Positions 1 to 64,000 of a stretch of 64,000 nucleotides of DNA are shown piece after piece. Positions within the stretch are counted from its first letter, which is position 1. Each line of letters begins with the position of its first letter. The DNA is from Gemmatimonadales bacterium (GTDB taxonomy: Bacteria > Gemmatimonadota > Gemmatimonadetes > Gemmatimonadales > GWC2-71-9). The notes under the pieces were generated by a model. It was not told the DNA's origin, did not search any database, and saw only the letters and a list, made by a program, of their open reading frames with translations. A program made the position numbers and the translations under genes. Location: positions 1,629-65,628 of the forward strand of contig DATBJH010000079.1 in the NCBI GenBank assembly GCA_036556505.1, given 5' to 3'.

Positions 1-116
1 CCTCGAAGGCCCGCTGGACCAGCGGGAGCATGTCGCGCGGAATGGCTCAAATCCTGTGGGCGTTATCCCATAGTCGCGCTCGCGGCCAAGGTGCGCAAGA
101 CGCGGCTCGATGTCGC

Positions 117-2177
117 TCAGAGCAGGAGGTCGGAGCGGATCCGGCTGCGAACGGCCCACCAGAGTGCCGCCCAGACGTTCGCCTCGCGGAGAACCACCCT
201 CGCTTCGCCCGTCATCCCGGGCCGGAGCGCGCCCGTGGGCGGCAGGGCGACCCTCGACTCTACGGTTCCGTCCGCGGAAGCCGCCGCGGCCACGCTTGCC
301 ACCGTCGCATCCACCCGAAGCCCCGGGTCGGCGTGAGCGATCAGCAGCGCCCGCTGGCCCGGGCGGGTCAGCGAAGCTCCGGCTCCCGAGAGGGCCACCC
401 TGGCCTCGGTCCCCGGGCCGCCGGCCACTCCCAGCAGGGTATCGCCGACCGAAACCATACGGCCCACCAGCGTATCCGGGCGCACCGTGGTGACGACGCC
501 CGGACCGGGGGAGCGGATCGCGAGCTGGCGAACCCGCTCCCGCAGCCCGGCAAGCCGGGTGGTCTCCGCCCTGCCCTCCGCCGCGATTCGAGCCATCTCG
601 CCCTGCGCGCCTCGGGCACGCGCCCCGGCCTCACGCACGGCGAGGGAGTCCACTGCGCGTCCCAGCGCCGCCACCTCTCTCTCCAGCTCGAGATTGCGGA
701 CCAGTACCAGCGGGTCGCCGGCGCGGACCCTCGCGCCTTCGGTCACCGACACCTCGAAGACCAGACCGCTGTCGGGGGCGATTACCGGCCAGGTGCTGCC
801 CGGGGCGACGACGAATGCCCCGTCGGCGCTGATCGGCCAGGGAAGGAACCCGGCCGCGACGACCAGGAGCAGAAGGGCGATGGCAGGCCGGCGGAATCGC
901 CGCGCTTTCGTCTCCGGCGCCCATTTGGCCTGCAGCTCGCGCCAGGCGGCGGCGACCGTGCGCCTCAAATCCCGGCGTGCCTGTCGGGTCACCAGCCACA
1001 GCACCAGCACCAGCGCCGCGATCCCGACCCCGCCGAGGACCCGTGAGACCCAGCCGTAGGCGATCGCGGCCGTCACCAGAAAGATCATGCTCGTGTACGC
1101 CGCGGCCAGCGTACCGTAGAGCAGGAAAATCCGCTGCTCCCGCTCATCCGCCGGCGGCATGGGCAGGTCCTGGCCCAGCACCCGCGTCCGCAGGAGCCAG
1201 GCGACGTGGCCGAACGCGCGTTGCCGCAGGTTGGGGACCTCCAGCCAGTCACTCAGCGCGTAGTAGCCGTCCAGGGGGATCAGAGGGTTCAGGTTCACGA
1301 GGACTGCCGCGAGCCCTCCGACCATCACGAAGGCGAGCGCGACATCGGAGGCCGCGGTTCCCGGCGCCGCGAGCCACCAGATGATGGCGGCGATGCCCGC
1401 CACGACCATCTCGATCCACGATCCCGCCGCCGTCACCCACAGCCGCGCCCTCCGCTCGGGGAAAGTCCAGGCGTCGTTCACGTTGCAGAAGAAGGCCAGC
1501 TCGAAGTAGAAGAGCATCGCGCCGATCTCGTGGACTTTCCCGCCGAAGTACTTGCAGGTATACCCGTGAGCCAGCTCATGCACCGCGACGATCACCATGG
1601 TGACCGCCCACAGCAACACATAGTCTCCCAGCGATGCCCGCAGCAGGTACACGGTGGCCATGGCGGCCGCGAACTCCGACCACTTCAGCCCCAGAATCAC
1701 CAGGTAGATGACGAAGAGCGCGACGGAGACCGTCAGGAAACCGCGGGTGAAGAAGAAGCGGAGGTAGGGCATGGTCCGGTCCATCAGTCGGTCCGGATCG
1801 CCGACGGACCACCTCAGCCGGAGGATGTCCCCCTGGAACATGCCGGGCCGGAGTCGCTTGCGGCGCTGCGCCCGCAGCCGCTCCATCAGCAGGACCGAGC
1901 TCTCCCGCAGGGTCCGCTCACAGAGCCCCATCGTCTTGAGCTTCTCCGCGAAGCGCGAGACCGCCACCGCGCTCACCTTGATGCCACGCTCCACCAGCTC
2001 GGCCGCGGCCTCGGCCGGGGTGCGGCGGCCGTCCAGCGACCTCATGACGGCGATCTCGAGCGGACGAAAGCGGAAGTACTTGCCGGCGGTGGGATCCTTC
2101 ACGATGAAGCTCTGCTCGCCCCGGTAGGTCTGCTCGACGAGGACGAGGTCGGGACGGAGGCGGGGATACTCGCTCAC
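117..2177 (-). CDS. Site-2-protease (peptidase M50) membrane metalloprotease fused to a C-terminal HlyD-like periplasmic adaptor domain
   Basis: 686-aa ORF. HELAHG zinc motif and downstream NLNPLIPLDGYY (S2P NxxPxxxLDG motif) within multiple hydrophobic helices. The last ~240 aa look like an HlyD/MFP lipoyl, coiled-coil and barrel module. GTG start overlaps the upstream stop (GTGA at 2174-2177). Confidence 0.85.
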   Translation of the reverse strand: MSEYPRLRPDLVLVEQTYRGEQSFIVKDPTAGKYFRFRPLEIAVMRSLDGRRTPAEAAAELVERGIKVSAVAVSRFAEKLKTMGLCERTLRESSVLLMERLRAQRRKRLRPGMFQGDILRLRWSVGDPDRLMDRTMPYLRFFFTRGFLTVSVALFVIYLVILGLKWSEFAAAMATVYLLRASLGDYVLLWAVTMVIVAVHELAHGYTCKYFGGKVHEIGAMLFYFELAFFCNVNDAWTFPERRARLWVTAAGSWIEMVVAGIAAIIWWLAAPGTAASDVALAFVMVGGLAAVLVNLNPLIPLDGYYALSDWLEVPNLRQRAFGHVAWLLRTRVLGQDLPMPPADEREQRIFLLYGTLAAAYTSMIFLVTAAIAYGWVSRVLGGVGIAALVLVLWLVTRQARRDLRRTVAAAWRELQAKWAPETKARRFRRPAIALLLLVVAAGFLPWPISADGAFVVAPGSTWPVIAPDSGLVFEVSVTEGARVRAGDPLVLVRNLELEREVAALGRAVDSLAVREAGARARGAQGEMARIAAEGRAETTRLAGLRERVRQLAIRSPGPGVVTTVRPDTLVGRMVSVGDTLLGVAGGPGTEARVALSGAGASLTRPGQRALLIAHADPGLRVDATVASVAAAASADGTVESRVALPPTGALRPGMTGEARVVLREANVWAALWWAVRSRIRSDLLL

Positions 2178-3163
2178 GGGCCGCGCCGCACCAGCTTCTC
2201 CCCGGGCGCCACGCCGCTCACCACCTCGACCCGATCGCCGGGCAGCTCGCCGCCGAGGGTCACCTGACGGAGCGATGCCCGCTCATCCTCCCAGACCAGG
2301 GCGTACCCCTCGTCCACCGCTTCGCGCGGCACCGCGACCACCCGGCGCCGCTCCGAGCCGATCTTCAGGGTGACGCTGCTGCCGGGCGGCATCCGGTCGC
2401 CCGACACCAGCTGCACCACCACCTCGCGGGTTCCGCTGGCCGCGTCGATCACCGGACTGGCCCGCACCACCCTGGCGCGGGCGCGCTCGCCTCTGGGCCC
2501 GACGACCTCCGCCTCCGCGCCGAGCTTCACGCCGAAGGCGGAGGCCTCCGGCACCCGCACGGAGGCGAGCACCGGCACGAGCGCGGTGACGTGAAACAGA
2601 GAGTCGCCGGACTCGACCAGGCGGCCCACCCGCGCGGTGCGGCCCGTGATGGCGCCGTCGAAGGGCGAGGCGATCCGCGTCAGGTCGAAGTCTCGCTGGG
2701 CCTTGCGCAGGCTGAGCACCGCCTCGCGCAACTCCAGCTCGACTCGCTCCGAGTCGGCCTGGGTGACCACCCCCGCCGACTTGAGCGCCCGCTGCCGCTC
2801 CGCCTGCACCACGGCATTGTCGTGCCGGTCCTTCGCCTGCTCCAGCGCGATGGTCTGGTCGGTGTTCTCCAGCCGGGCCAGCAGCTGCCCGGTGCGGACT
2901 CTCCCGCCCAGGTCCACCAGCACCGACTCGACCACCCCTGGCGATCGGGCATAGATCGCGGCGTCGTGCTCGACGTAGAGCTGCGCGGGCAGGGAGAGCG
3001 GGAGCTCCACCGTGATGGTATCCGCGGTGACGAGGGAAGCTGCCGTCGCCGCGTCGGCGACTTCCTCCGCGGGCTTCCCCGAATCGCGGTGGTCGTCGCC
3101 ATCGGCGCGGCTGCACGCCACCGAGCCGAGGACCAGGAGGAGTGGGATGGCGTTGCGTCTCAT
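2174..3163 (-). CDS. HlyD/RND-type periplasmic adaptor (membrane fusion protein) lipoprotein
   Basis: ORF 2174-3196 trimmed to the ATG at 3163 (MRRNAIPLLLVLGSVAC lipobox). ATGA overlap with the stop of the upstream gene (3160-3163). Lipoyl-like, coiled-coil and beta-barrel pattern typical of MFPs. Confidence 0.8.
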   Translation of the reverse strand: MRRNAIPLLLVLGSVACSRADGDDHRDSGKPAEEVADAATAASLVTADTITVELPLSLPAQLYVEHDAAIYARSPGVVESVLVDLGGRVRTGQLLARLENTDQTIALEQAKDRHDNAVVQAERQRALKSAGVVTQADSERVELELREAVLSLRKAQRDFDLTRIASPFDGAITGRTARVGRLVESGDSLFHVTALVPVLASVRVPEASAFGVKLGAEAEVVGPRGERARARVVRASPVIDAASGTREVVVQLVSGDRMPPGSSVTLKIGSERRRVVAVPREAVDEGYALVWEDERASLRQVTLGGELPGDRVEVVSGVAPGEKLVRRGP

Positions 3164-5100
3164 GCCCAGAGCCTCCACCAGAAGAGTCGGGCCCATCGCG
3201 CCGGCCCGCGCAGGATCCGCTCGATCGTAGAGGCTGGCGCCGTCAGCACCCGCGCATGAGCGGCCATCTCGGCTTTCAGAAGCCCACCCTCGTTGGGGAT
3301 CGCCGCGCGCACCGGGTACCAGACCTCGCCGTCCACCACGTGCGGGAGTTGGGCGATCGAGATGACCCGTCCTTCGAACGTGTGCGAAGGCAGCGCGTCG
3401 ACCCGCACCCGCACCTCCTGCCCCGGCCGGACCCGCAACACGTCGTGCTGTGCCACCCCGAGCTCCAGCTCGAGGGTGTCGGTGCGCCCGAGGACCAGCA
3501 GCTGGTCACCTTCGGCCAACGATGCGCCGACTCGCTCCTCCAGCCGTGGGGTCAATACCACTCCATCGGCCGGCGCGCGTACCTGGGTGAGACTCAGCTC
3601 CTCGTCGAGCAGAGCCAGCTCGCGGCGCAGCGCATCCGCGCGGATCCGCTGAATGCGCTCTTCGGCCGCGTCCCCGCGGCTGGCGGCCAGCGCGGCCAGC
3701 CGATCGGCCGTGGCCGCATCCGCCGCCTTGGCCTGCCGGTCGGTGGCCAGGGGGGTGGCCCGGAGCACCGCGAGGAGGTCCCCCCGCCGGACCCGTGAGC
3801 CTTCCCGCACTCCGATCCGCTCCACGGTGCCGTCCACCAGCACCCGCACCGGCGTCAGGCTGCTGGGCCGGAACAGCGGATCGGTCCCCGACACCCGGAG
3901 GGGCCAGTGCACGAGGGCCAGCGCCAGCACGACGAGGAAGGCGATACCGGCGTAGGTCAGGACCTTGCGCCGGCTCCAGCTCCGCATGGCTTGTCGCTTC
4001 GCCGCCAGCGCCCCCAGGGTTTCCACCAGCGGCACCTGGTGGTAGAGCTGCGCATTGCGGAGCGCGACGCCGGTCTGGTTCGCCAGGATCGCCGCCACTT
4101 CCCGCTGCGTGTCGCCCGCGAAGTCGGGCGTGCCGGACTCGTAGAGCAGCACCCCCAGGACGCCCTCGTCATCCTTGAGCGGCAGGTACAGGGCGCTTCT
4201 CACCTGGTCCTTGGCCAGGTCCTCGCCGAAGATGGTGACGAAGAGCCGCTCCGCGTCCGACGAGGGGTCCTGGCTGTCGGTCAGGTACAGCGGCTCGCCG
4301 CGGCCCGCGGCCCACTCGGCGCGTGCGATCAGGTCGCGCAGCCCGGGGTCCTCGGGGTCGACCTTCTCGGCGCCCGCGACCGCGCGGATCTCGCATTTGC
4401 CACGGTCGTACAGGCCCACCGCGCCGCGGTCGAACGTGAGCGCCTGTGAGGAGAGGTTCACCACCGACTGGAGCACCCGATCCATGTCGAGGGTCGCGGT
4501 GATCTCGCGGCTGATCTCGAGCAGCACCGCCAGGTCCTTCGCCCGGCGCTCCGCGCTGTGCAGCTGCGCGTTACGGATCGCGCCGGCCGCCGCAGCGGCC
4601 AGGCCTTCGAGCAGCTCGCGGTCGTTCGCGTCGAAGGCCCCGGTTCCGGTCTGCTTGTCCACCACCTGCACGGCACCGACCGTGACGCCCCCCGCCACCA
4701 TGGCGGTCGCCATGACCGTCGTGGAGATGGTATCTCCCGCGGCTTCGGTCGCCTCCTGGAAGCGGGGGTCGCGGACCGCCTCCATCACCATGGTCGTGCG
4801 CTGCTTCTTGGCCACGTCCCCCACGAACCCGGTCCCGACCGGCATCTTCGCGCCCACGAGCTTGCTCCCGGCGCCACCGACGGCGAGTCGGCAGTGGAGC
4901 ATGTCGCCCTCGGCGATCCAGAGCGAGCCGCCGGCCGCGCCCACGGCTGCGAGCACCCGGTCGAAGACCTGGGGCAGCAGCTGGTCGTAATCCAGGGTCG
5001 CGTTGAACTCGAGGGTGATCGAGTGGAGAAGGCGGAGCCGTTCGACTTCCCTGCGCAACTCCTCCAGCGACGCTGGCGGCACGCTCAGCAGGTCGGTCAT
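3160..5100 (-). CDS. Dual GAF domain protein with a TM helix and a C-terminal HlyD-like adaptor domain
   Basis: 646-aa ORF. Two GAF-like segments (aa ~25-170 and ~190-340), a hydrophobic helix (YAGIAFLVVLALALV), then an HlyD-like lipoyl, coiled-coil and barrel region. Confidence 0.85.
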   Translation of the reverse strand: MTDLLSVPPASLEELRREVERLRLLHSITLEFNATLDYDQLLPQVFDRVLAAVGAAGGSLWIAEGDMLHCRLAVGGAGSKLVGAKMPVGTGFVGDVAKKQRTTMVMEAVRDPRFQEATEAAGDTISTTVMATAMVAGGVTVGAVQVVDKQTGTGAFDANDRELLEGLAAAAAGAIRNAQLHSAERRAKDLAVLLEISREITATLDMDRVLQSVVNLSSQALTFDRGAVGLYDRGKCEIRAVAGAEKVDPEDPGLRDLIARAEWAAGRGEPLYLTDSQDPSSDAERLFVTIFGEDLAKDQVRSALYLPLKDDEGVLGVLLYESGTPDFAGDTQREVAAILANQTGVALRNAQLYHQVPLVETLGALAAKRQAMRSWSRRKVLTYAGIAFLVVLALALVHWPLRVSGTDPLFRPSSLTPVRVLVDGTVERIGVREGSRVRRGDLLAVLRATPLATDRQAKAADAATADRLAALAASRGDAAEERIQRIRADALRRELALLDEELSLTQVRAPADGVVLTPRLEERVGASLAEGDQLLVLGRTDTLELELGVAQHDVLRVRPGQEVRVRVDALPSHTFEGRVISIAQLPHVVDGEVWYPVRAAIPNEGGLLKAEMAAHARVLTAPASTIERILRGPARWARLFWWRLWA

Positions 5101-5145
5101 GGCCAGATTATGTGACAGGAGTGACGGTTTGGATAGAGGGCGGCG

Positions 5146-5184
5146 CCAAAAGCAAGCGCCGGCCCGGGACTGCCGAGCCGGCGC
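5146..5184 (-). terminator. Stem-loop plus T-tract (terminator/attenuator) after small peptide gene 1
   Basis: Minus strand reads GCGCCGGC-T-CGG CAGTC CCG-G-GCCGGCGC followed by TTGCTTTTGG. It lies between the peptide stop (5206) and the GAF-HlyD start (5100). Confidence 0.5.
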
Positions 5185-5205
5185 CGGGCTTGAAACGGAT
5201 GCTGC

Positions 5206-5361
5206 TTACTTCGGGAAGCCCTTCTTCCGGGGGGCGATCCTCTCCTCCAGCTCTTCCACCGAAAGCTCCACCGCCTCGGCGTCCTTACCAGTGGCATCGC
5301 GGACCTTGGCCTTCTGCTCGGGCGTCAAGTCGATGCGGATCGGGTTCTTGGGGCTGTCCAT
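5206..5361 (-). CDS. Small peptide 1 (51 aa), paralog of peptide 2; candidate precursor/signal peptide
   Basis: MDSPKNPIRIDLTPEQKAKVRDATGKDAEAVELSVEELEERIAPRKKGFPK. Strong SD (GGAGGAAACA) directly before the ATG at 5361. Shares MDS.K.P..TPEQK.K and VELSVEELEERIAPR.KG with the neighbouring peptide. Confidence 0.7.
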   Translation of the reverse strand: MDSPKNPIRIDLTPEQKAKVRDATGKDAEAVELSVEELEERIAPRKKGFPK

Positions 5362-5428
5362 TGTTTCCTCCGAGTAGTGAGCAGGCACTGGAGCGGGTCA
5401 GGAAGTCGGACGTAATGTCTGTCCCGGC

Positions 5429-5466
5429 CGTGAATCTATCGTAAAGGACAGGACGCCTATCGTGAA
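5429..5466 (-). promoter_or_regulatory. Three direct hexamer repeats (TTCACG/TTTACG) upstream of peptide 1
   Basis: Plus-strand CGTGAA at 5429-5434, CGTAAA at 5440-5445 and CGTGAA at 5461-5466 (spacing 11 and 21 nt). The proximal repeat is ~68 nt from the ATG. The same layout occurs upstream of peptide 2. Confidence 0.45.
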
Positions 5467-5500
5467 TTGAGCGACGGAGGGCCCGGGTCCCGAAATGCCG

Positions 5501-5531
5501 AACGCCGGCCCGTGCAGGACGAGCCGGCGTT
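5501..5531 (-). terminator. Stem-loop after small peptide gene 2 (paralogous to the 5146-5184 hairpin)
   Basis: Minus strand reads AACGCCGGC-T-CGT CCTGC ACG-G-GCCGGCGTT. It has the same bulged architecture as the hairpin after peptide 1, but only a weak T-tract (CGGCATTTCGGG). Confidence 0.4.
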
Positions 5532-5555
5532 TGCCTCGGAGGGAACCGGGGCTTG

Positions 5556-5690
5556 CTAGAGGCCCTTGGTCCGGGGGGCGATTCTCTCCTCCAGCTCTTC
5601 CACCGAGAGCTCCACCGTCTCGTCCTTCGCGGTCTTGGTGGTCTTGCCCTTCTGCTCGGGGGTGGGGGTCGGGCTCTTGGAGCTGTCCAT
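5556..5690 (-). CDS. Small peptide 2 (44 aa), paralog of peptide 1
   Basis: MDSSKSPTPTPEQKGKTTKTAKDETVELSVEELEERIAPRTKGL. SD GGAGGGAACC directly before the ATG at 5690. It forms the C-terminal end of the otherwise spurious 5556-6746 ORF. Confidence 0.7.
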   Translation of the reverse strand: MDSSKSPTPTPEQKGKTTKTAKDETVELSVEELEERIAPRTKGL

Positions 5691-5758
5691 GGTTCCCTCC
5701 TGAAGGTTGTGGCGACCGGCCATGTCGTCGAAGACCTGGGAGCAAAGTCGGCCCCACC

Positions 5759-5797
5759 CGTGAATCTTGCGTGAAACCTCTCTTGCCTCACCGTGAA
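5759..5797 (-). promoter_or_regulatory. Three direct TTCACG repeats upstream of peptide 2, in the divergent promoter region shared with the SARP regulator
   Basis: Plus-strand CGTGAA at 5759-5764, 5770-5775 and 5792-5797 (spacing 11 and 22 nt). The proximal repeat is ~69 nt from the ATG at 5690. Confidence 0.45.
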
Positions 5798-5808
5798 ACA
5801 GGCGTAGG

Positions 5809-8112
5809 TTGTCCTTTGTCTCCCCCGGGGACATTCCCATGCGGGCTCCCGTCCTCAACCTGATCGGATCACCCACCGTCGACCTCCCCGAGGTTGGCCC
5901 GGTCACGCCCCCCCTCGGGGCCAAGGCACTGGCCCTGCTGGCGTATCTCGTCCTCGAGCCTGGACCCCACTCACGGGAGGATCTCGCCGATCTCCTGTGG
6001 GGTGAGTCCCCCGAGCCCGAGGCCCGCGCATCCCTGCGGCAGGCATTGCGACAACTTCGTGTCAGTCTTGGAGATACGGTCAACTCCGACCGGCAGCACG
6101 CGAGGCTGGCAGGTCCGGTCAGCTGCGATGTCCTCGAGTTTCTGAGGCTGGCAGAATCCGATCCTGACGCCGCCGCCGCCGTGGCCATTCCCCGGTTCTT
6201 GTCCGGGTTCTCCATTCGCCACGCGCCCCGCTTCGACGAGTGGGTCGCCGAGACCCGGGCCAAGTTGCTCCGCCGCTTCATCGCCGTCCTGGCTGCCACG
6301 TCCCGCAACTTTATCGACCGGCGGGAGTGGCGTGCGGCGGTCGATCGGGCCGACCGGTGGCTCGCCTGCGACCCCCTGTCGGAGGAGGCGGCCCGGGCGG
6401 CTATCGAGGCCAGGTATCTGGCCGGGGACCGCGGGGCAGCCCTCGCGAAGCTTGGCGAGTATCGGTCCGTGCTGGTCAGGGAGACGGGGTGCGAGCCGTC
6501 CCATGCCCTGGTGGCTCTCGGCCGCCGGATCGAGTCGGACGCCGGCCCGGCCCGGCCGCGCCCGTCGGGCGACGACTGGTACGCTCGTGCGCCCCTCCTC
6601 GAAGCCAGTCTGGTCGGCCGGACCTCCGAATGGACCCGGCTGGTCGAGATCTGGAGGGAGGTCGAGAAGAGCGGGCGACGAGTCCTTCTGATCGAAGGCG
6701 AGGCCGGCGTGGGCAAGTCGCGGCTGGTGGAGGAATTCCTCCGCACCGTCGTGAGGGATGGGGCTACGCTGCTGCGGGGGCGCGGCTACGACGCCACGGC
6801 GGCGCTCCCCTTCGCGCCGATGGTCGAGGCGCTTCGCACCGCCCTTGATGCACCAGGCGTCGCCGGCACGGACCCGGAGTGGCTCACCGAGGCAGCCCGG
6901 CTCCTGCCGGAGATCCGGCAGCGATTTCCCGGCCTGGCAGAGCCGGACCCGAGTCCGGAGGCCGCGGAGGCATGGCGGCTGTACGAGGGAGTGGCACAGA
7001 TCCTCGCCTCCATCGCCGCCGAGCGCCCGCTGGTCGTCTCGCTCGATGACCTCCAATGGTGTGACGGCGACAGCTGCGCGCTGATCCAGTTCCTCGTGCG
7101 ACGCCTGGACCAGTCGCCGATCCTCTGGATCGGGGCCATCACCCTGGGCGAGCTGGAGCGGGACGCTCCCGCGGCCCGCCTGTGCCGCACCCTGCGCGCC
7201 CGATTCGGTGCCGAGACGGTCATGCTGGGCGGACTGAACGAGGACGAGGTCTGGCGATTGGTCCGGGAGCTGGGGCACGTCAGCGCGCCCACCGGCGGCC
7301 GCCGGTTTGCCCGGCGTATCCACCGGATCACCGGCGGCAATCCCTTTTACATCATCGAGCTGCTCAAGACCATGTTCGCGCAGGGATTGCTCGCGGCCGA
7401 CCAGGACAGCGGGGAATGGTCGGCCCTGCCGTCCGCCTTCGAGGAAGGCAAGGAGTTTCCGCTCTCCCGCACGGTGCACGAGGTGATTGCCGAGCGGGTG
7501 GAGCGTCTGCCCGAGGAGCTGGGTGAGATTCTCATCTCGGTGGCGGTTTCGGGAGGCCAGGGTTGCCGACCGGCCGTGCTGTCACATGTGCACGGGATCT
7601 CGCGGCTCCACGCGGCGGCGATCTGCGATGCGCTGGGCGAGCGGCGTCTGGTGATGGAGGACGGCGGCTCCTATCGCTGCCTGCACCCCGTCATCGCCCA
7701 CGTGGTTCGCGACGCGCTGACGCCGACCCGCCGTCGCGAAGTCCACCGGGCGCTGGCGGCGTCGTTGGAGCTGCTCGCCCCGGCTGCAGAGGCGCCGGAC
7801 ACCGCGGGGGACATCGCCCGCCACGCGGAGCAAGGCGGGGACGCGGCATTGGCGTTCCGCGCGGCGCTGGTCGCGGCCGAAGAAGCGCTCCGGCGGTTCG
7901 CGTTCACCGAGGCCTTGTCCTGGCTCGACCTCGCATCCGCGGTCGCCGGCAGTCGGGCGGATGCGGAGGAGGTGGACCGGAGGACGGTGCTGCTCATGGA
8001 GACCGCCGGCTGGCGCGAAGTTCCGCTCCATCGCGGCGGGCGCCCCCCCACTACGCGGGAGATCGTGGGAGAGGACCTGGACCTGCCGGTGCATGGCGGT
8101 CCTCCGCGGTGA
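5809..8112 (+). CDS. SARP/AfsR-like transcriptional regulator (winged-helix + BTAD + AAA/P-loop ATPase + helical repeat C-terminus)
   Basis: 767-aa ORF. N-terminal OmpR-type wHTH (ALALLAYLVLEPGPHSREDLADLLWGE...ASLRQALRQLR), a BTAD-like region (FDEWV...EARYLAGDRGAALAKLGEYRSVLVRETGCEPS), and Walker A GEAGVGKSRL. An alternative start is the ATG at 5839. Confidence 0.85.
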   Translation: MSFVSPGDIPMRAPVLNLIGSPTVDLPEVGPVTPPLGAKALALLAYLVLEPGPHSREDLADLLWGESPEPEARASLRQALRQLRVSLGDTVNSDRQHARLAGPVSCDVLEFLRLAESDPDAAAAVAIPRFLSGFSIRHAPRFDEWVAETRAKLLRRFIAVLAATSRNFIDRREWRAAVDRADRWLACDPLSEEAARAAIEARYLAGDRGAALAKLGEYRSVLVRETGCEPSHALVALGRRIESDAGPARPRPSGDDWYARAPLLEASLVGRTSEWTRLVEIWREVEKSGRRVLLIEGEAGVGKSRLVEEFLRTVVRDGATLLRGRGYDATAALPFAPMVEALRTALDAPGVAGTDPEWLTEAARLLPEIRQRFPGLAEPDPSPEAAEAWRLYEGVAQILASIAAERPLVVSLDDLQWCDGDSCALIQFLVRRLDQSPILWIGAITLGELERDAPAARLCRTLRARFGAETVMLGGLNEDEVWRLVRELGHVSAPTGGRRFARRIHRITGGNPFYIIELLKTMFAQGLLAADQDSGEWSALPSAFEEGKEFPLSRTVHEVIAERVERLPEELGEILISVAVSGGQGCRPAVLSHVHGISRLHAAAICDALGERRLVMEDGGSYRCLHPVIAHVVRDALTPTRRREVHRALAASLELLAPAAEAPDTAGDIARHAEQGGDAALAFRAALVAAEEALRRFAFTEALSWLDLASAVAGSRADAEEVDRRTVLLMETAGWREVPLHRGGRPPTTREIVGEDLDLPVHGGPPR

Positions 8113-8123
8113 TGGCACCGGTT

Positions 8124-8191
8124 GGCGGAAGGCAGGATTCGGCGGAAGGCAGGATTTGGCGAAAGGCAGGATTTGGCGATAGGATAAGGCG
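8124..8191. repeat. 17-bp tandem repeat, about 4 copies (GGCGGAAGGCAGGATTY), degenerating 3-prime
   Basis: Units at 8124-8140, 8141-8157 and 8158-8174, plus a degenerate unit at 8175-8191. Intergenic, between the regulator stop and the lipoprotein start. Confidence 0.8.
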
Positions 8192-8213
8192 TCACCCCTG
8201 AGCGATCCCCCTG

Positions 8214-9131
8214 ATGATTTTCGATTGCAGGCTCCGTTCCTCCGCGATCGTGGCCGCGACGCTGCTCGTCGCCGCCTGCCAGGATCTCCAACCCGACCGC
8301 CGACAGACCCCTGTCGCCGTTGTGGCTGCCGCTGACTCCGCGCCTGCCAAGCCCCGGCCGCCGGCGCCGCGGCGTGACACCGCGGTGCGTGAGGCCACCG
8401 GTCCCGAGGCGGAGGCCGCCTTCAGGGAGACCAGTCAGACCCTTCGAAGGCTGGTAGCGGCCGAGCAGTCGTTCTTCGCCGAAACCGGAGCCTACAGCGC
8501 CGACCTCGGCAGGGTGGGTTTTCGCCCGGTGGGGGCGAGCAAGGTGGAGTTCCTCTGGGTCGCGAAGGAAGGCTGGGCGGCGCGCGCCACGCATCCCGTG
8601 CTCGAGGGGCGCGACTGCGTCACCTTCACCGGCGGCGGCGGACCGGTACCCGCGACCCGGCGTCTGAAGCGGAGCGGCCGTCAGGGTGTGGTGGTATGCG
8701 ATCTCGTCGTCCCGGCGCAGCCAGTCCGACGCCCAGCGCCTCCGCCTCGAGACACCGCCCGGACGCCCGCTCACGCCTCCTCCTCCCCGCCCGCTGTGGT
8801 GGATACGACCAGCGCGCTCGACGCGGTTAACCCGAGCGTCCAGATGAGGGTGGACCTCCGCAAGATGGTCCAGGCCCAGACCGCCTATTTCGGCACCCAG
8901 AACACCTACTCCCGGCGGGTGGAGACCCTTCCCCTCCAGTTCGGTTGGCAGCGGGGCGTTTCCGTCCAGCTGATCCATGCCGATCAGCGCGGCTGGTCCG
9001 CCCGTGCGACGCACCAGGCGTTGCCCGACAAGAGCTGCGTGGTGTGGTTCGGAAAGCCACTCCGCCGGCCCATGACGGCAGAGCAGCAGAGGGTGCCCCC
9101 GCAGTCCGGCGTGCCCGTCTGCGACGACTAG
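8214..9131 (+). CDS. Lipoprotein with two tandem pilin-like globular domains
   Basis: Lipobox LLVAAC. Internal duplication: LRRLVAAEQSFFAETGAYSADLG...EGWAARATHPVLEGRDCV versus LRKMVQAQTAYFGTQNTYSRRVE...RGWSARATHQALPDKSCV. Each copy ends with a Cys...VCD pair. Confidence 0.65.
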   Translation: MIFDCRLRSSAIVAATLLVAACQDLQPDRRQTPVAVVAAADSAPAKPRPPAPRRDTAVREATGPEAEAAFRETSQTLRRLVAAEQSFFAETGAYSADLGRVGFRPVGASKVEFLWVAKEGWAARATHPVLEGRDCVTFTGGGGPVPATRRLKRSGRQGVVVCDLVVPAQPVRRPAPPPRDTARTPAHASSSPPAVVDTTSALDAVNPSVQMRVDLRKMVQAQTAYFGTQNTYSRRVETLPLQFGWQRGVSVQLIHADQRGWSARATHQALPDKSCVVWFGKPLRRPMTAEQQRVPPQSGVPVCDD

Positions 9132-9134
9132 CTC

Positions 9135-9587
9135 TTAGCGTCCCGCGCCGACCCGCCGGACGAAGTCGGTCCAGAAATCCTCGGTGAGTCGCCGCGCGGC
9201 GCCTTCCAGCAGCCTCGGACCGAGGCTCGCGACGGCGCCGCTGATCGTACTGGTGGCCTCCCAGTTCATCCGGGTTCGGCCGTTGGCCAGCGGCTCCAGC
9301 CGTACCAGGGAGACGGTGTCGATCGCCGATCCTGAGGCACTGCCGAGCGCGGTCATCCGGAGCCGCTCCAGCGGCACCACGTCGGACAGCTTCACGTCCA
9401 GCTGAAAGCTCACCCGCAGCGGGCCCACACCGATTCCGCTGTTCACCTTGAAGTGCGTCGGGCTCACCGGCTCGACGGATTCCACGCCCGGTGCCGAGGC
9501 GGCCACGAAGTTCGGATCCAAGAGCCTGGACCAGACCTCCTCGCGGGGGGCCATGATCTCGGGTGCGCCGGCGAATTCCAGCCTCAT
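9135..9587 (-). CDS. SRPBCC/CoxG-family protein
   Basis: ORF trimmed to MRLEFAGAPEIMAPREEVWSRLLDP... with an AAGGAA SD. The sequence resembles carbon monoxide dehydrogenase subunit G-like SRPBCC proteins. Confidence 0.75.
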   Translation of the reverse strand: MRLEFAGAPEIMAPREEVWSRLLDPNFVAASAPGVESVEPVSPTHFKVNSGIGVGPLRVSFQLDVKLSDVVPLERLRMTALGSASGSAIDTVSLVRLEPLANGRTRMNWEATSTISGAVASLGPRLLEGAARRLTEDFWTDFVRRVGAGR

Positions 9588-9769
9588 GCAGGGTTCCTTG
9601 TTCGGGCGTGGTGGTGCGGGTAGTCGAGCGAAGGCCGGCGGGGGGCGGCGTCGAAATTCGTGACAACATTGTTGTGGCCGCGAGAGGGTCAAGACTCCGG
9701 CCCGCTTGGGCTTGACCGCTCGCCGGCCGGTCGTGTAAAGTGACTGTCCCGCGATCCGCGGGATCTCTT

Positions 9770-9842
9770 GGGGTGTAGCTCAATAGGCAGAGCGCCCGGC
9801 TGTTAACCGGGAGGTTGCTGGTTCGACCCCAGCCGCCCCAGT
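9770..9842 (+). tRNA. tRNA-Asn (GTT)
   Basis: Cloverleaf by hand: acceptor TGGGGTG/CGCCCCA, D-arm GCTC/GAGC, anticodon stem CCCGG/CCGGG with loop CTGTTAA, T-arm GCTGG TTCGACC CCAGC. CCA is not encoded. Confidence 0.9.
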
Positions 9843-9849
9843 GCCAGGA

Positions 9850-11424
9850 TCACTCCAGCTTTTCGTAGGCCCCGAGCGTGAGAAACTCGGGGAACTCCCG
9901 CGCGCTCACCAGCGCATCTAGCAGGGCAGCGGCTTCGCCCAGCCGCTGACCGGCCCCCGCGATCGACTCCAGCCGGCGACGTTCCTCCGCCAACAGCGCC
10001 CGCACCCGCTCCAGCGTCACCGGCTGCCCGTCCTCGGTGCTGACCCCGTGGCGCACCCACTGCCACAGCTGAGCCCGCGCGATCTCGGCGGTCGCCGTGT
10101 CCTCCATCATGTTGTTGATCGCGACGGCCCCCGAGCCGCGGAGCCAGGCCTCGAGATACTGGAGCGCGACCGAGACATCGCTCAGGAGTCCAGCGGCGGT
10201 GATCCGCGCGCCCGGCACGCCGACATCGAGCAGCTCGCGGCGCCCGACCCGAACCTCGTCGCGGCGTCGCTCCTTCTGGTGCGCGCGCTCGCCCAGGGTT
10301 CGGTCGAACACCTCCTGCACAACTGGCACCAGGTCGGGGTGGGCCACCCATGCCCCGTCGTAACCGGCGTCCGCCTCCCGTCCCTTGTCCTCGCGGACTT
10401 TCGCGAAGGCGGTCGCGTTGACCTCGGCGTCGCGGCGGCTGGGGATGAAGGCGGCCATGCCGCCGATCGCGTGGGCGTGGCGGCGGTGGCAGGTGCGCAC
10501 CAGCAGCTCGGTGTAGGCTTGCATGAACGGCACCGACATCGTGAGCTGCGCCCGATCCGGCAGAACGAACTCGGGCCGATCCCGGAAGTTCTTGATGATG
10601 CTGAACAGATAGTCCCACCGGCCGGCGTTGAGCCCCGCCGCGTGCTCTCGCAGCTCGTACAGGATCTCGTCCATCTCGAAAGCGGCGAGGATGGTCTCGA
10701 TCAGGACGGTCCCGCGAATCGTGCCCCGGGGGAGTGCCATCGCGTCCTGGGCCGCGTTGAACACGTCGTTCCAGAGCCGTGCCTCGAGATGGCTCTCCAG
10801 CTTCGGCAGATAGAAATACGGCCCGCTCCCGCGGGCCAGCAGCTCCCGCGCATTGTGGAAGAAGTACAGGCCGAAGTCCACCAGGCTCGCGGGTACCTGG
10901 CGGCCGCCGAGCAGGATGTGCTTCTCCTCCAGGTGCCAGCCACGCGGCCGCACGACCAGCGTGGCCAGCCGCTCGCCGAGCGTGTAGCGCTTCCCTTCCG
11001 GGCTCACGTACTCGAGCTCGCGCCGTACCGCCTCCATGCAGTTGAGCTGTCCGGTGATGACGTTGGTCCACGGCGGCGACAGTGCGTCCTCGAAGTCCGC
11101 CATGAAAACCCGCGCGCCGGAGTTGAGCGCGTTGATCATCATCTTGCGCTCTACCGGCCCGGTGATCTCCACCCGGCGGTCGGTCAGGTCGGGTGCGGAC
11201 GGCGCCACCGTCCAGTCGGACTCGCGGACCCATGCCGTCTCCTGCGAAAAATCGGGCTCCTCGCCTTGGCGCAGGCGGCGCTGCACCTCGCGCCGGCGGG
11301 CGAGGAGCTGATCCCGCACGGGGGCGAACCGCGCGATGAGCGGCGCCAGAAAGCCGAGCGCGTCCGGTGTGAGGACGCGGTCCTGGCCGGGCACGTTCGG
11401 CCCACGGATGTCGAATGCCGTCAT
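9850..11424 (-). CDS. aceB: Malate synthase A
   Basis: ORF 9850-11583 trimmed to MTAFDIRG (AGGAG SD). Contains characteristic MSA blocks: [59 protein letters not shown]. Confidence 0.9.
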
Positions 11425-11443
11425 GCTCCTGACCGATCGGGTG

Positions 11444-12076
11444 TCAGATTGCAGCGACGTACAGGGCAATGAAAGTGAAATGGCAGGCGCTTCCGGCCAG
11501 CACCAGGAGATGCCACAGTCCGTGGTGTCCGAAGCGACCGGGCAGCGGATTCGGCCGTTCCACGGCGTAGATGATGGCGCCAACGGTATACGCCATGCCT
11601 CCCGCGACCAGCCACCCCAGTGCCGGTCCGACCTCCCTCGCCAGCGGAACCACCGCCAGCAGCGCCAGGTAGCCCATGCCGAGGTAGGTACCCGTGGAGA
11701 TCCAGACCGGAGCGTCCAACCACCGGATCTTGAAGGGGATCCCCGCGGCGGCGATGGTCCAGCTCGCGGCCAGGAGGGCGGGGCCCCCCGACTCGCGCAA
11801 GGTGATCGCTGCCACCGGCGTGTAGGTGCCCGCGATCAGGAAGTAGATCGCGATGTGGTCCAGCGTCCGGAGGCGGCGCAGTCCGACGGCCCCGAGGGGC
11901 AGACCGTGGTAGCAGGTGCTGGCGCCATACAGCAGGAGCAGCGTTGCGCCATAGACGGCGAAGGCGAGGAGCTGCGCCCTGCCGCTCGCCAGGTGCACCA
12001 GGTACCAGGTGCCGAGCCCCGCGAGGACGAACCCGACGAAGTGGGACCCGGCGTTGAAAGGCTCGCGGACGCGCAT
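11444..12076 (-). CDS. Hemolysin III / PAQR family membrane protein
   Basis: 210 aa with 7 hydrophobic helices. Contains HlyIII-type motifs: [48 protein letters not shown]. Confidence 0.85.
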
Positions 12077-12265
12077 GGGTCCAATCTATCTCGGTTCCCG
12101 CCGGGTCAGCATGACGGGCGTTTTACCCGCTCCCGGACGGGGGTCCACCCTTGTACCGGAGGGTGGTTGGAAATACGGTACAGGGGACGGGTCCGCCCTG
12201 CGATGGCTGGCCCCGATCGTGACTGATGCAAGCGCGAAGGTGATCGGTAAAGGACCTTACAGAAC

Positions 12266-13414
12266 GTGCGCGTAGCCCTCTTTTCGGAAGTCTACTGGCC
12301 GATGGTAAGCGGGGTCGGCGTGACCCTCCTGCGTCTCACCGAGGCGCTCCAGGCACGGGGTCATCAGGTCCGGGTGTACTCGGCGAGCTATGGTCTGTCC
12401 ACCGGTCAGCCCGACCGTCCCGAGGTCCATCGGTCGCCCAGCGTCCCCTTTTTCCTCTATCCCGACGTTCAGTGGGCGTTCCCCCGGATGCGTGACGTGG
12501 TGGACGACCTGGCCCGGTTCCGCCCGGACGTGGTCCACGTCGTCACGGAGTTCTCGCTCGGGATCGCGGGGGTGAAGGCCGCCCGGCAGCTCGGGCTACC
12601 GCTGATCGCCTCGGCCCATACCGACTACGAGCGTTACGCGCAGCGCTACGGCGTCCCCTGGGCGATCCGCGCCGGCTGGCACTATCTCCGCTGGTTCTAC
12701 GGTCAGGCGCACAAGGTCCTCTGTCCGTCGCGGATCTACGAGCAGCACCTGCACAGCCGTGGTGTGCTGCACACCGGGCTCTGGAGCCGCGGGGTGGATC
12801 CCGACTGGTTCCACCCCCGCTTCCGGAGCCAGGAGTACCGGGCGCGCTTCGGCGCCGGGCCGGGCGACCTCCTGATCACCTACATCGGCCGCATCGCGCG
12901 GGAGAAGAATCTCGAGCTGCTGCTCGAGGCCTGGGAGCGCTTGGCCCCGGTGCGCGGCTCGGCCCAGCTCGTCCTGGTGGGCAGGGGCCCCCTCGAGGAA
13001 GACATTCGCCGCCGCGAGATCGCGGGCGTGCATGTCCCCGGCCTGCTCCAGGGCCGCGACCTCTCGGCCGCGTATGCCTCGGCGGACGTGTTCACCTTCC
13101 CCTCGCCGACCGAGACGTTCGGGAACTCGCTGCTCGAGGCGATGGGGTCCGGGTTGCCGCCTCTGGTCGCCGCGTCAGGGGGGGTCCTGGAGTTCTCCGA
13201 GCACGGCGACAACGCCTGGCTGGTCGCGCCGGACAGCGTCAAGGCGATCGAGGAGGGATTGGCGAGGCTGCTGACCGACGCCGCGCTCCGGCGCCATCTG
13301 TCGGTCGGCGCGCTCCGGACCGCGAGGGAGCGCGACTGGAACCAGGTCTATGACCGGCTGCTGGCGGACTATGCCGAGGCGGTGGAAGGGAAGCGGCTCA
13401 CAAAGGCGGCCTGA
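12266..13414 (+). CDS. Glycosyltransferase family 4 (GT-B)
   Basis: 382 aa with a GTG start. N-terminal MRVALFSEVYWPMVSGVGV and a C-terminal FPSPTETFGNSLLEAMGSGLP (E-x7-E region), both typical of GT4. Confidence 0.85.
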   Translation: MRVALFSEVYWPMVSGVGVTLLRLTEALQARGHQVRVYSASYGLSTGQPDRPEVHRSPSVPFFLYPDVQWAFPRMRDVVDDLARFRPDVVHVVTEFSLGIAGVKAARQLGLPLIASAHTDYERYAQRYGVPWAIRAGWHYLRWFYGQAHKVLCPSRIYEQHLHSRGVLHTGLWSRGVDPDWFHPRFRSQEYRARFGAGPGDLLITYIGRIAREKNLELLLEAWERLAPVRGSAQLVLVGRGPLEEDIRRREIAGVHVPGLLQGRDLSAAYASADVFTFPSPTETFGNSLLEAMGSGLPPLVAASGGVLEFSEHGDNAWLVAPDSVKAIEEGLARLLTDAALRRHLSVGALRTARERDWNQVYDRLLADYAEAVEGKRLTKAA

Positions 13415-13430
13415 GGAAGTTGTCCGCCAT

Positions 13431-13505
13431 GAGCTATCCGTTATCGGTCAGGCACACCGTGGCTGGCCGGTGTGTTTACCGACAGCCGACAGCTGATAGC
13501 GGCTC
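13431..13505. repeat. Tandem-heptamer palindromic element, type B (CTATCGG-like arms)
   Basis: Left arm GAGCTATCCGTTATCGGTCAGG. Central hairpin CACACCG/CGGTGTG. Right arm CCGACAGCCGACAGCTGATAGCGGCTC. Lies between convergent genes. Confidence 0.6.
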
Positions 13506-13510
13506 GCGGA

Positions 13511-14545
13511 TCAGAGCTGCTCCAGGACGAGATAGGTCACCGCCGCGATCGCGGCACTCATCGGAATCGTCAGGATCCAGGCCCAGACGATTCTGCCCGC
13601 AACCCCCCATCGCACCGCCGACAACCGCTGCGCCGCGCCCACGCCCACGATCGCACCGGTGATTGTGTGCGTGGTGCTGACCGGCACGCCCAGGTGGGTC
13701 GCGATCAGGATCGCGATCCCGCCGCCGGTCTCGGCACAGAACCCGTTGAACGGACGCAGCTTGGTGATACGGGAGCCCATGGTTTTCACGATGCGCCAGC
13801 CGCCCATCGCGGTGCCGAGTGCGATGGCGATGTGGGCCGAGAGCACGATCCAGAGCGGCACATGGTCGGCCGTGCGAAGGTGGAAGTGGCTCAACAACCC
13901 GGTCGAGCCGACGAAGTGCGCCTGCGTGGCCACCAGCAGGCTCACGATGATGCCCATCGTCTTCTGGGCGTCGTTCGCCCCGTGGGAGAGCGAGTAGAGC
14001 GCAGCCGAGATCAGTTGGAGTCGTCGAAAGATCCGATCGAGTGGGCCCGGCGACGCGCTGCGCAAGGCCCAGGACAGGCCCACCGTGAGGAGGAGGGAGA
14101 CTGCCAGGCCCAGTAGCGGCGAGATCAGGATGAACAGGAGCGGCAAGGTCCATCCCCCGGGGATGAGGGCGCCGAACCCCGCCTTGGCGATGGCCGCGCC
14201 GGCATAGCCGCCGAGCAGCGCGTGGGACGAGGAGCTGGGAAGCCCACCCCACCACGTGATCAGGTCCCACACGATCGCGCCGATCAGCCCGCCCAGGATG
14301 ACGCTGGGGTCCACCACGTTGACGTCGATCAGCCCCTTGCCGATGGTCTTGGCCACGGCGGTGCCGACGATGAACGCCGCGATGAAGTTGAAGAAGGCGG
14401 CCCAGAACACCGCCACGCCGGGCGTGAGCACCCGGGTGGACACCACGGTGGCGATCGAATTGGCGCTGTCGTGAAAGCCATTGATGAAGTCGAAGGTGAG
14501 CGCGATGAAGACGATCACCAGGACGTAGAGGACGGTCCCGTCCAT
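13511..14545 (-). CDS. Inorganic phosphate transporter, PiT family
   Basis: ORF trimmed to MDGTVLYVLVIVFIALTFDFINGFHDSANSIAT (the PiT signature GFHDxAN, repeated later as SHGANDAQKTMG). Confidence 0.9.
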   Translation of the reverse strand: MDGTVLYVLVIVFIALTFDFINGFHDSANSIATVVSTRVLTPGVAVFWAAFFNFIAAFIVGTAVAKTIGKGLIDVNVVDPSVILGGLIGAIVWDLITWWGGLPSSSSHALLGGYAGAAIAKAGFGALIPGGWTLPLLFILISPLLGLAVSLLLTVGLSWALRSASPGPLDRIFRRLQLISAALYSLSHGANDAQKTMGIIVSLLVATQAHFVGSTGLLSHFHLRTADHVPLWIVLSAHIAIALGTAMGGWRIVKTMGSRITKLRPFNGFCAETGGGIAILIATHLGVPVSTTHTITGAIVGVGAAQRLSAVRWGVAGRIVWAWILTIPMSAAIAAVTYLVLEQL

Positions 14546-14547
14546 GC

Positions 14548-15168
14548 TCAGGCGTGCTTGATGGAAACGGACTCCAGCACGTTGGCCGCATCCTCGATGG
14601 TGTCGAGCGTCTTCTCGAGGTTGTCGTAGATCTCCTTCCACTTGATCACGTCGAGGGGATCGGGCGAGCCTTGGAACAGCCGTCCGAGCCATTCATGGTA
14701 GAGCGAATCGCCCTCCTCCTCCGCGCGCTTCACCTGGACGCACGCCGCCAGCACCGTGCCGCCCTTGTTCTTCTCCAGCGCCCGGACCCCCTCCTGCAGC
14801 TGAATCACGGCCTTGCCGATCACATCGGAGATCAGCACCGCGCCCTCGGGGGACTTGCCGGCGTGGAACAACAGCAGGCGCCGCGCGGTGCCGTCGATAA
14901 GGTCGATCACGTCGTCCAGGCGGGAGGCCAGGAGGTGGATGTCCTCCCGGTCGAGCGGGGTGATGAACACCCGGTCGAGTCGGGTGACCACATCGTGCGT
15001 CACCTGGTCGGCCTGGTGCTCCAGCCGCTTGATCTGGTCCACGATAGCGGTCCGCCGCTGGGCGTCGGCCCGGAGCAGCTCCTGCAGAAGACCCGCGGCC
15101 TCGACCGTCAAGCTGGCGACGGCGCTGAAGAAGTCGAAGAATTTCTCGTCGCGAGGCAGGAGGCGCAT
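14548..15168 (-). CDS. DUF47/PhoU-like phosphate transport accessory protein
   Basis: 206 aa starting MRLLPRDEKFFDFF..., helical. Located directly upstream of the PiT gene, which is the usual pairing. Confidence 0.85.
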   Translation of the reverse strand: MRLLPRDEKFFDFFSAVASLTVEAAGLLQELLRADAQRRTAIVDQIKRLEHQADQVTHDVVTRLDRVFITPLDREDIHLLASRLDDVIDLIDGTARRLLLFHAGKSPEGAVLISDVIGKAVIQLQEGVRALEKNKGGTVLAACVQVKRAEEEGDSLYHEWLGRLFQGSPDPLDVIKWKEIYDNLEKTLDTIEDAANVLESVSIKHA

Positions 15169-15261
15169 GTGTTACGTCCTGGTTACGGAAGCAAACGGTC
15201 GGGAAGATAGCACCGGCCCAGCCGCCGAGCTATCAGCGCTCCGGTTTTCTCGCTAAGTTGT

Positions 15262-18200
15262 GTGGCCCCTATGGCATCGCCCACCGACGCCAGCGCCCGG
15301 CTCGCCGCCGTCGCCCGGACCGCCCTCCTCGACACCCCGCCGGAGGAGGCGTTCGACCGTCTCACCCGGATGGCGGCCCGACTGCTCGGGGCCCCGGTCT
15401 CCCTCATCACCCTGGTCACCGACGATCGCCAGTTCTTCAAGAGCGCCATGGGCTTGCCCGAGCCCTGGGCGAGCCGCCGCAGCGCCCCGCTGAGCCACTC
15501 GTTCTGCCGCCAGGTGGCCGTCTCGGGTCAGCCGCTGGTGGTGGAGGACGCCCGGCGTCACCCGCTGCTCCGCGCCAATCCAGCGGTCCGGGAGTTCGGC
15601 TGGATCTCCTACGCCGGGGTGCCCCTGGTCACCCGGGATGGCGGGCTGGTGGGCTCGTTCAGCGTCGTGGACGGGATGCCCCGCCTCTGGTCGGAGCGGG
15701 ACGTCACTCTGCTGCGCGACCTCGCCGCCTGTGCCGCCTCCGAGATCGAGCTCCGGTTGCGGGAGACGCGCGACCCCGTGGCCAGGCCAGGCGGGAACGG
15801 CGGTCCCCATCCGCCCGAGGTCTTCGAGGACACCGGGATTCCGATGGGCGTCGCCTCTCCGGAAGGCCGCTGGGTCAGGGTCAACCGGGGCCTCGTCGAG
15901 CTGCTCGGGTATCGGGAGGACGAGCTGCTCGGCGCGCTGGCGGAAGGCATGATCCACCCCGACGACCGGCCGGTGCAGCGCGAGGCCCTGCGGCTGCTGC
16001 TCGCGGGCGAATGCTCTAGCTATACCTCGGAGCACCGCTGTGTCCCGCGCACCGGCGAGGCGATCTGGGGCCTCGTCACGGTGACGCTGGTGTCGGACGC
16101 CGCGGGTCGGCCGCGCCATCTGGTGTACGCCGTCCAGGACATCGGCGACCGGAAGCGGATCGAGGCGGAGCTCCGCGAGAGCGAGGAGCGCTACCGGCTG
16201 GTGGTGCAGGCCACCCGGCACGTCGCCTGGGACTGGAACCTGGTCAGCAATCGCGTGGTCTGGGGTGACGGCCTGGAGAGCCTGCTCGGCCATTCCCCGG
16301 CCGGCTCGATAACTACCGCCGACTGGTGGTACGAGCACATCCACGCCGAGGACCGGGAGCGCGTGGTGGCAGGCATCAGGGGCGCGCTGGACCGCGGGGA
16401 GCGCGCCTGGAACCAGGAGTATCGCTTCCGCCGGGGCGACGGCACCTACGCCCGGGTTACGGCCCGCGGCAACGTGATGACCGACCGGTCGGGCGATCCG
16501 GTCCGGGTGGTCGGTGCGCTGGCCGACGTGAGCCGGGAGCGGGAGGTCGAGGCGGAGCTTCGGGCCGACATCGCGGAGCGGCGGCGAGCCGAATCGTTGG
16601 CCGCCGGCCAGAGCCGGCTGCTCGAGCGGATCGCCACCGGTGAGGAGCTGGGCAGCGTGCTGGAGGCCATCGTCCGGTTCGCGGAGGAGCACGGCGACGG
16701 CACCGTCTCGCTCATGACGCTGGAGCAGGGCGGCGAGCAGCTCTGGTTGGCGGCGGCCCCCTCCCTGCCGCCGGAGGTCGCGATCGGCGTGCGACAGGTG
16801 CCGGTGGGACCGGCACACGGGAGCTGCGGCACCGCCGCATACCGGGGGACCCCGGTCATCGTCCGCGACATCGCGACCGATCCACTCTGGGACCATCCCG
16901 GTCGCGACGTCGTCCTGGCCGGCGGGCTGCGCGCCTGCTGGTCGGTCCCGGTGCTCTCCACCTCGGGGGCCGTCCTCGGGACGTTCGCGAATTACTACCG
17001 CGAGCCCACGGAGCCCTCCGCGGAGGAGCTCCGGACCATGGGGATCGCCAGCCATCTCGCGGGGATCGCGATCGAGCGCGCCCGGAACGTCGAGGCCGTG
17101 GCCCAATCCACCCGCCTGCTCCAGCAGGTGCTGGAGACGCTGCCGGTCGGGGTGTGGGTGATAGGTCCCAGCGGGCGCATCATCTACGGCAACGCCGCCG
17201 GCCAGCAGCTGTGGGGCGGGGTTCGCTACGTCGGGATCGACGGGTTCGCCCAGTTCAAGGGCTGGTGGCTGGACAGCGGGCGGGAGATCCGGCCGGACGA
17301 GTGGGCGGGGGCTCGGGCGGTCCGTGAAGGCGAGGTCTCGCTCAACGAGCTGATTCGGATCCAGGGATTCGACGGCTCGGAGCACATCATTCTCAACTCC
17401 GCGGTGCCGATCATGGGCGCGGGCGGCAGCATCGAGGGCGCCATCGTCCTCAATCAGGACGTGACCGAGCAGCGCGCGGCGGAGGACGCGCTGCGCCGGA
17501 GCGAAGAGCAGTTGCGCCAGGCGCAGAAGATGGAGGCCGTGGGGCAGCTCGCCGGTGGGATCGCACACGACTTCAACAACCTGCTCACCGCGATCCTGAG
17601 CTACTGCGAGCTGCTGCTGGAGGAAATCCGGCAGGGCGATCCCATCCGGGGCGACATCGAGCAGATCCGCCAGGCCGGCCAGCGTGCGGCCGGGCTCACC
17701 CGCCAGCTGCTCGCCTTCAGCCGCCGCCAGGTCCTCCAGCCCAAGGTGCTGTCGCTCAACGCGGTGGTCGAGAGCACCGAGGGCATGCTCCGCCGCCTCA
17801 TCGGCGCGGACATCGTGCTCGAAATACGGAGCGATCCCGCGCTGTGGCACGTGCTCGCCGACCCCGGCCAGATCGAGCAAGTCCTGGTGAACCTGGTGGT
17901 GAACGCTCGTGACGCGATGCCGCGGGGTGGTCGGATCCTGGTTGCCACGGGCAACCTGGAGCTGAAGGCGGATTCACCGATGCGCGGCAACGGCGTGCGG
18001 CCGGGCATGTATGTGTCGCTCCTGGTGCGTGACACCGGCGCGGGGATCGATCCCGCCCATCACGCCCGCATCTTCGAGCCGTTCTTCACGACCAAGGAGC
18101 CTGGGAAAGGCACCGGTCTGGGACTCTCGACCGTGTACGGGATCGTGCAGCAGAGTGGCGGACACGTCACCGTGGAGAGTACACCGGGCGAAGGGGCGGC

Positions 18201-18648
18201 CTTCACGGTTCTCCTGCCCCGGCACCTCGGAGGCGAACCGGCGACGGCGTCGAAGGCAGACCGCCGCCGGCTCCCCGGCGGAACGGAGACGCTCCTGCTG
18301 GTCGAAGATGAGGCGGCCGTGCGCAGCTCCGCGCGCCGCCTGCTCGAGCGGCAGGGTTACACCGTGCTGGAGGCCAGGCACGGCGGAGATGCGCTGAGGA
18401 TCGTCGAGGAGAGCAGGCGTCAGATCGACCTGGTGGTGACCGACCTGGTGATGCCCGAGATGGGTGGCAAGGAGCTGGCGGAACGGCTGCGCGCCCACCG
18501 GCCGGGGCTCAAGGTGCTGTTCATGTCCGGCTATACCGAGAAGGCGATCGCCTCGGGCGGCGTCATGCCCCCCAACACCGGCTTCGTAGAGAAGCCGTTC
18601 ACGGTGGAGCAGTTGATGCGAAGGTTGAGGGAGATACTGGACGAGTAG
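15262..18648 (+). CDS. Hybrid sensor histidine kinase (GAF-PAS-PAS-GAF-PAS-HisKA-HATPase-REC)
   Basis: 1128 aa. H-box [15 protein letters not shown] boxes ([25 protein letters not shown]), and a C-terminal receiver ([10 protein letters not shown]...[14 protein letters not shown]). Confidence 0.9.
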
Positions 18649-18657
18649 ACGCGCCGC

Positions 18658-18740
18658 GTGAAAGGTGAAACGTAAGAGTTGAAAAGGAAGGACGCCGCAA
18701 AGCTGTCCCTCCTTTTCACCTTTTACGTTTCACTTTTCCC
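18658..18740. repeat. Tandem-heptamer palindromic element, type A (GTGAAAG-like arms)
   Basis: Left arm GTGAAAG GTGAAAC GTAAGAG TTGAAAA GGAAGG. Right arm CCCTCC TTTTCAC CTTTTAC GTTTCAC TTTTCCC. Lies between convergent genes, and the right arm overlaps the HAD gene 3-prime end. Confidence 0.65.
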
Positions 18741-19388
18741 GCTGTTTCGCACCAGAGCCAGCAGTTCGTCCGGCCGCTCCAGCCAGTAATCCGGCCGCGA
18801 CCCCTCGAGATGACTCCGGCCGAACGGTCCCCACAATGCCGCCGCCGTTCGCACACCTGCGGCGCGGCCGGCGATCATGTCGTGAACGCTGTCGCCGACG
18901 TACACTGTGGCGAGCGGGTCCGCGCCCAGGAGCCGCACCGCTTTCTCCACCGGCTCGGGATGGGGCTTGGGGTTCTCGACCTCGTCCGAGCAGACCAGCA
19001 CGTCCATCATCGCCTTGAGCTGTACCAGAGTGAGACCGCGAACCGCCCCCGCGCGGTTCTTGCTCGTCACCAGCCCGGTCGTGATCCCATTCTCCTTGAG
19101 CGCGCGCACGACATCCACCACCCCGGCATACACCGTCACCATCCGGTCGTGGTGCGTGAGGTTGTATTCGCGGTAGGTGGCGATCAGCGCATTCAGGGTC
19201 TCGGGGTCGTCCCCCCAGTCGGCGAACTGAGCCGTGAGCGGTGTCCCCACGCCGGCGAGCCACTCCTCGTCGGTGCGCGGCGGCAGTCCGTGAGTGGCAA
19301 GGGTGTGATGGTAGCTGTCCAGAATCAGGCGGACCGAGTCAATGAGGGTGCCGTCGAGGTCGAAGAGCACGGTGCGAATGGCTCGCAT
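18723..19388 (-). CDS. HAD-superfamily hydrolase (phosphoglycolate phosphatase/PpaX-like)
   Basis: Motif I VLFDLDGTLIDS, motif II VTSK, motif IV VYVGDSVHDM. Confidence 0.85.
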   Translation of the reverse strand: MRAIRTVLFDLDGTLIDSVRLILDSYHHTLATHGLPPRTDEEWLAGVGTPLTAQFADWGDDPETLNALIATYREYNLTHHDRMVTVYAGVVDVVRALKENGITTGLVTSKNRAGAVRGLTLVQLKAMMDVLVCSDEVENPKPHPEPVEKAVRLLGADPLATVYVGDSVHDMIAGRAAGVRTAAALWGPFGRSHLEGSRPDYWLERPDELLALVRNSGKSET

Positions 19389-19410
19389 GGCAGCAATCTA
19401 TAGCCGCCGA

Positions 19411-21618
19411 TCAGGATGGGATGAAGAGCAGCACGCCCACCAGCCGGGGCTCGATCGTGCTCCAACGACCTTCGGCGACCGGCATCCGGGTCACCTCCCG
19501 CTCGAATCTCCCAGCCGGCAAGGCGGCGAGCCGCTCCAGCTCGAGCCTCTCCCCCGACGTGTGTCCTCGACCCACGAAGGCGAGTGCCCGCTCGAGCCCC
19601 GCCATCGCCTCGAGGTCCCGCCTCCGCGCCGCGTCCCGTACCGCGCAGTGCAGCCTCGACGAGAGCTGATGGGCGACCGGGTCGGCGGCCGGTGGGGACC
19701 AGCGACTCCCCCGCGACGCGCTGAGCCTCGCGCGAATCGGCTTTCCGAGCAGCTCCAGGGCCGCCTTGAGCCGCGCCGGTTCCCCCGCCGCTGCTGGCGA
19801 TTCCGAGGCAGCGGCGAGCCTGGCCGCCACCACCGACTCCTCCTCCGTCCACCCCCCGTCCTGATCAACCCAGACCAGCGTCGCCGAAAGCCGCCGGGCT
19901 GCGCTAGGGCGAAGCTCGTAGAGCTCGAACAGGGCGAGGACACCGGCGGGCCCGCGCGGCACCACGGCAACACCGGGGCTCGCCGGGCCGACGGCATACA
20001 GCTCCGCGAGCTCAGCACGCCACCTCCAGAGGCCCCGGCCCGCCAGGCCGAGTCCTGCCAACGAGGGTAGCTGCGCCTTCTGCGCCAGCGCTCGGGTCAT
20101 TCGCAGCGCACCATCCACCGCCGCCGGCGGACTGAACGTCACCACTTCCACGGTGGGATTCGAGGAACCCAGCCGCACTGCACGGCCTTCTCGCTGCTCC
20201 AGGCGCATGGGCGTCCAGGGGAGGTCGTAGTGGACTACCCTCGCGGCCCGTTGGAGATCCAGACCTTCGGCGGCGACATCGGTGGCGATCAGGTGACGCG
20301 CCGGCGGTCCCTCCGCCGACGGTTCACGAAACCAGCCCAGCACGGTCGCGCGCGGCAGTGGACAGGGGCCCAATCCCGCCCGGACGCCGGTACACCAGGC
20401 GAGTGCCGGCGGCGCCAGTCGGTCGCGAAGGTACCGGACCGTCTCCCGGCGCGAGGTGAAGACCAAGGTGGGCTTGCCATCCGCGATCAGCGTCCGGAGC
20501 CGCTCGACCTTGGCGTCAGGTGCCCCCTCAGCCCGCGCCGATTCGCGCAACACCTCGCCGATGGCATCGAGATCCTCCAGGGAGAGATCGCTGGAGTCAC
20601 CAGAACCAGGCATCAGCTCCCACCACACCAGCTGATCCTCCAGCTCACCTGCGAAGCGCCGGATCGCCGCTCGGTCCGGGGGCCGGCCTGCGCTCGCGGC
20701 GTCCCGGGCGTGCAGCAGCAGGTTGCGGTACCGCCGCAGGGCGGCAGAGAGTGCGGCGGGACTGGAAGCGGCCGCGCACCGCAGCACCGTACGGAGCAGC
20801 GCCTCGGTTCCCGGCACCCGCGAAAGCCGCAGCCGATCGAGTGAGGCGAGAGTCGCCTCGGCGGAGCTCGATTCTCCCGGCTCCGAGCGACTCGTCACGC
20901 TTCTGCGCGCCGGCCGCTGGCCCTCGGATGGCGCCGACTCGATGACCAGCTCCCCGAGCGCGGGCGATGCCTGCCCGCGGCCGAGCAGCGCCCGCAGGGA
21001 GGCCACGCCCTCGGCTGCCAGCGCGTCGTCGCGAATGGCGAGCAGGAGCTGGTGCAGGAGATCCGCGAGGCGATTGACGACCGGCGTCGCCGTCACCAGC
21101 AGCACCCGCCGGCCGACCAGCCAGGGTGCAGTGTGCCGGTAGCGCCAGGTGGCGGGGTTCCTGAAATGATGCGCCTCGTCCACGATCACCAGCCCCCGCC
21201 TGGCGGGCGGAAGCCTGCCCCGGCTCGCCGCTTCGTGCGAGGCAACCGCGATCGTGATGCCGAGGGACCTCGCGGTGGACCGCCACTGCTGCAACAGGGT
21301 TGCGGGGACAAGGCAGACGGGAGGGCGATGCGGCTCCAGCGCAGAGGCTACCGCCAGCGCCACGTACGTCTTGCCGCTTCCCACTGGGTCGGCGAGCATG
21401 GCGCCTCCGTGGCGCCGGATGGCATGCAACGCGCGCCGAAAGCTTCGCACCTGCTCGGGGCGGAGCCAGCCGGGTGCGGCATCCGGGTCCTCATCCGGCG
21501 TCAATCTGCGGGCCATGGCTCTGGCGACTTCGACTCCGCTCCGCCACTCACCGGGCCGGAGCGCTGTGACGAGGGGGTCCGGGACCGGGGTCAGCTCTTC
21601 AGCCACGATCCTCGGCAC
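19411..21618 (-). CDS. SNF2-family (SF2) helicase/ATPase
   Basis: Motifs I ADPVGSGKTYVA, II VIVDEAHHFRN, III LLVTATPVVN, V/VI ATDVAAEGLDLQ...QREGRAVRLGS. In-frame starts at GTG 21618, GTG 21606 (GTGGCTGA overlap with the methylase stop) or ATG 21690; the choice is uncertain. Confidence 0.85.
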   Translation of the reverse strand: MPRIVAEELTPVPDPLVTALRPGEWRSGVEVARAMARRLTPDEDPDAAPGWLRPEQVRSFRRALHAIRRHGGAMLADPVGSGKTYVALAVASALEPHRPPVCLVPATLLQQWRSTARSLGITIAVASHEAASRGRLPPARRGLVIVDEAHHFRNPATWRYRHTAPWLVGRRVLLVTATPVVNRLADLLHQLLLAIRDDALAAEGVASLRALLGRGQASPALGELVIESAPSEGQRPARRSVTSRSEPGESSSAEATLASLDRLRLSRVPGTEALLRTVLRCAAASSPAALSAALRRYRNLLLHARDAASAGRPPDRAAIRRFAGELEDQLVWWELMPGSGDSSDLSLEDLDAIGEVLRESARAEGAPDAKVERLRTLIADGKPTLVFTSRRETVRYLRDRLAPPALAWCTGVRAGLGPCPLPRATVLGWFREPSAEGPPARHLIATDVAAEGLDLQRAARVVHYDLPWTPMRLEQREGRAVRLGSSNPTVEVVTFSPPAAVDGALRMTRALAQKAQLPSLAGLGLAGRGLWRWRAELAELYAVGPASPGVAVVPRGPAGVLALFELYELRPSAARRLSATLVWVDQDGGWTEEESVVAARLAAASESPAAAGEPARLKAALELLGKPIRARLSASRGSRWSPPAADPVAHQLSSRLHCAVRDAARRRDLEAMAGLERALAFVGRGHTSGERLELERLAALPAGRFEREVTRMPVAEGRWSTIEPRLVGVLLFIPS

Positions 21619-24580
21619 TTCCTCGCAGGGCAGCGAGGAGCGTGCGGCGATGGGTCTCGGCGAGTGAGAGGTGTCGGGCAGTGACGTCATCGAGGTCCGG
21701 TTGCACGGCGTGGCCGTCCGCGGCGAGACGTGCGATGGTCGAGAGGTCCGGATCAGCAAGAGTGGTGTCCGGCAAGGGCAGGGCGCCGACCGTGGCCGCG
21801 GTGTAGCGGGAGCAACCGCCTGCGGCAGGCACCGCACCCGCCCATGCCGTGGCCCGGAGCCAGCTGCAGTTGAGCCAGGCCGCCAGGCGGTCCGCCTCCA
21901 GGTCGGTTCTCGCCAACGCCACGTAGCAGCTGTTGAGCGGCACCGTTTCCCTCATGGCGCTGAGAGAGACGGCTCGGAGGACACGCGCGAGATCTGCCCA
22001 GACGACTCGGTGCGGTGCGGTGGAGGCTTGGGTTCTAAACAGCGTCCACGGCGGGCCACCGGCATAGTCGGCGCGTGCGCGGAGGGCGTCGAGGTGCGGT
22101 GCCAGGTGGGCAGCGGTGAGCGGTGGCAGGCGGGGCAGGGGAGACCCGTCCCCGGCGTGGGTCCAGAGGAGCGGGGTGCGCTTGCGGACCGAGAACGGCG
22201 CGAGGTCCCGCCCCCGGATGGCCCACCGCAGCAGCTCAGGCTCCACTTCGGGTGGGTTCAGGAACAACCGGTTGGCGCCGGTCTTGAGCCCGAGGTGACA
22301 GGAGACGACCGAGTCGAGCGTCGGATGTTGCCCGCGCAGCTCGGCCAGCGCGGCCCGGAGCGGCTCGCGCCGCAGCACCCAGGGTCCACCGCCTCGAAGG
22401 CTCGCCTGCGTCGCCGTCGATGCCTGGCCGAGTGCAATCCGCACCCGGTGTCGGGGAGGGGGAGTCGAGTTGCGGATCACCAGCGCGAGCGGATACACCG
22501 TGGCTTCGAAAGTGGCGCGAGGATCGGCGGTGAGGTCGGCAACCGTGACGAGGGTGCTGCTCGCGGCCAATGCGTGGCGCATGGCGGTGCCGTACCCCGC
22601 CGCAGCGACCTTTGCGGGAGCCAGCATCGCCACCATGCCACCCGGTTTCGTGAGCTCGAGGGAGCGCTCGAGGAAGGCGACCGCGAGGTCCGGTCGATTG
22701 GCATAGCCTTTTCCACCGGGGCGCCACCAGCGATAGCGGCCCGCCAGCCGGTGCCGCAGCTCCGGCCGGAGCTCCTCCGCTCGTAGCCAGGGAGGATTCC
22801 CGACGACGAGATCGAAGCCTCCGGCCGCGAAGACGTCGGCGAACTGAACCCGGTAGTCGAACCAGGGCACCTGTCGCTCCCGGGTGAGAGCGCGTCGGAG
22901 GGCACGCACTTGCCGCAACTCACGCCGGAGCTCGGTGAGCCGCGCGAGCCCCGGACGGTCGAAGCCTCGCCGTCGGCCGAAGAGATCCGGCGAGCGGGCA
23001 GCTTCCAGGCATTCCGCGATGGATGACCGCGCCGAAGCATCGGCCTGCGCGAGTGTCAGGTCCGCGATCCGTGCCTCGAGCTGGATCAGCTCACCCAGCG
23101 CGGCACGTTTGGCCGCCCCCGTGGCGATCACGATTCGCCTCCTCAGTGCCGCGAGCTCCGCGACCGGTGCGATGCGACCTCGCGCCGGCGATGCGCAGCC
23201 GGTGGGATCGAACAGGCTGTCACCCTGGCGGATGAGGCAGTCGAGATTGGGAAGCGGTCGCACTCGCTCAGGACAATCGCTGGGATCGGCGGCGACGACG
23301 GCAAGCCAGAGCCGAAGCTCCGTGATCCGGACAGCGGCGCCGTTGACGTCCACGCCGAAGAGATTGCGCCGGAGCACCTGGCGGCGAAGGGCGGCACCAT
23401 GACGCCCGTCCGGCGAAGGCGGAATGAGTCGCTCGAGCGCGCCGAGGAGGAACGCACCCGAGCCGACCGCGGGGTCCAGCACTTTCAGGGTCCGCACCAA
23501 TCGCCAGGCGGAGCTCTCGCCCTCCGTCAACCGCCGCTCAGCTTCGGACTCGGAGCAGCCCAGCCGGTTGGCCACGAGCGGGACCAGAGCCTGGTCCAGC
23601 AGCTCCCGCACCAGGGCGGCCGGGGTGTAGTAAGTGCCCGACGCCCGACGCTCGTCCGGCGCCATCACTCCCTCGAACACGCGTCCCAGCATGTCCGGGG
23701 CGACGCCGCCGCGCTCATCGGCCTCGAGGGTGAAGTGGAAGCGCTCGAACAGCCCGTCGAACGCGCTTCTCCACAGCTCGTTGGGGATGTCCCGGCGGAG
23801 ACGCCGCTCGAGCGGGTGGGGCTCGAAGAGGCCGCCGTTCAGAAAGGGGATGGAGCCCAGCGCCAGCGCGCCGCGGTTGCGCTCTGCCGCCGGCCGATTG
23901 AGCGTGCCGAAGAAGAGAGGTCGCAGCAGATCGCGGTGGACTCTTTTCCTCCGGGCGAGACAGCCGTCCACGGCGTCGGCGAGAAACCGCGCATTGCCGG
24001 CCAGCCATCCCCTGGCCTGCACGAAGTAGAGGAAGAGGATCCGGGTGAGCTGCAGCAGAGCGACGGCGTGCCGGTCCTCGCCGCTGAGCGGGCCCGGCAG
24101 ACCGGCGGCCATCTGTTCGAGTGTGTTTCGGAACTGACGAAAGAAACGGACTCCCACGCTTTCGCCGCTCAGTGCCTCCACGGCGTGCGCTGCGAAGCCG
24201 GCCATCCCGCCGGGGGGTGAGGCCGCCAACCGACGCAGCTTCTCGAGTGCGGCCGCCGCCGGCCGATCGAGATCGAGCACCAGCCGGGGTGCACCATTGA
24301 GCGAGATGGTGACGGTAAGCCGGCGCAGACCCGGGTCGAGACCGAGCGCCCCGCAGACCCGCCCGCGCGCGGCCATCCGCGCTGCGAACGCCCGGGCGGC
24401 CACTTCCGCGCGTGGCCCCGCGAGGGCATACCACGCAAAGTCTCCCCGGCAACCCACGACGACCGTGGGCTCCCCCGGCCCGGGCACCGGATCCCAAAGC
24501 GGCTCGCCACCCAGCGTCGCGGCAAGGGCCGGAAGATCCTCGAGCGAGCGGACGCTGTGCAGCGTCTGCGCCAGGTCCAC
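21599..24580 (-). CDS. N6-adenine DNA methyltransferase, gamma class, Eco57I/MmeI/PglX-like with a large C-terminal target-recognition region
   Basis: 993 aa. Contains FLNGGLFE and MLGRVFEG blocks, motif I VLDPAVGSGAFLLGA and motif IV VVGNPPWLR. No PD-(D/E)xK or HNH motif found by eye. Confidence 0.85.
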   Translation of the reverse strand: MDLAQTLHSVRSLEDLPALAATLGGEPLWDPVPGPGEPTVVVGCRGDFAWYALAGPRAEVAARAFAARMAARGRVCGALGLDPGLRRLTVTISLNGAPRLVLDLDRPAAAALEKLRRLAASPPGGMAGFAAHAVEALSGESVGVRFFRQFRNTLEQMAAGLPGPLSGEDRHAVALLQLTRILFLYFVQARGWLAGNARFLADAVDGCLARRKRVHRDLLRPLFFGTLNRPAAERNRGALALGSIPFLNGGLFEPHPLERRLRRDIPNELWRSAFDGLFERFHFTLEADERGGVAPDMLGRVFEGVMAPDERRASGTYYTPAALVRELLDQALVPLVANRLGCSESEAERRLTEGESSAWRLVRTLKVLDPAVGSGAFLLGALERLIPPSPDGRHGAALRRQVLRRNLFGVDVNGAAVRITELRLWLAVVAADPSDCPERVRPLPNLDCLIRQGDSLFDPTGCASPARGRIAPVAELAALRRRIVIATGAAKRAALGELIQLEARIADLTLAQADASARSSIAECLEAARSPDLFGRRRGFDRPGLARLTELRRELRQVRALRRALTRERQVPWFDYRVQFADVFAAGGFDLVVGNPPWLRAEELRPELRHRLAGRYRWWRPGGKGYANRPDLAVAFLERSLELTKPGGMVAMLAPAKVAAAGYGTAMRHALAASSTLVTVADLTADPRATFEATVYPLALVIRNSTPPPRHRVRIALGQASTATQASLRGGGPWVLRREPLRAALAELRGQHPTLDSVVSCHLGLKTGANRLFLNPPEVEPELLRWAIRGRDLAPFSVRKRTPLLWTHAGDGSPLPRLPPLTAAHLAPHLDALRARADYAGGPPWTLFRTQASTAPHRVVWADLARVLRAVSLSAMRETVPLNSCYVALARTDLEADRLAAWLNCSWLRATAWAGAVPAAGGCSRYTAATVGALPLPDTTLADPDLSTIARLAADGHAVQPDLDDVTARHLSLAETHRRTLLAALRGSAEDRG

Positions 24581-24743
24581 AGAGGCTCCGCAGTGGGCTT
24601 GGCGCCTACCCTACCGGTCGGGCTCAGCCTTTGCGGAACCCATCCGCTGCGCCGAGGTACCGATTTGCGTCAGCGCTCGCTGCGAACTACCATCCTCCCG
24701 CGCCGCGGCGTGACGGATTGACCTTCAATCTCTTTCTATCACA

Positions 24744-25394
24744 ATGACATACGTGAACCGATCGACCCGGCTCCTCGCGTTCCTCCTGCTGAGTGCGCCC
24801 GCTGTCGCCGCCCAGACCGTGGCCGACAGCGGAACCTTCGTGGTGCGTCACGCCGGGGACACTGTCGCCACCGAGACGTTCTCTCGCGGGGAGACCTCCA
24901 TCCAGGGCACTCTCGCCCTCAACAACTTCAAGCACACGTTCCACCATTACAGCGCGGTAGTGGCGCCGGACGCCTCCGTGCCGATGATCGACATCGTGGT
25001 GCGTGAAGATGCGGACAGCGGGCGGATCAAGGCGAGACTGCTGCAGCGGGCCCGCGTGATCTTCAGAGAGGACAGCGCGGCGGTGGATGCGGTGATGGGA
25101 CAGGCGATCTCGACCCAGGTTCTGGGGACCCAGCCGGGCGCGATTCCCTACCTCAACATGTCGTTCGCCCTGCTGGAGCAGGCGGTGCGACGCTCCCGGG
25201 CCGGCGGCCGAAAGCAGGTGCCGTTCTTCAACATGTCAGGCGGTCAGACCGTGAGTGGGACACTGACGCCGGTGGGCAGCGACTCCCTTGCGCTGGCCAT
25301 CGGCGACGTCGTGTTCCGGCTCAAGGTGGATCCCGACGGCCGGGTGCTGGGTGGGTCCATTCCGACCCAGGACGTGCAGGTGGATCGGCATTGA
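24744..25394 (+). CDS. Secreted hypothetical protein
   Basis: Signal peptide MTYVNRSTRLLAFLLLSAPAVAAQ and non-shadow amino-acid composition. The 3-prime end overlaps the convergent GT2 gene by 74 nt. Confidence 0.55.
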   Translation: MTYVNRSTRLLAFLLLSAPAVAAQTVADSGTFVVRHAGDTVATETFSRGETSIQGTLALNNFKHTFHHYSAVVAPDASVPMIDIVVREDADSGRIKARLLQRARVIFREDSAAVDAVMGQAISTQVLGTQPGAIPYLNMSFALLEQAVRRSRAGGRKQVPFFNMSGGQTVSGTLTPVGSDSLALAIGDVVFRLKVDPDGRVLGGSIPTQDVQVDRH

Positions 25395-26535
25395 CCCCGG
25401 ATGGGCCATACGCTCGTCCTCTCCATACGACCCTGCGCCCTCCTCGCCACGCCGAGCGGGCCCCGATGCCGAGTGCGGTGAGCGCGCCCAACGGATAGAG
25501 CAGGCCGTACCAGGCCGGAATCCGCATTCCGAGACAGATCAGCATCCAGAAGAGTGCGGACAGCCCCGTGGCTGCAACCGCGGCCGCGCCCAGGCCGCGG
25601 TGCGCGCCCGCGAGCGCCCAAGCCGCCGGCGGAACCAGCCAGAAGGCGAACGAGACCATGAGCATGATCGGCACCAGCGCCTGGAGGAGCGGCTCCCCGG
25701 GGAACGAGCGCCGGCCGCCCAGATACATGTTCTTGGACCAGCCCTCCACGATCTCCGGCAGGCTCCGGTACATCCGGGTCTCCATCAGCCGCTCGGCGAA
25801 GGCGAAGTGGATCCGTTTTCCACTGCGGTGAAAGGCCTGCGCCAGCGCGAGATCCTCCGCCACCTCCCCACGCACAACCTCGTGGGTCCCGACTGCTACG
25901 TAGCTCGCTCTGGGGATCAGTATGAACTGGCCGTTGGCGATCACGTCACGCTGGCGCCGCGCACGGTTCACTCGAGCCGGGTGATATCGGAGCGCCAGCA
26001 GCAGCCAGATCTGCGGCATTACGACCCGCTCCCAGAACGTGACGCAGAGCTGTCGCGGGGCGACGGTCAGGATGTCCGCACCCTCGGCCCGCAGTGCGCC
26101 CACCGACCGGGAGATGAGCTCCGGCTGGTGCTTGGTGTCGGCGTCAGTGAAGAGCAGCAGCTCGCCTTTGGCAGCGCGGTAGCCCTGAAGGCAGGCCCAG
26201 GGCTTCCCGTACCATCCCGGAGGCAAAGGCTCGCCCGGCACCAGCCGCAGCCGCGGGTCCTCCGCCGCCAGTCGTGCCACGACCGCCGCGGTGTCGTCGG
26301 TGCTCCCGTCGTCCACCACCAGCAGCTCCAGCGGCCGATAGGTCGAGCCCAGCACCGAACGCACCACCGTCTGTATCGTGGCGGACTCATTGCGCGCGGG
26401 GATGATCACCGAGACCAAAGCGCCCTCGGCGAGCGGCGCGTGGGTGAGGTTCGGACGCGTGTTCGCCAGACGGGGCAGGCTCAGGAATGGCACGAGCCAG
26501 GGGAGTGCCGGCAGCAGGTCGGTCGCGGCGACCAC
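25321..26535 (-). CDS. Glycosyltransferase family 2, membrane-anchored
   Basis: VSVIIPARNESATI...LELLVVDDGSTDDT...FTDADT motifs (GT-A DxD), followed by C-terminal hydrophobic helices. Confidence 0.8.
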   Translation of the reverse strand: MVAATDLLPALPWLVPFLSLPRLANTRPNLTHAPLAEGALVSVIIPARNESATIQTVVRSVLGSTYRPLELLVVDDGSTDDTAAVVARLAAEDPRLRLVPGEPLPPGWYGKPWACLQGYRAAKGELLLFTDADTKHQPELISRSVGALRAEGADILTVAPRQLCVTFWERVVMPQIWLLLALRYHPARVNRARRQRDVIANGQFILIPRASYVAVGTHEVVRGEVAEDLALAQAFHRSGKRIHFAFAERLMETRMYRSLPEIVEGWSKNMYLGGRRSFPGEPLLQALVPIMLMVSFAFWLVPPAAWALAGAHRGLGAAAVAATGLSALFWMLICLGMRIPAWYGLLYPLGALTALGIGARSAWRGGRRVVWRGRAYGPSGVNADPPARPGSEWTHPAPGRRDPP

Positions 26536-26553
26536 GAAGGGTACGAGGTGTTG

Positions 26554-27195
26554 CTACTGTTGCTGCGGCTGCCTGACCAGGGAGTTGAGCTCCTGCTCCA
26601 GGACCTCCAGCTGGCGCTCGACCTCCGCGCGATCGTATTCGGCCCCGGCCGTGGGGACGCCGTTCTGGGCGAAGAGGGTCGCGACCAGCGCGTCGGTGTA
26701 GCCCACCACCGCCACGGCGATGCCTTTGTCGATCACCCGGTTGAGTCGGAGCATGATGGCCATGCCCTGCCGAGCGCGCATGGCAGCCAGCACCGGCGCC
26801 AGGTTGCGGGTCAGCAGCTCGCGGAGGAACTGAAGCTCCTCGACGACTTCGCCGGCGGCGAGGCCCCGCGCGGACGCGACCCTGCCGTAGTGCTCACACA
26901 CCCTGAACCAGATGGTGTTGACTTCGCGGCGGAGGGGCCCGACCATCTCGGAAACGACATCGAGCAGCAGCCGGAACTCCCGCTCAACCGTGGAGCGAGG
27001 TATCGTGGGGGCGGCGGTGATCCGGTCACCGAGCCAGTCGGCCCATTGGGTGACCATGGCGTCCCGCATTTCGACGATGACACGGCCGGCGGCGAGCAAC
27101 GCGGGCTGCGACGCGCGCACTACCAGTTCTCCCAGTGAAGGTGTCGGCAATCTAAGGCGGAGCAAGAATGCGGTCAAAAACGCCGATTCGCCCAC
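26554..27195 (-). CDS. Hypothetical helical protein (RsbR-N-like?)
   Basis: 213-aa ORF with coding-like composition and a coiled-coil C-terminus. The start is uncertain: the annotated start overlaps the divergent ldcA-like start by 28 nt. No motif recognised with confidence. Confidence 0.5.
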   Translation of the reverse strand: MGESAFLTAFLLRLRLPTPSLGELVVRASQPALLAAGRVIVEMRDAMVTQWADWLGDRITAAPTIPRSTVEREFRLLLDVVSEMVGPLRREVNTIWFRVCEHYGRVASARGLAAGEVVEELQFLRELLTRNLAPVLAAMRARQGMAIMLRLNRVIDKGIAVAVVGYTDALVATLFAQNGVPTAGAEYDRAEVERQLEVLEQELNSLVRQPQQQ

Positions 27196-28130
27196 CCAGG
27201 CTCGCGCGCGGCAGTCGCGTCGCGTTGGTCGCCCCGGCGGGGCCGCTGCTGGAGCGTGATGATCTAACCCGGGCCGAGGCGCTCTGCCGTGCGCTGGGTT
27301 ACCAGCCGCGGTTGGGCTCCAACACGGCCCAGCGCTATGGCTATTTCGCGGGAACCGATGAGCAGCGCCTTGCAGACCTCAACGGCGCCCTGCGGGATCC
27401 CGATGTCGATGCCGTCTGGTGCATTCGCGGCGGCTACGGCGTGACCAGAATTCTCGATCAAGTGGACTTCGCCGCACTGGCGGACCGGCCGCGACCGTTG
27501 ATCGGTTACTCCGACATTACGGCCGTGCTGGTCGCCGCCCTGCATCATGCCGGGGTAGTGACTTTTCATGCTCCGATGGCCCGGGTGGCCATGCCGCCGT
27601 TCTCCCGCTGGCATTTCGAGCGGGTGCTGGCCTCGGCCGAGCCCGCCGGACGCCTGGGGCGACTGCCCTCGCCGCCCGATGTGCTGCTGCCGAAGGAAAA
27701 CCGCATCATGACCCTTCGCGGCGGCGTTGCCGAGGGTCCTTTGCTGGGCGGGAATCTCTCGCTCATCCAGTGCCTGGTGGGCACACCGCATCTTCCGGAC
27801 GTAGACGGGGCCATCCTGTTTCTGGAGGACGTTGGGGAGGATCTCTACCGCGTGGACCGGATGCTGGCTCACCTGCGCATGGTCGGGGTGCTCGGGCGAC
27901 TCGCCGGCGTCGCCGTGGGTCGATTCACCGAGCTCAAGCGCGCCATGAGCGACGGCGCGCTCGGCTTCGACGAAGTGCTGGCGACCTACCTCCTGCCGCT
28001 CGGCATCCCGGTGGCCGCCGGGTTTCCGGTGGGCCATATCGATGACCAGTGGACGCTCCCGCTGGGCGTGCGCGCCCGGCTCGACGCCGATGCCGGCGAA
28101 CTGGAGCTGCTGGAGCCGGCGGTGGAGTAA
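27168..28130 (+). CDS. LD-carboxypeptidase (peptidase S66)
   Basis: GSRVALVAPAGP...YFAGTDEQRLADLNGALRDPDVDAVWCIRGGYG...GYSDITA...GHIDDQW, matching the S66 Ser-His-Glu family layout. Confidence 0.85.
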   Translation: MRSKTPIRPPRLARGSRVALVAPAGPLLERDDLTRAEALCRALGYQPRLGSNTAQRYGYFAGTDEQRLADLNGALRDPDVDAVWCIRGGYGVTRILDQVDFAALADRPRPLIGYSDITAVLVAALHHAGVVTFHAPMARVAMPPFSRWHFERVLASAEPAGRLGRLPSPPDVLLPKENRIMTLRGGVAEGPLLGGNLSLIQCLVGTPHLPDVDGAILFLEDVGEDLYRVDRMLAHLRMVGVLGRLAGVAVGRFTELKRAMSDGALGFDEVLATYLLPLGIPVAAGFPVGHIDDQWTLPLGVRARLDADAGELELLEPAVE

Positions 28131-28165
28131 GAGTTATCGGTTATCAGCTATCGGTTATCGGCTGG
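28131..28165. repeat. Tandem-heptamer array, type B (GTTATCG x4)
   Basis: GAGTTATCG GTTATCA GCTATCG GTTATCG GCTGG immediately after the ldcA-like stop. Degenerate complementary units (CCGATAG, CCGATAC, CTGATAC, CTGCTAG) lie at 28264-28333. Confidence 0.6.
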
Positions 28166-28340
28166 CTACGGACTTGGGTCAGGGCCGCGCGGATGGACGG
28201 GCGGGAGCCTATTATGCAGGGAGACCGGCGCACCAGCTCGTGCGCCTCTTGCCACGAACGAAGCCACCGATAGTCTCCCAAACCCGATACTCCACCATGG
28301 CATCGTCGTCTACCCTGATACCTGCTAGCTGACCCATTTC

Positions 28341-29189
28341 ATGGCCACACCCACCATCTCATCCCACCAGCTCCCCGGCACCCTGGGCGAGCTCCTGATC
28401 GATGTCCGCGCCGGGGGCCGCGAATCGCCCCGTCCGGCCATCGTCGTGGTTCACGGCTGGAAGGGGTTCAAGAACTGGGGAATGTTCCCGCCGCTGGCCG
28501 AGCGGTTGGCCCGAGCCGGCTTCGCGACGATCACGTTCAACCTGAGCGGCAGCGGCGTGGACGACCGGGGCGAGCTGGTGTGGCCCGACCGGTTCGGGCG
28601 CGACACCTTCACCGCTGAGCTGCAGGATGTGGCCACGGTCATGGATGCCCTCGCCCGGGGTGCCCTCGGCGTCGTACCGCCATCGTCGATCGGACTGGTC
28701 GGCCACTCGCGAGGTGGGGGCGTTGCCGTGCTGCAGGCGGCGACCGATCCGCGAGTGCGTGCGCTGGTCACCTGGTCCGCCATCTCCAGCGTCGAGCGTT
28801 GGTCGCCGCATGCGGTGGCCGAGTGGCGCGAGAACGGGGCGATGGAGGTGGTGAACGCGCGCACCGGCCAGCGGCTCCAGCTCACGACCGACATCCTGGA
28901 CGACGTGGAGCGCAACGCCGCCGGCTCCCTCGACATCCTCGGCGCTGCCAACCGGGTCGGGGTACCGTGGCTGATCATCCATGGCAGCGAGGACGAGACC
29001 GTCTCCCCCAAGGAGGCCGAGGCGCTGCGTGCGGCCAGCCCGCTGACTGCGACCCGGCTGCTCGCGGTGGAAGGAGCGGGGCATACCTTCGGCGCGGGAC
29101 ATCCCTGGAACCCGCAGGTGCACGACACACCGGCACTCCGCCGGGTGTTCGACATGACGCTGGCCTGGTTTGCCGCGCATCTGGGGTGA
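28341..29189 (+). CDS. Alpha/beta hydrolase
   Basis: VVVHGWKGF..., nucleophile elbow GHSRGG, and C-terminal IIHGSEDETV...GAGHTF. Confidence 0.8.
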   Translation: MATPTISSHQLPGTLGELLIDVRAGGRESPRPAIVVVHGWKGFKNWGMFPPLAERLARAGFATITFNLSGSGVDDRGELVWPDRFGRDTFTAELQDVATVMDALARGALGVVPPSSIGLVGHSRGGGVAVLQAATDPRVRALVTWSAISSVERWSPHAVAEWRENGAMEVVNARTGQRLQLTTDILDDVERNAAGSLDILGAANRVGVPWLIIHGSEDETVSPKEAEALRAASPLTATRLLAVEGAGHTFGAGHPWNPQVHDTPALRRVFDMTLAWFAAHLG

Positions 29190-29238
29190 CCGTGCTCCCT
29201 CTCTTGACCGGGTAGCCCGGAACGGCGAATCTCCCCCC

Positions 29239-29466
29239 ATGCCCATCTACACCTATCGCTGCAACGCCTGTGACGCCGAGTTCGACCAGCTCGTCCGGGG
29301 CGACACGCGGGTCGCCTGTCCCCAGTGCAAGGGGCGCAAGCTCGAGCGGCTCATGTCCCTGACCGCGCGGCCGGCCACGGGCGGAAAGCAGCCGGATGTG
29401 AGTCGCCTCGGACCGCCGGCCGGTGGCGGGTGCTGCGGCGGCAGTTGCCACAACCACAGCCACTGA
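29239..29466 (+). CDS. FmdB-family zinc-ribbon protein
   Basis: MPIYTYRCNACDAEFDQLV...VACPQCKG (CxxC...CxxC), with a Gly/Cys-rich tail. Confidence 0.8.
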   Translation: MPIYTYRCNACDAEFDQLVRGDTRVACPQCKGRKLERLMSLTARPATGGKQPDVSRLGPPAGGGCCGGSCHNHSH

Positions 29467-30035
29467 CCACCAGGCTCCACCGCCTTCGCGATCGGCTCGC
29501 CGCCCACCGGCCGCTGGTCGACGATCGGGGCGATCCGCTCATCTGGGCCGCGGTCGCCGTCATCCTCGCGCCCGATCCCGACGCGCTCCTGCTCATTCGC
29601 CGTGCCGAGCGACTGGGAGATCCGTGGTCGGGTCACATGGCCCTGCCGGGTGGCCGGCAGGATCCCACAGAGCCGGACCTCTTGGCCACCGCGGTGCGCG
29701 AAACCACCGAGGAGGTCGGTCTCACCCTCGGCCGTCGAGACCTGATCGGAACGCTCGATGATGTCGTGCCCCGGACCCCCGTTCTCCCACCCATCGCTGT
29801 CCGGCCCCACGTTTTCGCCTTGGACCATCGACCCTCGCTGACCCTCAATCCCGAGGTGGCGGCGGCACGGTGGGTTCCCCTCGACCTTCTCCTCGACCCC
29901 GAGATCTACAGCTCGATTCGGCTGGACATCCGGGGCGAGAGCCGGGTGTTCCCCGCCTACCAGCTGGATGACTCGGTCGTGTGGGGCATGACCGAGCGCA
30001 TCATTTCCAGCCTCCTGCTCCACCTGAAGGACTAG
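29430..30035 (+). CDS. NUDIX hydrolase (CoA pyrophosphatase-like)
   Basis: Nudix box LPGGRQDPTEPDLLATAVRETTEEVGL. The start is uncertain: GTG at 29430 or CTG at 29463, with no in-frame ATG near the domain start. Confidence 0.7.
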   Translation: MLRRQLPQPQPLTTRLHRLRDRLAAHRPLVDDRGDPLIWAAVAVILAPDPDALLLIRRAERLGDPWSGHMALPGGRQDPTEPDLLATAVRETTEEVGLTLGRRDLIGTLDDVVPRTPVLPPIAVRPHVFALDHRPSLTLNPEVAAARWVPLDLLLDPEIYSSIRLDIRGESRVFPAYQLDDSVVWGMTERIISSLLLHLKD

Positions 30036-30037
30036 CC

Positions 30038-30095
30038 TAGGGCTGCCTAATCTTGACGTGAGACCGGGCTTACCTCATATTTAGGCAAACCTAAA
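30038..30095 (+). promoter_or_regulatory. Promoter region with two DtxR/IdeR-like inverted repeats
   Basis: TAGG-GCTG-CCTA (30038-30049), TTGACG (30053-30058), and a perfect TTTAGG-CAAA-CCTAAA palindrome (30080-30095) 12 nt before the ATG of the DtxR-family gene. Confidence 0.5.
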
Positions 30096-30107
30096 CTATG
30101 GTTTCGT

Positions 30108-30794
30108 ATGAACGCAGCCCTGCAGCAGGACACACTCACCCGGTCAGTGGAAGACTACCTCAAAGCCATCTATAGGCTTTCTCCCCAGGGGCGGCCGGCC
30201 GCCACCAGTGAGATCGCCCAGCGGCTGGAGCTTTCTCCGGCCTCGGTGAGCGGGATGGTGAAGCGCCTCTCCGAGCAGGGTCTGCTGGAGCACATCCCCT
30301 ACAAAGGGGTCCAGCTCACCCCGGACGGGCGGCGCGCCGCGCTTCGAATGCTCCGCCGCCATCGGCTGATCGAGGCCTACCTGGTCGCCTTCCTCGGCTA
30401 CACCTGGGACACCGTGCACGAGGAAGCCGAGCGGCTCGAGCACGCGGTGTCCGACACGCTGGTGGAGCGCATGGCCAGCGTGCTCGGCCATCCCACGGTG
30501 GACCCGCACGGCGACCCCATTCCCACTTCAGAGGGTGACATCCTCGAGCTCGCCAGCACGCCGCTGGCCGAGGTGCCGGCCGGCGCCACCGTGGAGATCC
30601 GCCAGGTGGAGGAGGATCAGCCCGACCGGCTTCGGTACATAGCCTCCATCGGGCTGCGCCCCGGGGTGCAGGTCACCGTCGTCGATCGCCAGCCGTTCCA
30701 GGGCCCTATCACCGTTTCGGTGGAGGGCCGGCCTCACGTCATCGGCCACGAGCTCGCGCAGGTCGTGCGTTGCGCGGCGGACGAGCAGGCATGA
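30108..30794 (+). CDS. DtxR/MntR-family metal-dependent transcriptional regulator with a C-terminal FeoA/SH3-like domain
   Basis: VEDYLKAIY...[21 protein letters not shown]..., dimerisation and metal-site region (HRLIEAYL...EEAERLEH), and an SH3-like tail. Confidence 0.9.
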
Positions 30795-32146
30795 GCGCCT
30801 CCACGCCTCCACTCGACGTCCTGACCGGCTGGCGCTACCCGCGCACTCAGCCGAGCCTGCCGGAGTCCAATGCCTCCGTACGGGTGCCTCGCACCGGTCC
30901 GCTGTGGCGCAAGGCGCTGGCCTTTGCCGGGCCGGGCTACATGGTGGCCGTGGGGTACATGGACCCTGGTAACTGGGCCACGGATCTCGCCGGAGGCGCC
31001 CGGTTCGGCTACGCGCTGCTCAGCGTGATCCTGATCTCGAACCTCATGGCGATCCTGCTTCAGTCCCTCGCTCTCAAGCTCGGCATCGTCACCGGGCGGG
31101 ACCTCGCCCAGGCCTGTCGCGATCACTACTCGCGCCCGGTGAGCTTCGTGCTCTGGGTGCTGTGCGAGATCGCGATCGCCGCGTGCGACCTGGCGGAGGT
31201 CATCGGCGCGGCCATCGCGCTCAACCTGCTGTTCGGCATTCCGCTCGTCTGGGGCGTGGTGCTGACGGCGTTCGACGTCCTCCTGATCCTGCTGCTGCAG
31301 AACAAGGGCTTCCGCTGGCTGGAAGCCTTCGTGATCGCGCTGATCGCGTCGATCGGCGTGTGCTTCGCGATCGAGCTGGCGATGGCGCAGCCGGCCCTGG
31401 CCGAGGTGGCGCGCGGCCTGGTTCCGACCACGGAGATCGTCAGCAACCCGGTCATGCTGTACATCGCGATCGGCATCCTGGGCGCGACGGTGATGCCCCA
31501 CAACCTGTACCTGCACTCCTCGATCGTGCAGACCCGTCGCGTGGCGCCCGACCCGGCCTCCAAGCGGGAGGCCATCCGCTTCGCCACGCTGGACTCCACC
31601 GTGGCGCTGCTCTTCGCGTTCTTCATCAACGCGGCGATCCTGGTGCTGGCCGCGGCGACCTTCCATCAGACCGGTCACCAGAGTGTGGCCGACATCAACG
31701 ATGCCTACCACCTGCTCACGCCGCTGCTGGGCACGACGGCGGCGAGCACGCTGTTCGCGGTGGCGCTCCTCGCGGCAGGCCAGAATTCGACCATCACCGG
31801 CACGCTGGCGGGGCAGATCGTGATGGAGGGCTTTCTGGACATCCGACTGCCCGCCTGGCTCCGTCGGCTCATCACCAGGCTCATCGCGATCATCCCGGCG
31901 GTGATCGTGACCGCTCTTTACGGCGAGCGCGGTGCGGGCGGCCTGCTGATCCTGAGCCAGGTCATCCTGAGCCTCCAGCTCTCCTTCGCCGTGGTCCCGC
32001 TGGTCCGGTTCACCGGCGAGCGACGCAAGATGGGCGTGTTCGCCAACGGCCGGCCGCTCGCGGCCGTGGCGTGGTCGGTGGCGGTGGTGATCGTGGGACT
32101 CAATGCCTGGCTGTTGATCGGCACGGCCCGGGCGTGGCTGGGATAA
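30791..32146 (+). CDS. mntH: Nramp-family divalent metal (Mn2+/Fe2+) transporter
   Basis: [23 protein letters not shown] (Nramp DPGN motif), [13 protein letters not shown] overlap with the regulator stop. Confidence 0.9.
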
Positions 32147-32168
32147 CACTCGAGGAAGGCAGCACCCT

Positions 32169-33185
32169 ATGACCAACCGTAAGCTCTCGCGTCGCGACGC
32201 CCTCCGTGCGGGCGCCCTCGGTACCGTGGGCCTGGCCGCGGGGGCCGGTGGCCTCTCGCTACCGGCGCTGGGACAGGGTCCCGCCGCCCAGGATACGACC
32301 CGGGGCTCGCATCACGACATGATGACGGTGGGGCAGCTGGCGCCGGGCTCGTTCGACCCGACCGGCTTCCTCGCCCGGTTCGACGCCGGCGAAGTGAGCC
32401 GGCTGTCGTCGGGCCAGGTGCTGCGCGAGTACGAGCTGGTGGCGGAGGACCGGGAGATCGAGGTGGCCCCCGGGGTGTTCTACCCGGCGTGGACCTATAA
32501 CGGGCAGGTGCCCGGCCCCACCATCCGCTGCACCGAGGGCGACCGGCTCCGGATCCGGTTCACCAACAAGGGCCGCCACGCGCACAGCATCCACTTTCAC
32601 GGGATCCACCCCGCGAACATGGACGGGGCCTTCGAGCCGGTGCATCCCGGGCGCAGCTTCGTCTACGAGTTCGACGCCGAGCCCTTCGGGCTGCACCTGT
32701 ACCACTGCCACACCGTCCCAATCAAGCGCCACATCCACAAGGGACTCTACGGCGCCTTCATCGTGGACCCGCGCGAGGGCCGTCCGCCTGCCAACGAGAT
32801 GGTCATGGTGATGAACGCGTTCGACACCAACTTCGACAACGAGAACGAGGTGTACGCGGTCAACACCGTCGCCTTCCACTACCAGAAGCACCCCATCCGG
32901 ATTCGCCGGCACGAGCTCAACCGGGTCTATCTGGTGAACGTCACGGAGTTCGATCTCCTGAACTCCTTCCACATCCACGGCAACCTGTACCGGCTCTACC
33001 GCACCGGGACGGATCTCCAGCGCTTCGAGTACACCGACATGGTCGCGCTGGCCCAGGGAGAGCGTGCGATCCTGGAGTTCACCTACAAGCATACCGGCCC
33101 GTTCATGTTCCATGCCCACCAGAGCGAGTTCGCCGAGCTGGGCTGGACCGGCGTGTTCCTGGTGCAGGAGGCGCTCCATGCCTGA
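32169..33185 (+). CDS. Tat-exported multicopper oxidase-domain protein
   Basis: Twin-arginine signal SRRDALRAG. Copper ligand clusters HSIHFHGIH, YHCH...H, HIHGN, FHAHQSEF. Confidence 0.8.
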   Translation: MTNRKLSRRDALRAGALGTVGLAAGAGGLSLPALGQGPAAQDTTRGSHHDMMTVGQLAPGSFDPTGFLARFDAGEVSRLSSGQVLREYELVAEDREIEVAPGVFYPAWTYNGQVPGPTIRCTEGDRLRIRFTNKGRHAHSIHFHGIHPANMDGAFEPVHPGRSFVYEFDAEPFGLHLYHCHTVPIKRHIHKGLYGAFIVDPREGRPPANEMVMVMNAFDTNFDNENEVYAVNTVAFHYQKHPIRIRRHELNRVYLVNVTEFDLLNSFHIHGNLYRLYRTGTDLQRFEYTDMVALAQGERAILEFTYKHTGPFMFHAHQSEFAELGWTGVFLVQEALHA

Positions 33186-34413
33186 GCTTGGCACTCCGCC
33201 GGCGATCGGCCGCGAACCGGCCCCGCCGCTCGCACCCGTGCCCCCACGGCGGGACGGGCTGCCGCTCTGGTTCACCGGCCTCGGGCCGCTGGTGCTGCTG
33301 GCCGCGCTGGTGCTGGCCTTCCTGCGCTTCGGTCCTGTCGGGGTGTTTCGGGCGGTGTTCCCACCGGTGGAGGAGCTGACCGTCGAGCGGATCCGGCTGC
33401 CCGCGCCCGGGGTGATGGAGGTGAGCGTGGTCAACGGCGGGCCCGAGGCGGTGACCATCGCTCAGGTGATGGTGGACGACGCCAACTGGGTCCACAGCGT
33501 GGACGGGAGCCGCAGGGTGGAGCGACTCGAGCGCCGAACGGTGCGGATTCCCTATCCCTGGGTGGAAGGCGAGCCGCACACGGTCACGGTCGTCACCAAT
33601 ACTGGCCTGACTTTCTCGGCCGACGTCGCCGTGGCCACCCAGTCGCCTCCGGTGGACGCACGCTATCTCGGGACCTTCGCTCTGCTGGGGATCTATGCCG
33701 GCGTAATCCCGGTGTTCATCGGGCTGCTCTGGCTGCCGTTCGTGCGGTCCGTGGACCGGAAGTGGATCGATTTCTTCCTCAGCCTCACGCTGGGCCTGCT
33801 GGTGTTCCTGGGGGTGGACGCGCTGGAGGAGGCGCTGGAAACCTCGGCCTCCGTGGCCGGCGCCTATCAGGGGACTGCGCTGGTCGTCCTCGGCCTGCTC
33901 GGCACCCCGCTCGTCATCGGGGCGATCGGCGAATGGCGCGCGCGGGTGAAAGGCGCCCGCTCACCGCTCTGGGTCGCCGCGCTGATCGCCTTCGGCATCG
34001 GGCTGCACAACCTCGGCGAAGGACTCGCGATCGGCACGTCCTACGCCACCGGCGAGATCGCGCTCGGCACCTTCCTGGTGGTGGGCTTCCTGCTCCACAA
34101 CACGACCGAGGGCCTCGGCATCGTGACGCCGCTCGCCGGCGAGCGCCCTCGCCTCCCGACGCTCGTCATCCTCGGGGCGGTCGCCGGTCTGCCCACCGTG
34201 GCCGGCGCCTGGATCGGAGGATTCACCTATTCCCCGGTGTGGACCACGATCTTTTTCGCCGTGGGCGCAGGGGCGATCGCGGTGGTGGTCTTCGAGCTGT
34301 GGAAGCTCTTCGCCCGCCGCACGCCGGCCGGGCTGCTCGCGCCGCTCAACGCGGCCGGCGTCCTGGCGGGCATGCTGATCATGTACGCGACCGGGCTGCT
34401 GGTGACGGCCTGA
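33178..34413 (+). CDS. ZIP-family metal transporter with an extended N-terminal extracytoplasmic domain
   Basis: ORF trimmed to the ATG at 33178 (ATGCCTGA overlap with the MCO stop). ZIP motifs GLHNLGEGLAIG and LLHNTTEGLGI. Confidence 0.8.
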   Translation: MPELGTPPAIGREPAPPLAPVPPRRDGLPLWFTGLGPLVLLAALVLAFLRFGPVGVFRAVFPPVEELTVERIRLPAPGVMEVSVVNGGPEAVTIAQVMVDDANWVHSVDGSRRVERLERRTVRIPYPWVEGEPHTVTVVTNTGLTFSADVAVATQSPPVDARYLGTFALLGIYAGVIPVFIGLLWLPFVRSVDRKWIDFFLSLTLGLLVFLGVDALEEALETSASVAGAYQGTALVVLGLLGTPLVIGAIGEWRARVKGARSPLWVAALIAFGIGLHNLGEGLAIGTSYATGEIALGTFLVVGFLLHNTTEGLGIVTPLAGERPRLPTLVILGAVAGLPTVAGAWIGGFTYSPVWTTIFFAVGAGAIAVVVFELWKLFARRTPAGLLAPLNAAGVLAGMLIMYATGLLVTA

Positions 34414-34428
34414 ACCCCTTCGATTGGC

Positions 34429-34531
34429 GTGAAGAGTGAAAAGTGACCGGTGAAACGGAGCGCGAATGAGCGGCACGGCACAAGCGTGGTTGGCCCTGGC
34501 GCCTCTTCACATTTCACTTTTCACTGCTCAC
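34429..34531. repeat. Tandem-heptamer palindromic element, type A
   Basis: Left arm GTGAAGA GTGAAAA GTGACCG GTGAAAC. Right arm TCTTCAC ATTTCAC TTTTCAC TGCTCAC. The spacer contains the ATG at 34466. Confidence 0.55.
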
Positions 34532-35257
34532 GCGGTCCTGGCGGCCTCGCCCCTCACGGCCCAGGAAGTCGAGCACATCGCCGACAACAGCTTCCTGGTC
34601 GAGGAAGCCTACAACCAGGAGCCCGGGGTGGTGCAGCACGTCAGCACCTTCTCCTGGGCGGACACCGAGGGCAGCTGGGAGTACGGCTTCACCCAGGAAT
34701 GGCCGCTCGGCAGCATGCGGCACCAGTTGAGCTACACCCTGCCGGTGGTCAACCCGGTGGGCTTCGGCACTGGCCTCGGCGACGTGCTCGTGAACTACCG
34801 CTATCAGGCGGTGGGCGACGGGCAGGGCCCGATTCATGTGGCTCCCCGTCTCTCCGTGGTACTGCCGACCGGCAGCGAGGAGGCCGATCGGGGCAGCGGC
34901 TCCGTCGGCCTCGAAGGCAACCTGCCGGTGAGCTACGTGGTCAGCGACGCGTTCGAGGTTCATTCGAACACCGGTGTCATCCTCGATGGTGGTTCCGGCG
35001 ACGTGCACGCCCGCCTGGGCGGGAGCGGCGTCCTGCGCGTCCGCCCTCGCCTGAACCTCCTGTTGGAGACGGTCTGGGAGAGCGACCAGGAGGACGTGGT
35101 GTTGCTCAACCCCGGCGTCCGCTGGGCCTTCGACCTCGCCGGCGACCTGCAGATCGTCCCCGGGATTGCCTACACGGTGGCGATAGGCCCCCACGCTCCC
35201 GATGCCCTCTTCCTTTATCTGAGCTTCGAGCACCCCTTCAGCCGCCGGAGCCCGTAA
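34466..35257 (+). CDS. Putative outer-membrane beta-barrel protein (MetA/phenol-degradation-like transporter family?)
   Basis: Alternating-hydrophobic beta-strand pattern, aromatic residue near the C-terminus (LYLSFEHPF), N-terminal signal-like segment. Chosen over the antisense ORF 34514-35413. The start is uncertain. Confidence 0.6.
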   Translation: MSGTAQAWLALAPLHISLFTAHAVLAASPLTAQEVEHIADNSFLVEEAYNQEPGVVQHVSTFSWADTEGSWEYGFTQEWPLGSMRHQLSYTLPVVNPVGFGTGLGDVLVNYRYQAVGDGQGPIHVAPRLSVVLPTGSEEADRGSGSVGLEGNLPVSYVVSDAFEVHSNTGVILDGGSGDVHARLGGSGVLRVRPRLNLLLETVWESDQEDVVLLNPGVRWAFDLAGDLQIVPGIAYTVAIGPHAPDALFLYLSFEHPFSRRSP

Positions 35258-35297
35258 ACCACGCGGAGTTCCGGGAGAGGCTGCTATTCTTTCTCCC

Positions 35298-36113
35298 GTG
35301 ACACCCGCACTTCTTCTGATGGCCGCCTTGCTCCAGGAGCCCGCTCCAGGAGCCACGGAGATAGCCCTGGAGCGCGGCCTCGCCGAGCGTCTGGGACTCG
35401 AGGTGGGTGACACGGTCCGGCTCGGCGTGGCCGCCGACTCCCTCCGGCAAATCGCGATCGTGGCCGCCGTCTACGAGCCTCGCCCCGATCCCGCGGAACT
35501 GTCCCGCCTGGGGCGGCGGCTGCGAATGCACCTCCCCGATCTCGCCGCACTGCTCGATGCCCCGGACCGGGTGGACCGGTTCGGCATCGGTCTCGTGCCC
35601 GGGGTGGATGCGGACAGCGCGGCCGCCGTGGTCAACCGCTACGCGATCGGCTTCCGGGCTCATCCTTCCGCCGCGATTGCCTCGGAGTCGTCCCAGACCT
35701 TCAAGGTGGTGAGCCGATTCCACCGTGCGATCGGGTTCATCACCATCGTCGCCAGCGCGGTCTTCCTGCTCTGTATCATGCTGCTGAAGGTCGAGGAGCG
35801 TCGGATGGACGCGGCCGTCATGCGCTTCGTCGGCGTCAGACGGCGCACCATCTTCGGTGCGCTGGTCCTCGAGGCCGCGCTGGTGTCGGTGGTCGGTTCC
35901 GTGCTCGGCGCCGGGCTGGCCTGGCTGGCGGGGGCCGCCACCAACACCTATTACCGGCGGTACTTCGATACCGAGCTCATCTTCAGCCTCATCACCCCCC
36001 GCATCGTGCTCTTCAGCGTCTGCCTCTCGCTGCTGCTGGGCCTCGCCGCCGGCGCGGTCGCGGCGTGGAGACTGGTCCGGACGCCGCCCCTGGTGCTGTG
36101 GGGCAGGGCATGA
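35298..36113 (+). CDS. FtsX/MacB-type ABC transporter permease (short form)
   Basis: Periplasmic MacB-like segment, then an FtsX domain (MRFVGVRRRTIFGALVLEAALVSVVGSVLG...). GTG start. Confidence 0.7.
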   Translation: MTPALLLMAALLQEPAPGATEIALERGLAERLGLEVGDTVRLGVAADSLRQIAIVAAVYEPRPDPAELSRLGRRLRMHLPDLAALLDAPDRVDRFGIGLVPGVDADSAAAVVNRYAIGFRAHPSAAIASESSQTFKVVSRFHRAIGFITIVASAVFLLCIMLLKVEERRMDAAVMRFVGVRRRTIFGALVLEAALVSVVGSVLGAGLAWLAGAATNTYYRRYFDTELIFSLITPRIVLFSVCLSLLLGLAAGAVAAWRLVRTPPLVLWGRA

Positions 36114-37300
36114 CCGGCTTCGGCTGGGGAGTGCGGAACCTCGGTCGTCACCCGGTCCGCACCGCGCTCTCGCTCGCCGGCATCGCCGTGGCGGCCGCGA
36201 TGCTGCTCGACATGGTGATGCTGAGCGGCGGAATCGAGAAGTCGTTCAGCGACCTGCTGCTTGCCCGCGGCTATCATATCCGCATTACCCCGAAGGGCAC
36301 CTTCCCCTTCGATACCGAAGCCGCCATTCCCGGGGCGACCGGAGTCGTCCGTGCGCTCCGCGCCGAGCCTGGGGTTGCGGCCGCCGGCGCGGTCCTCGGC
36401 ACGTCGGTGTACGGTCGAGCGGAGGATTCGCTGGTCACCCTGGTCGGCTACGGTGTTCAGCCCGAGGCTCAGGGGATCTATGTGGTGACCGGCGGCAGCG
36501 ATCTCGCCCCCGGAGATACGCTCGGTGTCCTGCTCAGCGAGCCCGCCGCCCGGCTGCTGGGCGCCGGTGTCGGTGATACCGTCGTCCTCGCGGGTCGCCT
36601 CGATCCGCAGATCGCACAGGCGAGGACGGACCGCCGGCTCACGGTGCGTGGCACGGTGCGGTGGATCTACGATGCTCGCGGCCAGGCGTCGGTCGGGACC
36701 GTGCTGCCGGTCATGCAGCGGCTCGACGGCACCGCCGCCGATCGAGCCTCCTTCCTGCTGGTGAAGGCGGCTGACGACACCGCGATCGAAGCCCTCACCA
36801 CGCGCCTCCGCGAGCGCTTCCCGGACCTGGCGGTGAACAGCGTGGCCGACCTCGTGGTCGAGGCCAAGCGCCGGCTGGTCTACTTCACCCAGCTCTCCTA
36901 CGTGCTCGGCGGCATGAGCCTGGTAGTGGCGGTGCTGCTGGTCGGCACGCTGCTCACCATCACCGTCAACGAGCGCCTCGGCGAGATCGCCACTCTGCGG
37001 GCGATCGGGGTGGGTCGGGGGACGATCGTGCGTCAGGTGCTTGCGGAGGGGCTGGCGCTGACGGTGGTCGGGGGCGGGGTGGGCATCCTGCTCGGGCTGG
37101 GGACGGCCGAGTACCTGGACGCGATCCTGACCAGCTTCCCCGGGCTGCCCCAGGCGTTCTCGTTCTTCGTGCCGCGTGCGAACACGCTGGCCGTGGCCGC
37201 GGTCGTGCTGCTCCTCACCGGCTCCCTCGCCGGCCTCTACCCGGCCTGGCTGGCATCGAAAGCGCCGATCGCCGCCACCCTGCGCGCCGAGGCGACGTGA
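36110..37300 (+). CDS. FtsX/MacB-type ABC transporter permease
   Basis: ATGA overlap start. VRNLGRHPVRTALSLAGIAVAAAMLL, a periplasmic domain, and a C-terminal FtsX domain (LRAIGVGRGTIVRQVLAEG). Confidence 0.8.
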   Translation: MTGFGWGVRNLGRHPVRTALSLAGIAVAAAMLLDMVMLSGGIEKSFSDLLLARGYHIRITPKGTFPFDTEAAIPGATGVVRALRAEPGVAAAGAVLGTSVYGRAEDSLVTLVGYGVQPEAQGIYVVTGGSDLAPGDTLGVLLSEPAARLLGAGVGDTVVLAGRLDPQIAQARTDRRLTVRGTVRWIYDARGQASVGTVLPVMQRLDGTAADRASFLLVKAADDTAIEALTTRLRERFPDLAVNSVADLVVEAKRRLVYFTQLSYVLGGMSLVVAVLLVGTLLTITVNERLGEIATLRAIGVGRGTIVRQVLAEGLALTVVGGGVGILLGLGTAEYLDAILTSFPGLPQAFSFFVPRANTLAVAAVVLLLTGSLAGLYPAWLASKAPIAATLRAEAT

Positions 37301-37992
37301 GCCTGCCACCGGTGCTGGTCGCCCGCGACCTGCGCAAGGACTACCCGATGAACGGGGAGACGGTTCACGCGCTGCGTGGCGTGTCTCTGGTAGTGCAGCC
37401 GGGCGAATACGTGGCCATCGCGGGACCGTCGGGCAGCGGCAAGTCCACCCTGCTCCAGCTCATCGGCGGGATCGACGTGCCCAGTGGCGGGAGCGTCGAG
37501 CTGCTGGGGACGAGGCTCGATTCGCTCGGCGACCGCGAGCTCACCCGTCTCCGGCTTACCCGTCTCGGCTTCGTCTTCCAGCGCTTTCATCTCCTGCCGG
37601 TGCTGACCGCGCGGGAGAATATCGAGCTCCCGATGGCTGAAGCCGGAGTTCCGGCTCCCCCGCGGCGTACCCGGGCGCTGGAGCTGCTGGAGTACGTCGG
37701 CCTGCGCCAGCGCGAGCGCCACCGGGCCACCCAGCTCTCCGGCGGAGAGATGCAGCGGGTGGCGATCGCCCGCGCGCTCGCCAACCGTCCGGCGATCCTG
37801 CTGGCCGACGAGCCTACCGGTGAGCTCGACGCCGCCACCGGCCGGGAGATCCTCGATCTGTTCCGCCGGGTCAACCATGACGGCACGACCCTGCTCGTGG
37901 TCACCCACGATGAGCGGCTCGCGGCGGAGGCCGGACGGGTGGTCCACATGCTGGACGGCTGCATCGTGGCCGATGGCTCGAGGCCGGCATGA
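37297..37992 (+). CDS. ABC transporter ATP-binding protein (LolD/MacB type)
   Basis: Walker A GPSGSGKST, Q-loop, signature LSGGEMQRVAIARAL, Walker B ILLADEPTGELD. GTGA start overlap. Confidence 0.9.
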   Translation: MSLPPVLVARDLRKDYPMNGETVHALRGVSLVVQPGEYVAIAGPSGSGKSTLLQLIGGIDVPSGGSVELLGTRLDSLGDRELTRLRLTRLGFVFQRFHLLPVLTARENIELPMAEAGVPAPPRRTRALELLEYVGLRQRERHRATQLSGGEMQRVAIARALANRPAILLADEPTGELDAATGREILDLFRRVNHDGTTLLVVTHDERLAAEAGRVVHMLDGCIVADGSRPA

Positions 37993-39443
37993 TCGGAACG
38001 CTGGCCTTCCGCCACCTGCTGGTGAAGAAGGCGCGCTCCCTCTTCCTGTTGCTCGGCTTCTCCCTCGGCGTGGGCGTCATGATCGTGCTGCTCTCCGTGG
38101 GAGAGGCGATGCTGGACCAGTCGCGCGACGTCTCGTTGGTCGGCGGTGGGGAGCTGACCGTGTTGCCGCAGGGCATCGATGTCGAGGCGATGCGGACCGG
38201 CGGGCTGGGGGGAATGTTCTTCACCATCGAGCGGGCGCGCTTCCTCACCCGGCAGGCGCTCGGAGGAGAGCGGAATCGCGACCTCATTCGCACCGTGTCC
38301 CCCGCCCTCGAGGGCAAGCTGATCTACCTGTGTCCTGCGACCCGCCGGTGCCGGCCGGTCGCGGTTCGTGCCGGCGGCGAGATCCCCAGCCGGGCTGCCG
38401 CGGTCGGCGCCGGTCTCCAGGTGCTGAAAGGGCATTGGGCCGACTCCCCGGCCGACTCCGCGTACGTCGCGCCCACGGCGCAGCAGCTCTACGACGACCT
38501 GGACCGGTTTCATCTTCCGCGCGGACGCGACTCCACCTGGGCAGAGTGGCACTACTTCAACCTGGTGACCGGGCCCGAGGAGTGGTGGTACATCACCTTT
38601 CTCGTCGGTGGCGAGGTCGACCTCCATGACCGCGGGGATCGTTGGGGTGGTGGGATGCTGGTCACTCACCGCCGCCCCGACGGCAGTTACGACCGCTACA
38701 CCACGGAGGTGCCAGCCGCCGACGTGGTCCTCGACACGACCAGGGCGGACCAGGCCATCGGCGAGAGCTGGGTCCGGCAGCGTGACGGGGAGTACCATCT
38801 CCACGTGGCAGCCCGTGGCGAGCGCGGTCCGGTGCAACTCGACCTTGTGGTGCGCCCGAAACCCAACCGCTGGTTCCCGCCCGTGGAGCTGCGGCAAGAC
38901 GACTTTCTGTCCGGCTACGTGGTCCCGGCGCTGGCTGCGACCGCGACGGGCCGGGCGTGCACGGCGGGACACTGCGCCGAAGTGCGCGAGGCGGCAGCCT
39001 ACCACGACCACAACTGGGGCGTGTGGCGCGACGTCACCTGGGAATGGGGCGCGGCGCAAGGAACGGAGCTGAGCCTCCTCTATGGGGGCGTTTACGGGCC
39101 TCAGGATGCCGGCAGCTCGCCGTTCTTTCTCACCCTCACGGATTCGATGGGCGTCTACCGGGTGCTGCGCTTCGGACGGATCGCCTATAGCGGGAGCCGC
39201 CCGGCTGAGGGCCTGCCCGGCGCGCAGGCTCCGGAGCGGTTCAGCCTGATGGGCGTCTGGGAAGCCGACACGGTAAGGCTGTCGGTGCAGGTGGACCACG
39301 CCCTCGCCAGCAAAGTGACCGCCTCCACCCACCGCCGCACGTTTCTTCAGATGCGCGGGCGCTTCGAGCTGAGCGGCAAGGTCCTGGGGGACTCGCTGCA
39401 TGACCGGGGGCAGGGGTTCTTCGAGACCTATCTCTCCCGGTAG
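37989..39443 (+). CDS. Membrane-anchored AttH/CrtC-like (lipocalin-type hydratase fold) protein
   Basis: N-terminal FtsX-like TM (FRHLLVKKARSLFLLLGFSLGVGVMIVLL), followed by WAEWHYFNLV and AAYHDHNWGVWRDVTWEWGAA blocks, which are typical of the CrtC/AttH family. ATGA start overlap. Confidence 0.7.
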   Translation: MIGTLAFRHLLVKKARSLFLLLGFSLGVGVMIVLLSVGEAMLDQSRDVSLVGGGELTVLPQGIDVEAMRTGGLGGMFFTIERARFLTRQALGGERNRDLIRTVSPALEGKLIYLCPATRRCRPVAVRAGGEIPSRAAAVGAGLQVLKGHWADSPADSAYVAPTAQQLYDDLDRFHLPRGRDSTWAEWHYFNLVTGPEEWWYITFLVGGEVDLHDRGDRWGGGMLVTHRRPDGSYDRYTTEVPAADVVLDTTRADQAIGESWVRQRDGEYHLHVAARGERGPVQLDLVVRPKPNRWFPPVELRQDDFLSGYVVPALAATATGRACTAGHCAEVREAAAYHDHNWGVWRDVTWEWGAAQGTELSLLYGGVYGPQDAGSSPFFLTLTDSMGVYRVLRFGRIAYSGSRPAEGLPGAQAPERFSLMGVWEADTVRLSVQVDHALASKVTASTHRRTFLQMRGRFELSGKVLGDSLHDRGQGFFETYLSR

Positions 39444-39456
39444 ATTGGGTTCTTCC

Positions 39457-42387
39457 ATGAGCGATACCCTCCAGCGCCTGACCGCCGCGCTCGGCGATCG
39501 CTACGCCTTCGAGCGCGAGGTCGGCGCCGGCGGAATGGCGACCGTCTATCTCGCCCGCGATCTGCGTCACGGGCGTCCCGTCGCCATCAAGGTCGTCCGC
39601 CCGGAGCTCAGCGGCGCGGAAGGCATCGCCCGCTTCCTGCGCGAGATCGAGCTCGCGGCCCGGCTCCAGCATCCCCACATCCTTCCGGTCTTCGACTCCG
39701 GCGCCGTCGACGATGGTGGTGGCGGCCGGACGCCGTACTTCGTCATGCCGTTCGTCCAGGGCGAGACACTGCGGGCACGGCTGGGTCGTGAGCGGCAGCT
39801 TCCGCTGGAGGACGCGATCACGCTGGCGACCGAGGTTGCCGACGCACTGGCGTACGCCCACGCCAACGGCGTGGTCCACCGCGACATCAAGCCCGAGAAC
39901 ATCCTGCTGAGTGGGGGTCATGCGGTGGTGGCGGACTTCGGCGTGGCCAAGGCCCTCGCGACCGGCCAGCGCCCTGAGACGCCCCAGCTGTCCGGCGACC
40001 CTTCGGCGCTGACCCAGGTCGGCTTCGCCATCGGGACGCCGAACTACATGGCCCCCGAACAGGCGACCGGGCGGGACGAGGTGGACGCTCGGGCCGACCA
40101 GTACAGCCTCGGTTGCGTGCTCTACGAGATGCTCGCCGGAAGTCCTCCCTTCGCCGGTGGAACCGCGCAGTCGGTGATCGCCCGCAACATGACGTCACCC
40201 CGTCCGCACGTGGGGAAGGTCCGCCACGACGTGCCCGATCCGCTCGAGGACGTCATCATCCGCGCAATGGCCATCGATCCGGCGGACCGCTTCCCCGACA
40301 TGGCGGGCCTCGCGGGGGCGCTGCGACAGTCGCGGGAGAGTGCCCGGCCGCGCCGCAAGACCTTGGTGGCGGTGATCGCGGCCGCCGCGGTCGCCGCCGG
40401 TGCGGCGGGCGCGGTCGCCTGGCTCGCGACGAGACCCGAGGCCGTCGCAGTGACCGAAGAGGCCGAGAGAATCGCGGTGCTGCCTTTCAGCGCCTCCGGT
40501 CCGGGTGTGGAGGTGCTGGGCGAGGGCATGGTGGACCTGCTCACCACCAATCTGCAGGGCGTCGGCGGCATCCAGACGGTGGACCCGCGCCTCGTGCTCA
40601 AGCGCTGGGGACGGAAAGACCCCGACGAGGGAGGGGCGCAGGAGGCGCTCGATCTGGGACGCGAGCTGGATGCCGGCTCGGTCGTCACCGGGAGCGCCGT
40701 GTCGGCCGGCGGACGGGTGCGTCTCGCGGCGGACCTGTACGCGGTCACCAGCGGCGAGCGGCTCGGCCGGGCGCAGGTCGATGGGCCCGCCGACAGCATC
40801 CTGCCGTTGGTGGACCGGCTCAGCGTGGCGTTGTTGCGCGACGTCTGGCGGTCGCGCGAGCCGCTGCCCAGCCTCGACCTCGGCTCGCTCACCACCGACT
40901 CGATCGCCGCCCTTCGGGCCTACCTCCAGGGCGAGCGCTATTACCGGCGGTTCGCCCTGGACTCAGCGCTGGCCCAGTACACCAGGGCCGTAGAGGTGGA
41001 TTCGACCTTTGCCCTGGCGCATCTCCGCCGCGCGCTGGTCTTCGGCTGGACCGGGGGCTACGGCAGCCCGGCATCGGTCCAGGCGGCCGAGGCGGGGTTC
41101 CGCTACGCCGAGCGTCTGCCGCCTCGGAGCCGGCGCTTGCTGGGAGGGTACAAGGCGTTTCAGGAGGGGGACACCCGCTCCATCGACTCGATGCGGGCGT
41201 ATGTGGCCGACTATCCCGCCGACCTCGAGGGTTGGTACTTCTACGGCGAGGCGCTCCATCACCTGGTCGACATCGAGCCCCGCAGCCCGGACACCGTCCT
41301 CGCGGCTTTCGACCGCGTGATCGCGGGAGATTCGACCAGCACGCCGGCCCTGGTTCATCCGCTCGAGATTACCATGATCTACCGGGACAGCACCCGGTTC
41401 CGCCGATATCTGGGTGTGTTCGCCCGAACCGCGCCCCGGGCCCGGGTGGCGGCCCACCGCGTGGGGGCCGCTCTGGTCTGGGGACCGTCGCCCTCCGAAA
41501 GTGATCTCCGCGCTGCAGTCGCTGCCGTGCCGCATCTCGCCTTCTACGCGGTGGTGGCGGCCTACCGGAACGAGACCGCGACCTCGGACAGTGTCCTGGA
41601 ACTCAGGCGGAGACTGTTCGCGGCACTCCCGCTCAGCTCGCCGGTGCACAGGTTCGAGCCGGTGGACCGCGGCTTCATGCTCGTGGGGCTCGGAAGGCTG
41701 CGCGAAGCGCGGGCCCTCGTGGACACAGTGGCCGCTATCTCTCCTGGAGCGGCGGCCGGCCTGCTCGGCTGGCCGGTGGCGCTTGGCCTCGTCCCGCCAT
41801 CGTCCGGTGGGACCAAGGTGGACTCGCTGGTGGCGCGCGACAAATCGGAGATGGCAAGTCCGCTGATGGAGGCGTATGTGGACGCCATTCGGGCGGTGGC
41901 GCAGGGGCGCACCGAGGAAGCGGTGAAACGGGCAACCGATGCCATCCGGGCGCCCAGTACGACGGAGGATTCGACGAGATCCCGCGGAATGCTCCGAGCG
42001 ACGATCGGCTGGGCCCGACTGGTCCAGGGCGACACCGCCGACGGCATCTCCGACCTGCGCACCGGTCTGTCCGTGACCGGCGGGCCTCAGAGCGGGGCGA
42101 CCGCGTTCCTGCGCTTTCAGCTGGCCCTGGCCCTGGCGGCCGATCCGCGCTCGCGTGAGGAAGGAATCGACCACCTTCGCTATGGCTTTAACGGGACCGC
42201 CGTCCACCTGCTGCCGCTCACCTACCTCGCGCTGGGCCGGACCTACGAGGCTGCCGACAAGCCGGACTCTGCCGCCCTCGCCTACGGCCGATTTGTTCGA
42301 CTCTGGGACAAGGCCGATCCCGAGCTCCAGAGCCGCGTCTCCGAAGCCCGCGAAGCGCTCGCGCGTCTCACCGCGGAACCGCGCTGA
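39457..42387 (+). CDS. Ser/Thr protein kinase with a TM segment and a large TPR-like extracytoplasmic region
   Basis: Hanks motifs GAGGMATVY, AIK, HRDIKPENILL, DFG, APE. TM LVAVIAAAAVAAGAAGAVAWL. Helical-repeat C-terminus. Confidence 0.9.
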   Translation: MSDTLQRLTAALGDRYAFEREVGAGGMATVYLARDLRHGRPVAIKVVRPELSGAEGIARFLREIELAARLQHPHILPVFDSGAVDDGGGGRTPYFVMPFVQGETLRARLGRERQLPLEDAITLATEVADALAYAHANGVVHRDIKPENILLSGGHAVVADFGVAKALATGQRPETPQLSGDPSALTQVGFAIGTPNYMAPEQATGRDEVDARADQYSLGCVLYEMLAGSPPFAGGTAQSVIARNMTSPRPHVGKVRHDVPDPLEDVIIRAMAIDPADRFPDMAGLAGALRQSRESARPRRKTLVAVIAAAAVAAGAAGAVAWLATRPEAVAVTEEAERIAVLPFSASGPGVEVLGEGMVDLLTTNLQGVGGIQTVDPRLVLKRWGRKDPDEGGAQEALDLGRELDAGSVVTGSAVSAGGRVRLAADLYAVTSGERLGRAQVDGPADSILPLVDRLSVALLRDVWRSREPLPSLDLGSLTTDSIAALRAYLQGERYYRRFALDSALAQYTRAVEVDSTFALAHLRRALVFGWTGGYGSPASVQAAEAGFRYAERLPPRSRRLLGGYKAFQEGDTRSIDSMRAYVADYPADLEGWYFYGEALHHLVDIEPRSPDTVLAAFDRVIAGDSTSTPALVHPLEITMIYRDSTRFRRYLGVFARTAPRARVAAHRVGAALVWGPSPSESDLRAAVAAVPHLAFYAVVAAYRNETATSDSVLELRRRLFAALPLSSPVHRFEPVDRGFMLVGLGRLREARALVDTVAAISPGAAAGLLGWPVALGLVPPSSGGTKVDSLVARDKSEMASPLMEAYVDAIRAVAQGRTEEAVKRATDAIRAPSTTEDSTRSRGMLRATIGWARLVQGDTADGISDLRTGLSVTGGPQSGATAFLRFQLALALAADPRSREEGIDHLRYGFNGTAVHLLPLTYLALGRTYEAADKPDSAALAYGRFVRLWDKADPELQSRVSEAREALARLTAEPR

Positions 42388-42584
42388 CCGTTAACGCCCT
42401 CCAAGTGTCCTCGTCCTAACGGCATAGAGGCCTCGCCGGAGGACGTTCCGGGAACGATCTCCCCAGCTAAGTGGTTCAGTTTGTTGGAAGTAGACGATGG
42501 CACGCGGTTCGCAGCGGGGATGGCCAGCTAACGCGGTGCCCCATTTTGGTTTTCGGCGGTATTATGGAAGTCTCGGGAGGCGCC

Positions 42585-44351
42585 ATGTCCCTCACCCTGC
42601 TATTCCCACTTCTCCTCGCGGGCGAGCCGGCTAAGCCGGCCGTCTCGGCGACGGACGAACCCCCGCTCCGGATCTGGATCAGCAACGACGGCCGCTTCGT
42701 CAGGGGTGATCGCGCCAAAGTTCAGGTATGGGCCGAGGACGACGGATACCTCGTCGTTCTCCAGGCCGACACCGAGGGACATCTCCAGGTCCTGTTCCCG
42801 ATTGATCCAGCCGACGACAATTTTCTGCGCGGTGGCAAGAAGTACGAAGTGAGGAGCCGTGGCGGGCGCGACGCCTTCGACGTGGGCGCCAATACCGGCA
42901 ACGGCACCGTCTACGCCGCCGTCTCCCGCGTTCCCTTCCGGTTCGACCAGTTCGTGATCAGCAACCATTGGGACTATCGGACGCTCGAGCCTCAGCAGCT
43001 CCCGGAGGATCCCGAATCGGAGCTGACGGAGCTGGTGCGGAAGATGGCCCAGGGCTCGTTCGACTACGACCTGATGAACTACTACGTGGTCGAGAGCGTC
43101 ACCTACGCGAGCGACTCCTACTACAGCTACTACCCGTCGGTCGGCTACAGCTACGGATGCGGTTACTGGGGCTGTGGGAGCGGGTTCTCGTTCAGCCTGG
43201 CTTTCGGGGCGCCGTACTACTATCCGCCCTACTACTACCGGCCGTACTACTACTATCCGTACTACTCGTATTACGGCTACCCGTATTACCCCTACTACTA
43301 CCGGCCGGCCTATTACTACCCGTACCACTCGTACTACCCCTACTACGGTTACGGGCGGTATCCCTACTATGGCCATGGCGGCTTCCCGTACGTGACGCCG
43401 TACCGTTCTCGGATCGGCGGTCCTTACTACGGAAATCAGCCCTACAGCCCGTACCGGTTCCGCGGCGCATCGGTCACCAACGCGGATTTCCGGGATCGCC
43501 GATACACCTTCGGCAATGCGGTGAACACCGTGTACGCCCCGCCGAGGCGCTTCACCGAGGCGGAGACCGCGTCCCCGCTGCGCCGCACGCTGGATCGCGA
43601 CGTCGCCGCCCAATCGGAACCTACCCTGAGGCGCCGGGTAGCCAGCACCAGCGGCGCCGACCGGGGTGACCCGGTGCGCGCCGGCGAGCGGCGCACTCCA
43701 TCCGGTACGATCGAGGCACGTCGGGCTCGGCCCGCGGAGACCGGGAAGCGCGACCCGATGCCGGTGGATGCGACGCCGCGGCGCTCGAGCTCAGCCAGCG
43801 GTGGCGAGCGCCGCACGCAGTCCGGCACCAGCGACGCCCGCAGGTCCCGTCCGGCCGAGAGCCCTCGTAGTTCGGACACCAGGAACCGCCATGAGGCGAT
43901 GCCGGTCGATCTATCGCCGCGGCCGTCGAGTTCCGCCGAGGGTAGCGAGCGGCGGACGGGGTCCGGCACGATCGAGGCTCGGCGGGCCCGGCCGGCTGAA
44001 AGCTCCCGCGGCATGGACGCCAGGAATGGTCGGGAGGCGATGCCGGTGGATATTTCACCGCGGCGCTCGAGCTCGGACGATCGGAGCGACCGCACCGCGC
44101 GTCGCTCGGGCGGGGACGGACTGCCGCAGGCTACCCGGGCCGAACCGCGGTCGGCTCCGCGTGGCGAGCCGCGCTCAAGCGGTGGGGGCGAGTGGGGCGG
44201 CTCCCGTTCCTCGGGCGGTGGCGACCGGGGCGGCTCGGGTGGTGGGAGTTGGGGTGGCAACGGTGGGGGAGATCGGGGTGGTGGCGGTTGGGGTGGTGGG
44301 GGCGGGGGCGGGGGCGGCGTCTCGTCATCGGGTGGCGGGCGGCGCCACTAG
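42585..44351 (+). CDS. Secreted DUF4384-like protein with a Tyr/Pro-rich low-complexity tract, three ~45-aa repeats and a Gly-rich tail
   Basis: ORF 42471-44351 trimmed to the ATG at 42585 (GGGAGG SD; MSLTLLFPLLLAGEPA signal). N-terminal LRIWISNDGRFVRGDRAKVQVWAEDDGYLVVLQADTEGHLQVLFP resembles DUF4384. Confidence 0.75.
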   Translation: MSLTLLFPLLLAGEPAKPAVSATDEPPLRIWISNDGRFVRGDRAKVQVWAEDDGYLVVLQADTEGHLQVLFPIDPADDNFLRGGKKYEVRSRGGRDAFDVGANTGNGTVYAAVSRVPFRFDQFVISNHWDYRTLEPQQLPEDPESELTELVRKMAQGSFDYDLMNYYVVESVTYASDSYYSYYPSVGYSYGCGYWGCGSGFSFSLAFGAPYYYPPYYYRPYYYYPYYSYYGYPYYPYYYRPAYYYPYHSYYPYYGYGRYPYYGHGGFPYVTPYRSRIGGPYYGNQPYSPYRFRGASVTNADFRDRRYTFGNAVNTVYAPPRRFTEAETASPLRRTLDRDVAAQSEPTLRRRVASTSGADRGDPVRAGERRTPSGTIEARRARPAETGKRDPMPVDATPRRSSSASGGERRTQSGTSDARRSRPAESPRSSDTRNRHEAMPVDLSPRPSSSAEGSERRTGSGTIEARRARPAESSRGMDARNGREAMPVDISPRRSSSDDRSDRTARRSGGDGLPQATRAEPRSAPRGEPRSSGGGEWGGSRSSGGGDRGGSGGGSWGGNGGGDRGGGGWGGGGGGGGGVSSSGGGRRH

Positions 44352-44366
44352 CGCCAGCGCGGGTCG

Positions 44367-44405
44367 TCGAGAGGGGCCTTGGGGAGATTCCGGGGCCCCT
44401 CTCGA
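44367..44405. terminator. Perfect 12-bp stem hairpin between convergent genes (bidirectional terminator candidate)
   Basis: TCGAGAGGGGCC (44367-44378) pairs with GGCCCCTCTCGA (44394-44405), with a 15-nt loop. Confidence 0.6.
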
Positions 44406-44408
44406 GCT

Positions 44409-44885
44409 TCACTCACCGGAGCCGATCGACTTTCGCCGTGCATAGTCGAGTCCCCACTCCAGCAGATCGGCGCTGCGCAGTCCCATCCGCATGGCCTGGA
44501 CGGTCGCGTCCTCCTCGGTGAGGCCGTGCTCCAGCATCAGGTGCGGAAGCAGCGCGCCACCGACCCTGCTTCCACTGCCGCAATGCACGAAGAGCGGACG
44601 ATCGCCCGCCTGGCGGAGAACCTGGTGGATCCGTTCCAGCGTGGCATCCGTCATGGTTCCCGTGGTTACCGGGGCCACCATATACTCGAGGCCGAGTCGC
44701 TGGGTGGTCGCCAGCTCGTCCAGCGGCCTCGGCTCCATCGGGTCGCGCAGGTCCAGGACGATCCCGCCACCCGCTGCCTGAAAGGCCTCCAGGTCAGCAG
44801 TGGTCGGCTGGCCGCCGGTGACCACGTTGGGAAGGATCTGGCAGGCGTTGGGCACCCGCTGGAGGGCCTGGAAAGCGGTCGGCAT
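44409..44885 (-). CDS. DUF442/PTP-like (CX5R) phosphatase-fold protein
   Basis: ORF trimmed to MPTAFQALQ... VHCGSGSRVG matches the Cys-X5-Arg P-loop. The family resembles TIGR01244-type beta-lactamase-hydrolase-like proteins. Confidence 0.75.
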   Translation of the reverse strand: MPTAFQALQRVPNACQILPNVVTGGQPTTADLEAFQAAGGGIVLDLRDPMEPRPLDELATTQRLGLEYMVAPVTTGTMTDATLERIHQVLRQAGDRPLFVHCGSGSRVGGALLPHLMLEHGLTEEDATVQAMRMGLRSADLLEWGLDYARRKSIGSGE

Positions 44886-44934
44886 AGCGGGAAAAGCTAT
44901 CAGGACTCCTCCCGCCAGACTATGACCAGTCGCG

Positions 44935-45444
44935 CTAGCCGGCACGGTGCACGGGGTCCGACTCATCCTCGGAGGGATAGCCCTCCAGCGTGACCTGGAG
45001 CACCTGCTGGACCTCGTCGAGATCGAGCGGCTTTCTGAGCACGCGTACGACCTGACCGTTCACTTCCAGCCGCTTGACTTCCTCAGGCAGGACACCCGTC
45101 ATCAGGATCACGCTCGGGCCGGGGGCTCGCGAGAGCAGCGTGGCCGCCAGCTCGACCCCTCCCGCACCGGGCATGACCACGTCGGCTAGGACGAGATCGA
45201 TCCGAGGATCCTGCCGCCGCACCAGCTCGAGAGCCTCCTCGGCCGAGCTGGCCTCCAGCACCCGGTAGCCCACGTGCACCAGGAACCGCGTGACCACGCG
45301 GTTCACGGCCGCCTCGTCGTCCACGACCAGGATCACGGGAGGCGGTTCGATTTCTGGGGGCACGATCGCGTCCTGCAGGAGTGAGCGGTGAGAAGTCGCG
45401 TGAGTAACCGACGACTCGTGCAAGAGTCGGACCCGGGAGACCAC
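44935..45444 (-). CDS. Stand-alone response regulator receiver protein
   Basis: ILVVDDEAAV...DLVLADVVMPGAGG...ILMTG...LRKP receiver motifs. The start is uncertain. Confidence 0.8.
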   Translation of the reverse strand: MVSRVRLLHESSVTHATSHRSLLQDAIVPPEIEPPPVILVVDDEAAVNRVVTRFLVHVGYRVLEASSAEEALELVRRQDPRIDLVLADVVMPGAGGVELAATLLSRAPGPSVILMTGVLPEEVKRLEVNGQVVRVLRKPLDLDEVQQVLQVTLEGYPSEDESDPVHRAG

Positions 45445-45531
45445 GATGTTTTACCTGCGGGTAGCCGCCGCTTGTCATTGCCGCGCCACAACAATTGGCG
45501 GAGACCGCCAACAGGAGTCTACATTTCCAGC

Positions 45532-47349
45532 GTGCTCCGCCTCGCGATCGCGCAGTTACGGCCCCATAAGGGCGCCTACGAGGAGAATCTCTGCCGGCTC
45601 GGAGCGTACTTCCGGGAGGCCGGTGGGTGGGCGGAGCCGCCCGATCTGGTCGTGGCGCCGGAGGCGGCGCTCACCGGCTACTTTCTCGAGGGCGGGGTTC
45701 GCGATCTCGCTGTTCCCGGCGAGCGGCTGTTCGAGGATCTGTCCCGCCAGCACCGCGACGCCAAGGCCCCGCCCCTCGACGTCGCGCTCGGCTTTTACGA
45801 GCTGCACCAGAACCGGCTCTACAACTCCGCGCTCTATGCCCGACTGGGAGACGGCGACGCCGGCATCCGCCACATCCACCGGAAGGTGTTCCTCCCGACC
45901 TACGGCGTCTTCGACGAGGAGCGCTTTGTCGAGGCGGGTCGGAGCGTGCAGGCGTTCGACACGACCTGGGGACGCGCCGCCATTCTCATCTGCGAGGACG
46001 CCTGGCACTCTTTCGCCCCGATGCTCGCCGCCCTGGACGGAGCGCAGGTCATCATCATCCCGAGCGCGAGCCCGGCACGGGGCCCGGTGCCGGGCGAAGA
46101 CGGCGGGGGGCGGCCCGCGAGCCTGGCGCGGTGGAGCCGGATCGTCCAGGACATCGCCGGTGAGCACGGCGTCTTCGTCGCCCTTGCCCAGCTGGTAGGC
46201 TTCGAGGGCGGCAAGGCGTTCATCGGCGGCTCCCTGGCTGCCACCCCGCGCGGGGAGGTGATCGCTGAAGGGCCCATCTTCGAGGAAGCACTGGTCCCCG
46301 CACACCTGGACTTCGAGGAGATCACCCGGGCCCGCGCCGACTTGCCGCTGCTGGCCGACCTGGAGATGCGGTTGCCGCACCTGCTGGGATCGCTGCACGC
46401 GGCGAGGCGGGAGAGGGGCCGGACTGGTGGGACGGCGGGACAGCGGGACGGTGGGACGGAGACGGCCCTCAAGCAGCGGACCCCGAAGTCCCGCGAGCAC
46501 CGTCCCGCGGTCCCGCGGTCCCGCCGTCCCGCCGCCCCTCTGGAGATCGACCCCGAGCTCACCCGCCGCTGGCTGGTGGAGTTCCTCCGCGACGAGGTCC
46601 AGCGCCGTCGGGGATTCGAGAAGGTGGTGATCGGCCTGTCCGGCGGGGTGGATAGCTCGCTGGTGGCCTACCTGTCAGCGGAGGCGCTTGGCGCCGGGAA
46701 CGTCATCGGGGTGCGGATGCCCTATCGGACCTCGAGCCCGGAGAGCCTGGAGCACGCTCAGCTGGTGATCGATCGGCTCGGGATCGAGGGCCGCACGGTG
46801 GACATCACGGCGGCGGTGGATGGACTGGCCTCGGCGATCGGCGGCGGCCACGAGCCCGGGCGGCTGGGCAACATCATGGCGCGGGCCCGCATGATCACCC
46901 TCTTCGACCTCTCCGCGGCCGAACGGGCCCTCCCGGTGGGCACCGGCAACAAGACCGAGCGACTGCTGGGCTACTTCACTTGGCACGCCGACGATTCGCC
47001 GCCGGTGAACCCGATCGGCGATCTGTTCAAGACCCAGGTGTGGACGCTCGCGCGACACCTGCAGGTGCCCGAGGCCATTGTCTCCAAGCCCGCCAGCGCC
47101 GACCTGATCCAGGGCCAGACGGACGAGGGCGATTTCGGCATCTCCTATCCCCGCGCCGACGCCATCCTCCACTGGATTCTCCTCGGCTACCGGAACCCCG
47201 AGATCCTGCCGCTCGGATTCACCGAGGAGGAGATTGCCTTGGTCCGCCGGCGGCTGGACTCGACCCACTGGAAGCGGCGCCTGCCCACGGTGGCGATGCT
47301 CAGCGGAACCGCCATCGGCGAGTACTACCTGCGGCCGGTGGACTACTAG
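45532..47349 (+). CDS. nadE: Glutamine-dependent NAD+ synthetase (nitrilase/CN-hydrolase domain + NAD synthetase domain)
   Basis: GTG start at 45532 (LRLAIAQLRP). CN-hydrolase Glu/Lys/Cys region (APEAALTGY, HRKVFLPTYGVFDE, ILICEDAWH). PP-loop GLSGGVDSS. An unusual Arg/Gly/Pro-rich linker is encoded by a palindromic repeat. Confidence 0.9.
   Translation: MLRLAIAQLRPHKGAYEENLCRLGAYFREAGGWAEPPDLVVAPEAALTGYFLEGGVRDLAVPGERLFEDLSRQHRDAKAPPLDVALGFYELHQNRLYNSALYARLGDGDAGIRHIHRKVFLPTYGVFDEERFVEAGRSVQAFDTTWGRAAILICEDAWHSFAPMLAALDGAQVIIIPSASPARGPVPGEDGGGRPASLARWSRIVQDIAGEHGVFVALAQLVGFEGGKAFIGGSLAATPRGEVIAEGPIFEEALVPAHLDFEEITRARADLPLLADLEMRLPHLLGSLHAARRERGRTGGTAGQRDGGTETALKQRTPKSREHRPAVPRSRRPAAPLEIDPELTRRWLVEFLRDEVQRRRGFEKVVIGLSGGVDSSLVAYLSAEALGAGNVIGVRMPYRTSSPESLEHAQLVIDRLGIEGRTVDITAAVDGLASAIGGGHEPGRLGNIMARARMITLFDLSAAERALPVGTGNKTERLLGYFTWHADDSPPVNPIGDLFKTQVWTLARHLQVPEAIVSKPASADLIQGQTDEGDFGISYPRADAILHWILLGYRNPEILPLGFTEEEIALVRRRLDSTHWKRRLPTVAMLSGTAIGEYYLRPVDY
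46426..46538. repeat. Tandem-octamer palindromic element, type C (GGGACGGN arms), inside nadE
   Basis: Left arm GGT GGGACGGC GGGACAGC GGGACGGT GGGACGGA GACGG (46426-46465). Right arm CCGTCCCG CGGTCCCG CGGTCCCG CCGTCCCG CCGCCCC (46500-46538). Confidence 0.6.
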
Positions 47350-47354
47350 CGCGC

Positions 47355-49175
47355 TCAGGAGCCGTTCCCTGCCCGGGACAGCCTGCGGTTCAGGTCGTAC
47401 GCCGCACTGATGAGCGCCAGGTGGGTGAAGGCCTGAGGATAGTTGCCGAGGTGCTCGCCCGAAGGGCCGATCTCCTCCCCGTACAGACCGACGTGGCTGG
47501 AGTATCCCAGCATCTTCTCGAAAAGAAAACGAGCCTTCTGCAGATCGCCCGAGCGTGACAGGCACTCGATGTACCAGAAGGAGCAGATCGAGAAGCTGCC
47601 CTCGGCGCCTTCCAACCCGTCCGTTTCCGGACCTTCGATCTCGTAGCGGTACACCAGCGAATCCTCCACCAACCGCTGCTCCACCGCACGCAGGGTGGAG
47701 AGCCACCTCGGGTCGGTCGCCGAGATGAAGCGCACCAGCGGCATGATCAGGCAGGACGCGTCCAGGCGGCTGGTGCCTTTCACGCCTACGAACGCTTCGA
47801 GCTTCGGGTCCCAGAACCCTTCGTGGACCTCGCGATAGATGTCGTCCCGCGCCTCCCGCCAGCGCGCCAGCGGCGCCGGGAACGAGCGCTTCACCGCCAT
47901 GCGGATTCCCCGGTCGATCGCGACCCAGCAGAGAAGCCGAGAGTAGAGGAACTCGTGCCGTCCGCTGCGCACCTCCCAGACACCGTCGTCGGGCTGGCGC
48001 CAGTTCCCGGCCACCCAATCCACCAGCGCGGCGATCCGGCTCCAGAGGCTGTAACTGGTGGACTCCCGGAACTTGTCGAACAGGTAGATCGCGTCCAGCA
48101 GCTCGCCGTAGATGTCGAGCTGCAGCTGTTCGGAGGCGGCGTTCCCGATCCGCACCGGTCGCGACCCCCGGTAACCCTCGAGGTGGTCCAGGGTCCGCTC
48201 GGTGAGGTCGGTGCCGCCGCCGATGGTGTAGAGGGTCCGCAGCGTCTCGGGTCGGGCGGACTCGAAGCGCTCGGCGAGCCAGGCGATGAACGCCCCGGTT
48301 TCGTCGGTCATTCCCAGCCGGGTCAGCCCGTACAGCGTGAATGAGGCATCCCTGATCCAGGAATAGCGATAGTCCCAGTTGCGCACCCCGCCGATCGTCT
48401 CGGGGAGGCCGAAGGTGGCGGCGGCCACGATGGAGCCGCTCCACCGGGCATTGAGCAGCTTGAGGGTGAGGGCGGAGCGGTGAACCTCGTCCCGCCAGCG
48501 GCCGGTGTAGGTGGAGCGGCTGATCCACTGCCGCCAGAAGTTCATCGTGGCCTTGAACGAGTCGGTGACGTACGCATCCAGGTCGGTCGGATACTGGTCG
48601 TCGCCCGCCACCTGTTCCAGGATGAAGGTGGCCGTCTGACCCGCGGCCAGTGTGAACTCGCAGACGGCGTCGGCGTGCTCGACGCGGAGCGGGATCGTGG
48701 ATGACAGCCGCAGCACGGTCCCGTCCACTCCGGTGAACACGATGCCCCGCGGCGTCGCTTCGGCGGTTGGTGTCGCACGGGCGTAGTCGAACCGGGGCCC
48801 ACACCGGACGCGATACCCGATCTCTCCCCGCACGGTCTTGACCCGTCGAACCACCCGGCTGGTGTGCTCACATGGATGCACCGGCATGAAGTCGGAGATC
48901 TCCACCACCCCCTCGGTGGCGAGAAACCGGGTGAGCAGCAGGTTGGTGTCGGGCAGGTAGAGCTGCTTGTGGCGCGGCTGGTCGAGCGCGGGGGTGATCG
49001 CGAAGCAGCCGCCCTTGTCGGCGTCGAGCAGGCTGGCGAAGACCGAGGGAGAATCGAAGTGGGGAAGGCAGAGGAAGTCGATGGTCGCGTCGAGCGTCAC
49101 CAGCGCTGCCGTCTGGAGGTCGCCGATGATGGCGTGCGACTCGATCGGGGGATACCGGCCGTCGCTACCCCTCAT
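47355..49175 (-). CDS. Glycoside hydrolase family 15 (glucoamylase/trehalase-like)
   Basis: 606 aa. N-terminal IESHAIIGDLQTAALV, and catalytic-domain blocks WDYRYSWIRDASF, LYGEEIGPSGEHLGNYPQAFTHLALI. Confidence 0.9.
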   Translation of the reverse strand: MRGSDGRYPPIESHAIIGDLQTAALVTLDATIDFLCLPHFDSPSVFASLLDADKGGCFAITPALDQPRHKQLYLPDTNLLLTRFLATEGVVEISDFMPVHPCEHTSRVVRRVKTVRGEIGYRVRCGPRFDYARATPTAEATPRGIVFTGVDGTVLRLSSTIPLRVEHADAVCEFTLAAGQTATFILEQVAGDDQYPTDLDAYVTDSFKATMNFWRQWISRSTYTGRWRDEVHRSALTLKLLNARWSGSIVAAATFGLPETIGGVRNWDYRYSWIRDASFTLYGLTRLGMTDETGAFIAWLAERFESARPETLRTLYTIGGGTDLTERTLDHLEGYRGSRPVRIGNAASEQLQLDIYGELLDAIYLFDKFRESTSYSLWSRIAALVDWVAGNWRQPDDGVWEVRSGRHEFLYSRLLCWVAIDRGIRMAVKRSFPAPLARWREARDDIYREVHEGFWDPKLEAFVGVKGTSRLDASCLIMPLVRFISATDPRWLSTLRAVEQRLVEDSLVYRYEIEGPETDGLEGAEGSFSICSFWYIECLSRSGDLQKARFLFEKMLGYSSHVGLYGEEIGPSGEHLGNYPQAFTHLALISAAYDLNRRLSRAGNGS

Positions 49176-50287
49176 TCCGACTCCCCTACTGCGATGACGT
49201 CTTTGATGCCTCCGTTCGTCGCTCGCTCGCAGAAGCGGGACATGGGGTAACGGCCGGTAATCAGAGCCTCGAGGGCTCCGGGCCAGCGCTCGCGGATCGC
49301 AAGGAGGTCCCGCGCGGCGGATTCGAAGTCGATCCGGCCGGCGTTCACCGTACCGACCACGGCCTGATTGCGGAGCACGAGGTTGCGCATGATGGCATCC
49401 CCGGGCACCTCGATGCGATGCTTGCGCCCGGGCACACCGGTGAAGATGAACACGCCGTTGGCCCCGAGCTGCGGCAAGACGGCGAAGGCGAGCTGAGAGG
49501 CGCCGGCGGCCTCGTAGACCATATCGATTCCGCCCAGGAGGGCGGTCAGCTCCGAGGTAGGTACCTCTGTCGAGGAGAGATACCTGCCCCCCAGGCGGCG
49601 GATCAACCCGGCACGGGGGTCGTCCGATCCGCCGCGAGAATAGACGGTGACGGCGAACCCGCGGAGCCGCAGGAGCATGCAGCCGAGGATCCCCACGGGC
49701 CCCGCGCCGAGAACGAGGGCGGTTCCATCCTTCAACAGCTCGGCCTCCTCGGCTGCGGCCAGCCAGGGGAGACGCCGTCGGACTTCGACGAACTGCCGGA
49801 TCGCCTTCTCGGCGATCGTCAGCGGCTCGGTGAGCACGCCCACCGGGCGGAGCTCCGGCGCCAGGCGGACGAGATACCGCTCGTCCTCCACCACTTCCTC
49901 TGCCAGAAAGCCGTGGGCGCCGACGATGCCCCGCTCGGTGTAAGCGCCGGTCTCACAGAAGTCCTGGTGCCCCGATCGGCAGGCGCGGCATTCGGGCCGA
50001 CGGCACGGGCGACGCACCATCGGCACCACGAGATCACCGGGGGCGAGCCTCGACCCGCCGGCGCCGACTTCCACCACGCGACCCAGGCCTTCGTGCCCGA
50101 CCACCAGGTGGTCCTCGCCGGGCGGGGGCGTTCCTCCATAGTCGAAGCGACAGATCTCGGTGTCGGTGCCGCAGATGCCGACGTCGAGCATTCGGAGCCG
50201 CACCGAGGCTGGCGACGCCAGGACCGGTGCGGATTGCTCCTCCACCCCGACCCGGCGACGCGCCGGCCACACGGCGACGGCCTTCAT
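49172..50287 (-). CDS. Zinc-dependent medium-chain dehydrogenase (glucose 1-dehydrogenase/threonine dehydrogenase-like)
   Basis: Trimmed to MKAVAV. GICGTD, GHEGLGRVVEV, Cys cluster CRRPECRACRSGHQDFC, Rossmann LVLGAGPVG. ATGA overlap with the GH15 start. Confidence 0.85.
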   Translation of the reverse strand: MKAVAVWPARRRVGVEEQSAPVLASPASVRLRMLDVGICGTDTEICRFDYGGTPPPGEDHLVVGHEGLGRVVEVGAGGSRLAPGDLVVPMVRRPCRRPECRACRSGHQDFCETGAYTERGIVGAHGFLAEEVVEDERYLVRLAPELRPVGVLTEPLTIAEKAIRQFVEVRRRLPWLAAAEEAELLKDGTALVLGAGPVGILGCMLLRLRGFAVTVYSRGGSDDPRAGLIRRLGGRYLSSTEVPTSELTALLGGIDMVYEAAGASQLAFAVLPQLGANGVFIFTGVPGRKHRIEVPGDAIMRNLVLRNQAVVGTVNAGRIDFESAARDLLAIRERWPGALEALITGRYPMSRFCERATNGGIKDVIAVGESE

Positions 50288-50364
50288 CCTCGCGTCTCCA
50301 TTGCCGAAGGTTTGCTCCGTTCGCGCGCCCTTGCAATCCCGTGAGGACGCTCCAAACTTGGGCC

Positions 50365-50838
50365 ATGATTCCCGACTCCCGGCCAATGTCGTTCTCGGTG
50401 GGCACGATCACCACCTTCGTCATGCCCCACATGCAGAACGTCCGCGGCGATCTGTTCGGTGGTGAGCTGATGGCCCTGGTGGACCAGGCCGCGGCCGTGG
50501 CGGCCATCCGGCACGCCGGTGGGCCGGCGGTCACGGCGAGCATCGACCGGGTGGATTTCAAGGAGCGGATCCCGGTGGGGGCGCTGGTCACCTGCGTCGC
50601 CACGGTGGACTATGTAGGCAACTCATCCATGGACATCAGCGTCGAGGTCTACGCCGAGCGCATCAGCACCGGCGAGAAGCGCCACACCAACACCGCCCAC
50701 GTCGTGTTCGTCGCCATCGACGCCGAGGGCAGACCCAGGAGAGTGCCCCGACTGGTGCCGGAGACCGGGGAGGAGCGGGAGCGGTACGCCAGGGCGGAGC
50801 AGCATCGCCACCGGCAGAAGCAGCCCCAACCCCAGTGA
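50365..50838 (+). CDS. Acyl-CoA thioesterase (hotdog fold)
   Basis: Trimmed to MIPDSRP. MPHMQNVRGDLFGGELMALVDQAAAVAA...ASIDRVDFKERIPVGALV is typical of the YciA/Acot type. Confidence 0.85.
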   Translation: MIPDSRPMSFSVGTITTFVMPHMQNVRGDLFGGELMALVDQAAAVAAIRHAGGPAVTASIDRVDFKERIPVGALVTCVATVDYVGNSSMDISVEVYAERISTGEKRHTNTAHVVFVAIDAEGRPRRVPRLVPETGEERERYARAEQHRHRQKQPQPQ

Positions 50839-51665
50839 GTCCAGCGGGTGTCACTCTGGTTCTGAGCGGCGGCGGCGCCAAGTCCGCCGCTCACATCGGC
50901 GCCGCCCTGGCGCTGGCGGAGTTCGGGCTGACGCCGGTGCGGTATATCGCGGCCTCCATGGGCGCCGTCATCGCGGTGGCGCTGGCCGCCCGGCTCGACC
51001 CCGACGCACTGCTGGCGCGGCTGGCAGAGGCGGGAAGGACCGGTATCGTGAAGGATCCGTTCGCGTTCATGAGCGGCCTCTTCGCCCGGTCCCTGCTCCG
51101 GCCCCGGCCGTTCCGCGACGCGATCGAGCGCCTGGTGCCCGTCCGACGGTTCTCCGACCTCTCGGTGCCCGTCACGGTCACGGTCACCCACCTCGACACG
51201 GGTGAGCTGCTCCTGTTCGGGGACGGCGGCGAGGACGCGCCGGTGGTGGACGTGCTCTGCGCCACCTGTGCGCTGCCGATGTACTATCCGCCGGTGCAGC
51301 TGGGAGGTCGTCGCTGCGGCGACGGCGGGCTCCGGGGGCCGCTGCCGCTCGATGTCGCGGCCCGGTTCGCGCGCGAGGCCGTGGTGGCGGTGGATGTCGG
51401 ACCGGGGTTCGACGCGGAGCCGGGGTCCGTCCCGGACGCGCCGCAGATGGTGCGGGCCCACGACGATGCCGTCGGCACGCTCATGGCCCAGACGACGGCC
51501 AGCCAGCTTGCCCTCTGGGGAAGCGACCCGTCGCGGCCCCCGCTGGTCTACATCCGACCGCGGTTGGAGCGGGCCGCGACCTTCCGCGTGGAACGCGTGC
51601 GGCAGTACGCCTCGGACGGGCACGCGGCGGCGCGCGAGGCGCTCGCGAGCGCGGCGCGGCCTTGA
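50835..51665 (+). CDS. Patatin-like phospholipase
   Basis: LVLSGGGAKSAAHIG (oxyanion GGG), ASMGA (GxSxG), and a later DGG (catalytic Asp). GTGA start overlap. Confidence 0.85.
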   Translation: MSPAGVTLVLSGGGAKSAAHIGAALALAEFGLTPVRYIAASMGAVIAVALAARLDPDALLARLAEAGRTGIVKDPFAFMSGLFARSLLRPRPFRDAIERLVPVRRFSDLSVPVTVTVTHLDTGELLLFGDGGEDAPVVDVLCATCALPMYYPPVQLGGRRCGDGGLRGPLPLDVAARFAREAVVAVDVGPGFDAEPGSVPDAPQMVRAHDDAVGTLMAQTTASQLALWGSDPSRPPLVYIRPRLERAATFRVERVRQYASDGHAAAREALASAARP

Positions 51666-51696
51666 CCCTCATCTTCCAGGGGTCAAATTCACCAGC

Positions 51697-52104
51697 ATGA
51701 AAGCTTCGGAAGCAATGGTGGCCGACCCGCACGTCGCGGTGGCGGGCGCGATGGCCAGCGAAGTCGCGATCATGCTCAAGACCCGCAACATCTCGGTGGT
51801 CCCGGTGGTGGACGACCACCGCACCCGTCGCTTCCTCGGCACGCTGAGCGACCGTGACCTCGTCACCCGGTGCCTCGCGGAGGGGAAGCACCCCTGGCAC
51901 ACCCGGGCCGACTCGCTGATGCGGACCAACTCGCCCGTGGTACGGCCCGACCAGGAAATGGAAGGATTCACCATCCGCATGGACCTGGACCCCAACGAGT
52001 CGCACCTTCGGCCCACGATTACGGTGGTGGACGAGGACCGCAGGGTGGTAGGCTTCATCAGCCACCCGGAGCAGGTGGCGGGCATCGAGATCGTCTGGGG
52101 GTGA
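51697..52104 (+). CDS. CBS domain pair protein
   Basis: MKASEAMVADPHV...NISVVPVVDD...GTLSDRDLV...ITVVDEDRRVVGFIS. Confidence 0.8.
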   Translation: MKASEAMVADPHVAVAGAMASEVAIMLKTRNISVVPVVDDHRTRRFLGTLSDRDLVTRCLAEGKHPWHTRADSLMRTNSPVVRPDQEMEGFTIRMDLDPNESHLRPTITVVDEDRRVVGFISHPEQVAGIEIVWG

Positions 52105-52109
52105 CTGCC

Positions 52110-52535
52110 ATGCCCGAGTTCAAGCTGTTCAGTCTGGAGGAGGCCGAGCGCACCCTGCCGCTGGTGCGGCGGATCGTGCAGGACCTCACGCTGGAGTATC
52201 CCACGTGGCGGGCGGCCGTCTCGCGCTTCGAACTCCTCACCGGTGGTGCCCGGGCCGACTGGGGGGAGACGGGAGAGCTGCTGGCGGCGCGCGAGGAAGT
52301 GACCCGCCACGCCGACCGGATTAACCGCTACCTCCAGGAGCTGGAGGCGGTGGGATGCGTCTTCAAGGGGTTCGACGCCGGCCTGGTCGACTTCTATTCG
52401 CTGCGGGAGGACCGGCCGATCTTCCTCTGCTGGAAGCTGGGCGAGGACCGGATCACCCACTGGCACGAAATCGACGCGGGTTACTCCGGCCGGCAGCCGA
52501 TCGACGGCGCGATCCTCTCCGCGACGTCCTCGTGA
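52110..52535 (+). CDS. DUF2203-like protein
   Basis: MPEFKLFSLEEAERTLPLVRRIV...GCVFKGFDAGLVDFYS...IFLCWKLGEDRITHWHE. Confidence 0.7.
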   Translation: MPEFKLFSLEEAERTLPLVRRIVQDLTLEYPTWRAAVSRFELLTGGARADWGETGELLAAREEVTRHADRINRYLQELEAVGCVFKGFDAGLVDFYSLREDRPIFLCWKLGEDRITHWHEIDAGYSGRQPIDGAILSATSS

Positions 52536-52990
52536 TCCGGCTCTGGCTCTTCCTTCACCTTCTCGGGTTCACTCTCTGGATCGGCGGGGCGCTCGCGGCC
52601 ATGGTCGCGGGGATCGCGAGTCGGCGCGAGGACCGCGCCGGCCTCGGCGCCGTGGTCCGGACTCAGGCGGCGGTGCAGAAGATCCTGGTGGCGCCGGGAG
52701 CGCTGCTCGCGGTGCTGTCAGGACTGATGCTGACGTTCACCATGACCAGCCTGCGGGGGGGCGAGGCGGGATTCAACCTGTGGCTGGTGCTGATGCAGGG
52801 CGCGGGGATCGTGGGGGCGCTCATCGTGCTAATGGTGGGTTTGCCGACCGCGGCGAAACTGGCCCGCCTGGATCCCCAAGGACCCGGGGCGGCCTACTTC
52901 GACGAGCTGCGGCAACGGCAACGGGTGGTGGGGTCGGTGGCGGGGGTGTTCGCCCTGGCGGCGCTGATCGGGGGGGCGATGCTGGCGTGA
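52532..52990 (+). CDS. Small integral membrane protein (4 predicted helices)
   Basis: GTGA start overlap. LWLFLHLLGFTLWIGGALAAMV and further hydrophobic helices. Confidence 0.6.
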   Translation: MIRLWLFLHLLGFTLWIGGALAAMVAGIASRREDRAGLGAVVRTQAAVQKILVAPGALLAVLSGLMLTFTMTSLRGGEAGFNLWLVLMQGAGIVGALIVLMVGLPTAAKLARLDPQGPGAAYFDELRQRQRVVGSVAGVFALAALIGGAMLA

Positions 52991-53176
52991 TTCGTAAATA
53001 CGCCCACCTTCACGCGACACCTCGGGATTGCCCACGGATCGGCGGTTGAGACTGGGGAGCTGCTGAGACTCGGGGTCGAAGCGGAGGTTTCCCTGCGCAC
53101 GACGGAGCGACACTGCTGTTTCATGCCAACCGGTGTTGCCAGCTGCTCCTGGGCCGCTTGAAGCGTCGCCCCAGGT

Positions 53177-53902
53177 TCAAGAGCAGCTGATAACCCTTTT
53201 ACTTTTTCCCTTTAACCTTTCACCCATTCCCTGTGCACGCTTCCCGGTGCGGCACGCCTTCCGTACCGGGCACTCCCCACACTTCGCCACCCTCGCCGTG
53301 CAGATCAACGCACCCAGTTCCATCAGCCCCTGATTCACCTCCCAGGCTCGCTTTCCGTCCTTTGGAAGTATCGCCACCGCCGTCGCCCAGACGTGCCTCG
53401 GTGACGACTTCCTTCCGAGTCCAGGATGAAAGACCCGGCGAATGACCCTCGCCACGTTGGTGTCGACAGTGGCAGCGACCTGCTCATACGCGAAGCAGGC
53501 CACCGCGCCCGCGGTGTAGCGTCCCACGCCGGGCAATCGCTCCAGCTCCAAGGGATCGGACGGCATGACCCCAGCGTGCTGGTCCACCACCGCCTGCGCC
53601 AGCCGATGCAGGTTGGCCGCCCGGCGATAGTAGCCCAGCCCCTCCCAGCTCTCCCGGACCGCCGAGGCCGGGGCGGTGGCGAGCTCGTGGATGGTGGGAT
53701 ATCGCTCGAGGAAGCGGTGGTAGTACGCCTCCACCCGCGACACCTGGGTCTGCTGCAGCATGAATTCCGACACCACGATGTGATAGGGATCACGGGTCCG
53801 GCGCCAAGGGAGATCGCGGCCGTGCCGGCGATACCACCGCAGCAGGCCCCGGCGGAATGCGGCGGCCTGCCGCGCGCGCTCGGCCCTAGACTTAGTGGTC
53901 AT
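53177..53902 (-). CDS. HhH-GPD base-excision glycosylase, MutY-like (no C-terminal NUDIX-like domain)
   Basis: LPWRRTRDPYHIVVSEFMLQQTQV, HhH LPGVGRYTAGAV, catalytic VDTNV, and a 4Fe-4S cluster loop CTARVAKCGECPVRKAC. Confidence 0.85.
   Translation of the reverse strand: MTTKSRAERARQAAAFRRGLLRWYRRHGRDLPWRRTRDPYHIVVSEFMLQQTQVSRVEAYYHRFLERYPTIHELATAPASAVRESWEGLGYYRRAANLHRLAQAVVDQHAGVMPSDPLELERLPGVGRYTAGAVACFAYEQVAATVDTNVARVIRRVFHPGLGRKSSPRHVWATAVAILPKDGKRAWEVNQGLMELGALICTARVAKCGECPVRKACRTGKRAQGMGERLKGKSKRVISCS
53194..53225. repeat. Solo arm of a type A heptamer array (CTTTTAC TTTTTCC CTTTAAC CTTTCAC)
   Basis: Heptamer periodicity seen within the last ~17 codons of the MutY-like ORF. I found no matching opposite arm nearby. 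Confidence 0.45.
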
Positions 53903-53933
53903 GGCAAGCGAAGATACGTGCGGCCGGGGGGGA

Positions 53934-54034
53934 GAGCTATCGGCTATCGGCTATCAGCTATCAGCGGTGATGGTTGAGGGCCGGGAGCTCTCCCCCATTA
54001 TCCCCTATGGTCCATAGCCGATAGCCGATAGCTC
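53934..54034. repeat. Tandem-heptamer palindromic element, type B (best-preserved copy)
   Basis: Left arm GAGCTATCG GCTATCG GCTATCA GCTATCA GCGG. Right arm CCATAGC CGATAGC CGATAGCTC. The arms are complementary at 22 of 23 positions. A nested GGGGGAGAGCT/AGCTCTCCCCC pair sits at 53928-53938 and 53985-53995. Confidence 0.7.
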
Positions 54035-54043
54035 ACAACTCCC

Positions 54044-54829
54044 GTGGACGCGCAGACACTCGATCTCCGCCGCTTCGTCGGCCGCTGGGCCCTGGAGGCC
54101 ATGTCCCACGTGGGCCGGGTCTCGCTCATGATGTGGGACACCGCCAAGACCCTCACCGAGTGGCGCGTGTGGCTGCCCCGCACCATGACCGAGGCGTGGA
54201 ACATCGGGGTCGGCAGCCTCTTCATCGTCCTCCTCATCTCCGGCTTTGCCGGCGCCGTCACGGCGCTCCAGGCCCGCTATCAGTTCACCGGCACCATCCC
54301 CATCTACTACCTGGCCGGGGTGATCGTCGAGTCCATCGTGCTGGAGCTGGGGCCCGTGCTCACCGGTCTGGTGCTCGCCGGCCGGATCGGTGCCCGCTAC
54401 GCTGCTGAGCTGGGAACGATGCGGGTCACCGAGCAGATCGACGCCCTCGAGAGCCTCGGCCGCTCGCCGGGGTCGCACTTGATCCTCCCGCGGGTGCTGG
54501 CGGGCTTCATCATGATCCCGGTGCTCGTCATCCTCGCCGACGTGATGGGCATCTTCGCCGGCTGGTTCTCGATGACCGTGGTGCTGCCCATCACTAACGA
54601 AGACTTCGCCTACGGGGCGCGCTCGTTCTGGCGGCCGTTCGACGCGACCTACTCCGTCATCAAGGCCTTCTTCTTCGCCGGGTCCATCACCATCATCGCC
54701 TGCTACATGGGCTTCAACACCAAGCAGGGCGCCGAAGGCGTGGGCCGCGCCACCACCGGCGCGGTGGTCGCGAGCTCGGTGCTGATCCTGTTGCTCGACG
54801 TGCTCCTCGCCAACCTGTTCCTGGCCTAG
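54044..54829 (+). CDS. mlaE: MlaE-family ABC transporter permease
   Basis: 261 aa. ELGPVLTGLVLAGRIGARYAAELGTMRVTEQIDALESLG is the MlaE signature region. Confidence 0.9.
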   Translation: MDAQTLDLRRFVGRWALEAMSHVGRVSLMMWDTAKTLTEWRVWLPRTMTEAWNIGVGSLFIVLLISGFAGAVTALQARYQFTGTIPIYYLAGVIVESIVLELGPVLTGLVLAGRIGARYAAELGTMRVTEQIDALESLGRSPGSHLILPRVLAGFIMIPVLVILADVMGIFAGWFSMTVVLPITNEDFAYGARSFWRPFDATYSVIKAFFFAGSITIIACYMGFNTKQGAEGVGRATTGAVVASSVLILLLDVLLANLFLA

Positions 54830-55582
54830 ATGATTCTCCTCCGCGACGTGCACAAGCGCTTCGGCAGCCAGGTCGTGCTCGACGGCGTCAATCTCGACGT
54901 ACAGGAGGGCGAGACCCTCGCCTTGCTGGGTCCCTCGGGCACCGGAAAGAGCGTCCTCCTCAAGCACATCATCGGACTTATCCGGCCCGACTCCGGCATC
55001 GTGGTGGTGGACGACCAGGACGTGGGGAAGCTCCGGCGTAAGGAGCTGGCCGAGCTCCGCTCCAGGATCGGCTACGTCTTCCAGAACGGCGCGCTGTTCG
55101 ACTCGATGGACGTGTTCGAGAACGTGCGGTTGGGCATCACCGACGAGGACAAGTTCCGGGACGTGGACTACGCCCGCGAGCGGGTCGCCGGCTGCCTCAA
55201 GCTGGTGAATCTCGCGCCCGAGGTGATGGCCAAGTTTCCGGCGGAGCTGTCGGGCGGCATGCGGAAGCGGGTCGGGATCGCCCGGGCCATCGCGGGCAGC
55301 CCCAAGTACCTGCTCTACGACGAGCCCACCTCGGGCCTCGACCCGGTGAACGCCGACGTGATCGACGGTCTGGTGAAGCGCCTCGACAACGAGCTGGGCG
55401 TCACCAGCGTCATGGTGACGCACGACGTGCGCGGGGCCTTCCGCACCGCCGACCGTCTGGCGTTGCTCACCGGAGGGAAGATCGTGCAGCAGGGGACCCA
55501 GGAAGAGTTTCTGAAGTCGAACAACCCCAAGGTGCAGGAGTTCCTGGAGCGGGACTTCCCGGACGCCACCTTCGCCGCCTGA
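54830..55582 (+). CDS. mlaF: MlaF-family ABC transporter ATP-binding protein
   Basis: Walker A GPSGTGKS, signature LSGGMRKRVGIARA, Walker B LLYDEPTSGLD. Confidence 0.9.
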   Translation: MILLRDVHKRFGSQVVLDGVNLDVQEGETLALLGPSGTGKSVLLKHIIGLIRPDSGIVVVDDQDVGKLRRKELAELRSRIGYVFQNGALFDSMDVFENVRLGITDEDKFRDVDYARERVAGCLKLVNLAPEVMAKFPAELSGGMRKRVGIARAIAGSPKYLLYDEPTSGLDPVNADVIDGLVKRLDNELGVTSVMVTHDVRGAFRTADRLALLTGGKIVQQGTQEEFLKSNNPKVQEFLERDFPDATFAA

Positions 55583-55589
55583 GACCGAC

Positions 55590-56501
55590 ATGGATCTGAG
55601 CTACAAGAGGGAAGTCACCGTCGGCAGCCTCGTGATACTGGCCATCGTGCTCTTCGTCGTGGGGACCAGCTGGCTGAGCGGCCGCTCGATCACCGCGGAC
55701 GAGGACGAGTTCTGGAAGGTCCAGTTCCGGTCCGCGAGCAACCTCAAGGCCAGCTCCCCGGTGCGCATCTCGGGTGTGCCTGTGGGGAAGGTCGAACGCA
55801 TTCAGCTGGTGGATGTCGGCAAGGTGCTGGTGATGATCACGCTCCCGGACCGGATCGTCCCGCGGGTGGACGCGAGCGCGCAGGTCGTGGCGGTGGGCTT
55901 CGTGGGCGACGCGGCGATCGAGCTCAACCCCGGGCAGGCGCCCCAGCCCCTCACCCGGGACCGGGTGATTCTCGGGACGCAGGCCGCGGGGTTCGGCGAT
56001 CTGGCCCAGAGCCTCGGCGACCGCGCGGACAGCGTCCTGCTCGGCGCCCAGCAGATCGTGAACAAGCGGACGGCGGACGAGCTCTATGCCACCCTCACGG
56101 CGCTCCAGGGGACGCTCAAGGCGGCGGAGCGGACGATGCGGGTGTACGGCGACGCCCAGAACGGACCGACGGCTCAGCTCACGAAGACGCTGGCCAGTCT
56201 GGAGCAGCTGACAACCCGGCTCGACAGCACCCTCGCCAACCCCGCCCTGGCGCGCACGCTCCAGCGGGCGGACACCCTCACCGGTAACCTGGCCACCATG
56301 ACCGCGCAGTTCAGCTCGACCGGCGCCCAGCTCGACACCCTGCTGGCCAACCTGAACCAGGGGCGGGGCACGATGGGGAAGTTCACCACCGACACCGGGC
56401 TGTACACCGATCTCCGCCAGGTCTCGCAGTCGCTGAAGGAGTTCCTGGACGATCTGAAGAAGCATCCAGGCAAGATTCCGGTGACGGTGGAGATTTTTTA
56501 A
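55590..56501 (+). CDS. MlaD/MCE-domain protein with a helical C-terminal extension
   Basis: N-terminal TM, MCE fold segment (SPVRISGVPVGKVERIQL), and a long helical tail. Confidence 0.85.
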   Translation: MDLSYKREVTVGSLVILAIVLFVVGTSWLSGRSITADEDEFWKVQFRSASNLKASSPVRISGVPVGKVERIQLVDVGKVLVMITLPDRIVPRVDASAQVVAVGFVGDAAIELNPGQAPQPLTRDRVILGTQAAGFGDLAQSLGDRADSVLLGAQQIVNKRTADELYATLTALQGTLKAAERTMRVYGDAQNGPTAQLTKTLASLEQLTTRLDSTLANPALARTLQRADTLTGNLATMTAQFSSTGAQLDTLLANLNQGRGTMGKFTTDTGLYTDLRQVSQSLKEFLDDLKKHPGKIPVTVEIF

Positions 56502-56516
56502 CAGAACAGCGTAACC

Positions 56517-56578
56517 GTGAAGGTAAGAGGTGAAAAGGAGTCGACCCCCCTTTTCACCTTTCACTTTTTACCTTTCCC
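56517..56578. repeat. Tandem-heptamer palindromic element, type A
   Basis: Left arm GTGAAGG TAAGAG GTGAAAAGG. Loop AGTCGACCCC. Right arm CCTTTTCAC CTTTCAC TTTTTAC CTTTCCC. Lies between the mlaD-like stop and the rnz start. Confidence 0.65.
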
Positions 56579-56593
56579 GGTTTCTTTGGTCCC

Positions 56594-57508
56594 ATGCTGA
56601 CCGCCACTTTCCTCGGGACGGGGGCCGCCACGCCGACCGTGGACCGCAACGTCGCGGGGCTCGCCGTGCAGCGGGAAGGGGAGACGATCCTCTTCGATTG
56701 CGGCGAGGGCAACCAGCGGCAGATGATGCGGTACGGAGTCGGCTTCAGCTTCACCGAGATCTTCTTCACCCACTATCACGCGGACCATATCCTCGGCGTG
56801 ACCGGGCTGCTGCGGACCATGGGGCTCCAGGACCGCACCGCGCCGGTCAGGCTGTACGGGCCCCGGGGCGCCCAGCGCGTCCTCGGTGCGGCCATCGCGC
56901 TCGGCATCGAGCGCAACAAGTTTCCGGTCGAGATCGAAGAGGTGCGGCCAGGCGATCGGCTCACGCGGGAACAGTACGACATCGTGGTCTTCGAGACGGA
57001 CCATCGCCCCGACACCGTCGGCTTCGCCCTGGCGGAGCACACCCGGCTGGGCCGGTTCAACCCCGACCGCGCGCGCGAGCTCGGCATTCCCGAGGGACCG
57101 CTCTGGGGCCGGCTGCACAAGGGCGAGACGGTCAGCCTGGAGGACGGCCGAAGCATCGCGCCGGTGGACCTGGTGGGCGCTCCCCGCCGGGGCCGGACCC
57201 TGGTGTACAGCGGCGACACCCGGCCGAGCCTCACGGTGGTGGAGGCGGCCCGCGGTGCCGACCTGCTGATCCACGAGGCCACCTTCGGGAGCGACGAGCT
57301 GGAGCGGGCCAAGGAGACCGGCCACTCGACGGCTGCGGAGGCGGCGAGGGTCGCGGTGGAGGCGGGGGCACGGCGGCTCGTCCTGACGCACATCAGCCCA
57401 CGGTACGGCCGCGACGCGCCGGAGCTGCTCGCCGAAGCGCGGGCGATCTTTCCCGAGACGGTCGTGGCCCGGGACGGGCTGACCGTGGACGTGCCGTTTG
57501 CGGAGTAG
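56594..57508 (+). CDS. rnz: Ribonuclease Z
   Basis: Metallo-beta-lactamase motif FFTHYHADHILG, LFDCGEG, and C-terminal GHSTAAEAA...LVLTHISPRY. Confidence 0.9.
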   Translation: MLTATFLGTGAATPTVDRNVAGLAVQREGETILFDCGEGNQRQMMRYGVGFSFTEIFFTHYHADHILGVTGLLRTMGLQDRTAPVRLYGPRGAQRVLGAAIALGIERNKFPVEIEEVRPGDRLTREQYDIVVFETDHRPDTVGFALAEHTRLGRFNPDRARELGIPEGPLWGRLHKGETVSLEDGRSIAPVDLVGAPRRGRTLVYSGDTRPSLTVVEAARGADLLIHEATFGSDELERAKETGHSTAAEAARVAVEAGARRLVLTHISPRYGRDAPELLAEARAIFPETVVARDGLTVDVPFAE

Positions 57509-58115
57509 CCGGTACCAGCTCGCGCTGCTGATCTCCGCTGGGGCGGTGCTCGTCTGGTCCGGCATCGCTCCGCGCGATCGGTTCACCTGGTTTCTGGAAG
57601 TGGCCCCGGTACTGATCGGCGCGCCGATCCTGGTGGCGCTCCGCAAGCGGTTTCGCCTCACCCGACTGGTCTACACCCTCCTCTGGATCCACGCGATCAT
57701 CCTCATGGTGGGTGGGAAGTACACCTACGCCGAGGTGCCCTTCGGCTTCTGGCTCCAGGACGCGTTGGGATTCTCCCGCAATCATTACGACCGGATCGGC
57801 CACTTCGCTCAGGGCTTCGTTCCCGCCATGCTGGCGCGCGAAGTCCTGATCCGCCGCTCCCCGCTCGGCGGCAGCCGCTGGCTCCCGGTTCTCGTGGTGT
57901 GCTTCTGCCTCGCATTCAGCGCGCTCTACGAGCTGATCGAGTTCTGGACCGCGCTGGCGACGGGCGAAGCGGCCGAGGCGTTCCTGGGGACCCAGGGCGA
58001 CGTGTGGGACACGCAGTGGGACATGCAGATGGCGCTGATCGGCGCGGTGGCGGCGTTGACGACGCTCTCCGGGCTCCACGACCGACAGCTGGCGCGTCTG
58101 CCGGCTCAGGCGTAG
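57498..58115 (+). CDS. DUF2238 (YjdF-like) membrane protein
   Basis: GGKYTYAEVPFG...SRNHYDRIGHFAQGFVPA...YELIEFW blocks. Confidence 0.8.
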   Translation: MRSSRYQLALLISAGAVLVWSGIAPRDRFTWFLEVAPVLIGAPILVALRKRFRLTRLVYTLLWIHAIILMVGGKYTYAEVPFGFWLQDALGFSRNHYDRIGHFAQGFVPAMLAREVLIRRSPLGGSRWLPVLVVCFCLAFSALYELIEFWTALATGEAAEAFLGTQGDVWDTQWDMQMALIGAVAALTTLSGLHDRQLARLPAQA

Positions 58116-59494
58116 CGCGCCAGGATTCTCCCGACGTCGAACTTCTTCTCCGCCGCGCGCAGCGACATCGAGCGGACGGTGCCGAAGATCGGCCGCCGGT
58201 AGAACGGCCGATCGAATTTTCCGAGCACCCAATGCAGGTTGAGATAGGTGCTGGGATCCCGACCGTCGAGCGCGTACTTGTTGTTGAGGTGCTCCAGGAT
58301 CGCCAGCGCGTCGGCGGCGGTACCGGTCCACTGGACCACGGCCTTCCCCCAGAGCATCCGCAGCGTATTCGGCATCCAGCCGTCGCGCAGGTAGGCCCGC
58401 TGGGCAGCGTTCCACAGCGGCTCCCCGGTCCGGGCCTCCTCCAGCTCCTCCAGCGAGTAGAGTGCCGGCCGCTGGTCCGCCTCTCCCCGGGCCAGCTCCG
58501 CCCGCGCCCAGGGAGGGATCGCTTCCACCGTGCGGTGCCGGGGATTGAAGTGGGTGAAGTTGAACGCCAGCTCGCGCCAGGTGAGGATCTCGTCCTTGAA
58601 CTTCGCGAACTGAAGCGCGCATCCGGCTTCACGGGCGTGGAACAGGACCTCGCGCGAGGAGATGTTGCCGAAGTGCAGGTAGGGCGAGAGCCCGCTGGTG
58701 GCGTTGGCGTTCGGGTCCGTCCGTTCCTCCCCGTAGCGCGGAAGCCCCTCGTCCAGGAACCGCTCCAGCATGCGGCGAGCCGCCCTGGTGCCCCCCCGCA
58801 GGTCGGGCACGGGCGCCACGGTGTGGTCGATGTCACAGGCGGCCACCAGGGAGCGGATCCGCGCCCGTTCGGGCAGCGTGGGGGCGAAGGGCAGATCCAC
58901 CTTGCGCCGCACCCGTGGCTCGGGTGTGGGCGACAGGTAGTGGAAATCGGGAAGTGCCTTGTCGAGGCGAGCCCGGAACGGGGGCGCGCTGGAGTACTCG
59001 CGCTCGTGGTACCGCACCGGGACGACGGTCGCCGAGTCCACCGCCACGACCGGCGTCTCCACCTGGCGACGCAGTGTCCGGGTCGCCCGCGGCACCACGA
59101 AGGTGGGGAAGTAGTCGGTCACCACCAGCGCGGCGCGTCGGGCCAGCGCGACCAGTGGAGCCGGCTCTCCACGCCGGGCGCGCTTCTCGCGCTCGCGCCC
59201 ATCGCGCTCGAGGTGGAGCGCGTACTGGATGCCCTGCTCGGCGAAGGCGTCGTGGAGGCCGGCCGCGGACTCCAGGACGAAGGTGTGCAGGCGATCGCTG
59301 GCCCAGGGGTAATCGTGCTGCAGGCCGTGATACACCAGGACCGGCAGCCGGAGCGAGTTCGCCTGCTCGATCGCGAACGTCAGGGCATGGCTGTCGTGTG
59401 CCCTGAGGGTGCTCTGCATCCAGTAGAGCACGTGGTCCCCACCGGCACGGGGGCCCCGCTCGCCGTGCGCGTGGATCCTGAGGTCGTCGATCAT
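58106..59494 (-). CDS. Deoxyribodipyrimidine photolyase, class II-like
   Basis: ORF 58106-60214 trimmed to MIDDLRIH (ATGA overlap with the upstream stop at 59491-59494). VLYWMQSTLRAHDSHAL, LSPYLHFGNISSREV, WNAAQRAYLRDGWMPNTLRMLWGK. Confidence 0.9.
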   Translation of the reverse strand: MIDDLRIHAHGERGPRAGGDHVLYWMQSTLRAHDSHALTFAIEQANSLRLPVLVYHGLQHDYPWASDRLHTFVLESAAGLHDAFAEQGIQYALHLERDGREREKRARRGEPAPLVALARRAALVVTDYFPTFVVPRATRTLRRQVETPVVAVDSATVVPVRYHEREYSSAPPFRARLDKALPDFHYLSPTPEPRVRRKVDLPFAPTLPERARIRSLVAACDIDHTVAPVPDLRGGTRAARRMLERFLDEGLPRYGEERTDPNANATSGLSPYLHFGNISSREVLFHAREAGCALQFAKFKDEILTWRELAFNFTHFNPRHRTVEAIPPWARAELARGEADQRPALYSLEELEEARTGEPLWNAAQRAYLRDGWMPNTLRMLWGKAVVQWTGTAADALAILEHLNNKYALDGRDPSTYLNLHWVLGKFDRPFYRRPIFGTVRSMSLRAAEKKFDVGRILARYA

Positions 59495-60964
59495 TGCAGC
59501 TCGCCGGCGACGGAACGGCCGCCCGCGGCCCGGACGATGTTGCGCAGCATCCCGGCGAAGACGAGCTGATGGATGCCCCACAGCCCGTACCAGTAGAGGA
59601 GGCCCCGCAGCCCGACCGGCTCGAACAGCGCGGTCTGGCGGATGCAGCTGCCACCGGCTTCCGGCCTCACCTCGAACTGCAGCCATGCACGCCCCGGAAG
59701 CCGCATCTCGGCGGCCAGGCGGAGCAGGCGGCCGGGCTCGACCGCCTCGACCCGCCAGAAATCCACCGTGTCCCCCGGGGACAGCGCGTCCGCGTGCCGG
59801 CGGCCCCGCCGCAAGCCGGGACCGCCGACCGCGAGATCGAGCAGCCCGCGCAGCCTCCAGAGACGGTTCCCGTAATACCAGCCGACCTGGCCGCCGATCC
59901 GTGAGATCGGGCGATACGCCTGTTCCGGAGCACATGCGACCCAGGCCGCCCGCGAGTCTACCCGGCGGGAGCCGAAACGCAGCCCGCCCCAAGCGCGCCC
60001 GACTCGCCGGGAAGAGAGGGCATCCGACCAGCGGGTCGCGGCGAAGCCGAGATCCTCGTTCACCAGGGCGCGGGCGAGCACCTCCTGCACGCCGCGAGGC
60101 CGGATGCTGAAGTCCCGCAGCGCGCGGTGGTCGCGCACCACCGTCGGGTTGCGCACGCCCTCGATCAGTTCCCGTCCAACCTGAGCGTAGACCGGAGTGA
60201 CCAGCCCCAGCCACAGGCTCGAGAGGTGGGGCGTGAGCGCCGGGACCGGGATCATCATGCGCCGAAGGCCCCGAAGCCGGGCGTACTCGCGCATCAGGTC
60301 GCCGTAGGAGACCCGGTCGGGTCCGCCGATCTCGTAGATGACGATGCCTCTACCGGGCAGGTCGAGCGCGGCCACCAGGTAGGCCACGAGGTCCTCGACC
60401 CCGATCGGCTGCGATGGCGACTCGACCCAGCGCGGCGTCAGCATGACCGGAAGCTTCTCGACCAGCCCGCGCACCAGCTCGAAGGAGAGGCTGCCCGACC
60501 CGATCACGATCGAGGCGCGAAACTCGATCGTGGGGACGCCCGACTCGCGGAGGATGCGGCCGACCTCCTGCCGGCTCGCGAGATGGGGGGACAGCCGCTC
60601 CCCCTCACCCAGGCCGCCGAGATAGATGATCCGGTGCACCCCGGCCTCGCGGGCCGCCCGGGCGAACGCCTCCGCCCCCCGCCGGTCGCTCGCGGCGTAG
60701 TCGCGGGACGTCGCCATGGAGTGGATCAGGTAGTAGGCGGTGTGCACGCCGCGAAGCGCCGTCGTCAGGCTCTCCGGCTTCGACACATCGCCAGCGACGA
60801 CTTCGGTGCTCTCCGCGACCCTCGCGCGCAGATACTCGGGCCGTCTCGCCATGCAGCGCAGCCGGCGTCCGTCCGCCTCCAGCGCCCGCCGCAGCCGCCC
60901 GCCCACGTAGCCGCTCGCGCCGGTGAGCAGGATCAGCTGGTCGCCGCGAGTCATCGTACCGGTT
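59491..60964 (-). CDS. NAD(P)-binding SDR-family protein fused to a DUF2867-like domain
   Basis: Trimmed to MTRGDQLILLTGASGYVGGRL (Rossmann motif TGxxGxxG). The C-terminal half (WRVEAVEPGRLLRLAAEMRLPGRAWLQFEV) resembles DUF2867. Confidence 0.85.
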
Positions 60965-61907
60965 CCTCGGCCAGTCGGGGAAGCAGGGCTCGGAACTCCG
61001 CCAGCGATTCGATCACCCGGGCGCCGGCGGCCTCCACGCCGGCGCGGCGCTGGAGCGCGCCCGTGCCGCCCACGAGGAGCGCGACATCGTGCGGCAGGCG
61101 CGATCGCGTATCGCGCAGCGCGCCGAGCAGATCGCCACCCTCGGGCTGGTGCACCGCGCTGATGGCGACGGCGCGCGCCCCCGACAGTCCCACCGCGCTC
61201 ACGAGGTCGGCGACCGGCAGGTCGGGCCCGAGGTAGGTGACGTTCCAGCCCTCCGCGGCGGCGCTGGCCGCCGCCATGAGGGCACCGAGCTCGTGGGCGT
61301 GGTGCGGCGGTGTGGCCACCACCAGCCGCGGTGCCCCGTTCCTCGCCTCGTAGAGATGCAGGAGCCATCCCAGTACCCGCCGGATCACCGCCGAGGCCAT
61401 GTGTTCCTGGGCCACGGATACCGAGCGCTCGCTCCAGCCGTGGCCGATCCGCTCCAGCAGCGGACTGACCACCTGGTCCACGAAGACCGAAGTCCCGAGG
61501 GTGACCGCCGCCCGCTCCAGAACGGCCTGCAGCTCTGCCGGGTCGAGCCGCAGGGTGGCTTCGAGGGCCGTGGCGGCGGCATCCGGGGCGCTCTCACCGG
61601 GCGTCCCCGATTGCCCGGTCGGGGCCTCATCCTCCAGCCGGGCCAGCTCGGCCAGCGGAAGCGCGGCGATCCGTCCGATGGCGTGGCCCCGATCGGTGAG
61701 CCGGCGCAGGCGCAGCAGGCGCTCGACGTCGAGATCGGAATACAGCCGCTGTCCCCCCTCGCTCCTCTTCGGGCTCACGACCCGGTAGCGGCGCTCCCAG
61801 GCCCGGAGCACGTGAGGGGAGAGGCCGGTCCGGATGGCGACCAGGCGGACGGGGTAGCGGGGATCGGTGGAGGGTGGTGTGTCGGTCACAGGATCATTGT
61901 ACAGCAC
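60951..61907 (-). CDS. MerR-family regulator with a C-terminal cobalamin-binding domain (CarH/LitR-like)
   Basis: MerR HTH VRLVAIRTGLSPHVLRAWERRY. C-terminal B12-binding-type HHAHELGALMAAASAAAEGWNVTYLG (xHxxG). GTG start. Confidence 0.85.
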   Translation of the reverse strand: MLYNDPVTDTPPSTDPRYPVRLVAIRTGLSPHVLRAWERRYRVVSPKRSEGGQRLYSDLDVERLLRLRRLTDRGHAIGRIAALPLAELARLEDEAPTGQSGTPGESAPDAAATALEATLRLDPAELQAVLERAAVTLGTSVFVDQVVSPLLERIGHGWSERSVSVAQEHMASAVIRRVLGWLLHLYEARNGAPRLVVATPPHHAHELGALMAAASAAAEGWNVTYLGPDLPVADLVSAVGLSGARAVAISAVHQPEGGDLLGALRDTRSRLPHDVALLVGGTGALQRRAGVEAAGARVIESLAEFRALLPRLAEEPVR

Positions 61908-62021
61908 TGTCTAGCTCTCGTCAAGCTTTTGACTTATACAATAGCTTGACAAAGCCTGCGCACACCCATATTTTCTTCGACAGTTGTTAGACGATAATTC
62001 ACACGTTATGGAGGCTAAAAG

Positions 62022-62240
62022 ATGAAAACGCTGGACGTGATGGCCGCCGTGCTCCTGGTTGTGGGCGGCCTGAATTGGGGAGTGGTCGGCCTGACCGGCT
62101 CCGACCTGGTGGGCGCCCTCTTCGGCGAGCTGAGCCCGGTGAGCCGTGCCGTGTACATCCTCGTCGGACTCGCCGCGCTGTATCAGGCGCTCCAATGGAA
62201 GGCCATTCAGCACCGCTGGCAGCCCGCGACCGCCAGGTGA
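62022..62240 (+). CDS. DUF378 small membrane protein
   Basis: MKTLDVMAAVLLVVGGLNWGVVGL..., with a GGAGG SD 8 nt upstream. Confidence 0.8.
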   Translation: MKTLDVMAAVLLVVGGLNWGVVGLTGSDLVGALFGELSPVSRAVYILVGLAALYQALQWKAIQHRWQPATAR

Positions 62241-62286
62241 CCCCGAAGACCCCAGGGGCACTTCACCCGAACGCAAAGGACCGACC

Positions 62287-62979
62287 ATGAACCGCAGACT
62301 GCTGACCCTGCTCCTGGCCGCCACGGCATTCACGGCGGCCTGTGACGACGACGATGACAACACGGGCCCCGAGGGCGACGCTCGCGTGCGGGTCGTCCAC
62401 GCCTCGCCCGACGCTCCGGACGTGGACGTGCTGCTGGACGACGCCGTGGTGCTGAGCGATGTGCCGTATCTCGCCGCGTCGGACTACCTCGAGACCACCG
62501 ACGGCGACCACAACCTGAAGGTGAACGCGGCGGGCACGACCACGACCGTCATCGATGCCGACGTGACCCTCACGGACGGGACCGACTACACCGTGATCGC
62601 GTCCGGCCTCGCCGCCCAGATCGAGCCCATCGTGCTGGAAGACGACAAGACCGCACCGGCCGCAGGCAGCGTTCGGGTGCGCGCGATTCACGGCGCCCCC
62701 AGCGCGCCCGCGGTGGACGTGTACGTCACCGCACCGGACGCGGACCTCGCGACGGCCACACCCACGCTCACCGGCGTCCAGTTCGGCGACTTCTCGGATT
62801 ACCTCGAGGTCCCCGCCGGCGACTACCAGGTGCGGGTGACGCCGGCCGGCACCAAGACGGTCGCGATCGACAGCGGGGCGCTCACGCTGTCCGGCGGGCA
62901 GGTGCGCACCGTGATCGCGGTGGACGCCGCGGGGGGCGGCGCGCCGTTCGACTTCCTGGTCCTCGCGGACCTGAACTGA
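62287..62979 (+). CDS. DUF4397-like lipoprotein
   Basis: Lipobox LLLAATAFTAAC. Repeated RVRVVHASPDAPDVDVLLD / VRVRAIHGAPSAPAVDVYV modules. Confidence 0.75.
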   Translation: MNRRLLTLLLAATAFTAACDDDDDNTGPEGDARVRVVHASPDAPDVDVLLDDAVVLSDVPYLAASDYLETTDGDHNLKVNAAGTTTTVIDADVTLTDGTDYTVIASGLAAQIEPIVLEDDKTAPAAGSVRVRAIHGAPSAPAVDVYVTAPDADLATATPTLTGVQFGDFSDYLEVPAGDYQVRVTPAGTKTVAIDSGALTLSGGQVRTVIAVDAAGGGAPFDFLVLADLN

Positions 62980-63012
62980 AACTGCAACGCAAACCGATTG
63001 GGAGACATTCCG

Positions 63013-63576
63013 ATGCGCAGTGCTATTGGCTACGCGGCCGTGCTCATGCTGGCGGCCGCCACGGTCGTCGAGGCCCAGGAGGCCCCGCGACGCCTCACGC
63101 TGGAGGCAAGGGGCGGCTTCAACGTCCCCACCTTCGACATCTCCGACGCGGTGGACGGAGGCCCCAGCGTGGGCGTCGGCCTGGGCTACCAGCTCTCGCC
63201 CAAGGTCTGGCTGCTCGGCGACATCGACGCCGGCTTCCACTCGGGCGCCGAGATCACCGGCGGCGCCGAGGGGCCGGACGCGAACGTGTATCACTACATC
63301 GCGAAGGTCGGCTACTCCGTGGTACCGGAGGGCACTTCGCCCTGGTCGGTGATCCTCAACGCCGGGGGCGGAGCGATGACGTTCGACGTGGACGGCGGGA
63401 GCTCGAACACCTATCCGGCGATCAACGTCGGCGCCAAGATCGCGTACCGGCTCAGCCCCCAGTTCAGCTTTCTGCTGAGCCCCCAGGGCGACATCGCCTT
63501 CACCGACGAGGCGGAGGTCGGGACCACGAACTCCTGGGTGTGGCCCTTCACGGCGGGTTTCCGCGTCGGGTTCTAG
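63013..63576 (+). CDS. Small outer-membrane beta-barrel protein (OmpW/porin-family-like)
   Basis: Signal peptide MRSAIGYAAVLMLAAATVVEAQ, alternating beta-strand pattern, and a C-terminal aromatic residue (AGFRVGF). Confidence 0.7.
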   Translation: MRSAIGYAAVLMLAAATVVEAQEAPRRLTLEARGGFNVPTFDISDAVDGGPSVGVGLGYQLSPKVWLLGDIDAGFHSGAEITGGAEGPDANVYHYIAKVGYSVVPEGTSPWSVILNAGGGAMTFDVDGGSSNTYPAINVGAKIAYRLSPQFSFLLSPQGDIAFTDEAEVGTTNSWVWPFTAGFRVGF

Positions 63577-63624
63577 CACCGGTCCGCTTGGCAGCGGGGC
63601 CGCCTGCGACTACGATGCAGCCGC

Positions 63625-64000
63625 ATGCGGCCGTCACCCGCCCCCGGCACTCTGCTCGTGATCATGCTCGGCGCGGCCATCGGGTGCGGCGACGCGTCGC
63701 CGCCGAAGGCCGGCGCCCGCACCTCCCCGTCCGAGTCGTCACCGCCACCGAAGCCGAAGGTGTGGGAGCCGAAGCCGATCGTGGCTCCTCCGCGCGACAC
63801 GGTGGCCGACACGCTGCCTGCCGCGGGCGATAGTGCGCCGCCGAAGCCTCATCCGCGCGGCCCGCGGCCGTTCGTCCTCAGCCCGGCCGATTCGGCGAAG
63901 TGGCCGGTGGCCGGTCCCAAGCCGCTGCCGGGAGCCTTGCTCCCGGAGCACCGGATCGTCGCCTACTACGGCAACCCTCGCTCCACCAGGATGGGCATCC
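63625..64000 (+). CDS. Lipoprotein, 5-prime partial (runs off the window)
   Basis: My own translation from the ATG at 63625: MRPSPAPGTLLVIMLGAAIGCGD... (lipobox), Pro/Lys-rich linker, then ...LPEHRIVAYYGNPRSTRMGI with no stop before 64000. It is not in the ORF track because it is open-ended. Confidence 0.55.
   Translation, partial: MRPSPAPGTLLVIMLGAAIGCGDASPPKAGARTSPSESSPPPKPKVWEPKPIVAPPRDTVADTLPAAGDSAPPKPHPRGPRPFVLSPADSAKWPVAGPKPLPGALLPEHRIVAYYGNPRSTRMGI

Follow-up and report, generated by a model that had tools for sequence, protein, structure and literature searches.

A putative leader-guided export module centred on a site-2 protease–adaptor fusion in a Gemmatimonadales bacterium

Two small peptides, a site-2 protease fused to a periplasmic adaptor domain and two further adaptor proteins are encoded together opposite a SARP-type regulator, and we consider it fairly probable that they make up a leader-guided, site-2-protease-processed, type-I-like export system, which here produces short basic peptides that are possibly signals. 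In the proposed mechanism, the SARP-ATPase regulator would activate two separate peptide promoters with three repeats each, and the RRE at the N-terminus of a 686-aa protein would bind the conserved leader (..ELSVEELEERIAP) of the peptides. The site-2 metalloprotease core of the same protein would cut at or just after the leader Pro, by analogy with the homologous daptide peptidase, whose cut follows ELExMEAP, and thereby release the short basic tails RTKGL and RKKGFPK. The MacA-like adaptor domain of the protease, a GAF-GAF-TM-adaptor and a lipoprotein adaptor may then form a mixed adaptor assembly that exports the product by docking on a TolC-type channel whose gene lies elsewhere, with regulation by the GAF domains, the SARP regulator and downstream Ser/Thr kinases, possibly as an autoinducing loop.

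Gene layout, precursor peptides and promoters

The window, that is, the whole 64,000-nucleotide stretch that was analysed, comes from a soil Gemmatimonadales bacterium and carries the following genes at the locus:

2..31, minus strand: start of a Ser/Thr protein kinase gene (first 10 codons MLPLVQRAFE), which runs on past the left window edge
117..2177, minus strand: RRE-M50-adaptor fusion, 686 aa (Pfam, NCBIfam, AF2 model)
2174..3163, minus strand: lipoprotein adaptor, 329 aa (TIGR01730, lipobox)
3160..5100, minus strand: GAF-GAF-TM-adaptor, 646 aa (Pfam, TM prediction)
5206..5361, minus strand: 51-aa precursor peptide (leader motif 5230-5250, tail 5209-5229)
5556..5690, minus strand: 44-aa precursor peptide (leader motif 5574-5594)
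5809..8112, plus strand: SARP-type regulator (Pfam), divergent from the five minus-strand genes

All open reading frames that a previous sequence-only reading of this DNA had drawn on the minus strand are present where it placed them, and the translational coupling it described for the three machinery genes is real, with an ATGA overlap at 3160-3163 and a GTGA overlap at 2174-2177. Profile searches against Pfam and NCBIfam upheld its domain calls. The suspicion that the operon extends beyond the left edge was also borne out: the ATG at 31 opens a Ser/Thr kinase gene, and MLPLVQRAFE is the N-terminus of the kinase found directly 3' of the M50-adaptor gene in relatives L001 and L002.

The two small open reading frames, likewise proposed earlier, are real genes. 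Each is preceded by a GGAGG ribosome-binding site, both are kept beside the system in relatives, and codon comparison places their leader under purifying selection (97 synonymous-only codon differences and 47 amino-acid changes against eight relatives). The peptides are 65% identical and lack any hydrophobic segment. The 51-aa peptide consists of the leader MDSPKNPIRIDLTPEQKAKVRDATGKDAEAVELSVEELEERIAP and the tail RKKGFPK, and the 44-aa peptide of the leader MDSSKSPTPTPEQKGKTTKTAKDETVELSVEELEERIAP and the tail RTKGL; both carry ELEERIAP, after whose Pro the basic tails of 5-7 residues remain. The exact 51-aa sequence was found on 31 metagenome contigs, and the second leader type, as in the 44-aa peptide, also occurs in L004, L007 and L010. 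No Pfam or NCBIfam family matched the peptides at E<=0.01, and relaxing the threshold to E<=10 added only a sub-threshold match to DUF1192 (PF06698, the name JGI gives to the peptides; 15.3 and 16.3 bits, cutoff 25.5), in which the LSVEELEERIA stretch alone is aligned.

Across the related loci, conservation ends right after the leader Pro, where the information content falls from 3-4.3 bits (positions -8 to -1) to less than 1.1 bits from +1 on. The strict motif LE.R[IV][AST]P gave 58 matches in 34 of 81 loci, compared with 3 matches in reversed sequences, and it is absent from the remaining 52 kb of the window. This corresponds to a roughly 20-fold enrichment over the controls, and the matches always lie at the N-termini of open reading frames beside the system. 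Among Gemmatimonadota the link between the peptide genes and the system persists even where these genes have shifted from its upstream to its downstream side.

Both peptide genes are flanked by predicted regulatory elements:

5155..5185, minus strand: GC-rich hairpin of 13 bp with a T-run after the 51-aa peptide gene, predicted terminator or attenuator
5429..5467, minus strand: candidate SARP-binding repeats TTCACG, TTTACG and TTCACG, spacing 21/11 nt, upstream of the 51-aa gene
5501..5531, minus strand: GC-rich hairpin of 13 bp after the 44-aa peptide gene (-33.9 kcal/mol, z-score -3.3)
5759..5797, minus strand: three TTCACG direct repeats, spacing 22/11 nt, in front of the 44-aa gene and between it and the regulator gene

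The repeats in front of the 51-aa peptide lie about 105, 84 and 73 nt upstream of its ATG, and a repeat triplet stands at the same distance upstream of the peptide genes in many Gemmatimonadota relatives. Since a hairpin ends each peptide gene, transcripts of the peptides are expected to be more abundant than those of the machinery trio. The sole match in an Rfam scan of the window was a tRNA. The regulator, whose likely true start is the ATG at 5839 (MRAPVLNLIGSP), contains an OmpR-like DNA-binding domain (Trans_reg_C), BTAD and AAA_16 (Pfam), and its divergent placement relative to the peptide genes is conserved in Gemmatimonadota only. This domain set, together with direct repeats at 11/22-nt spacing as predicted sites, marks it as a SARP/AfsR-type regulator. 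The likeness to AfsR-AfsK extends to the OmpR-type, BTAD and ATPase composition, the heptamer-like character of the 11/22-nt repeats and the Ser/Thr kinases adjacent in relatives, whereas the Gemmatimonadota setting and the small-peptide targets differ.

The protease-adaptor fusion and its two partner adaptors

The 686-aa protein combines, in this order, a cytoplasmic RRE, a seven-TM site-2 (M50) metalloprotease and a periplasmic MFP/HlyD adaptor domain, and topology prediction gave seven TM segments with the N-terminus inside and the C-terminus outside. Its parts map as follows:

1914..2165, minus strand: RRE (PqqD-like leader-binding domain), residues about 5-88 (profile, AF2, Foldseek)
1566..1580, minus strand: HExxH zinc-binding motif HELAH, residues 200-204 (HELAHG 200-205), invariant in homologues
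1266..1295, minus strand: NxxPxxxxDG motif NLNPLIPLDG, residues 295-304, second S2P catalytic motif with invariant residues
120..842, minus strand: adaptor domain with barrel-sandwich, alpha-hairpin and beta-barrel (HlyD_3, HlyD_D23, AF2, Foldseek)

A profile of the N-terminal domain searched against the PDB matched TbiB1, PaaA, PqqD and TfuB1, and Pfam PqqD was matched in 14 of 22 family members (best E 2.7e-10). The AF2 model of the domain (pLDDT 89.9) showed a three-strand plus three-helix topology, and its best Foldseek matches were the leader complexes of TfuB1 (6jx3) and TbiB1 (5v1u), with a TM-score of 0.73 and an rmsd of 2.9 A to TfuB1 (6jx3_B). As modelled, the domain thus has an RRE (PqqD-like) fold, and it would be expected to bind the leader.

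The protease core has both catalytic motifs and the flanking TM segments of a site-2 protease (peptidase M50). Across 30 diverse homologues (25-51% identity) HExxH does not vary, nor do N295, N297, P298, D303 and G304 of the NxxPxxxxDG motif; the Pfam Peptidase_M50 score of 25.5 is slightly below the cutoff of 27.2, and AF2 modelled the active-site region with low confidence. Pfam identified no PDZ or CBS domain in the protease, and a search of the whole sequence against the PDB returned nothing beyond weak lipoyl-domain and MjS2P matches. The adaptor region was modelled with a pLDDT of 85-94, its predicted alpha-hairpin being formed by helices 496-522 and 525-550, and Foldseek retrieved MacA (3fpp, E 1e-13) as well as MexA and AcrA.

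Among curated families, daptide_HExxH (NF041824, 'daptide biosynthesis intramembrane metalloprotease') is the nearest: it aligns with residues 7-397 over its full length (model positions 3-362 of 379) at 213.5 bits, a score below its cutoff of 300. JGI names the 686-aa protein after KEGG yydH, and the sequence-only reading had taken YydH as its precedent; the daptide peptidase MpaP is the better one, at 213 versus 39 bits. That reading also proposed cleavage of the small peptides by the M50-HlyD fusion. We infer the same, with strong support from the RRE, the daptide-peptidase homology, the leader boundary at Pro and the co-occurrence of leader and machinery across phyla.

HlyD_D23 and HlyD_3 were found by Pfam in all three large proteins, as had been read from the letters, and in the 646-aa protein a pair of GAF domains does precede a single TM helix (Pfam GAF, GAF_2 and GAF_3; TM prediction):

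4576-4995, minus strand: first GAF domain (Pfam)
4054-4488, minus strand: second GAF domain (Pfam)
3907-3963, minus strand: predicted single TM helix, residues 380-398
3163-3855, minus strand: periplasmic adaptor domain (Pfam HlyD_D23, HlyD_3)

The lipoprotein adaptor lies in an open reading frame at 2174-3196, whose true start is most likely the ATG at 3163 that overlaps the upstream stop, giving the 329-aa form that NCBI annotates. It carries the lipobox LGSVAC (in MRRNAIPLLLVLGSVAC) and is a full four-domain MFP, matching TIGR01730 RND_mfp at 153 bits (cutoff 94.9) over profile positions 2-308 of 322.

Spread across phyla and the range of cargo

The protease-adaptor fusion forms 3105 clusters at 50% identity from at least 595 species, distributed over Gemmatimonadota, Acidobacteriota, Planctomycetota, Bdellovibrionota, Gammaproteobacteria, Chlamydiota, Verrucomicrobiota, Chloroflexota and other groups, and the machinery and the LE-x-RIAP tag are found together in ten or more bacterial phyla. 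The GAF-adaptor is kept beside the protease across phyla, and both it and a second adaptor accompany the fusion in 38 of the 50 loci with full flanks. Cultured carriers include Granulicella sp. S190, Algibacillus agarilyticus RQJ05 and Maioricimonas sp. JC845.

LE-x-RIAP-type leaders adjoin the fusion across phyla on tiny peptides, on peptides of 25-70 aa and on acidic proteins of 800-1500 aa. The sequence-only reading missed that the system is widespread and that its cargo extends beyond small peptides. The large proteins are adhesin-like, Cys-poor and without Sec signal or hydrophobic segment; they have a pI of about 4, bear the leader at the N-terminus and confine K and R almost entirely to it. 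Other precursors are cassette-like, as in L032 (RKAMPx3-RKAIP-RKSF) and L070 (repeats E(A/S)RKAP). An extended LTxEQ..ATG N-terminal domain precedes long repeat cargo in L070 and L073 and so behaves as a leader. A simple substrate heuristic returned no candidate in L036, L065, L069, L071, L072, L077, L079 and L081, and a separate motif scan none in L047, L074 and L076 either; substrates at these loci are divergent, further away or absent.

TolC-type genes are adjacent at loci with the 800-1500-aa leader proteins. TolC-family OEP genes adjoin the core in L048, L049 and L062 (Pfam), and tblastn indicated TolC-family genes beside it in L042, L066, L067 and L072; these loci belong to Bdellovibrionota, Gammaproteobacteria and Chlamydiales. 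Near the core, neither the window nor Gemmatimonadota and Acidobacteriota relatives yielded an outer-membrane factor; the relatives were covered by Pfam gene tables of L001 and L002 and by tblastn with divergent queries, which could miss distant homologues. Adaptor-mediated outward passage of the peptides, as proposed from the letters, is thus supported indirectly, through the TolC-type genes and leader-bearing acidic cargo in operons of other phyla. The GAF domains may, as that reading also suggested, gate the process with a small ligand.

The earlier reading had seen no pump, outer-membrane factor or modifying enzyme in the window. This is correct near the locus, where neither an outer-membrane factor nor a peptide-modifying enzyme was found, but ABC transporters do occur elsewhere in the window: a LolCDE/MacB-type set at 35298-37992, about 30 kb away, and a remote MlaF/MlaD pair at 54830-56501. 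They are unrelated in context to the locus, and none is adjacent. ORFs with ABC ATPase motifs adjoin the core in 0 of 81 loci, and a MacB, RND or MFS partner or other inner-membrane energising transporter likewise in 0 of 81. Because the MacB/LolCDE-like genes (35-38 kb) are 30 kb off and no such gene stands near the core of any relative, we rejected them as the power source and left them out of the system.

It is conceivable, and we put it forward tentatively, that the RRE-S2P-adaptor, GAF-adaptor, lipoprotein adaptor and TolC-type channel represent an unrecognised class of envelope-spanning secretion in diderms that works without an ABC, RND or MFS transporter. The intramembrane protease would be its gatekeeper and entry port, a basic or charged stretch with LE-x-RIAP (KKLExTKP in Acidobacteriota) its own N-terminal signal, and its cargo would range from pentapeptide signals, as here, to adhesin-like proteins of 1500 residues. 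No published description of the gene combination or of LE-x-RIAP-tagged machinery was found, and literature on M50/S2P-HlyD, RRE-HlyD and EERIAP gave nothing relevant, in agreement with the earlier remark that this is not a named system. If the reading as a leader-guided export system is right, a very large family now called 'efflux adaptor' or 'putative peptide zinc metalloprotease' gains a function, the LE-x-RIAP tag would predict substrates genome-wide, and leader recognition by RREs would reach beyond RiPP biosynthesis into protein secretion. It would also pose the puzzle of how three adaptors, a protease and TolC move cargo through two membranes in the absence of a dedicated ATPase. The short, fast-diversifying, separately promoted peptides would be candidate pheromones in soil Gemmatimonadota and Acidobacteriota, phyla with, to our knowledge, almost no known cell-cell signalling.

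Alternative readings and relation to known systems

Site-2 proteases classically release cytoplasmic fragments (RseP, SpoIVFB), and the peptides could instead be cytoplasmic regulators, for example of the SARP-ATPase or the kinases, which a GAF-gated protease activates or destroys in response to a ligand inside the cell or to an envelope cue that the adaptor assembly senses, the N-terminal fragment of 37-44 residues being active inside the cell. In Gemmatimonadota the N-terminal part is long and highly conserved, and this leader could itself be the functional moiety; some loci have tails of 3-4 residues (LRI, LMF, IKL), very short for a product. Genes for a regulator and kinases are closely linked to the system in this lineage, and neither a pump nor an outer-membrane factor is adjacent here. 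We nevertheless regard regulated-proteolysis signalling as unlikely, because elsewhere the leader precedes the large acidic proteins with TolC genes in the same operon, which points to the C-terminal part as the secreted one, and because the same extended N-terminal domain, LTxEQ..ATG, stands in front of long repeat cargo in L070 and L073. Three periplasmic adaptor domains with TolC-docking hairpins also fit a purely cytoplasmic circuit poorly. Anti-sigma-type regulated proteolysis was rejected, as the peptides have no TM segment and the protein lacks PDZ and CBS domains.

A still less probable reading is a modified or antimicrobial RiPP pathway, in which enzymes encoded elsewhere modify the tails or bodies and the three-gene set serves maturation and immunity-export. 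RRE leader peptidases are a RiPP hallmark, several diversified precursor copies occur per locus, and the nearest curated family is a daptide peptidase. In daptides, an RRE-S2P fusion cuts the ELExMEAP-bearing leader after P(-1). The locus resembles daptide clusters in the N-terminal RRE and M50 protease of MpaP/DapP, with full-length homology, and in having several small precursor genes with an ELE..AP leader that ends in Pro at the cleavage site, which is predicted here. In contrast to daptides, the protease scores below the family cutoff, continues into a periplasmic adaptor domain and has two further adaptors as partners, while MpaB/C/D/M modification enzymes and ABC exporters are absent. 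No oxidative decarboxylase, PLP aminotransferase or methyltransferase was found among the window neighbours or in the Pfam tables of L001 and L002, and no radical SAM, YcaO or dehydratase near the core in those tables. The invariant C-terminal Thr is missing as well (the window peptides end in K and L, those of relatives in many residues), the host is a diderm, and cargo of 3 aa to 1500 aa is unlike that of a RiPP. A six-frame scan of the window ORFs for CxxxCxxC gave a single case, in an out-of-frame ORF.

YydH/EpeP, the M50 protein of YydFGHIJ/EpeXEPAB, matures a small ribosomal peptide and has been suggested to aid export. The pairing of an M50 membrane protease with a small ribosomal peptide is shared, but the YydH/LiaK model (NF058609) gives 39.4 bits against a cutoff of 225, the locus has no radical SAM epimerase or ABC transporter, and leader and architecture differ. 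Both daptide and epipeptide clusters were rejected as identities since their defining enzymes are missing.

The export system favoured here also resembles in design PCAT/C39-HlyD-TolC machinery such as colicin V CvaAB-TolC. In both, the leader is apparently removed by a membrane peptidase coupled to the export apparatus, the adaptors have TolC-docking hairpins (here three adaptor domains, with matches to MacA, MexA and EmrA), and cargo is acidic, Cys-poor and without a Sec signal. TolC-family genes belong to the operon in several phyla, but the window yielded none, and one may be encoded elsewhere. However, there is no ABC transporter or ATPase, and an ABC transporter with a C39 domain was adjacent neither at the window locus nor in the 81 loci; an M50 metalloprotease with an RRE takes the place of the C39 cysteine protease, RIAP instead of Gly-Gly closes the leader, and three different adaptors are present, one with cytoplasmic GAF domains.

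MacAB-TolC is comparable through MacA, which scored best in the structural comparison of the adaptor domain, and TriABC-OpmH, with TriA and TriB, is a precedent for combining different adaptor species. In contrast to such tripartite pumps, the adaptor is fused to a protease and no cognate MacB, RND or MFS partner is adjacent in 81 loci. That the proteins are ordinary efflux adaptors for a pump encoded elsewhere, beside a housekeeping S2P and incidental small ORFs, agrees with their database names ('efflux RND transporter periplasmic adaptor subunit', 'HlyD family efflux transporter') and with the MacB/LolCDE-type ABC system elsewhere in the window, but is very improbable, and the comparative data largely refute it: protease and adaptor form a single polypeptide in >3000 sequence clusters, purifying selection acts on the small ORFs, whose promoters are separate and conserved, the motif statistics place the leader beside the system, and an RRE implies a peptide substrate. 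A phage-defence system was also dismissed, as a PADLOC search gave no match.

For the short tails released in the proposed export system, a functional analogy may be drawn to Eep/RseP, a site-2 protease that yields signalling peptides of 5-8 residues from precursors in Firmicutes. Eep differs in cutting lipoprotein signal peptides or SHP precursors, in having a PDZ and no RRE, and in relying on a separate ABC exporter, and homology is limited to the M50 core.

Organization of the locus and its protease fusion

The five minus-strand genes and divergent regulator of the sequence-only reading were all found at the positions claimed, with two hairpins between them:

117-2177, minus: RRE-S2P(M50)-adaptor fusion (686 aa)
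2174-3163, minus: lipoprotein adaptor (329 aa)
3160-5100, minus: GAF-GAF-TM-adaptor (646 aa)
5155-5185, minus: 13-bp GC-rich hairpin 3' of the 51-aa peptide gene
5206-5361, minus: 51-aa peptide, tail RKKGFPK
5501-5531, minus: 13-bp GC-rich hairpin 3' of the 44-aa peptide gene
5556-5690, minus: 44-aa peptide, tail RTKGL
5809-8112, plus: SARP-type regulator

The 4-nt stop/start overlaps it described are real (ATGA, 3160-3163; GTGA, 2174-2177), and because of the first the lipoprotein adaptor most likely starts at ATG 3163, yielding the 329-aa form that is also found in the NCBI annotation. Pfam and NCBIfam profile searches confirmed its domain assignments: the 646-aa protein has two GAF domains and HlyD_D23/HlyD_3, the lipoprotein is a full RND_mfp-type adaptor (153 bits against an NCBIfam cutoff of 94.9), the 686-aa protein matches HlyD_3/HlyD_D23 and, weakly, Peptidase_M50, and the regulator carries Trans_reg_C, BTAD and AAA_16. 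The NCBI entries (HEY7504518-22, from a metagenome-assembled genome) list the peptides as 'hypothetical' and label the large proteins as efflux adaptors. The operon also extends past the left edge, as had been suspected: the minus-strand ATG at 31 begins a Ser/Thr kinase gene, whose visible product (MLPLVQRAFE; 2-31, minus) matches, in close relatives, the first in a pair of kinase genes that lie 3' of the operon.

Residues 7-397 of the 686-aa protein matched the NCBIfam model NF041824 ('daptide biosynthesis intramembrane metalloprotease') over its full length (E 5e-63), although the score of 213.5 bits falls short of the equivalog cutoff of 300. According to the daptide paper, the leader peptidase of that pathway is an RRE domain N-terminally fused to a site-2 protease, and the leader it removes carries ELExMEAP with Pro at -1. 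A profile built from the N-terminal 110 residues of 22 diverse homologues of the fusion retrieved TbiB1 (5v1u, E 0.002), PaaA, PqqD (5sxy, 3g2b) and TfuB1 from the PDB, and Pfam PqqD was matched by 14 of these 22 homologues (best E 2.7e-10). Modeled with AlphaFold2 (pLDDT 89.9), residues 1-110 adopted the canonical three-strand, three-helix topology, for which the best Foldseek matches were the leader-bound lasso-peptide RRE proteins TfuB1 and TbiB1; next came the RRE domains of CteB, TglHI and LynD. Both protease motifs, HExxH (residues 200-204) and NxxPxxxxDG (295-304), were invariant in 30 homologues of 25-51% identity. Hydropathy analysis identified seven TM segments, and the RRE is therefore predicted to be cytoplasmic and the C-terminal domain periplasmic; similarly, the single TM helix of the 646-aa protein would place its GAF domains in the cytoplasm and its adaptor domain in the periplasm. 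The C-terminal domain of the fusion was modeled at pLDDT 85-94, includes a two-helix hairpin and matched MacA, MexA, AcrA and EmrA, which are adaptors that dock onto TolC-type channels.

Small peptides and their promoter repeats

Both peptide genes are preceded by GGAGG-type ribosome-binding sites, and their products have ELSVEELEERIAP in common, after which only five (RTKGL) or seven (RKKGFPK) residues follow. This shared region has the same register as the daptide leader, E(-8) L(-7) E(-6) .. A(-2) P(-1), counting back from the conserved Pro. Across 37 leader codons compared with eight relatives, 97 synonymous-only differences were found against 47 amino-acid changes, and the peptide ORFs are therefore under purifying selection as proteins. 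Among 68 unique homologous N-termini, information content was 2.1-4.3 bits at -8 to -1 (4.3 for Pro) and below 1.1 bits from +1, a drop that is the signature of a leader/cargo boundary. The JGI label 'DUF1192' for the peptides corresponds to a sub-threshold match (15-16 bits against a cutoff of 25.5).

Upstream of each peptide gene, at positions near -105, -84 and -73 relative to its ATG, lie three direct repeats of TTCACG with spacings of 22 (or 21) and 11 nt. The triplet recurs at the same distance before peptide genes in many Gemmatimonadota relatives possessing the regulator as well. SARP regulators (ActII-ORF4, DnrI, AfsR) are known to bind direct repeats spaced at one and two turns. The hairpin of the 51-aa gene and the start codon of the GAF-adaptor gene are only about 55 nt apart (5101-5154, minus). 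The GAF-adaptor gene has no obvious Shine-Dalgarno sequence and is preceded by a CATAAT ending 7 nt ahead of the ATG; expression of the machinery genes may depend on read-through or on a near-leaderless transcript.

Distribution, cargo and proposed mechanism

The protease-adaptor fusion family is very large: 3105 clusters formed at 50% identity match it with E<1e-30, most of them over the full length (680-860 aa), and of the 599 stretches among the listed matches in a species-representative genome set, at least 595 code for a relative. Among its hosts are Gemmatimonadota, Acidobacteriota, Planctomycetota, Bdellovibrionota/Oligoflexia, Alteromonadaceae, Algibacillus, Chlamydiales, Ignavibacteria, Zixibacteria, Verrucomicrobiota and Limnocylindrales. 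Homologous loci were fetched from other genomes (81 loci, L001-L081), and a GAF-adaptor and a second adaptor gene adjoin the fusion in 38 of the 50 with enough flanking DNA (36 of 38 in Gemmatimonadota and Acidobacteriota). ORFs with ABC ATPase motifs adjoined the core in none of the 81 loci. A candidate substrate was recognisable in approximately 40 of the 50 full-flank loci.

The neighborhood survey proposed in the sequence-only reading revealed that leader-bearing ORFs recur beside the core: the strict pattern LE.R[IV][AST]P, always near an ORF's N-terminus, produced 58 matches in 34 of the 81 loci, compared with 3 in reversed-sequence controls and none in the other 52 kb of the window. Gemmatimonadota loci contain one to six peptide genes, which may precede or follow the core; their leader is near-invariant, and their tails, 3-22 residues long, vary. 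A variant family in Terriglobia/Acidiferrales consists of 23-40-aa peptides of the form MAKK..KKxKK(L/I)ExTKP-L plus a short tail (48 members in 19 loci by small-ORF clustering; 13 loci by strict pattern, 0 in controls). Precursors with repeats after the leader were present in three loci:

L032, 10978-11235: cassette tail of RKAMP three times, RKAIP and RKSF
L070, 9929-10564, minus: E(A/S)RKAP repeats
L073, 11110-11460, minus: AKKVMAKKAV repeats

From their sequences, the first two suggest multi-copy short products, and as the repeats of all three end in a cleavage-site-like motif, multi-core precursors cut several times are suggested. Four further loci (L055, L064, L075, L078) encode short leaders followed by 25-70-aa Gly/Asn/Pro-rich peptides. 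At the other extreme of size, in six loci of Bdellovibrionota, Planctomycetota and Alteromonadaceae (L037, L042, L048, L049, L062, L066) proteins of 800-1500 aa carry the motif N-terminally, after a Lys-rich stretch; they are extremely acidic (pI ~4), with almost no Lys/Arg beyond the leader and no hydrophobic segment; the L048 cargo has weak adhesin-type domain matches. TolC-family (OEP) genes belong to the cluster in these large-cargo loci, and in L049 five genes stand in a tight array (cargo, GAF-adaptor, S2P-adaptor, adaptor, OEP).

A conserved ..NGNPGN(E/Q)VSNGAKP(Q/H)P.. core after a short LE-x-RIAP leader was observed in L055 (3927-5184), L064 (7293-7943) and L075 (7543-7689), spanning three phyla (Acidobacteria gp13, Gemmatimonadota and Limnocylindrales). 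The GAF-adaptor is not present in these three loci, and their peptides may be a distinct product sub-family.

The identities of the genes and domains, the fold, the motifs and topology, the statistics of co-occurrence, the conservation boundary and the promoter repeats were observed, whereas binding, the precise site of cleavage, export and what powers it, any ligand of the GAF domains and the biological role are inferred. The leader would be bound by the cytoplasmic RRE and cut by the S2P core at or beside the conserved Pro, and the C-terminal part would then pass to an envelope-spanning conduit of three adaptor proteins (the protease itself being one) and a TolC-type channel; in the window peptides, the cargo would be reduced to five to seven basic residues. 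We consider this overall reading of leader-guided S2P processing and adaptor/TolC export reasonably probable, and are more confident of peptide processing by the protease than of export through the adaptors. The former, the central idea of the sequence-only reading, fared better than expected in the full analysis. A cytoplasmic regulated-proteolysis circuit, with the conserved N-terminal fragment as the active product, would fit the very short tails but accommodates the large-cargo/TolC loci poorly, and the same N-terminal domain stands ahead of long cargo in L070 and L073, making such a circuit unlikely. Less credible still is a RiPP pathway whose modifying enzymes lie outside the locus; the gene tables of L001 and L002 show no such enzymes linked to the core. 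Ordinary efflux adaptors with incidental small ORFs are contradicted by the selection, promoter and motif data and are hardly plausible.

Leader-guided processing coupled to export resembles the RiPP leader-peptidase logic of the daptide enzyme MpaP and the export logic of bacteriocin-type type I secretion, where the leader is cut by a peptidase coupled to an adaptor and TolC. Membership of the daptide, epipeptide, PCAT-T1SS and tripartite-pump families was nevertheless rejected because their defining components were tested for and absent, and no description of the fusion, trio or motif was found in the searchable literature. Overall, the locus exemplifies a widespread, unnamed system whose substrate tag can be recognised; the system would combine known kinds of machinery (an RRE-guided leader peptidase and type-I-like export) and has a substantial chance of being a secretion system class of its own. 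More speculatively, a secreted peptide signal would be compatible with the separate SARP-type promoters, attenuating hairpins, fast-evolving tails and linked kinases.

Lineage-specific regulators and other features of the window

In the comparison of loci, only Gemmatimonadota have the SARP regulator and the kinases, a combination of linked kinases and SARP-ATPase regulator that recalls AfsK/AfsR. Two kinase genes directly follow the protease-adaptor gene in close Gemmatimonadales relatives (L001, 12108-14031; L002, 12147-14749) and are not at this position in more distant Gemmatimonadota. Upstream of Acidobacteriota cores, a conserved STAS/anti-sigma-antagonist-like C-terminus (..MLLKMVRLDSILDL..EDEATAL..RI) recurs at ~4-7 kb (L040, L044, L046, L052, L053, L057-L060), and this gene may represent lineage-specific regulation analogous to the Gemmatimonadota SARP regulator and kinases.

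Elsewhere, the window contains the following:

8214-9131, plus: 305-aa ORF between the regulator and CoxG gene
9768-9842, plus: tRNA-Asn (GTT), between the CoxG-like gene and malate synthase, the sole RNA family detected in the window
15262-18648, plus: hybrid histidine kinase (1128 aa) with two GAF, several PAS, HisKA/HATPase and receiver domains
19411-24580, minus: SNF2/ResIII-type helicase (808 aa) beside an Eco57I-like N6-adenine methylase (993 aa), which looks like a restriction-modification or defence pair
35298-37992, plus: MacB/LolCDE-type ABC system (FtsX permease, MacB_PCD+FtsX permease, ABC ATPase)
39400-42387, plus: Ser/Thr kinase (995 aa)
54830-56501, plus: ABC ATPase then MlaD-domain protein (MlaF/MlaD-like, Mla-type lipid transport), unrelated to the locus

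The earlier statement that no ABC system is visible in the window needs amending, as two exist (35.3-38.0 and 54.8-56.5 kb), but both are distant from the locus and have no conserved counterpart next to the system in relatives. The MacB/LolCDE-type system is of note because the core's adaptor domains most resemble MacA; it lies 30 kb away, and the relative loci that were fetched show none like it close to the core. The kinase domain of the 995-aa protein is 44-53% identical to those of the two operon-following kinases of the relatives, and it may be a paralogue in the same signalling family. The 305-aa ORF matched no Pfam family. In L001 and L002 it is missing from this place, and CoxG lies immediately next to the regulator; by eye, the window's ORF can be seen to duplicate part of itself: an internal duplication is present (..EGWAARATHPVLEGRDCVTF.. 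and ..RGWSARATHQALPDKSCVVWF..).

Follow-up and report, generated by a model that had tools for sequence, protein, structure and literature searches.

The occurrence, in a single 64,000-nucleotide stretch of DNA from an uncultured soil Gemmatimonadales (the window), of palindromes whose arms are themselves tandem arrays of short units raises the question of whether these elements form a true family and what role they might have. A scan for period 7–8 arrays of at least three units with a reverse-complement partner no more than 160 nt away detected six such loci, against a mean of 0.085 and a maximum of 2 in 200 dinucleotide shuffles; two solo arrays were found in addition. The same elements, designated here A, B or C by unit type, were the strongest inverted repeats of the window, with arms of 48 nt (B3), 43 nt at 79% complementarity (C), 38 nt at 87% (A1), 35 nt (A2) and 19 nt (A3), and period-7 or period-8 arrays were detected within the arms by Tandem Repeats Finder. 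For every palindrome the predicted RNA fold was much more stable than those of shuffled sequences, with z of −9.5 and −8.5 for the two strands of A1, −7.6 for B3, −5.7 for C, −4.0 for A3, −3.9 for A2, and −2.6 (plus strand) and −4.1 (minus strand) for B1. Every array listed in the original prediction was found in its place, the periodicity withstood statistical treatment, and the proposal of one architecture shared by several unit types is borne out as a true family.

Three type A palindromes are present, for which, as for the type B palindromes, no strand is assigned. A1 (18656–18742) has an 11-nt loop; its left arm reads GTGAAAG/GTGAAAC/GTAAGAG/TTGAAAAG, the complement forms the right arm, and the predicted RNA has a dG of −53.8 on the plus and −50.4 on the minus strand. 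Convergent genes for a histidine kinase (stop 18648) and a HAD hydrolase flank it, and the latter ends (..NSGKSET*) within the right arm, its stop TAA inside a GTAAAAG unit. A2 (34427–34533; arms 77% complementary) starts 14 nt past the stop of a ZIP transporter gene (34413). Its loop holds GGAG and the start codon (ATG 34466) of the outer-membrane (Phenol_MetA_deg) gene that follows, and its right arm codes for APLHISLFTAHA, a part of the N terminus of that gene's product. A3 (56517–56578) occupies the mlaD–MBL spacer, 16 nt past the mlaD stop (56501) and 16 nt ahead of ATG 56594; variants with 1-nt indels occur in soil strains. The solo arm A4 (53194–53225, minus strand), reading GGGTGAAAGGTTAAAGGGAAAAAGTAAAAGGG on that strand, supplies the closing codons (GERLKGKSKR) of a HhH-GPD glycosylase gene, within its last 16 codons, and is followed by a single type-B-like unit (GTTATCAGC) ahead of the stop. 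A4 is the remnant of a split palindrome, located in coding sequence. In the ortholog in locus L001 the arm (17061–17087) has a partner 400 nt away (16630–16661); on the partner side in the window a degenerate GTAAATA alone is left after the stop at 52990.

In Gemmatimonadales loci selected through nadE, and hence without regard to type A, all type A elements checked start at most 16 nt from a stop codon or overlap it. The stop and element start are 18648 and 18656, 34413 and 34427, and 56501 and 56517 in the window; 11851 and ~11860, 16625 and 16630, 20312 and 20318, and 21320 and 21336 in L001; and 20591 and 20596 in L007.

The type B elements are more varied in setting. B1 (13431–13505), a degenerate palindrome (GCTATCC GTTATCG ... 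CCGACAG CCGACAG CTGATAG), separates a glycosyltransferase gene (stop 13414) from a convergent gene for a PHO4 phosphate transporter (stop 13511). B2 (28131–28165, plus strand) is a solo array, GTTATCG GTTATCA GCTATCG GTTATCG GC, with period 7 and 4.1 copies (Tandem Repeats Finder), that begins immediately after the last base of the stop codon of an LD-carboxypeptidase gene (28128–28130). No convincing inverted partner was found for B2, and its own fold has a z of −0.16; the degenerate partners once proposed at 28264–28333 stay unpaired with it in the minimum-energy fold, and the duplex is only weakly better than shuffles (z −2.5). B3 (53928–54041) comprises 4.4 copies of GCTATCG/GCTATCA, a loop and 2.7 copies of ATAGCCG, with G/C clamps, and its predicted RNA has a dG of −74.5. 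It does not follow a stop codon; it lies in the divergent HhH-GPD/mlaE spacer, where its right arm ends ~10 nt ahead of the mlaE start (GTG 54044). At the orthologous site L007 has the element, L004 a right arm alone, L001 a degenerate form, L003 and L006 one lone GCTATCGG unit each, and L002 and L005 nothing. A comparable lone GAGCTATCAGCG unit (15223–15234, plus strand) is present as predicted, in the spacer from which a PhoU-like gene and a histidine kinase gene diverge. It may be a seed or a remnant, and as a 12-mer alone it carries no statistical weight.

The type C palindrome (46411–46540, plus strand) consists of five copies of GGGACGGN, a 40-nt loop and five copies of NCCGTCCC (88% over 34 nt), with a predicted RNA dG of −98.9. 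Rather than being intergenic, it is in frame within nadE (45388–47349, plus strand), which encodes glutamine-dependent NAD+ synthetase, and its translation (GRTGGTAGQRDGGT...HRPAVPRSRRPAAP) links the CN-hydrolase domain (aa 51–316) to the NAD-synthase domain (aa 396–633). Among eight nadE loci the linker hairpin is clear in four (z −5.7, −7.4, −6.0 and −3.5), in which the unit sequences differ; in three it is weaker (about −2), and one locus lacks it (−0.7). It is thus kept in most of the orthologs examined, down to ~80% protein identity. Type C would be an element of this same kind that a disordered protein linker accommodates in frame. Rickettsia palindromic elements (RPE), which are ~100–150 bp long, conserved in sequence and known from Rickettsia only, are likewise palindromic repeats that genes accommodate in frame, in parts that encode surface or linker regions of proteins; type C differs from them in its tandem-unit arms and in its host. 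The original generalization that most copies follow stop codons therefore fails for three elements: C is intragenic, A4 is coding, and B3 occupies a divergent spacer beside a start codon.

The family extends beyond the window, as the original view required. Pattern scans detected (GTGAANN)n-loop-(NNTTCAC)n across numerous phyla, and equivalents of types B and C in viral and metagenome contigs. Type B is also located just upstream of start codons, and forward GCTGATA-type arrays in viral contigs end a median of 22 nt ahead of them. Across unrelated phyla and phages, dozens of unit sequences are arranged in this architecture, with period 7 dominant, and one lineage combines at least four unit types that are unrelated to one another. 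Syntenic relatives carry elements at matching sites with other unit variants or lack them. At the site orthologous to A3, L001 and L007 have type A hairpins with different units (GTGAAAA.. and GTGAAGC..) and pairing kept in both, L002 has a different palindrome, and L003–L006 have nothing; such filled and empty sites, together with solo arms at orthologous positions, are the turnover typical of simple sequence repeats. The units have a conserved 5-nt core (GTGAA, GCTGA) and two free positions, and the core varies less within arrays than the other two positions, a comparison subject to ascertainment. All 16 variants of the NN positions, which the type A search pattern left free, were observed, and these positions were wholly complementary between the arms in 76 of 191 type A elements, compared with 12 expected.

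In a set of type A palindromes drawn from many phyla, 79 had ORFs on their flanks no more than 400 nt away (contexts from heuristic ORF calls); the neighbouring genes are in tandem for 55 of them, convergent for 21 and divergent for only 3. The median spacing is 5 nt on the side of the upstream stop versus 35 nt on that of the next start. The GTGAA arm comes first in 66 stretches of IMG/VR and is reversed in 5. The purine-rich arm is first in 58 versus 19 cases among unit types not used for selection (p ~1e-5), and in 19 versus 2 elements with no stop trinucleotide in either arm. No U-tract follows the type A stems (2.9 T per 9 nt in sense, 3.1 in antisense). Sense RNA was not significantly more stable than antisense (32 versus 23, p 0.28), and hence no G:U signature of RNA-level selection was detected. 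U-tract-less "I-shaped" hairpin terminators have been proposed for high-GC bacteria, and the stems of intrinsic terminators measure ~5–14 bp. The elements share with intrinsic terminators a hairpin right after the stop, two-way use between convergent genes and a pyrimidine-rich 3′ side, but differ in the missing U-tract, in periodic arms and in much longer stems (14–54 bp, median 26 bp for type A). The suggested role as terminators or mRNA stabilizers is reasonable, since type A is tightly tied to gene 3′ ends, although these are not canonical intrinsic terminators.

Arrays are also contained in soil metatranscriptome contigs, which have 2–9x depth and whose ends do not map RNA 3′ ends. One low-depth contig (13289–13502) runs from the GT4 gene through B1 and ends at the 3′ base of the hairpin, those around A1, at very low depth, end at 18667 and restart at 18752, and one ends at 56540, inside A3. 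Contigs 53941–54090, 54017–54211 and 54023–54182 connect B3 to mlaE.

Close counterparts have been described. The GGGAATC/GGGANTN tandem heptamers of Xanthomonas campestris and X. axonopodis, typically ~4 units with conserved and variable positions, form inverted pairs, two convergent arrays on opposite strands, in 70–75 cases per genome (Rehm et al., 2015, PMC4692102). They are 89%–93% intergenic, on average 28 nt from the upstream ORF versus 160 nt from the next, are depleted between divergent ORFs (7%–8%) and vary in length and sequence at the same site among related species (PMC4692102). The present elements share the inverted pairing of tandem heptamers, the closeness to the upstream ORF end, the depletion between divergent genes and the same-site variation; they differ in their units (GTGAANN, GCTATCR, GGGACGGN), in belonging to the phylum Gemmatimonadota, in the copy in frame in a gene, and in that types A and B are unable to form G-quadruplexes. 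Type B on its other strand, (C/T)GATA(G/A)C, reads TAGCTGA, TAGCCGA or TAACTGA, in the register of the TAACTGA direct repeats of marine Beggiatoaceae, Cyanobacteria and Bacteroidetes (MacGregor, 2015, PMC4679880), and L007 carries a literal CTGATAACTGATAG. Shared features are arrays of 2–6 units, at times interrupted by related heptamers, and, for forward arrays (B3, L004, L007), an end near start codons. In Beggiatoa, however, inverted sets are only 1 of 170 (PMC4679880), whereas the elements here are mostly palindromic, with G/C-substituted units, and B1 and B2 lie at gene 3′ ends, not before starts. The heptanucleotide long simple sequence repeats (SSRs) of prokaryotes and the cyanobacterial STRR heptamers (Mrazek et al., 2007; Mazel et al., 1990), as recounted in PMC4679880 and PMC4692102, are similarly intergenic, with period 7 dominant and slippage as proposed origin; in those accounts they are direct arrays, and paired inversion, polarity and stop-codon adjacency are not part of the description.

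Beyond the spread, position, polarity and arm covariation of the elements, we infer a function and a mode of origin, and our confidence in this reading is evenly balanced. The elements are inverted pairs of short simple-sequence-repeat arrays with 7–9-nt units, whose transcript would fold into a long imperfect hairpin at the gene boundary and serve 3′-end formation or mRNA protection. Replication slippage of the unit would let arrays grow and shrink, and arm complementarity would be upheld by intramolecular template switching (quasi-palindrome correction), by selection for pairing, or by both; this would account for orthologous copies whose arms continue to match although the variants and number of their units, and their loops, have diverged. 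Type A, which sits right after stop codons and whose 5′ arm is purine-rich and 3′ arm pyrimidine-rich whichever strand is read, is most likely, from position and polarity, a U-tract-less, bidirectional gene-end RNA structure. It would halt or pause transcription, or block 3′ exonucleases, so that mRNA 3′ ends are defined and stabilized. Type B arrays, ~10–30 nt upstream of starts, are likely 5′-UTR or intercistronic structures. Because B3 occupies a divergent promoter region while C and A4 are coding, one function cannot serve all copies. Solo arrays are common, and a regulatory role of the Xanthomonas repeats was sought and none found (PMC4692102); both count against the gene-boundary reading, as do the missing U-tract, the long stems and the lack of a significant stability excess in sense RNA.

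Alternatively, the elements could be a neutral or selfish by-product of DNA metabolism, functionless arrays born by slippage with hairpin-templated inverted copies, sited wherever insertion is harmless. This is unlikely, although the fast gain, loss and replacement at orthologous sites, the solo and split arms, the copies that have become part of coding sequence (the nadE linker, C-terminal tails, a signal-peptide-like N terminus) and the lack of a detected G:U strand asymmetry would all fit it, and period-7 dominance suits a polymerase-slippage bias (Mrazek, 2007, as cited in PMC4679880). Symmetric slippage or template switching does not predict the purine-arm-first polarity, and the very tight stop-codon distance, the lower variation of the array core (with the ascertainment caveat) and the retention of the nadE-linker hairpin also speak against neutrality. 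It is also unlikely that the arrays are binding platforms for a protein whose monomers each read ~7 nt of RNA or DNA in single-stranded form, such as a cold-shock-domain or S1-like OB-fold protein, the hairpin being a switch opened or closed by this chaperone for regulated read-through or translation. In its favour are the dominance of period 7 and the conserved core plus two free positions of each unit; cold-shock domains bind ~6–7 nt, and in one anecdotal case (L073) an array lies upstream of a csp-like gene. The placement of GCTGATA-type arrays before viral-contig starts matches that of TAACTGA repeats, for which S1, Csp and CsrA have been suggested as binders (PMC4679880). Against such platforms, no candidate protein was identified, the unrelated coexisting unit types would demand several specificities or none, NN variants occur in all forms, and the arrays are mostly sequestered in very stable predicted duplexes.

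REP, BIME and REPIN sequences are single conserved imperfect palindromes, fixed in sequence per genome and dispersed by a Y1 transposase (RAYT). The present elements resemble them in being intergenic, hairpin-forming and often at gene 3′ ends, where REPs can stabilize upstream mRNA, but have internally periodic arms and copies that differ in sequence. That they are non-autonomous mobile elements of REPIN or MITE type, copied into gene ends by a transposase acting in trans, is very unlikely. Copies are numerous in the community (depth of 470–990 over the bin of the B3 arm versus ~15–25 in most others), the same arms recur elsewhere with other loops, orthologous sites are both filled and empty, and L002 has its different palindromic repeat at the mlaD–MBL site. 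Yet none of ~50 main window ORFs matched a Pfam transposase family, in agreement with the reported lack of a RAYT/IS200-type gene; loops and variable positions differ between copies, and comparison of filled with empty sites shows no target-site duplications or fixed termini. One architecture with such diverse units across unrelated phyla and phages indicates a process rather than a copied sequence. Most improbable are DNA-level structures, cruciforms or a type C G-quadruplex/i-motif, acting on replication, supercoiling or nucleoid organization. The type C arms do have four GGG tracts with loops of at most 5 nt, analogous GGGAATC arrays form G4 in vitro (PMC4692102), and long near-perfect inverted repeats could extrude as cruciforms; but types A and B lack G-tracts, the polarity rule concerns the direction in which a strand is read, and the tight coupling to stop and start codons indicates gene expression rather than chromosome structure.

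The gene-boundary hairpins do not constitute a new class, contrary to the impression of an undescribed kind of repeat, because the architecture was already known from the inverted GGGAATC arrays of Xanthomonas (PMC4692102), with type B in the register of the TAACTGA repeats (PMC4679880). What is new relative to the Xanthomonas study is the polarity statistics and the spread across phyla.

The palindromic repeat elements of this stretch are real, non-random, and widespread, and they belong to a known kind whose function is still unexplained. All of the repeat sequences listed in the original prediction were found in the window (GC ∼69%), where they are the strongest inverted repeats, and Tandem Repeats Finder reports their arms as arrays of period 7 or 8. 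A scan for at least three units of 7–8 nt with a reverse-complement partner no more than 160 nt away recovered six paired loci: B1 (13431–13505) and B3 (53928–54041), built from GCTATCG-like heptamers (type B); A1 (18656–18742), A2 (34427–34533), and A3 (56517–56578), built from GTGAANN-like heptamers (type A); and C (46411–46540), an octamer palindrome (type C). The periodicity survives statistical control, dinucleotide shuffles giving a mean of 0.085 loci and a maximum of 2 in 200 shuffles; reversed sequence was unsuitable as a control because inverted repeats survive reversal. Upon folding as RNA, the six palindromes beat shuffles by far (z −2.6 to −9.5). Two of the eight loci, B2 (28131–28165) and A4 (53194–53225), are solo arrays. 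The inverted partner claimed earlier for B2 was unsupported by folding, leaving this array without a convincing one. At the gathering score, Rfam 15 matched nothing in the window but tRNA-Asn (9769–9841).

Gene context in the window was taken from Pfam matches. A1 separates a histidine kinase gene from a convergent HAD gene, and its right arm holds the last six codons and the stop of the HAD gene (18723–18742; tail ..NSGKSET). A2 begins 14 nt past the stop of a ZIP transporter gene; its loop holds the GGAG and ATG (34466) of a downstream outer-membrane protein gene, and its right arm encodes APLHISLFTAHA in the signal-peptide-like N terminus of that protein (loop and right arm, 34457–34533), so that the hairpin would sequester the downstream gene's translation start. 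A3 occupies the spacer between mlaD and a metallo-β-lactamase-fold (MBL) gene, 16 nt from either. B1 lies between convergent genes, and B2 begins at the first base past a stop codon. B3 is located between divergent genes, its right arm ending ∼10 nt upstream of the mlaE start, and C lies in frame inside nadE (45388–47349), in the linker joining the CN-hydrolase and NAD-synthase domains; a longer version of this ORF, with its start codon wrongly set, had no identical protein on record. The A4 arm forms the C-terminal tail and stop of an HhH-GPD gene (53177–53225; ..GERLKGKSKRVISCS before the stop), the last residues coming from one type-B-like unit. The proposed intergenic, gene-end placement is borne out for type A overall; exceptions in the window are B3, C, and A4.

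A4 is the leftover of a split palindrome, of whose second arm the window retains only a degenerate GTAAATA. At the equivalent site in L001, a syntenic contig of a related MAG, two type A arms lie ∼400 nt apart (16630–17087) with inserted sequence between them. A small GIY-YIG gene fills the same intergenic slot in the syntenic contigs L002 (16467–16766), L003 (14528–14830), and L007 (16835–17137), and the slot in these four relatives could represent insertion into a hairpin loop.

Other features of the window were recorded alongside. An array of 3.4 copies of a 17-nt unit, TTGGCGGAAGGCAGGAT, at 8122–8178 begins 10 nt past the stop codon (8112) of a gene for a BTAD/AAA_16 regulator; no inverted partner accompanies the array, and its period is unlike that of the heptamer/octamer family. 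Two paralogous small ORFs of ∼45–50 aa occupy the minus strand (5205–5362 and 5560–5690), and the spacers upstream of them (5420–5470 and 5740–5800) contain repeated GTGAAT/CTATCGTGAAT or GTGAAAC words, which could be regulator binding sites. Directly beside A1, on the minus strand (19411–24580), an SNF2-like helicase gene adjoins a large Eco57I/MmeI-type N6-adenine methylase gene; the two may be a restriction or defense pair. A DUF4384 protein gene (42471–44351) carries coding tandem repeats (43210–43346 and 43756–44074) of 15- and 9-nt units and of a 141-nt unit present 2.3 times.

Period 7 accounts for the majority of arrays in every locus set. Each unit combines a conserved core with two freer positions (GTGAA+NN, GCTGA+NN). 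Neighboring units vary mainly at the two NN positions, with the caveat that the arrays were phased by the core; in GTGAANN units, positions 6–7 are the most variable and all 16 NN variants were found. In 76 of 191 elements, against an expectation of 12, the NN positions, which the search left unconstrained, are complementary throughout from one arm to the other. Stems have a median length of 26 bp. For type A palindromes with flanking ORFs within 400 nt (n = 79), the flanking genes are co-directional in 55 cases, convergent in 21, and divergent in 3, and heuristic ORF calls give median gaps of 5 nt on the side of the upstream stop and 35 nt on that of the next start. In loci selected by nadE, an unbiased set, the type A elements checked start no more than 16 nt past a stop codon or overlap one.

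The order of the arms is also fixed to a large degree. In IMG/VR, the GTGAA arm stands ahead of the TTCAC arm in 66 stretches and behind it in 5, of which 3 look genuine. The CTATC arm of type B comes first in 6 cases versus 1, and the inverted partner of GCTGATA-forward arrays is always 5′ (47 versus 0); of the 10 Gemmatimonadales forward arrays, 8 have an inverted partner on that side. Unit types left out of locus selection likewise have the purine-rich arm first (58 versus 19). Stop codons in all three frames were rejected as the sole cause of this polarity, because the split is still 19 versus 2 where neither arm contains a stop trinucleotide.

The source is an uncultured soil Gemmatimonadales bacterium; soil and rhizosphere metagenome runs contain the window DNA, and the nearest NadE homologs carry the name "MAG: Gemmatimonadales bacterium." Orthologous sites were compared one by one in seven syntenic MAG contigs (L001–L007; NadE 80–92% identical), where many more elements of types A, B, and C and a 9-nt-unit type are also present; the family is not unique to the window. 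At the mlaD–MBL spacer, type A hairpins are present in the window, L001, and L007; their units, unit numbers, and loops differ, and their arms are still complementary. L002 has an unrelated palindrome there, and L003–L006 have no element. At the HhH-GPD/mlaE spacer, the window and L007 each have a type B palindrome, L004 has just the start-proximal arm, L001 has a decayed copy, L003 and L006 have one unit, and L002 and L005 have no element. A check of unit number in DNA contigs from soil strains, to which the arrays multi-map, showed 1-nt indels only, at A3. The palindrome at the mlaD–MBL site of L002 (20030–20100), where other relatives have type A, belongs to a second palindromic repeat family, GTCACCCTGA(A/G)CGAAG(T/C)GAAGGGG ... 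CCCCTTCGC..CTCAGGGTGAC.

The type C hairpin lies within a coding region. Among 120 orthologs, the NadE interdomain linker is hypervariable, both in its length and in its sequence, and retains the arm-translated peptides GRTGGQRDGGT ... AVPPSRRPAVP. In the majority of the loci examined, the linker DNA folds into a hairpin of long range (z −5.7 in the window, −7.4 in L002, −6.0 in L006, −3.5 in L007, ∼−2 in three loci, and −0.7 in L005), and the repeat unit varies by locus (GGGACGGN, GGACCGNC, GGACGGAC). Retention of the hairpin despite differing units indicates that the arms co-evolve in place, within the coding region. The second palindromic family also occurs in the linkers of many orthologs (e.g., L007 ∼10950–11030; translation SVTLSEAKG), and a further nested repeat, CTCGACAAGCTCGGGGCAGGC, encodes the peptide APSTSSGQA; the nesting of these other families in some orthologs indicates that the linker serves as a permissive landing site as well.

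Similar elements extend far beyond Gemmatimonadales. The type A palindrome pattern was found in at least 120 stretches of GTDB genomes; the matches listed, usually with 3–6 units per arm, include Gemmatimonadales, Pyrinomonadaceae, Chitinophagaceae, Saprospiraceae, Chloroflexota, Planctomycetota, Betaproteobacteria, Verrucomicrobiota, and others. Arms matching the type B pattern occur in 73 IMG/VR stretches of 29%–72% GC, many of them palindromic and many directly upstream of a Shine-Dalgarno sequence and ATG, and the type C pattern occurs in 65 metagenome stretches. In soil DNA contigs, B and C arms recur with other loops. On the phage-like contigs L020 (829–960; IMG/VR), L155, and L175, octamer/nonamer palindromes of the CACGGAGA / ACACAGAG type lie beside type B arrays, with several unit types on one contig.

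The original prediction did not recognize the elements as a described repeat family; their architecture is already known (PMC4692102; PMC4679880). Xanthomonas genomes each contain ∼185 GGGANTN heptamer arrays, 70–75 cases being a convergent inverted pair; these are intergenic, with average distances of 28 nt to the ORF upstream and 160 nt to the one that follows, few lie between divergent ORFs, they vary at the same site between species, and they have no known function (Rehm et al., 2015; PMC4692102). Like the GGGAATC type described there, the present elements have at least 2–3 tandem ∼7-nt units with heterogeneity at particular unit positions, pair nearby arrays of one unit on opposite strands and in convergent orientation (six loci in the window, with fixed arm order), and are intergenic, nearer the upstream ORF end and depleted between divergent ORFs. 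In Beggiatoaceae, Cyanobacteria, and Bacteroidetes, TAACTGA direct repeats lie shortly upstream of start codons (MacGregor, 2015; PMC4679880). The opposite strand of type B reads TAGCTGA or TAGCCGA, and TAACTGA in L007; type B is thus the TAACTGA register with G/C substitutions. As to placement, B3 and the L004 and L007 copies end 10–19 nt before mlaE starts, and B1 and B2 lie at 3′ ends. Unlike the direct TAACTGA repeats, the arrays here are mostly inverted (8 of 10 Gemmatimonadales forward arrays are partnered). An excess of heptamer repeats in prokaryotes is attributed to Mrazek et al. (2007) by both papers (PMC4679880; PMC4692102). The open-access literature yielded no paper on such elements in Gemmatimonadota/Gemmatimonadetes or on GTGAANN palindromes, and no relevant paper for GTGAAAAGTGAAAA, AGCTATCAGCTATC, or similar literal strings.

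The arrays are present in soil metatranscriptome contigs, in many different contexts. One contig extends from a glycosyltransferase gene across B1 as far as the 3′ base of the hairpin, where it ends; contigs flanking A1 end at 18667 and resume at 18752; another ends within A3; and others link B3 to mlaE. The contig ends at hairpins, at a depth of 2–9× that is too thin for 3′-end mapping, are compatible with transcript boundaries and are no proof of them. Pure-culture RNA-seq for a cultivated carrier, the Methylomicrobium locus L137, shared only 5%–15% of words, indicating a different strain, and was left out.

The most economical reading of the elements is that they are inverted simple-sequence-repeat pairs. 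Slippage would alter the number of units, and the arms may be kept matched by intramolecular template switching, by selection for pairing, or by both. That they are a neutral by-product is unlikely: the G:U strand asymmetry that could mark RNA-level selection is not significant (sense more stable in 32 of 55, the reverse in 23; p = 0.28), but without transcription it is difficult to account for the strict post-stop placement and for a purine-then-pyrimidine polarity that is strand-symmetric. These two features fit a bidirectional gene-end hairpin lacking a U-tract, which we infer to act in termination, pausing, or exonuclease blocking. Unlike canonical intrinsic terminators, with a short GC-rich stem and U-tract, the long stems here are followed by no such tract (2.9 T of 9 on the sense strand versus 3.1 on the antisense). 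Type B may also serve, or tolerate, the site just upstream of start codons, as TAACTGA repeats do, and the elements may affect expression.

Binding of the arrays by a protein that reads 7 nt per monomer would match the predominance of period 7 but is distinctly unlikely. Presence at some orthologous sites and absence from others might suggest mobile elements, which is a highly improbable account. As originally noted for RAYT/IS200-type genes, no transposase was found in the window (none of the ∼50 main ORFs matches a Pfam transposase family), and no cognate Y1 (RAYT) gene was found among them, unlike REP/REPIN systems with RAYT; nor do the copies resemble REP/REPIN, in which one conserved palindrome recurs many times, as they differ in units, unit number, and loop. 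Filled and empty orthologous sites show no target-site duplication and no fixed ends, and their loops are unrelated, unlike a MITE, which has terminal inverted repeats, a target-site duplication, and a conserved interior. RAYT or MITE mobility was rejected for want of a transposase in the window and of conserved full-length copies. DNA-level structures are scarcely plausible as an explanation. The Xanthomonas type has at least four G3 tracts, a G-quadruplex feature, and the sequence of type C fits the G3-N5 pattern; types A and B have no G-tracts, so that a G-quadruplex-forming unit is not general here.

Taken as a whole, a broader proposal is advanced tentatively, as a possibility rather than an expectation: that the elements constitute a class of polar gene-end signals, pan-bacterial and shared with phages, and act as a general 3′-end module or bidirectional terminator of non-canonical type, presenting on either strand a purine-rich arm and then its pyrimidine-rich complement ∼5 nt past the stop without a U-tract, renewing itself by slippage and arm-to-arm templated correction, possibly tuned by a 7-nt-reading protein, and persisting in the nadE linker. 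Added here are the spread of GTGAANN hairpins across phyla, their position 5 nt from stop codons, the purine-first polarity, and the co-evolving in-frame nadE hairpin, and these four additions may merit experimental follow-up. For annotation, the elements lengthen ORFs or create spurious ones in metagenome gene calls, with odd peptide tails such as GRTGGQRDGGT.., ..PSRRPAVPP, and ..GERLKGKSKR. Recognizable intrinsic terminators are few in Gemmatimonadota, Acidobacteriota, Chloroflexota, Planctomycetota, Bacteroidota, and other environmental phyla. If repeat-built hairpins mark transcript ends, they would allow operon boundaries in uncultured bacteria and their phages to be read from sequence by a simple rule, would account for heptamers as the dominant long simple-sequence repeat in prokaryotes, and would illustrate how functional RNA structure can arise and persist through a mutational process, slippage with palindrome correction.
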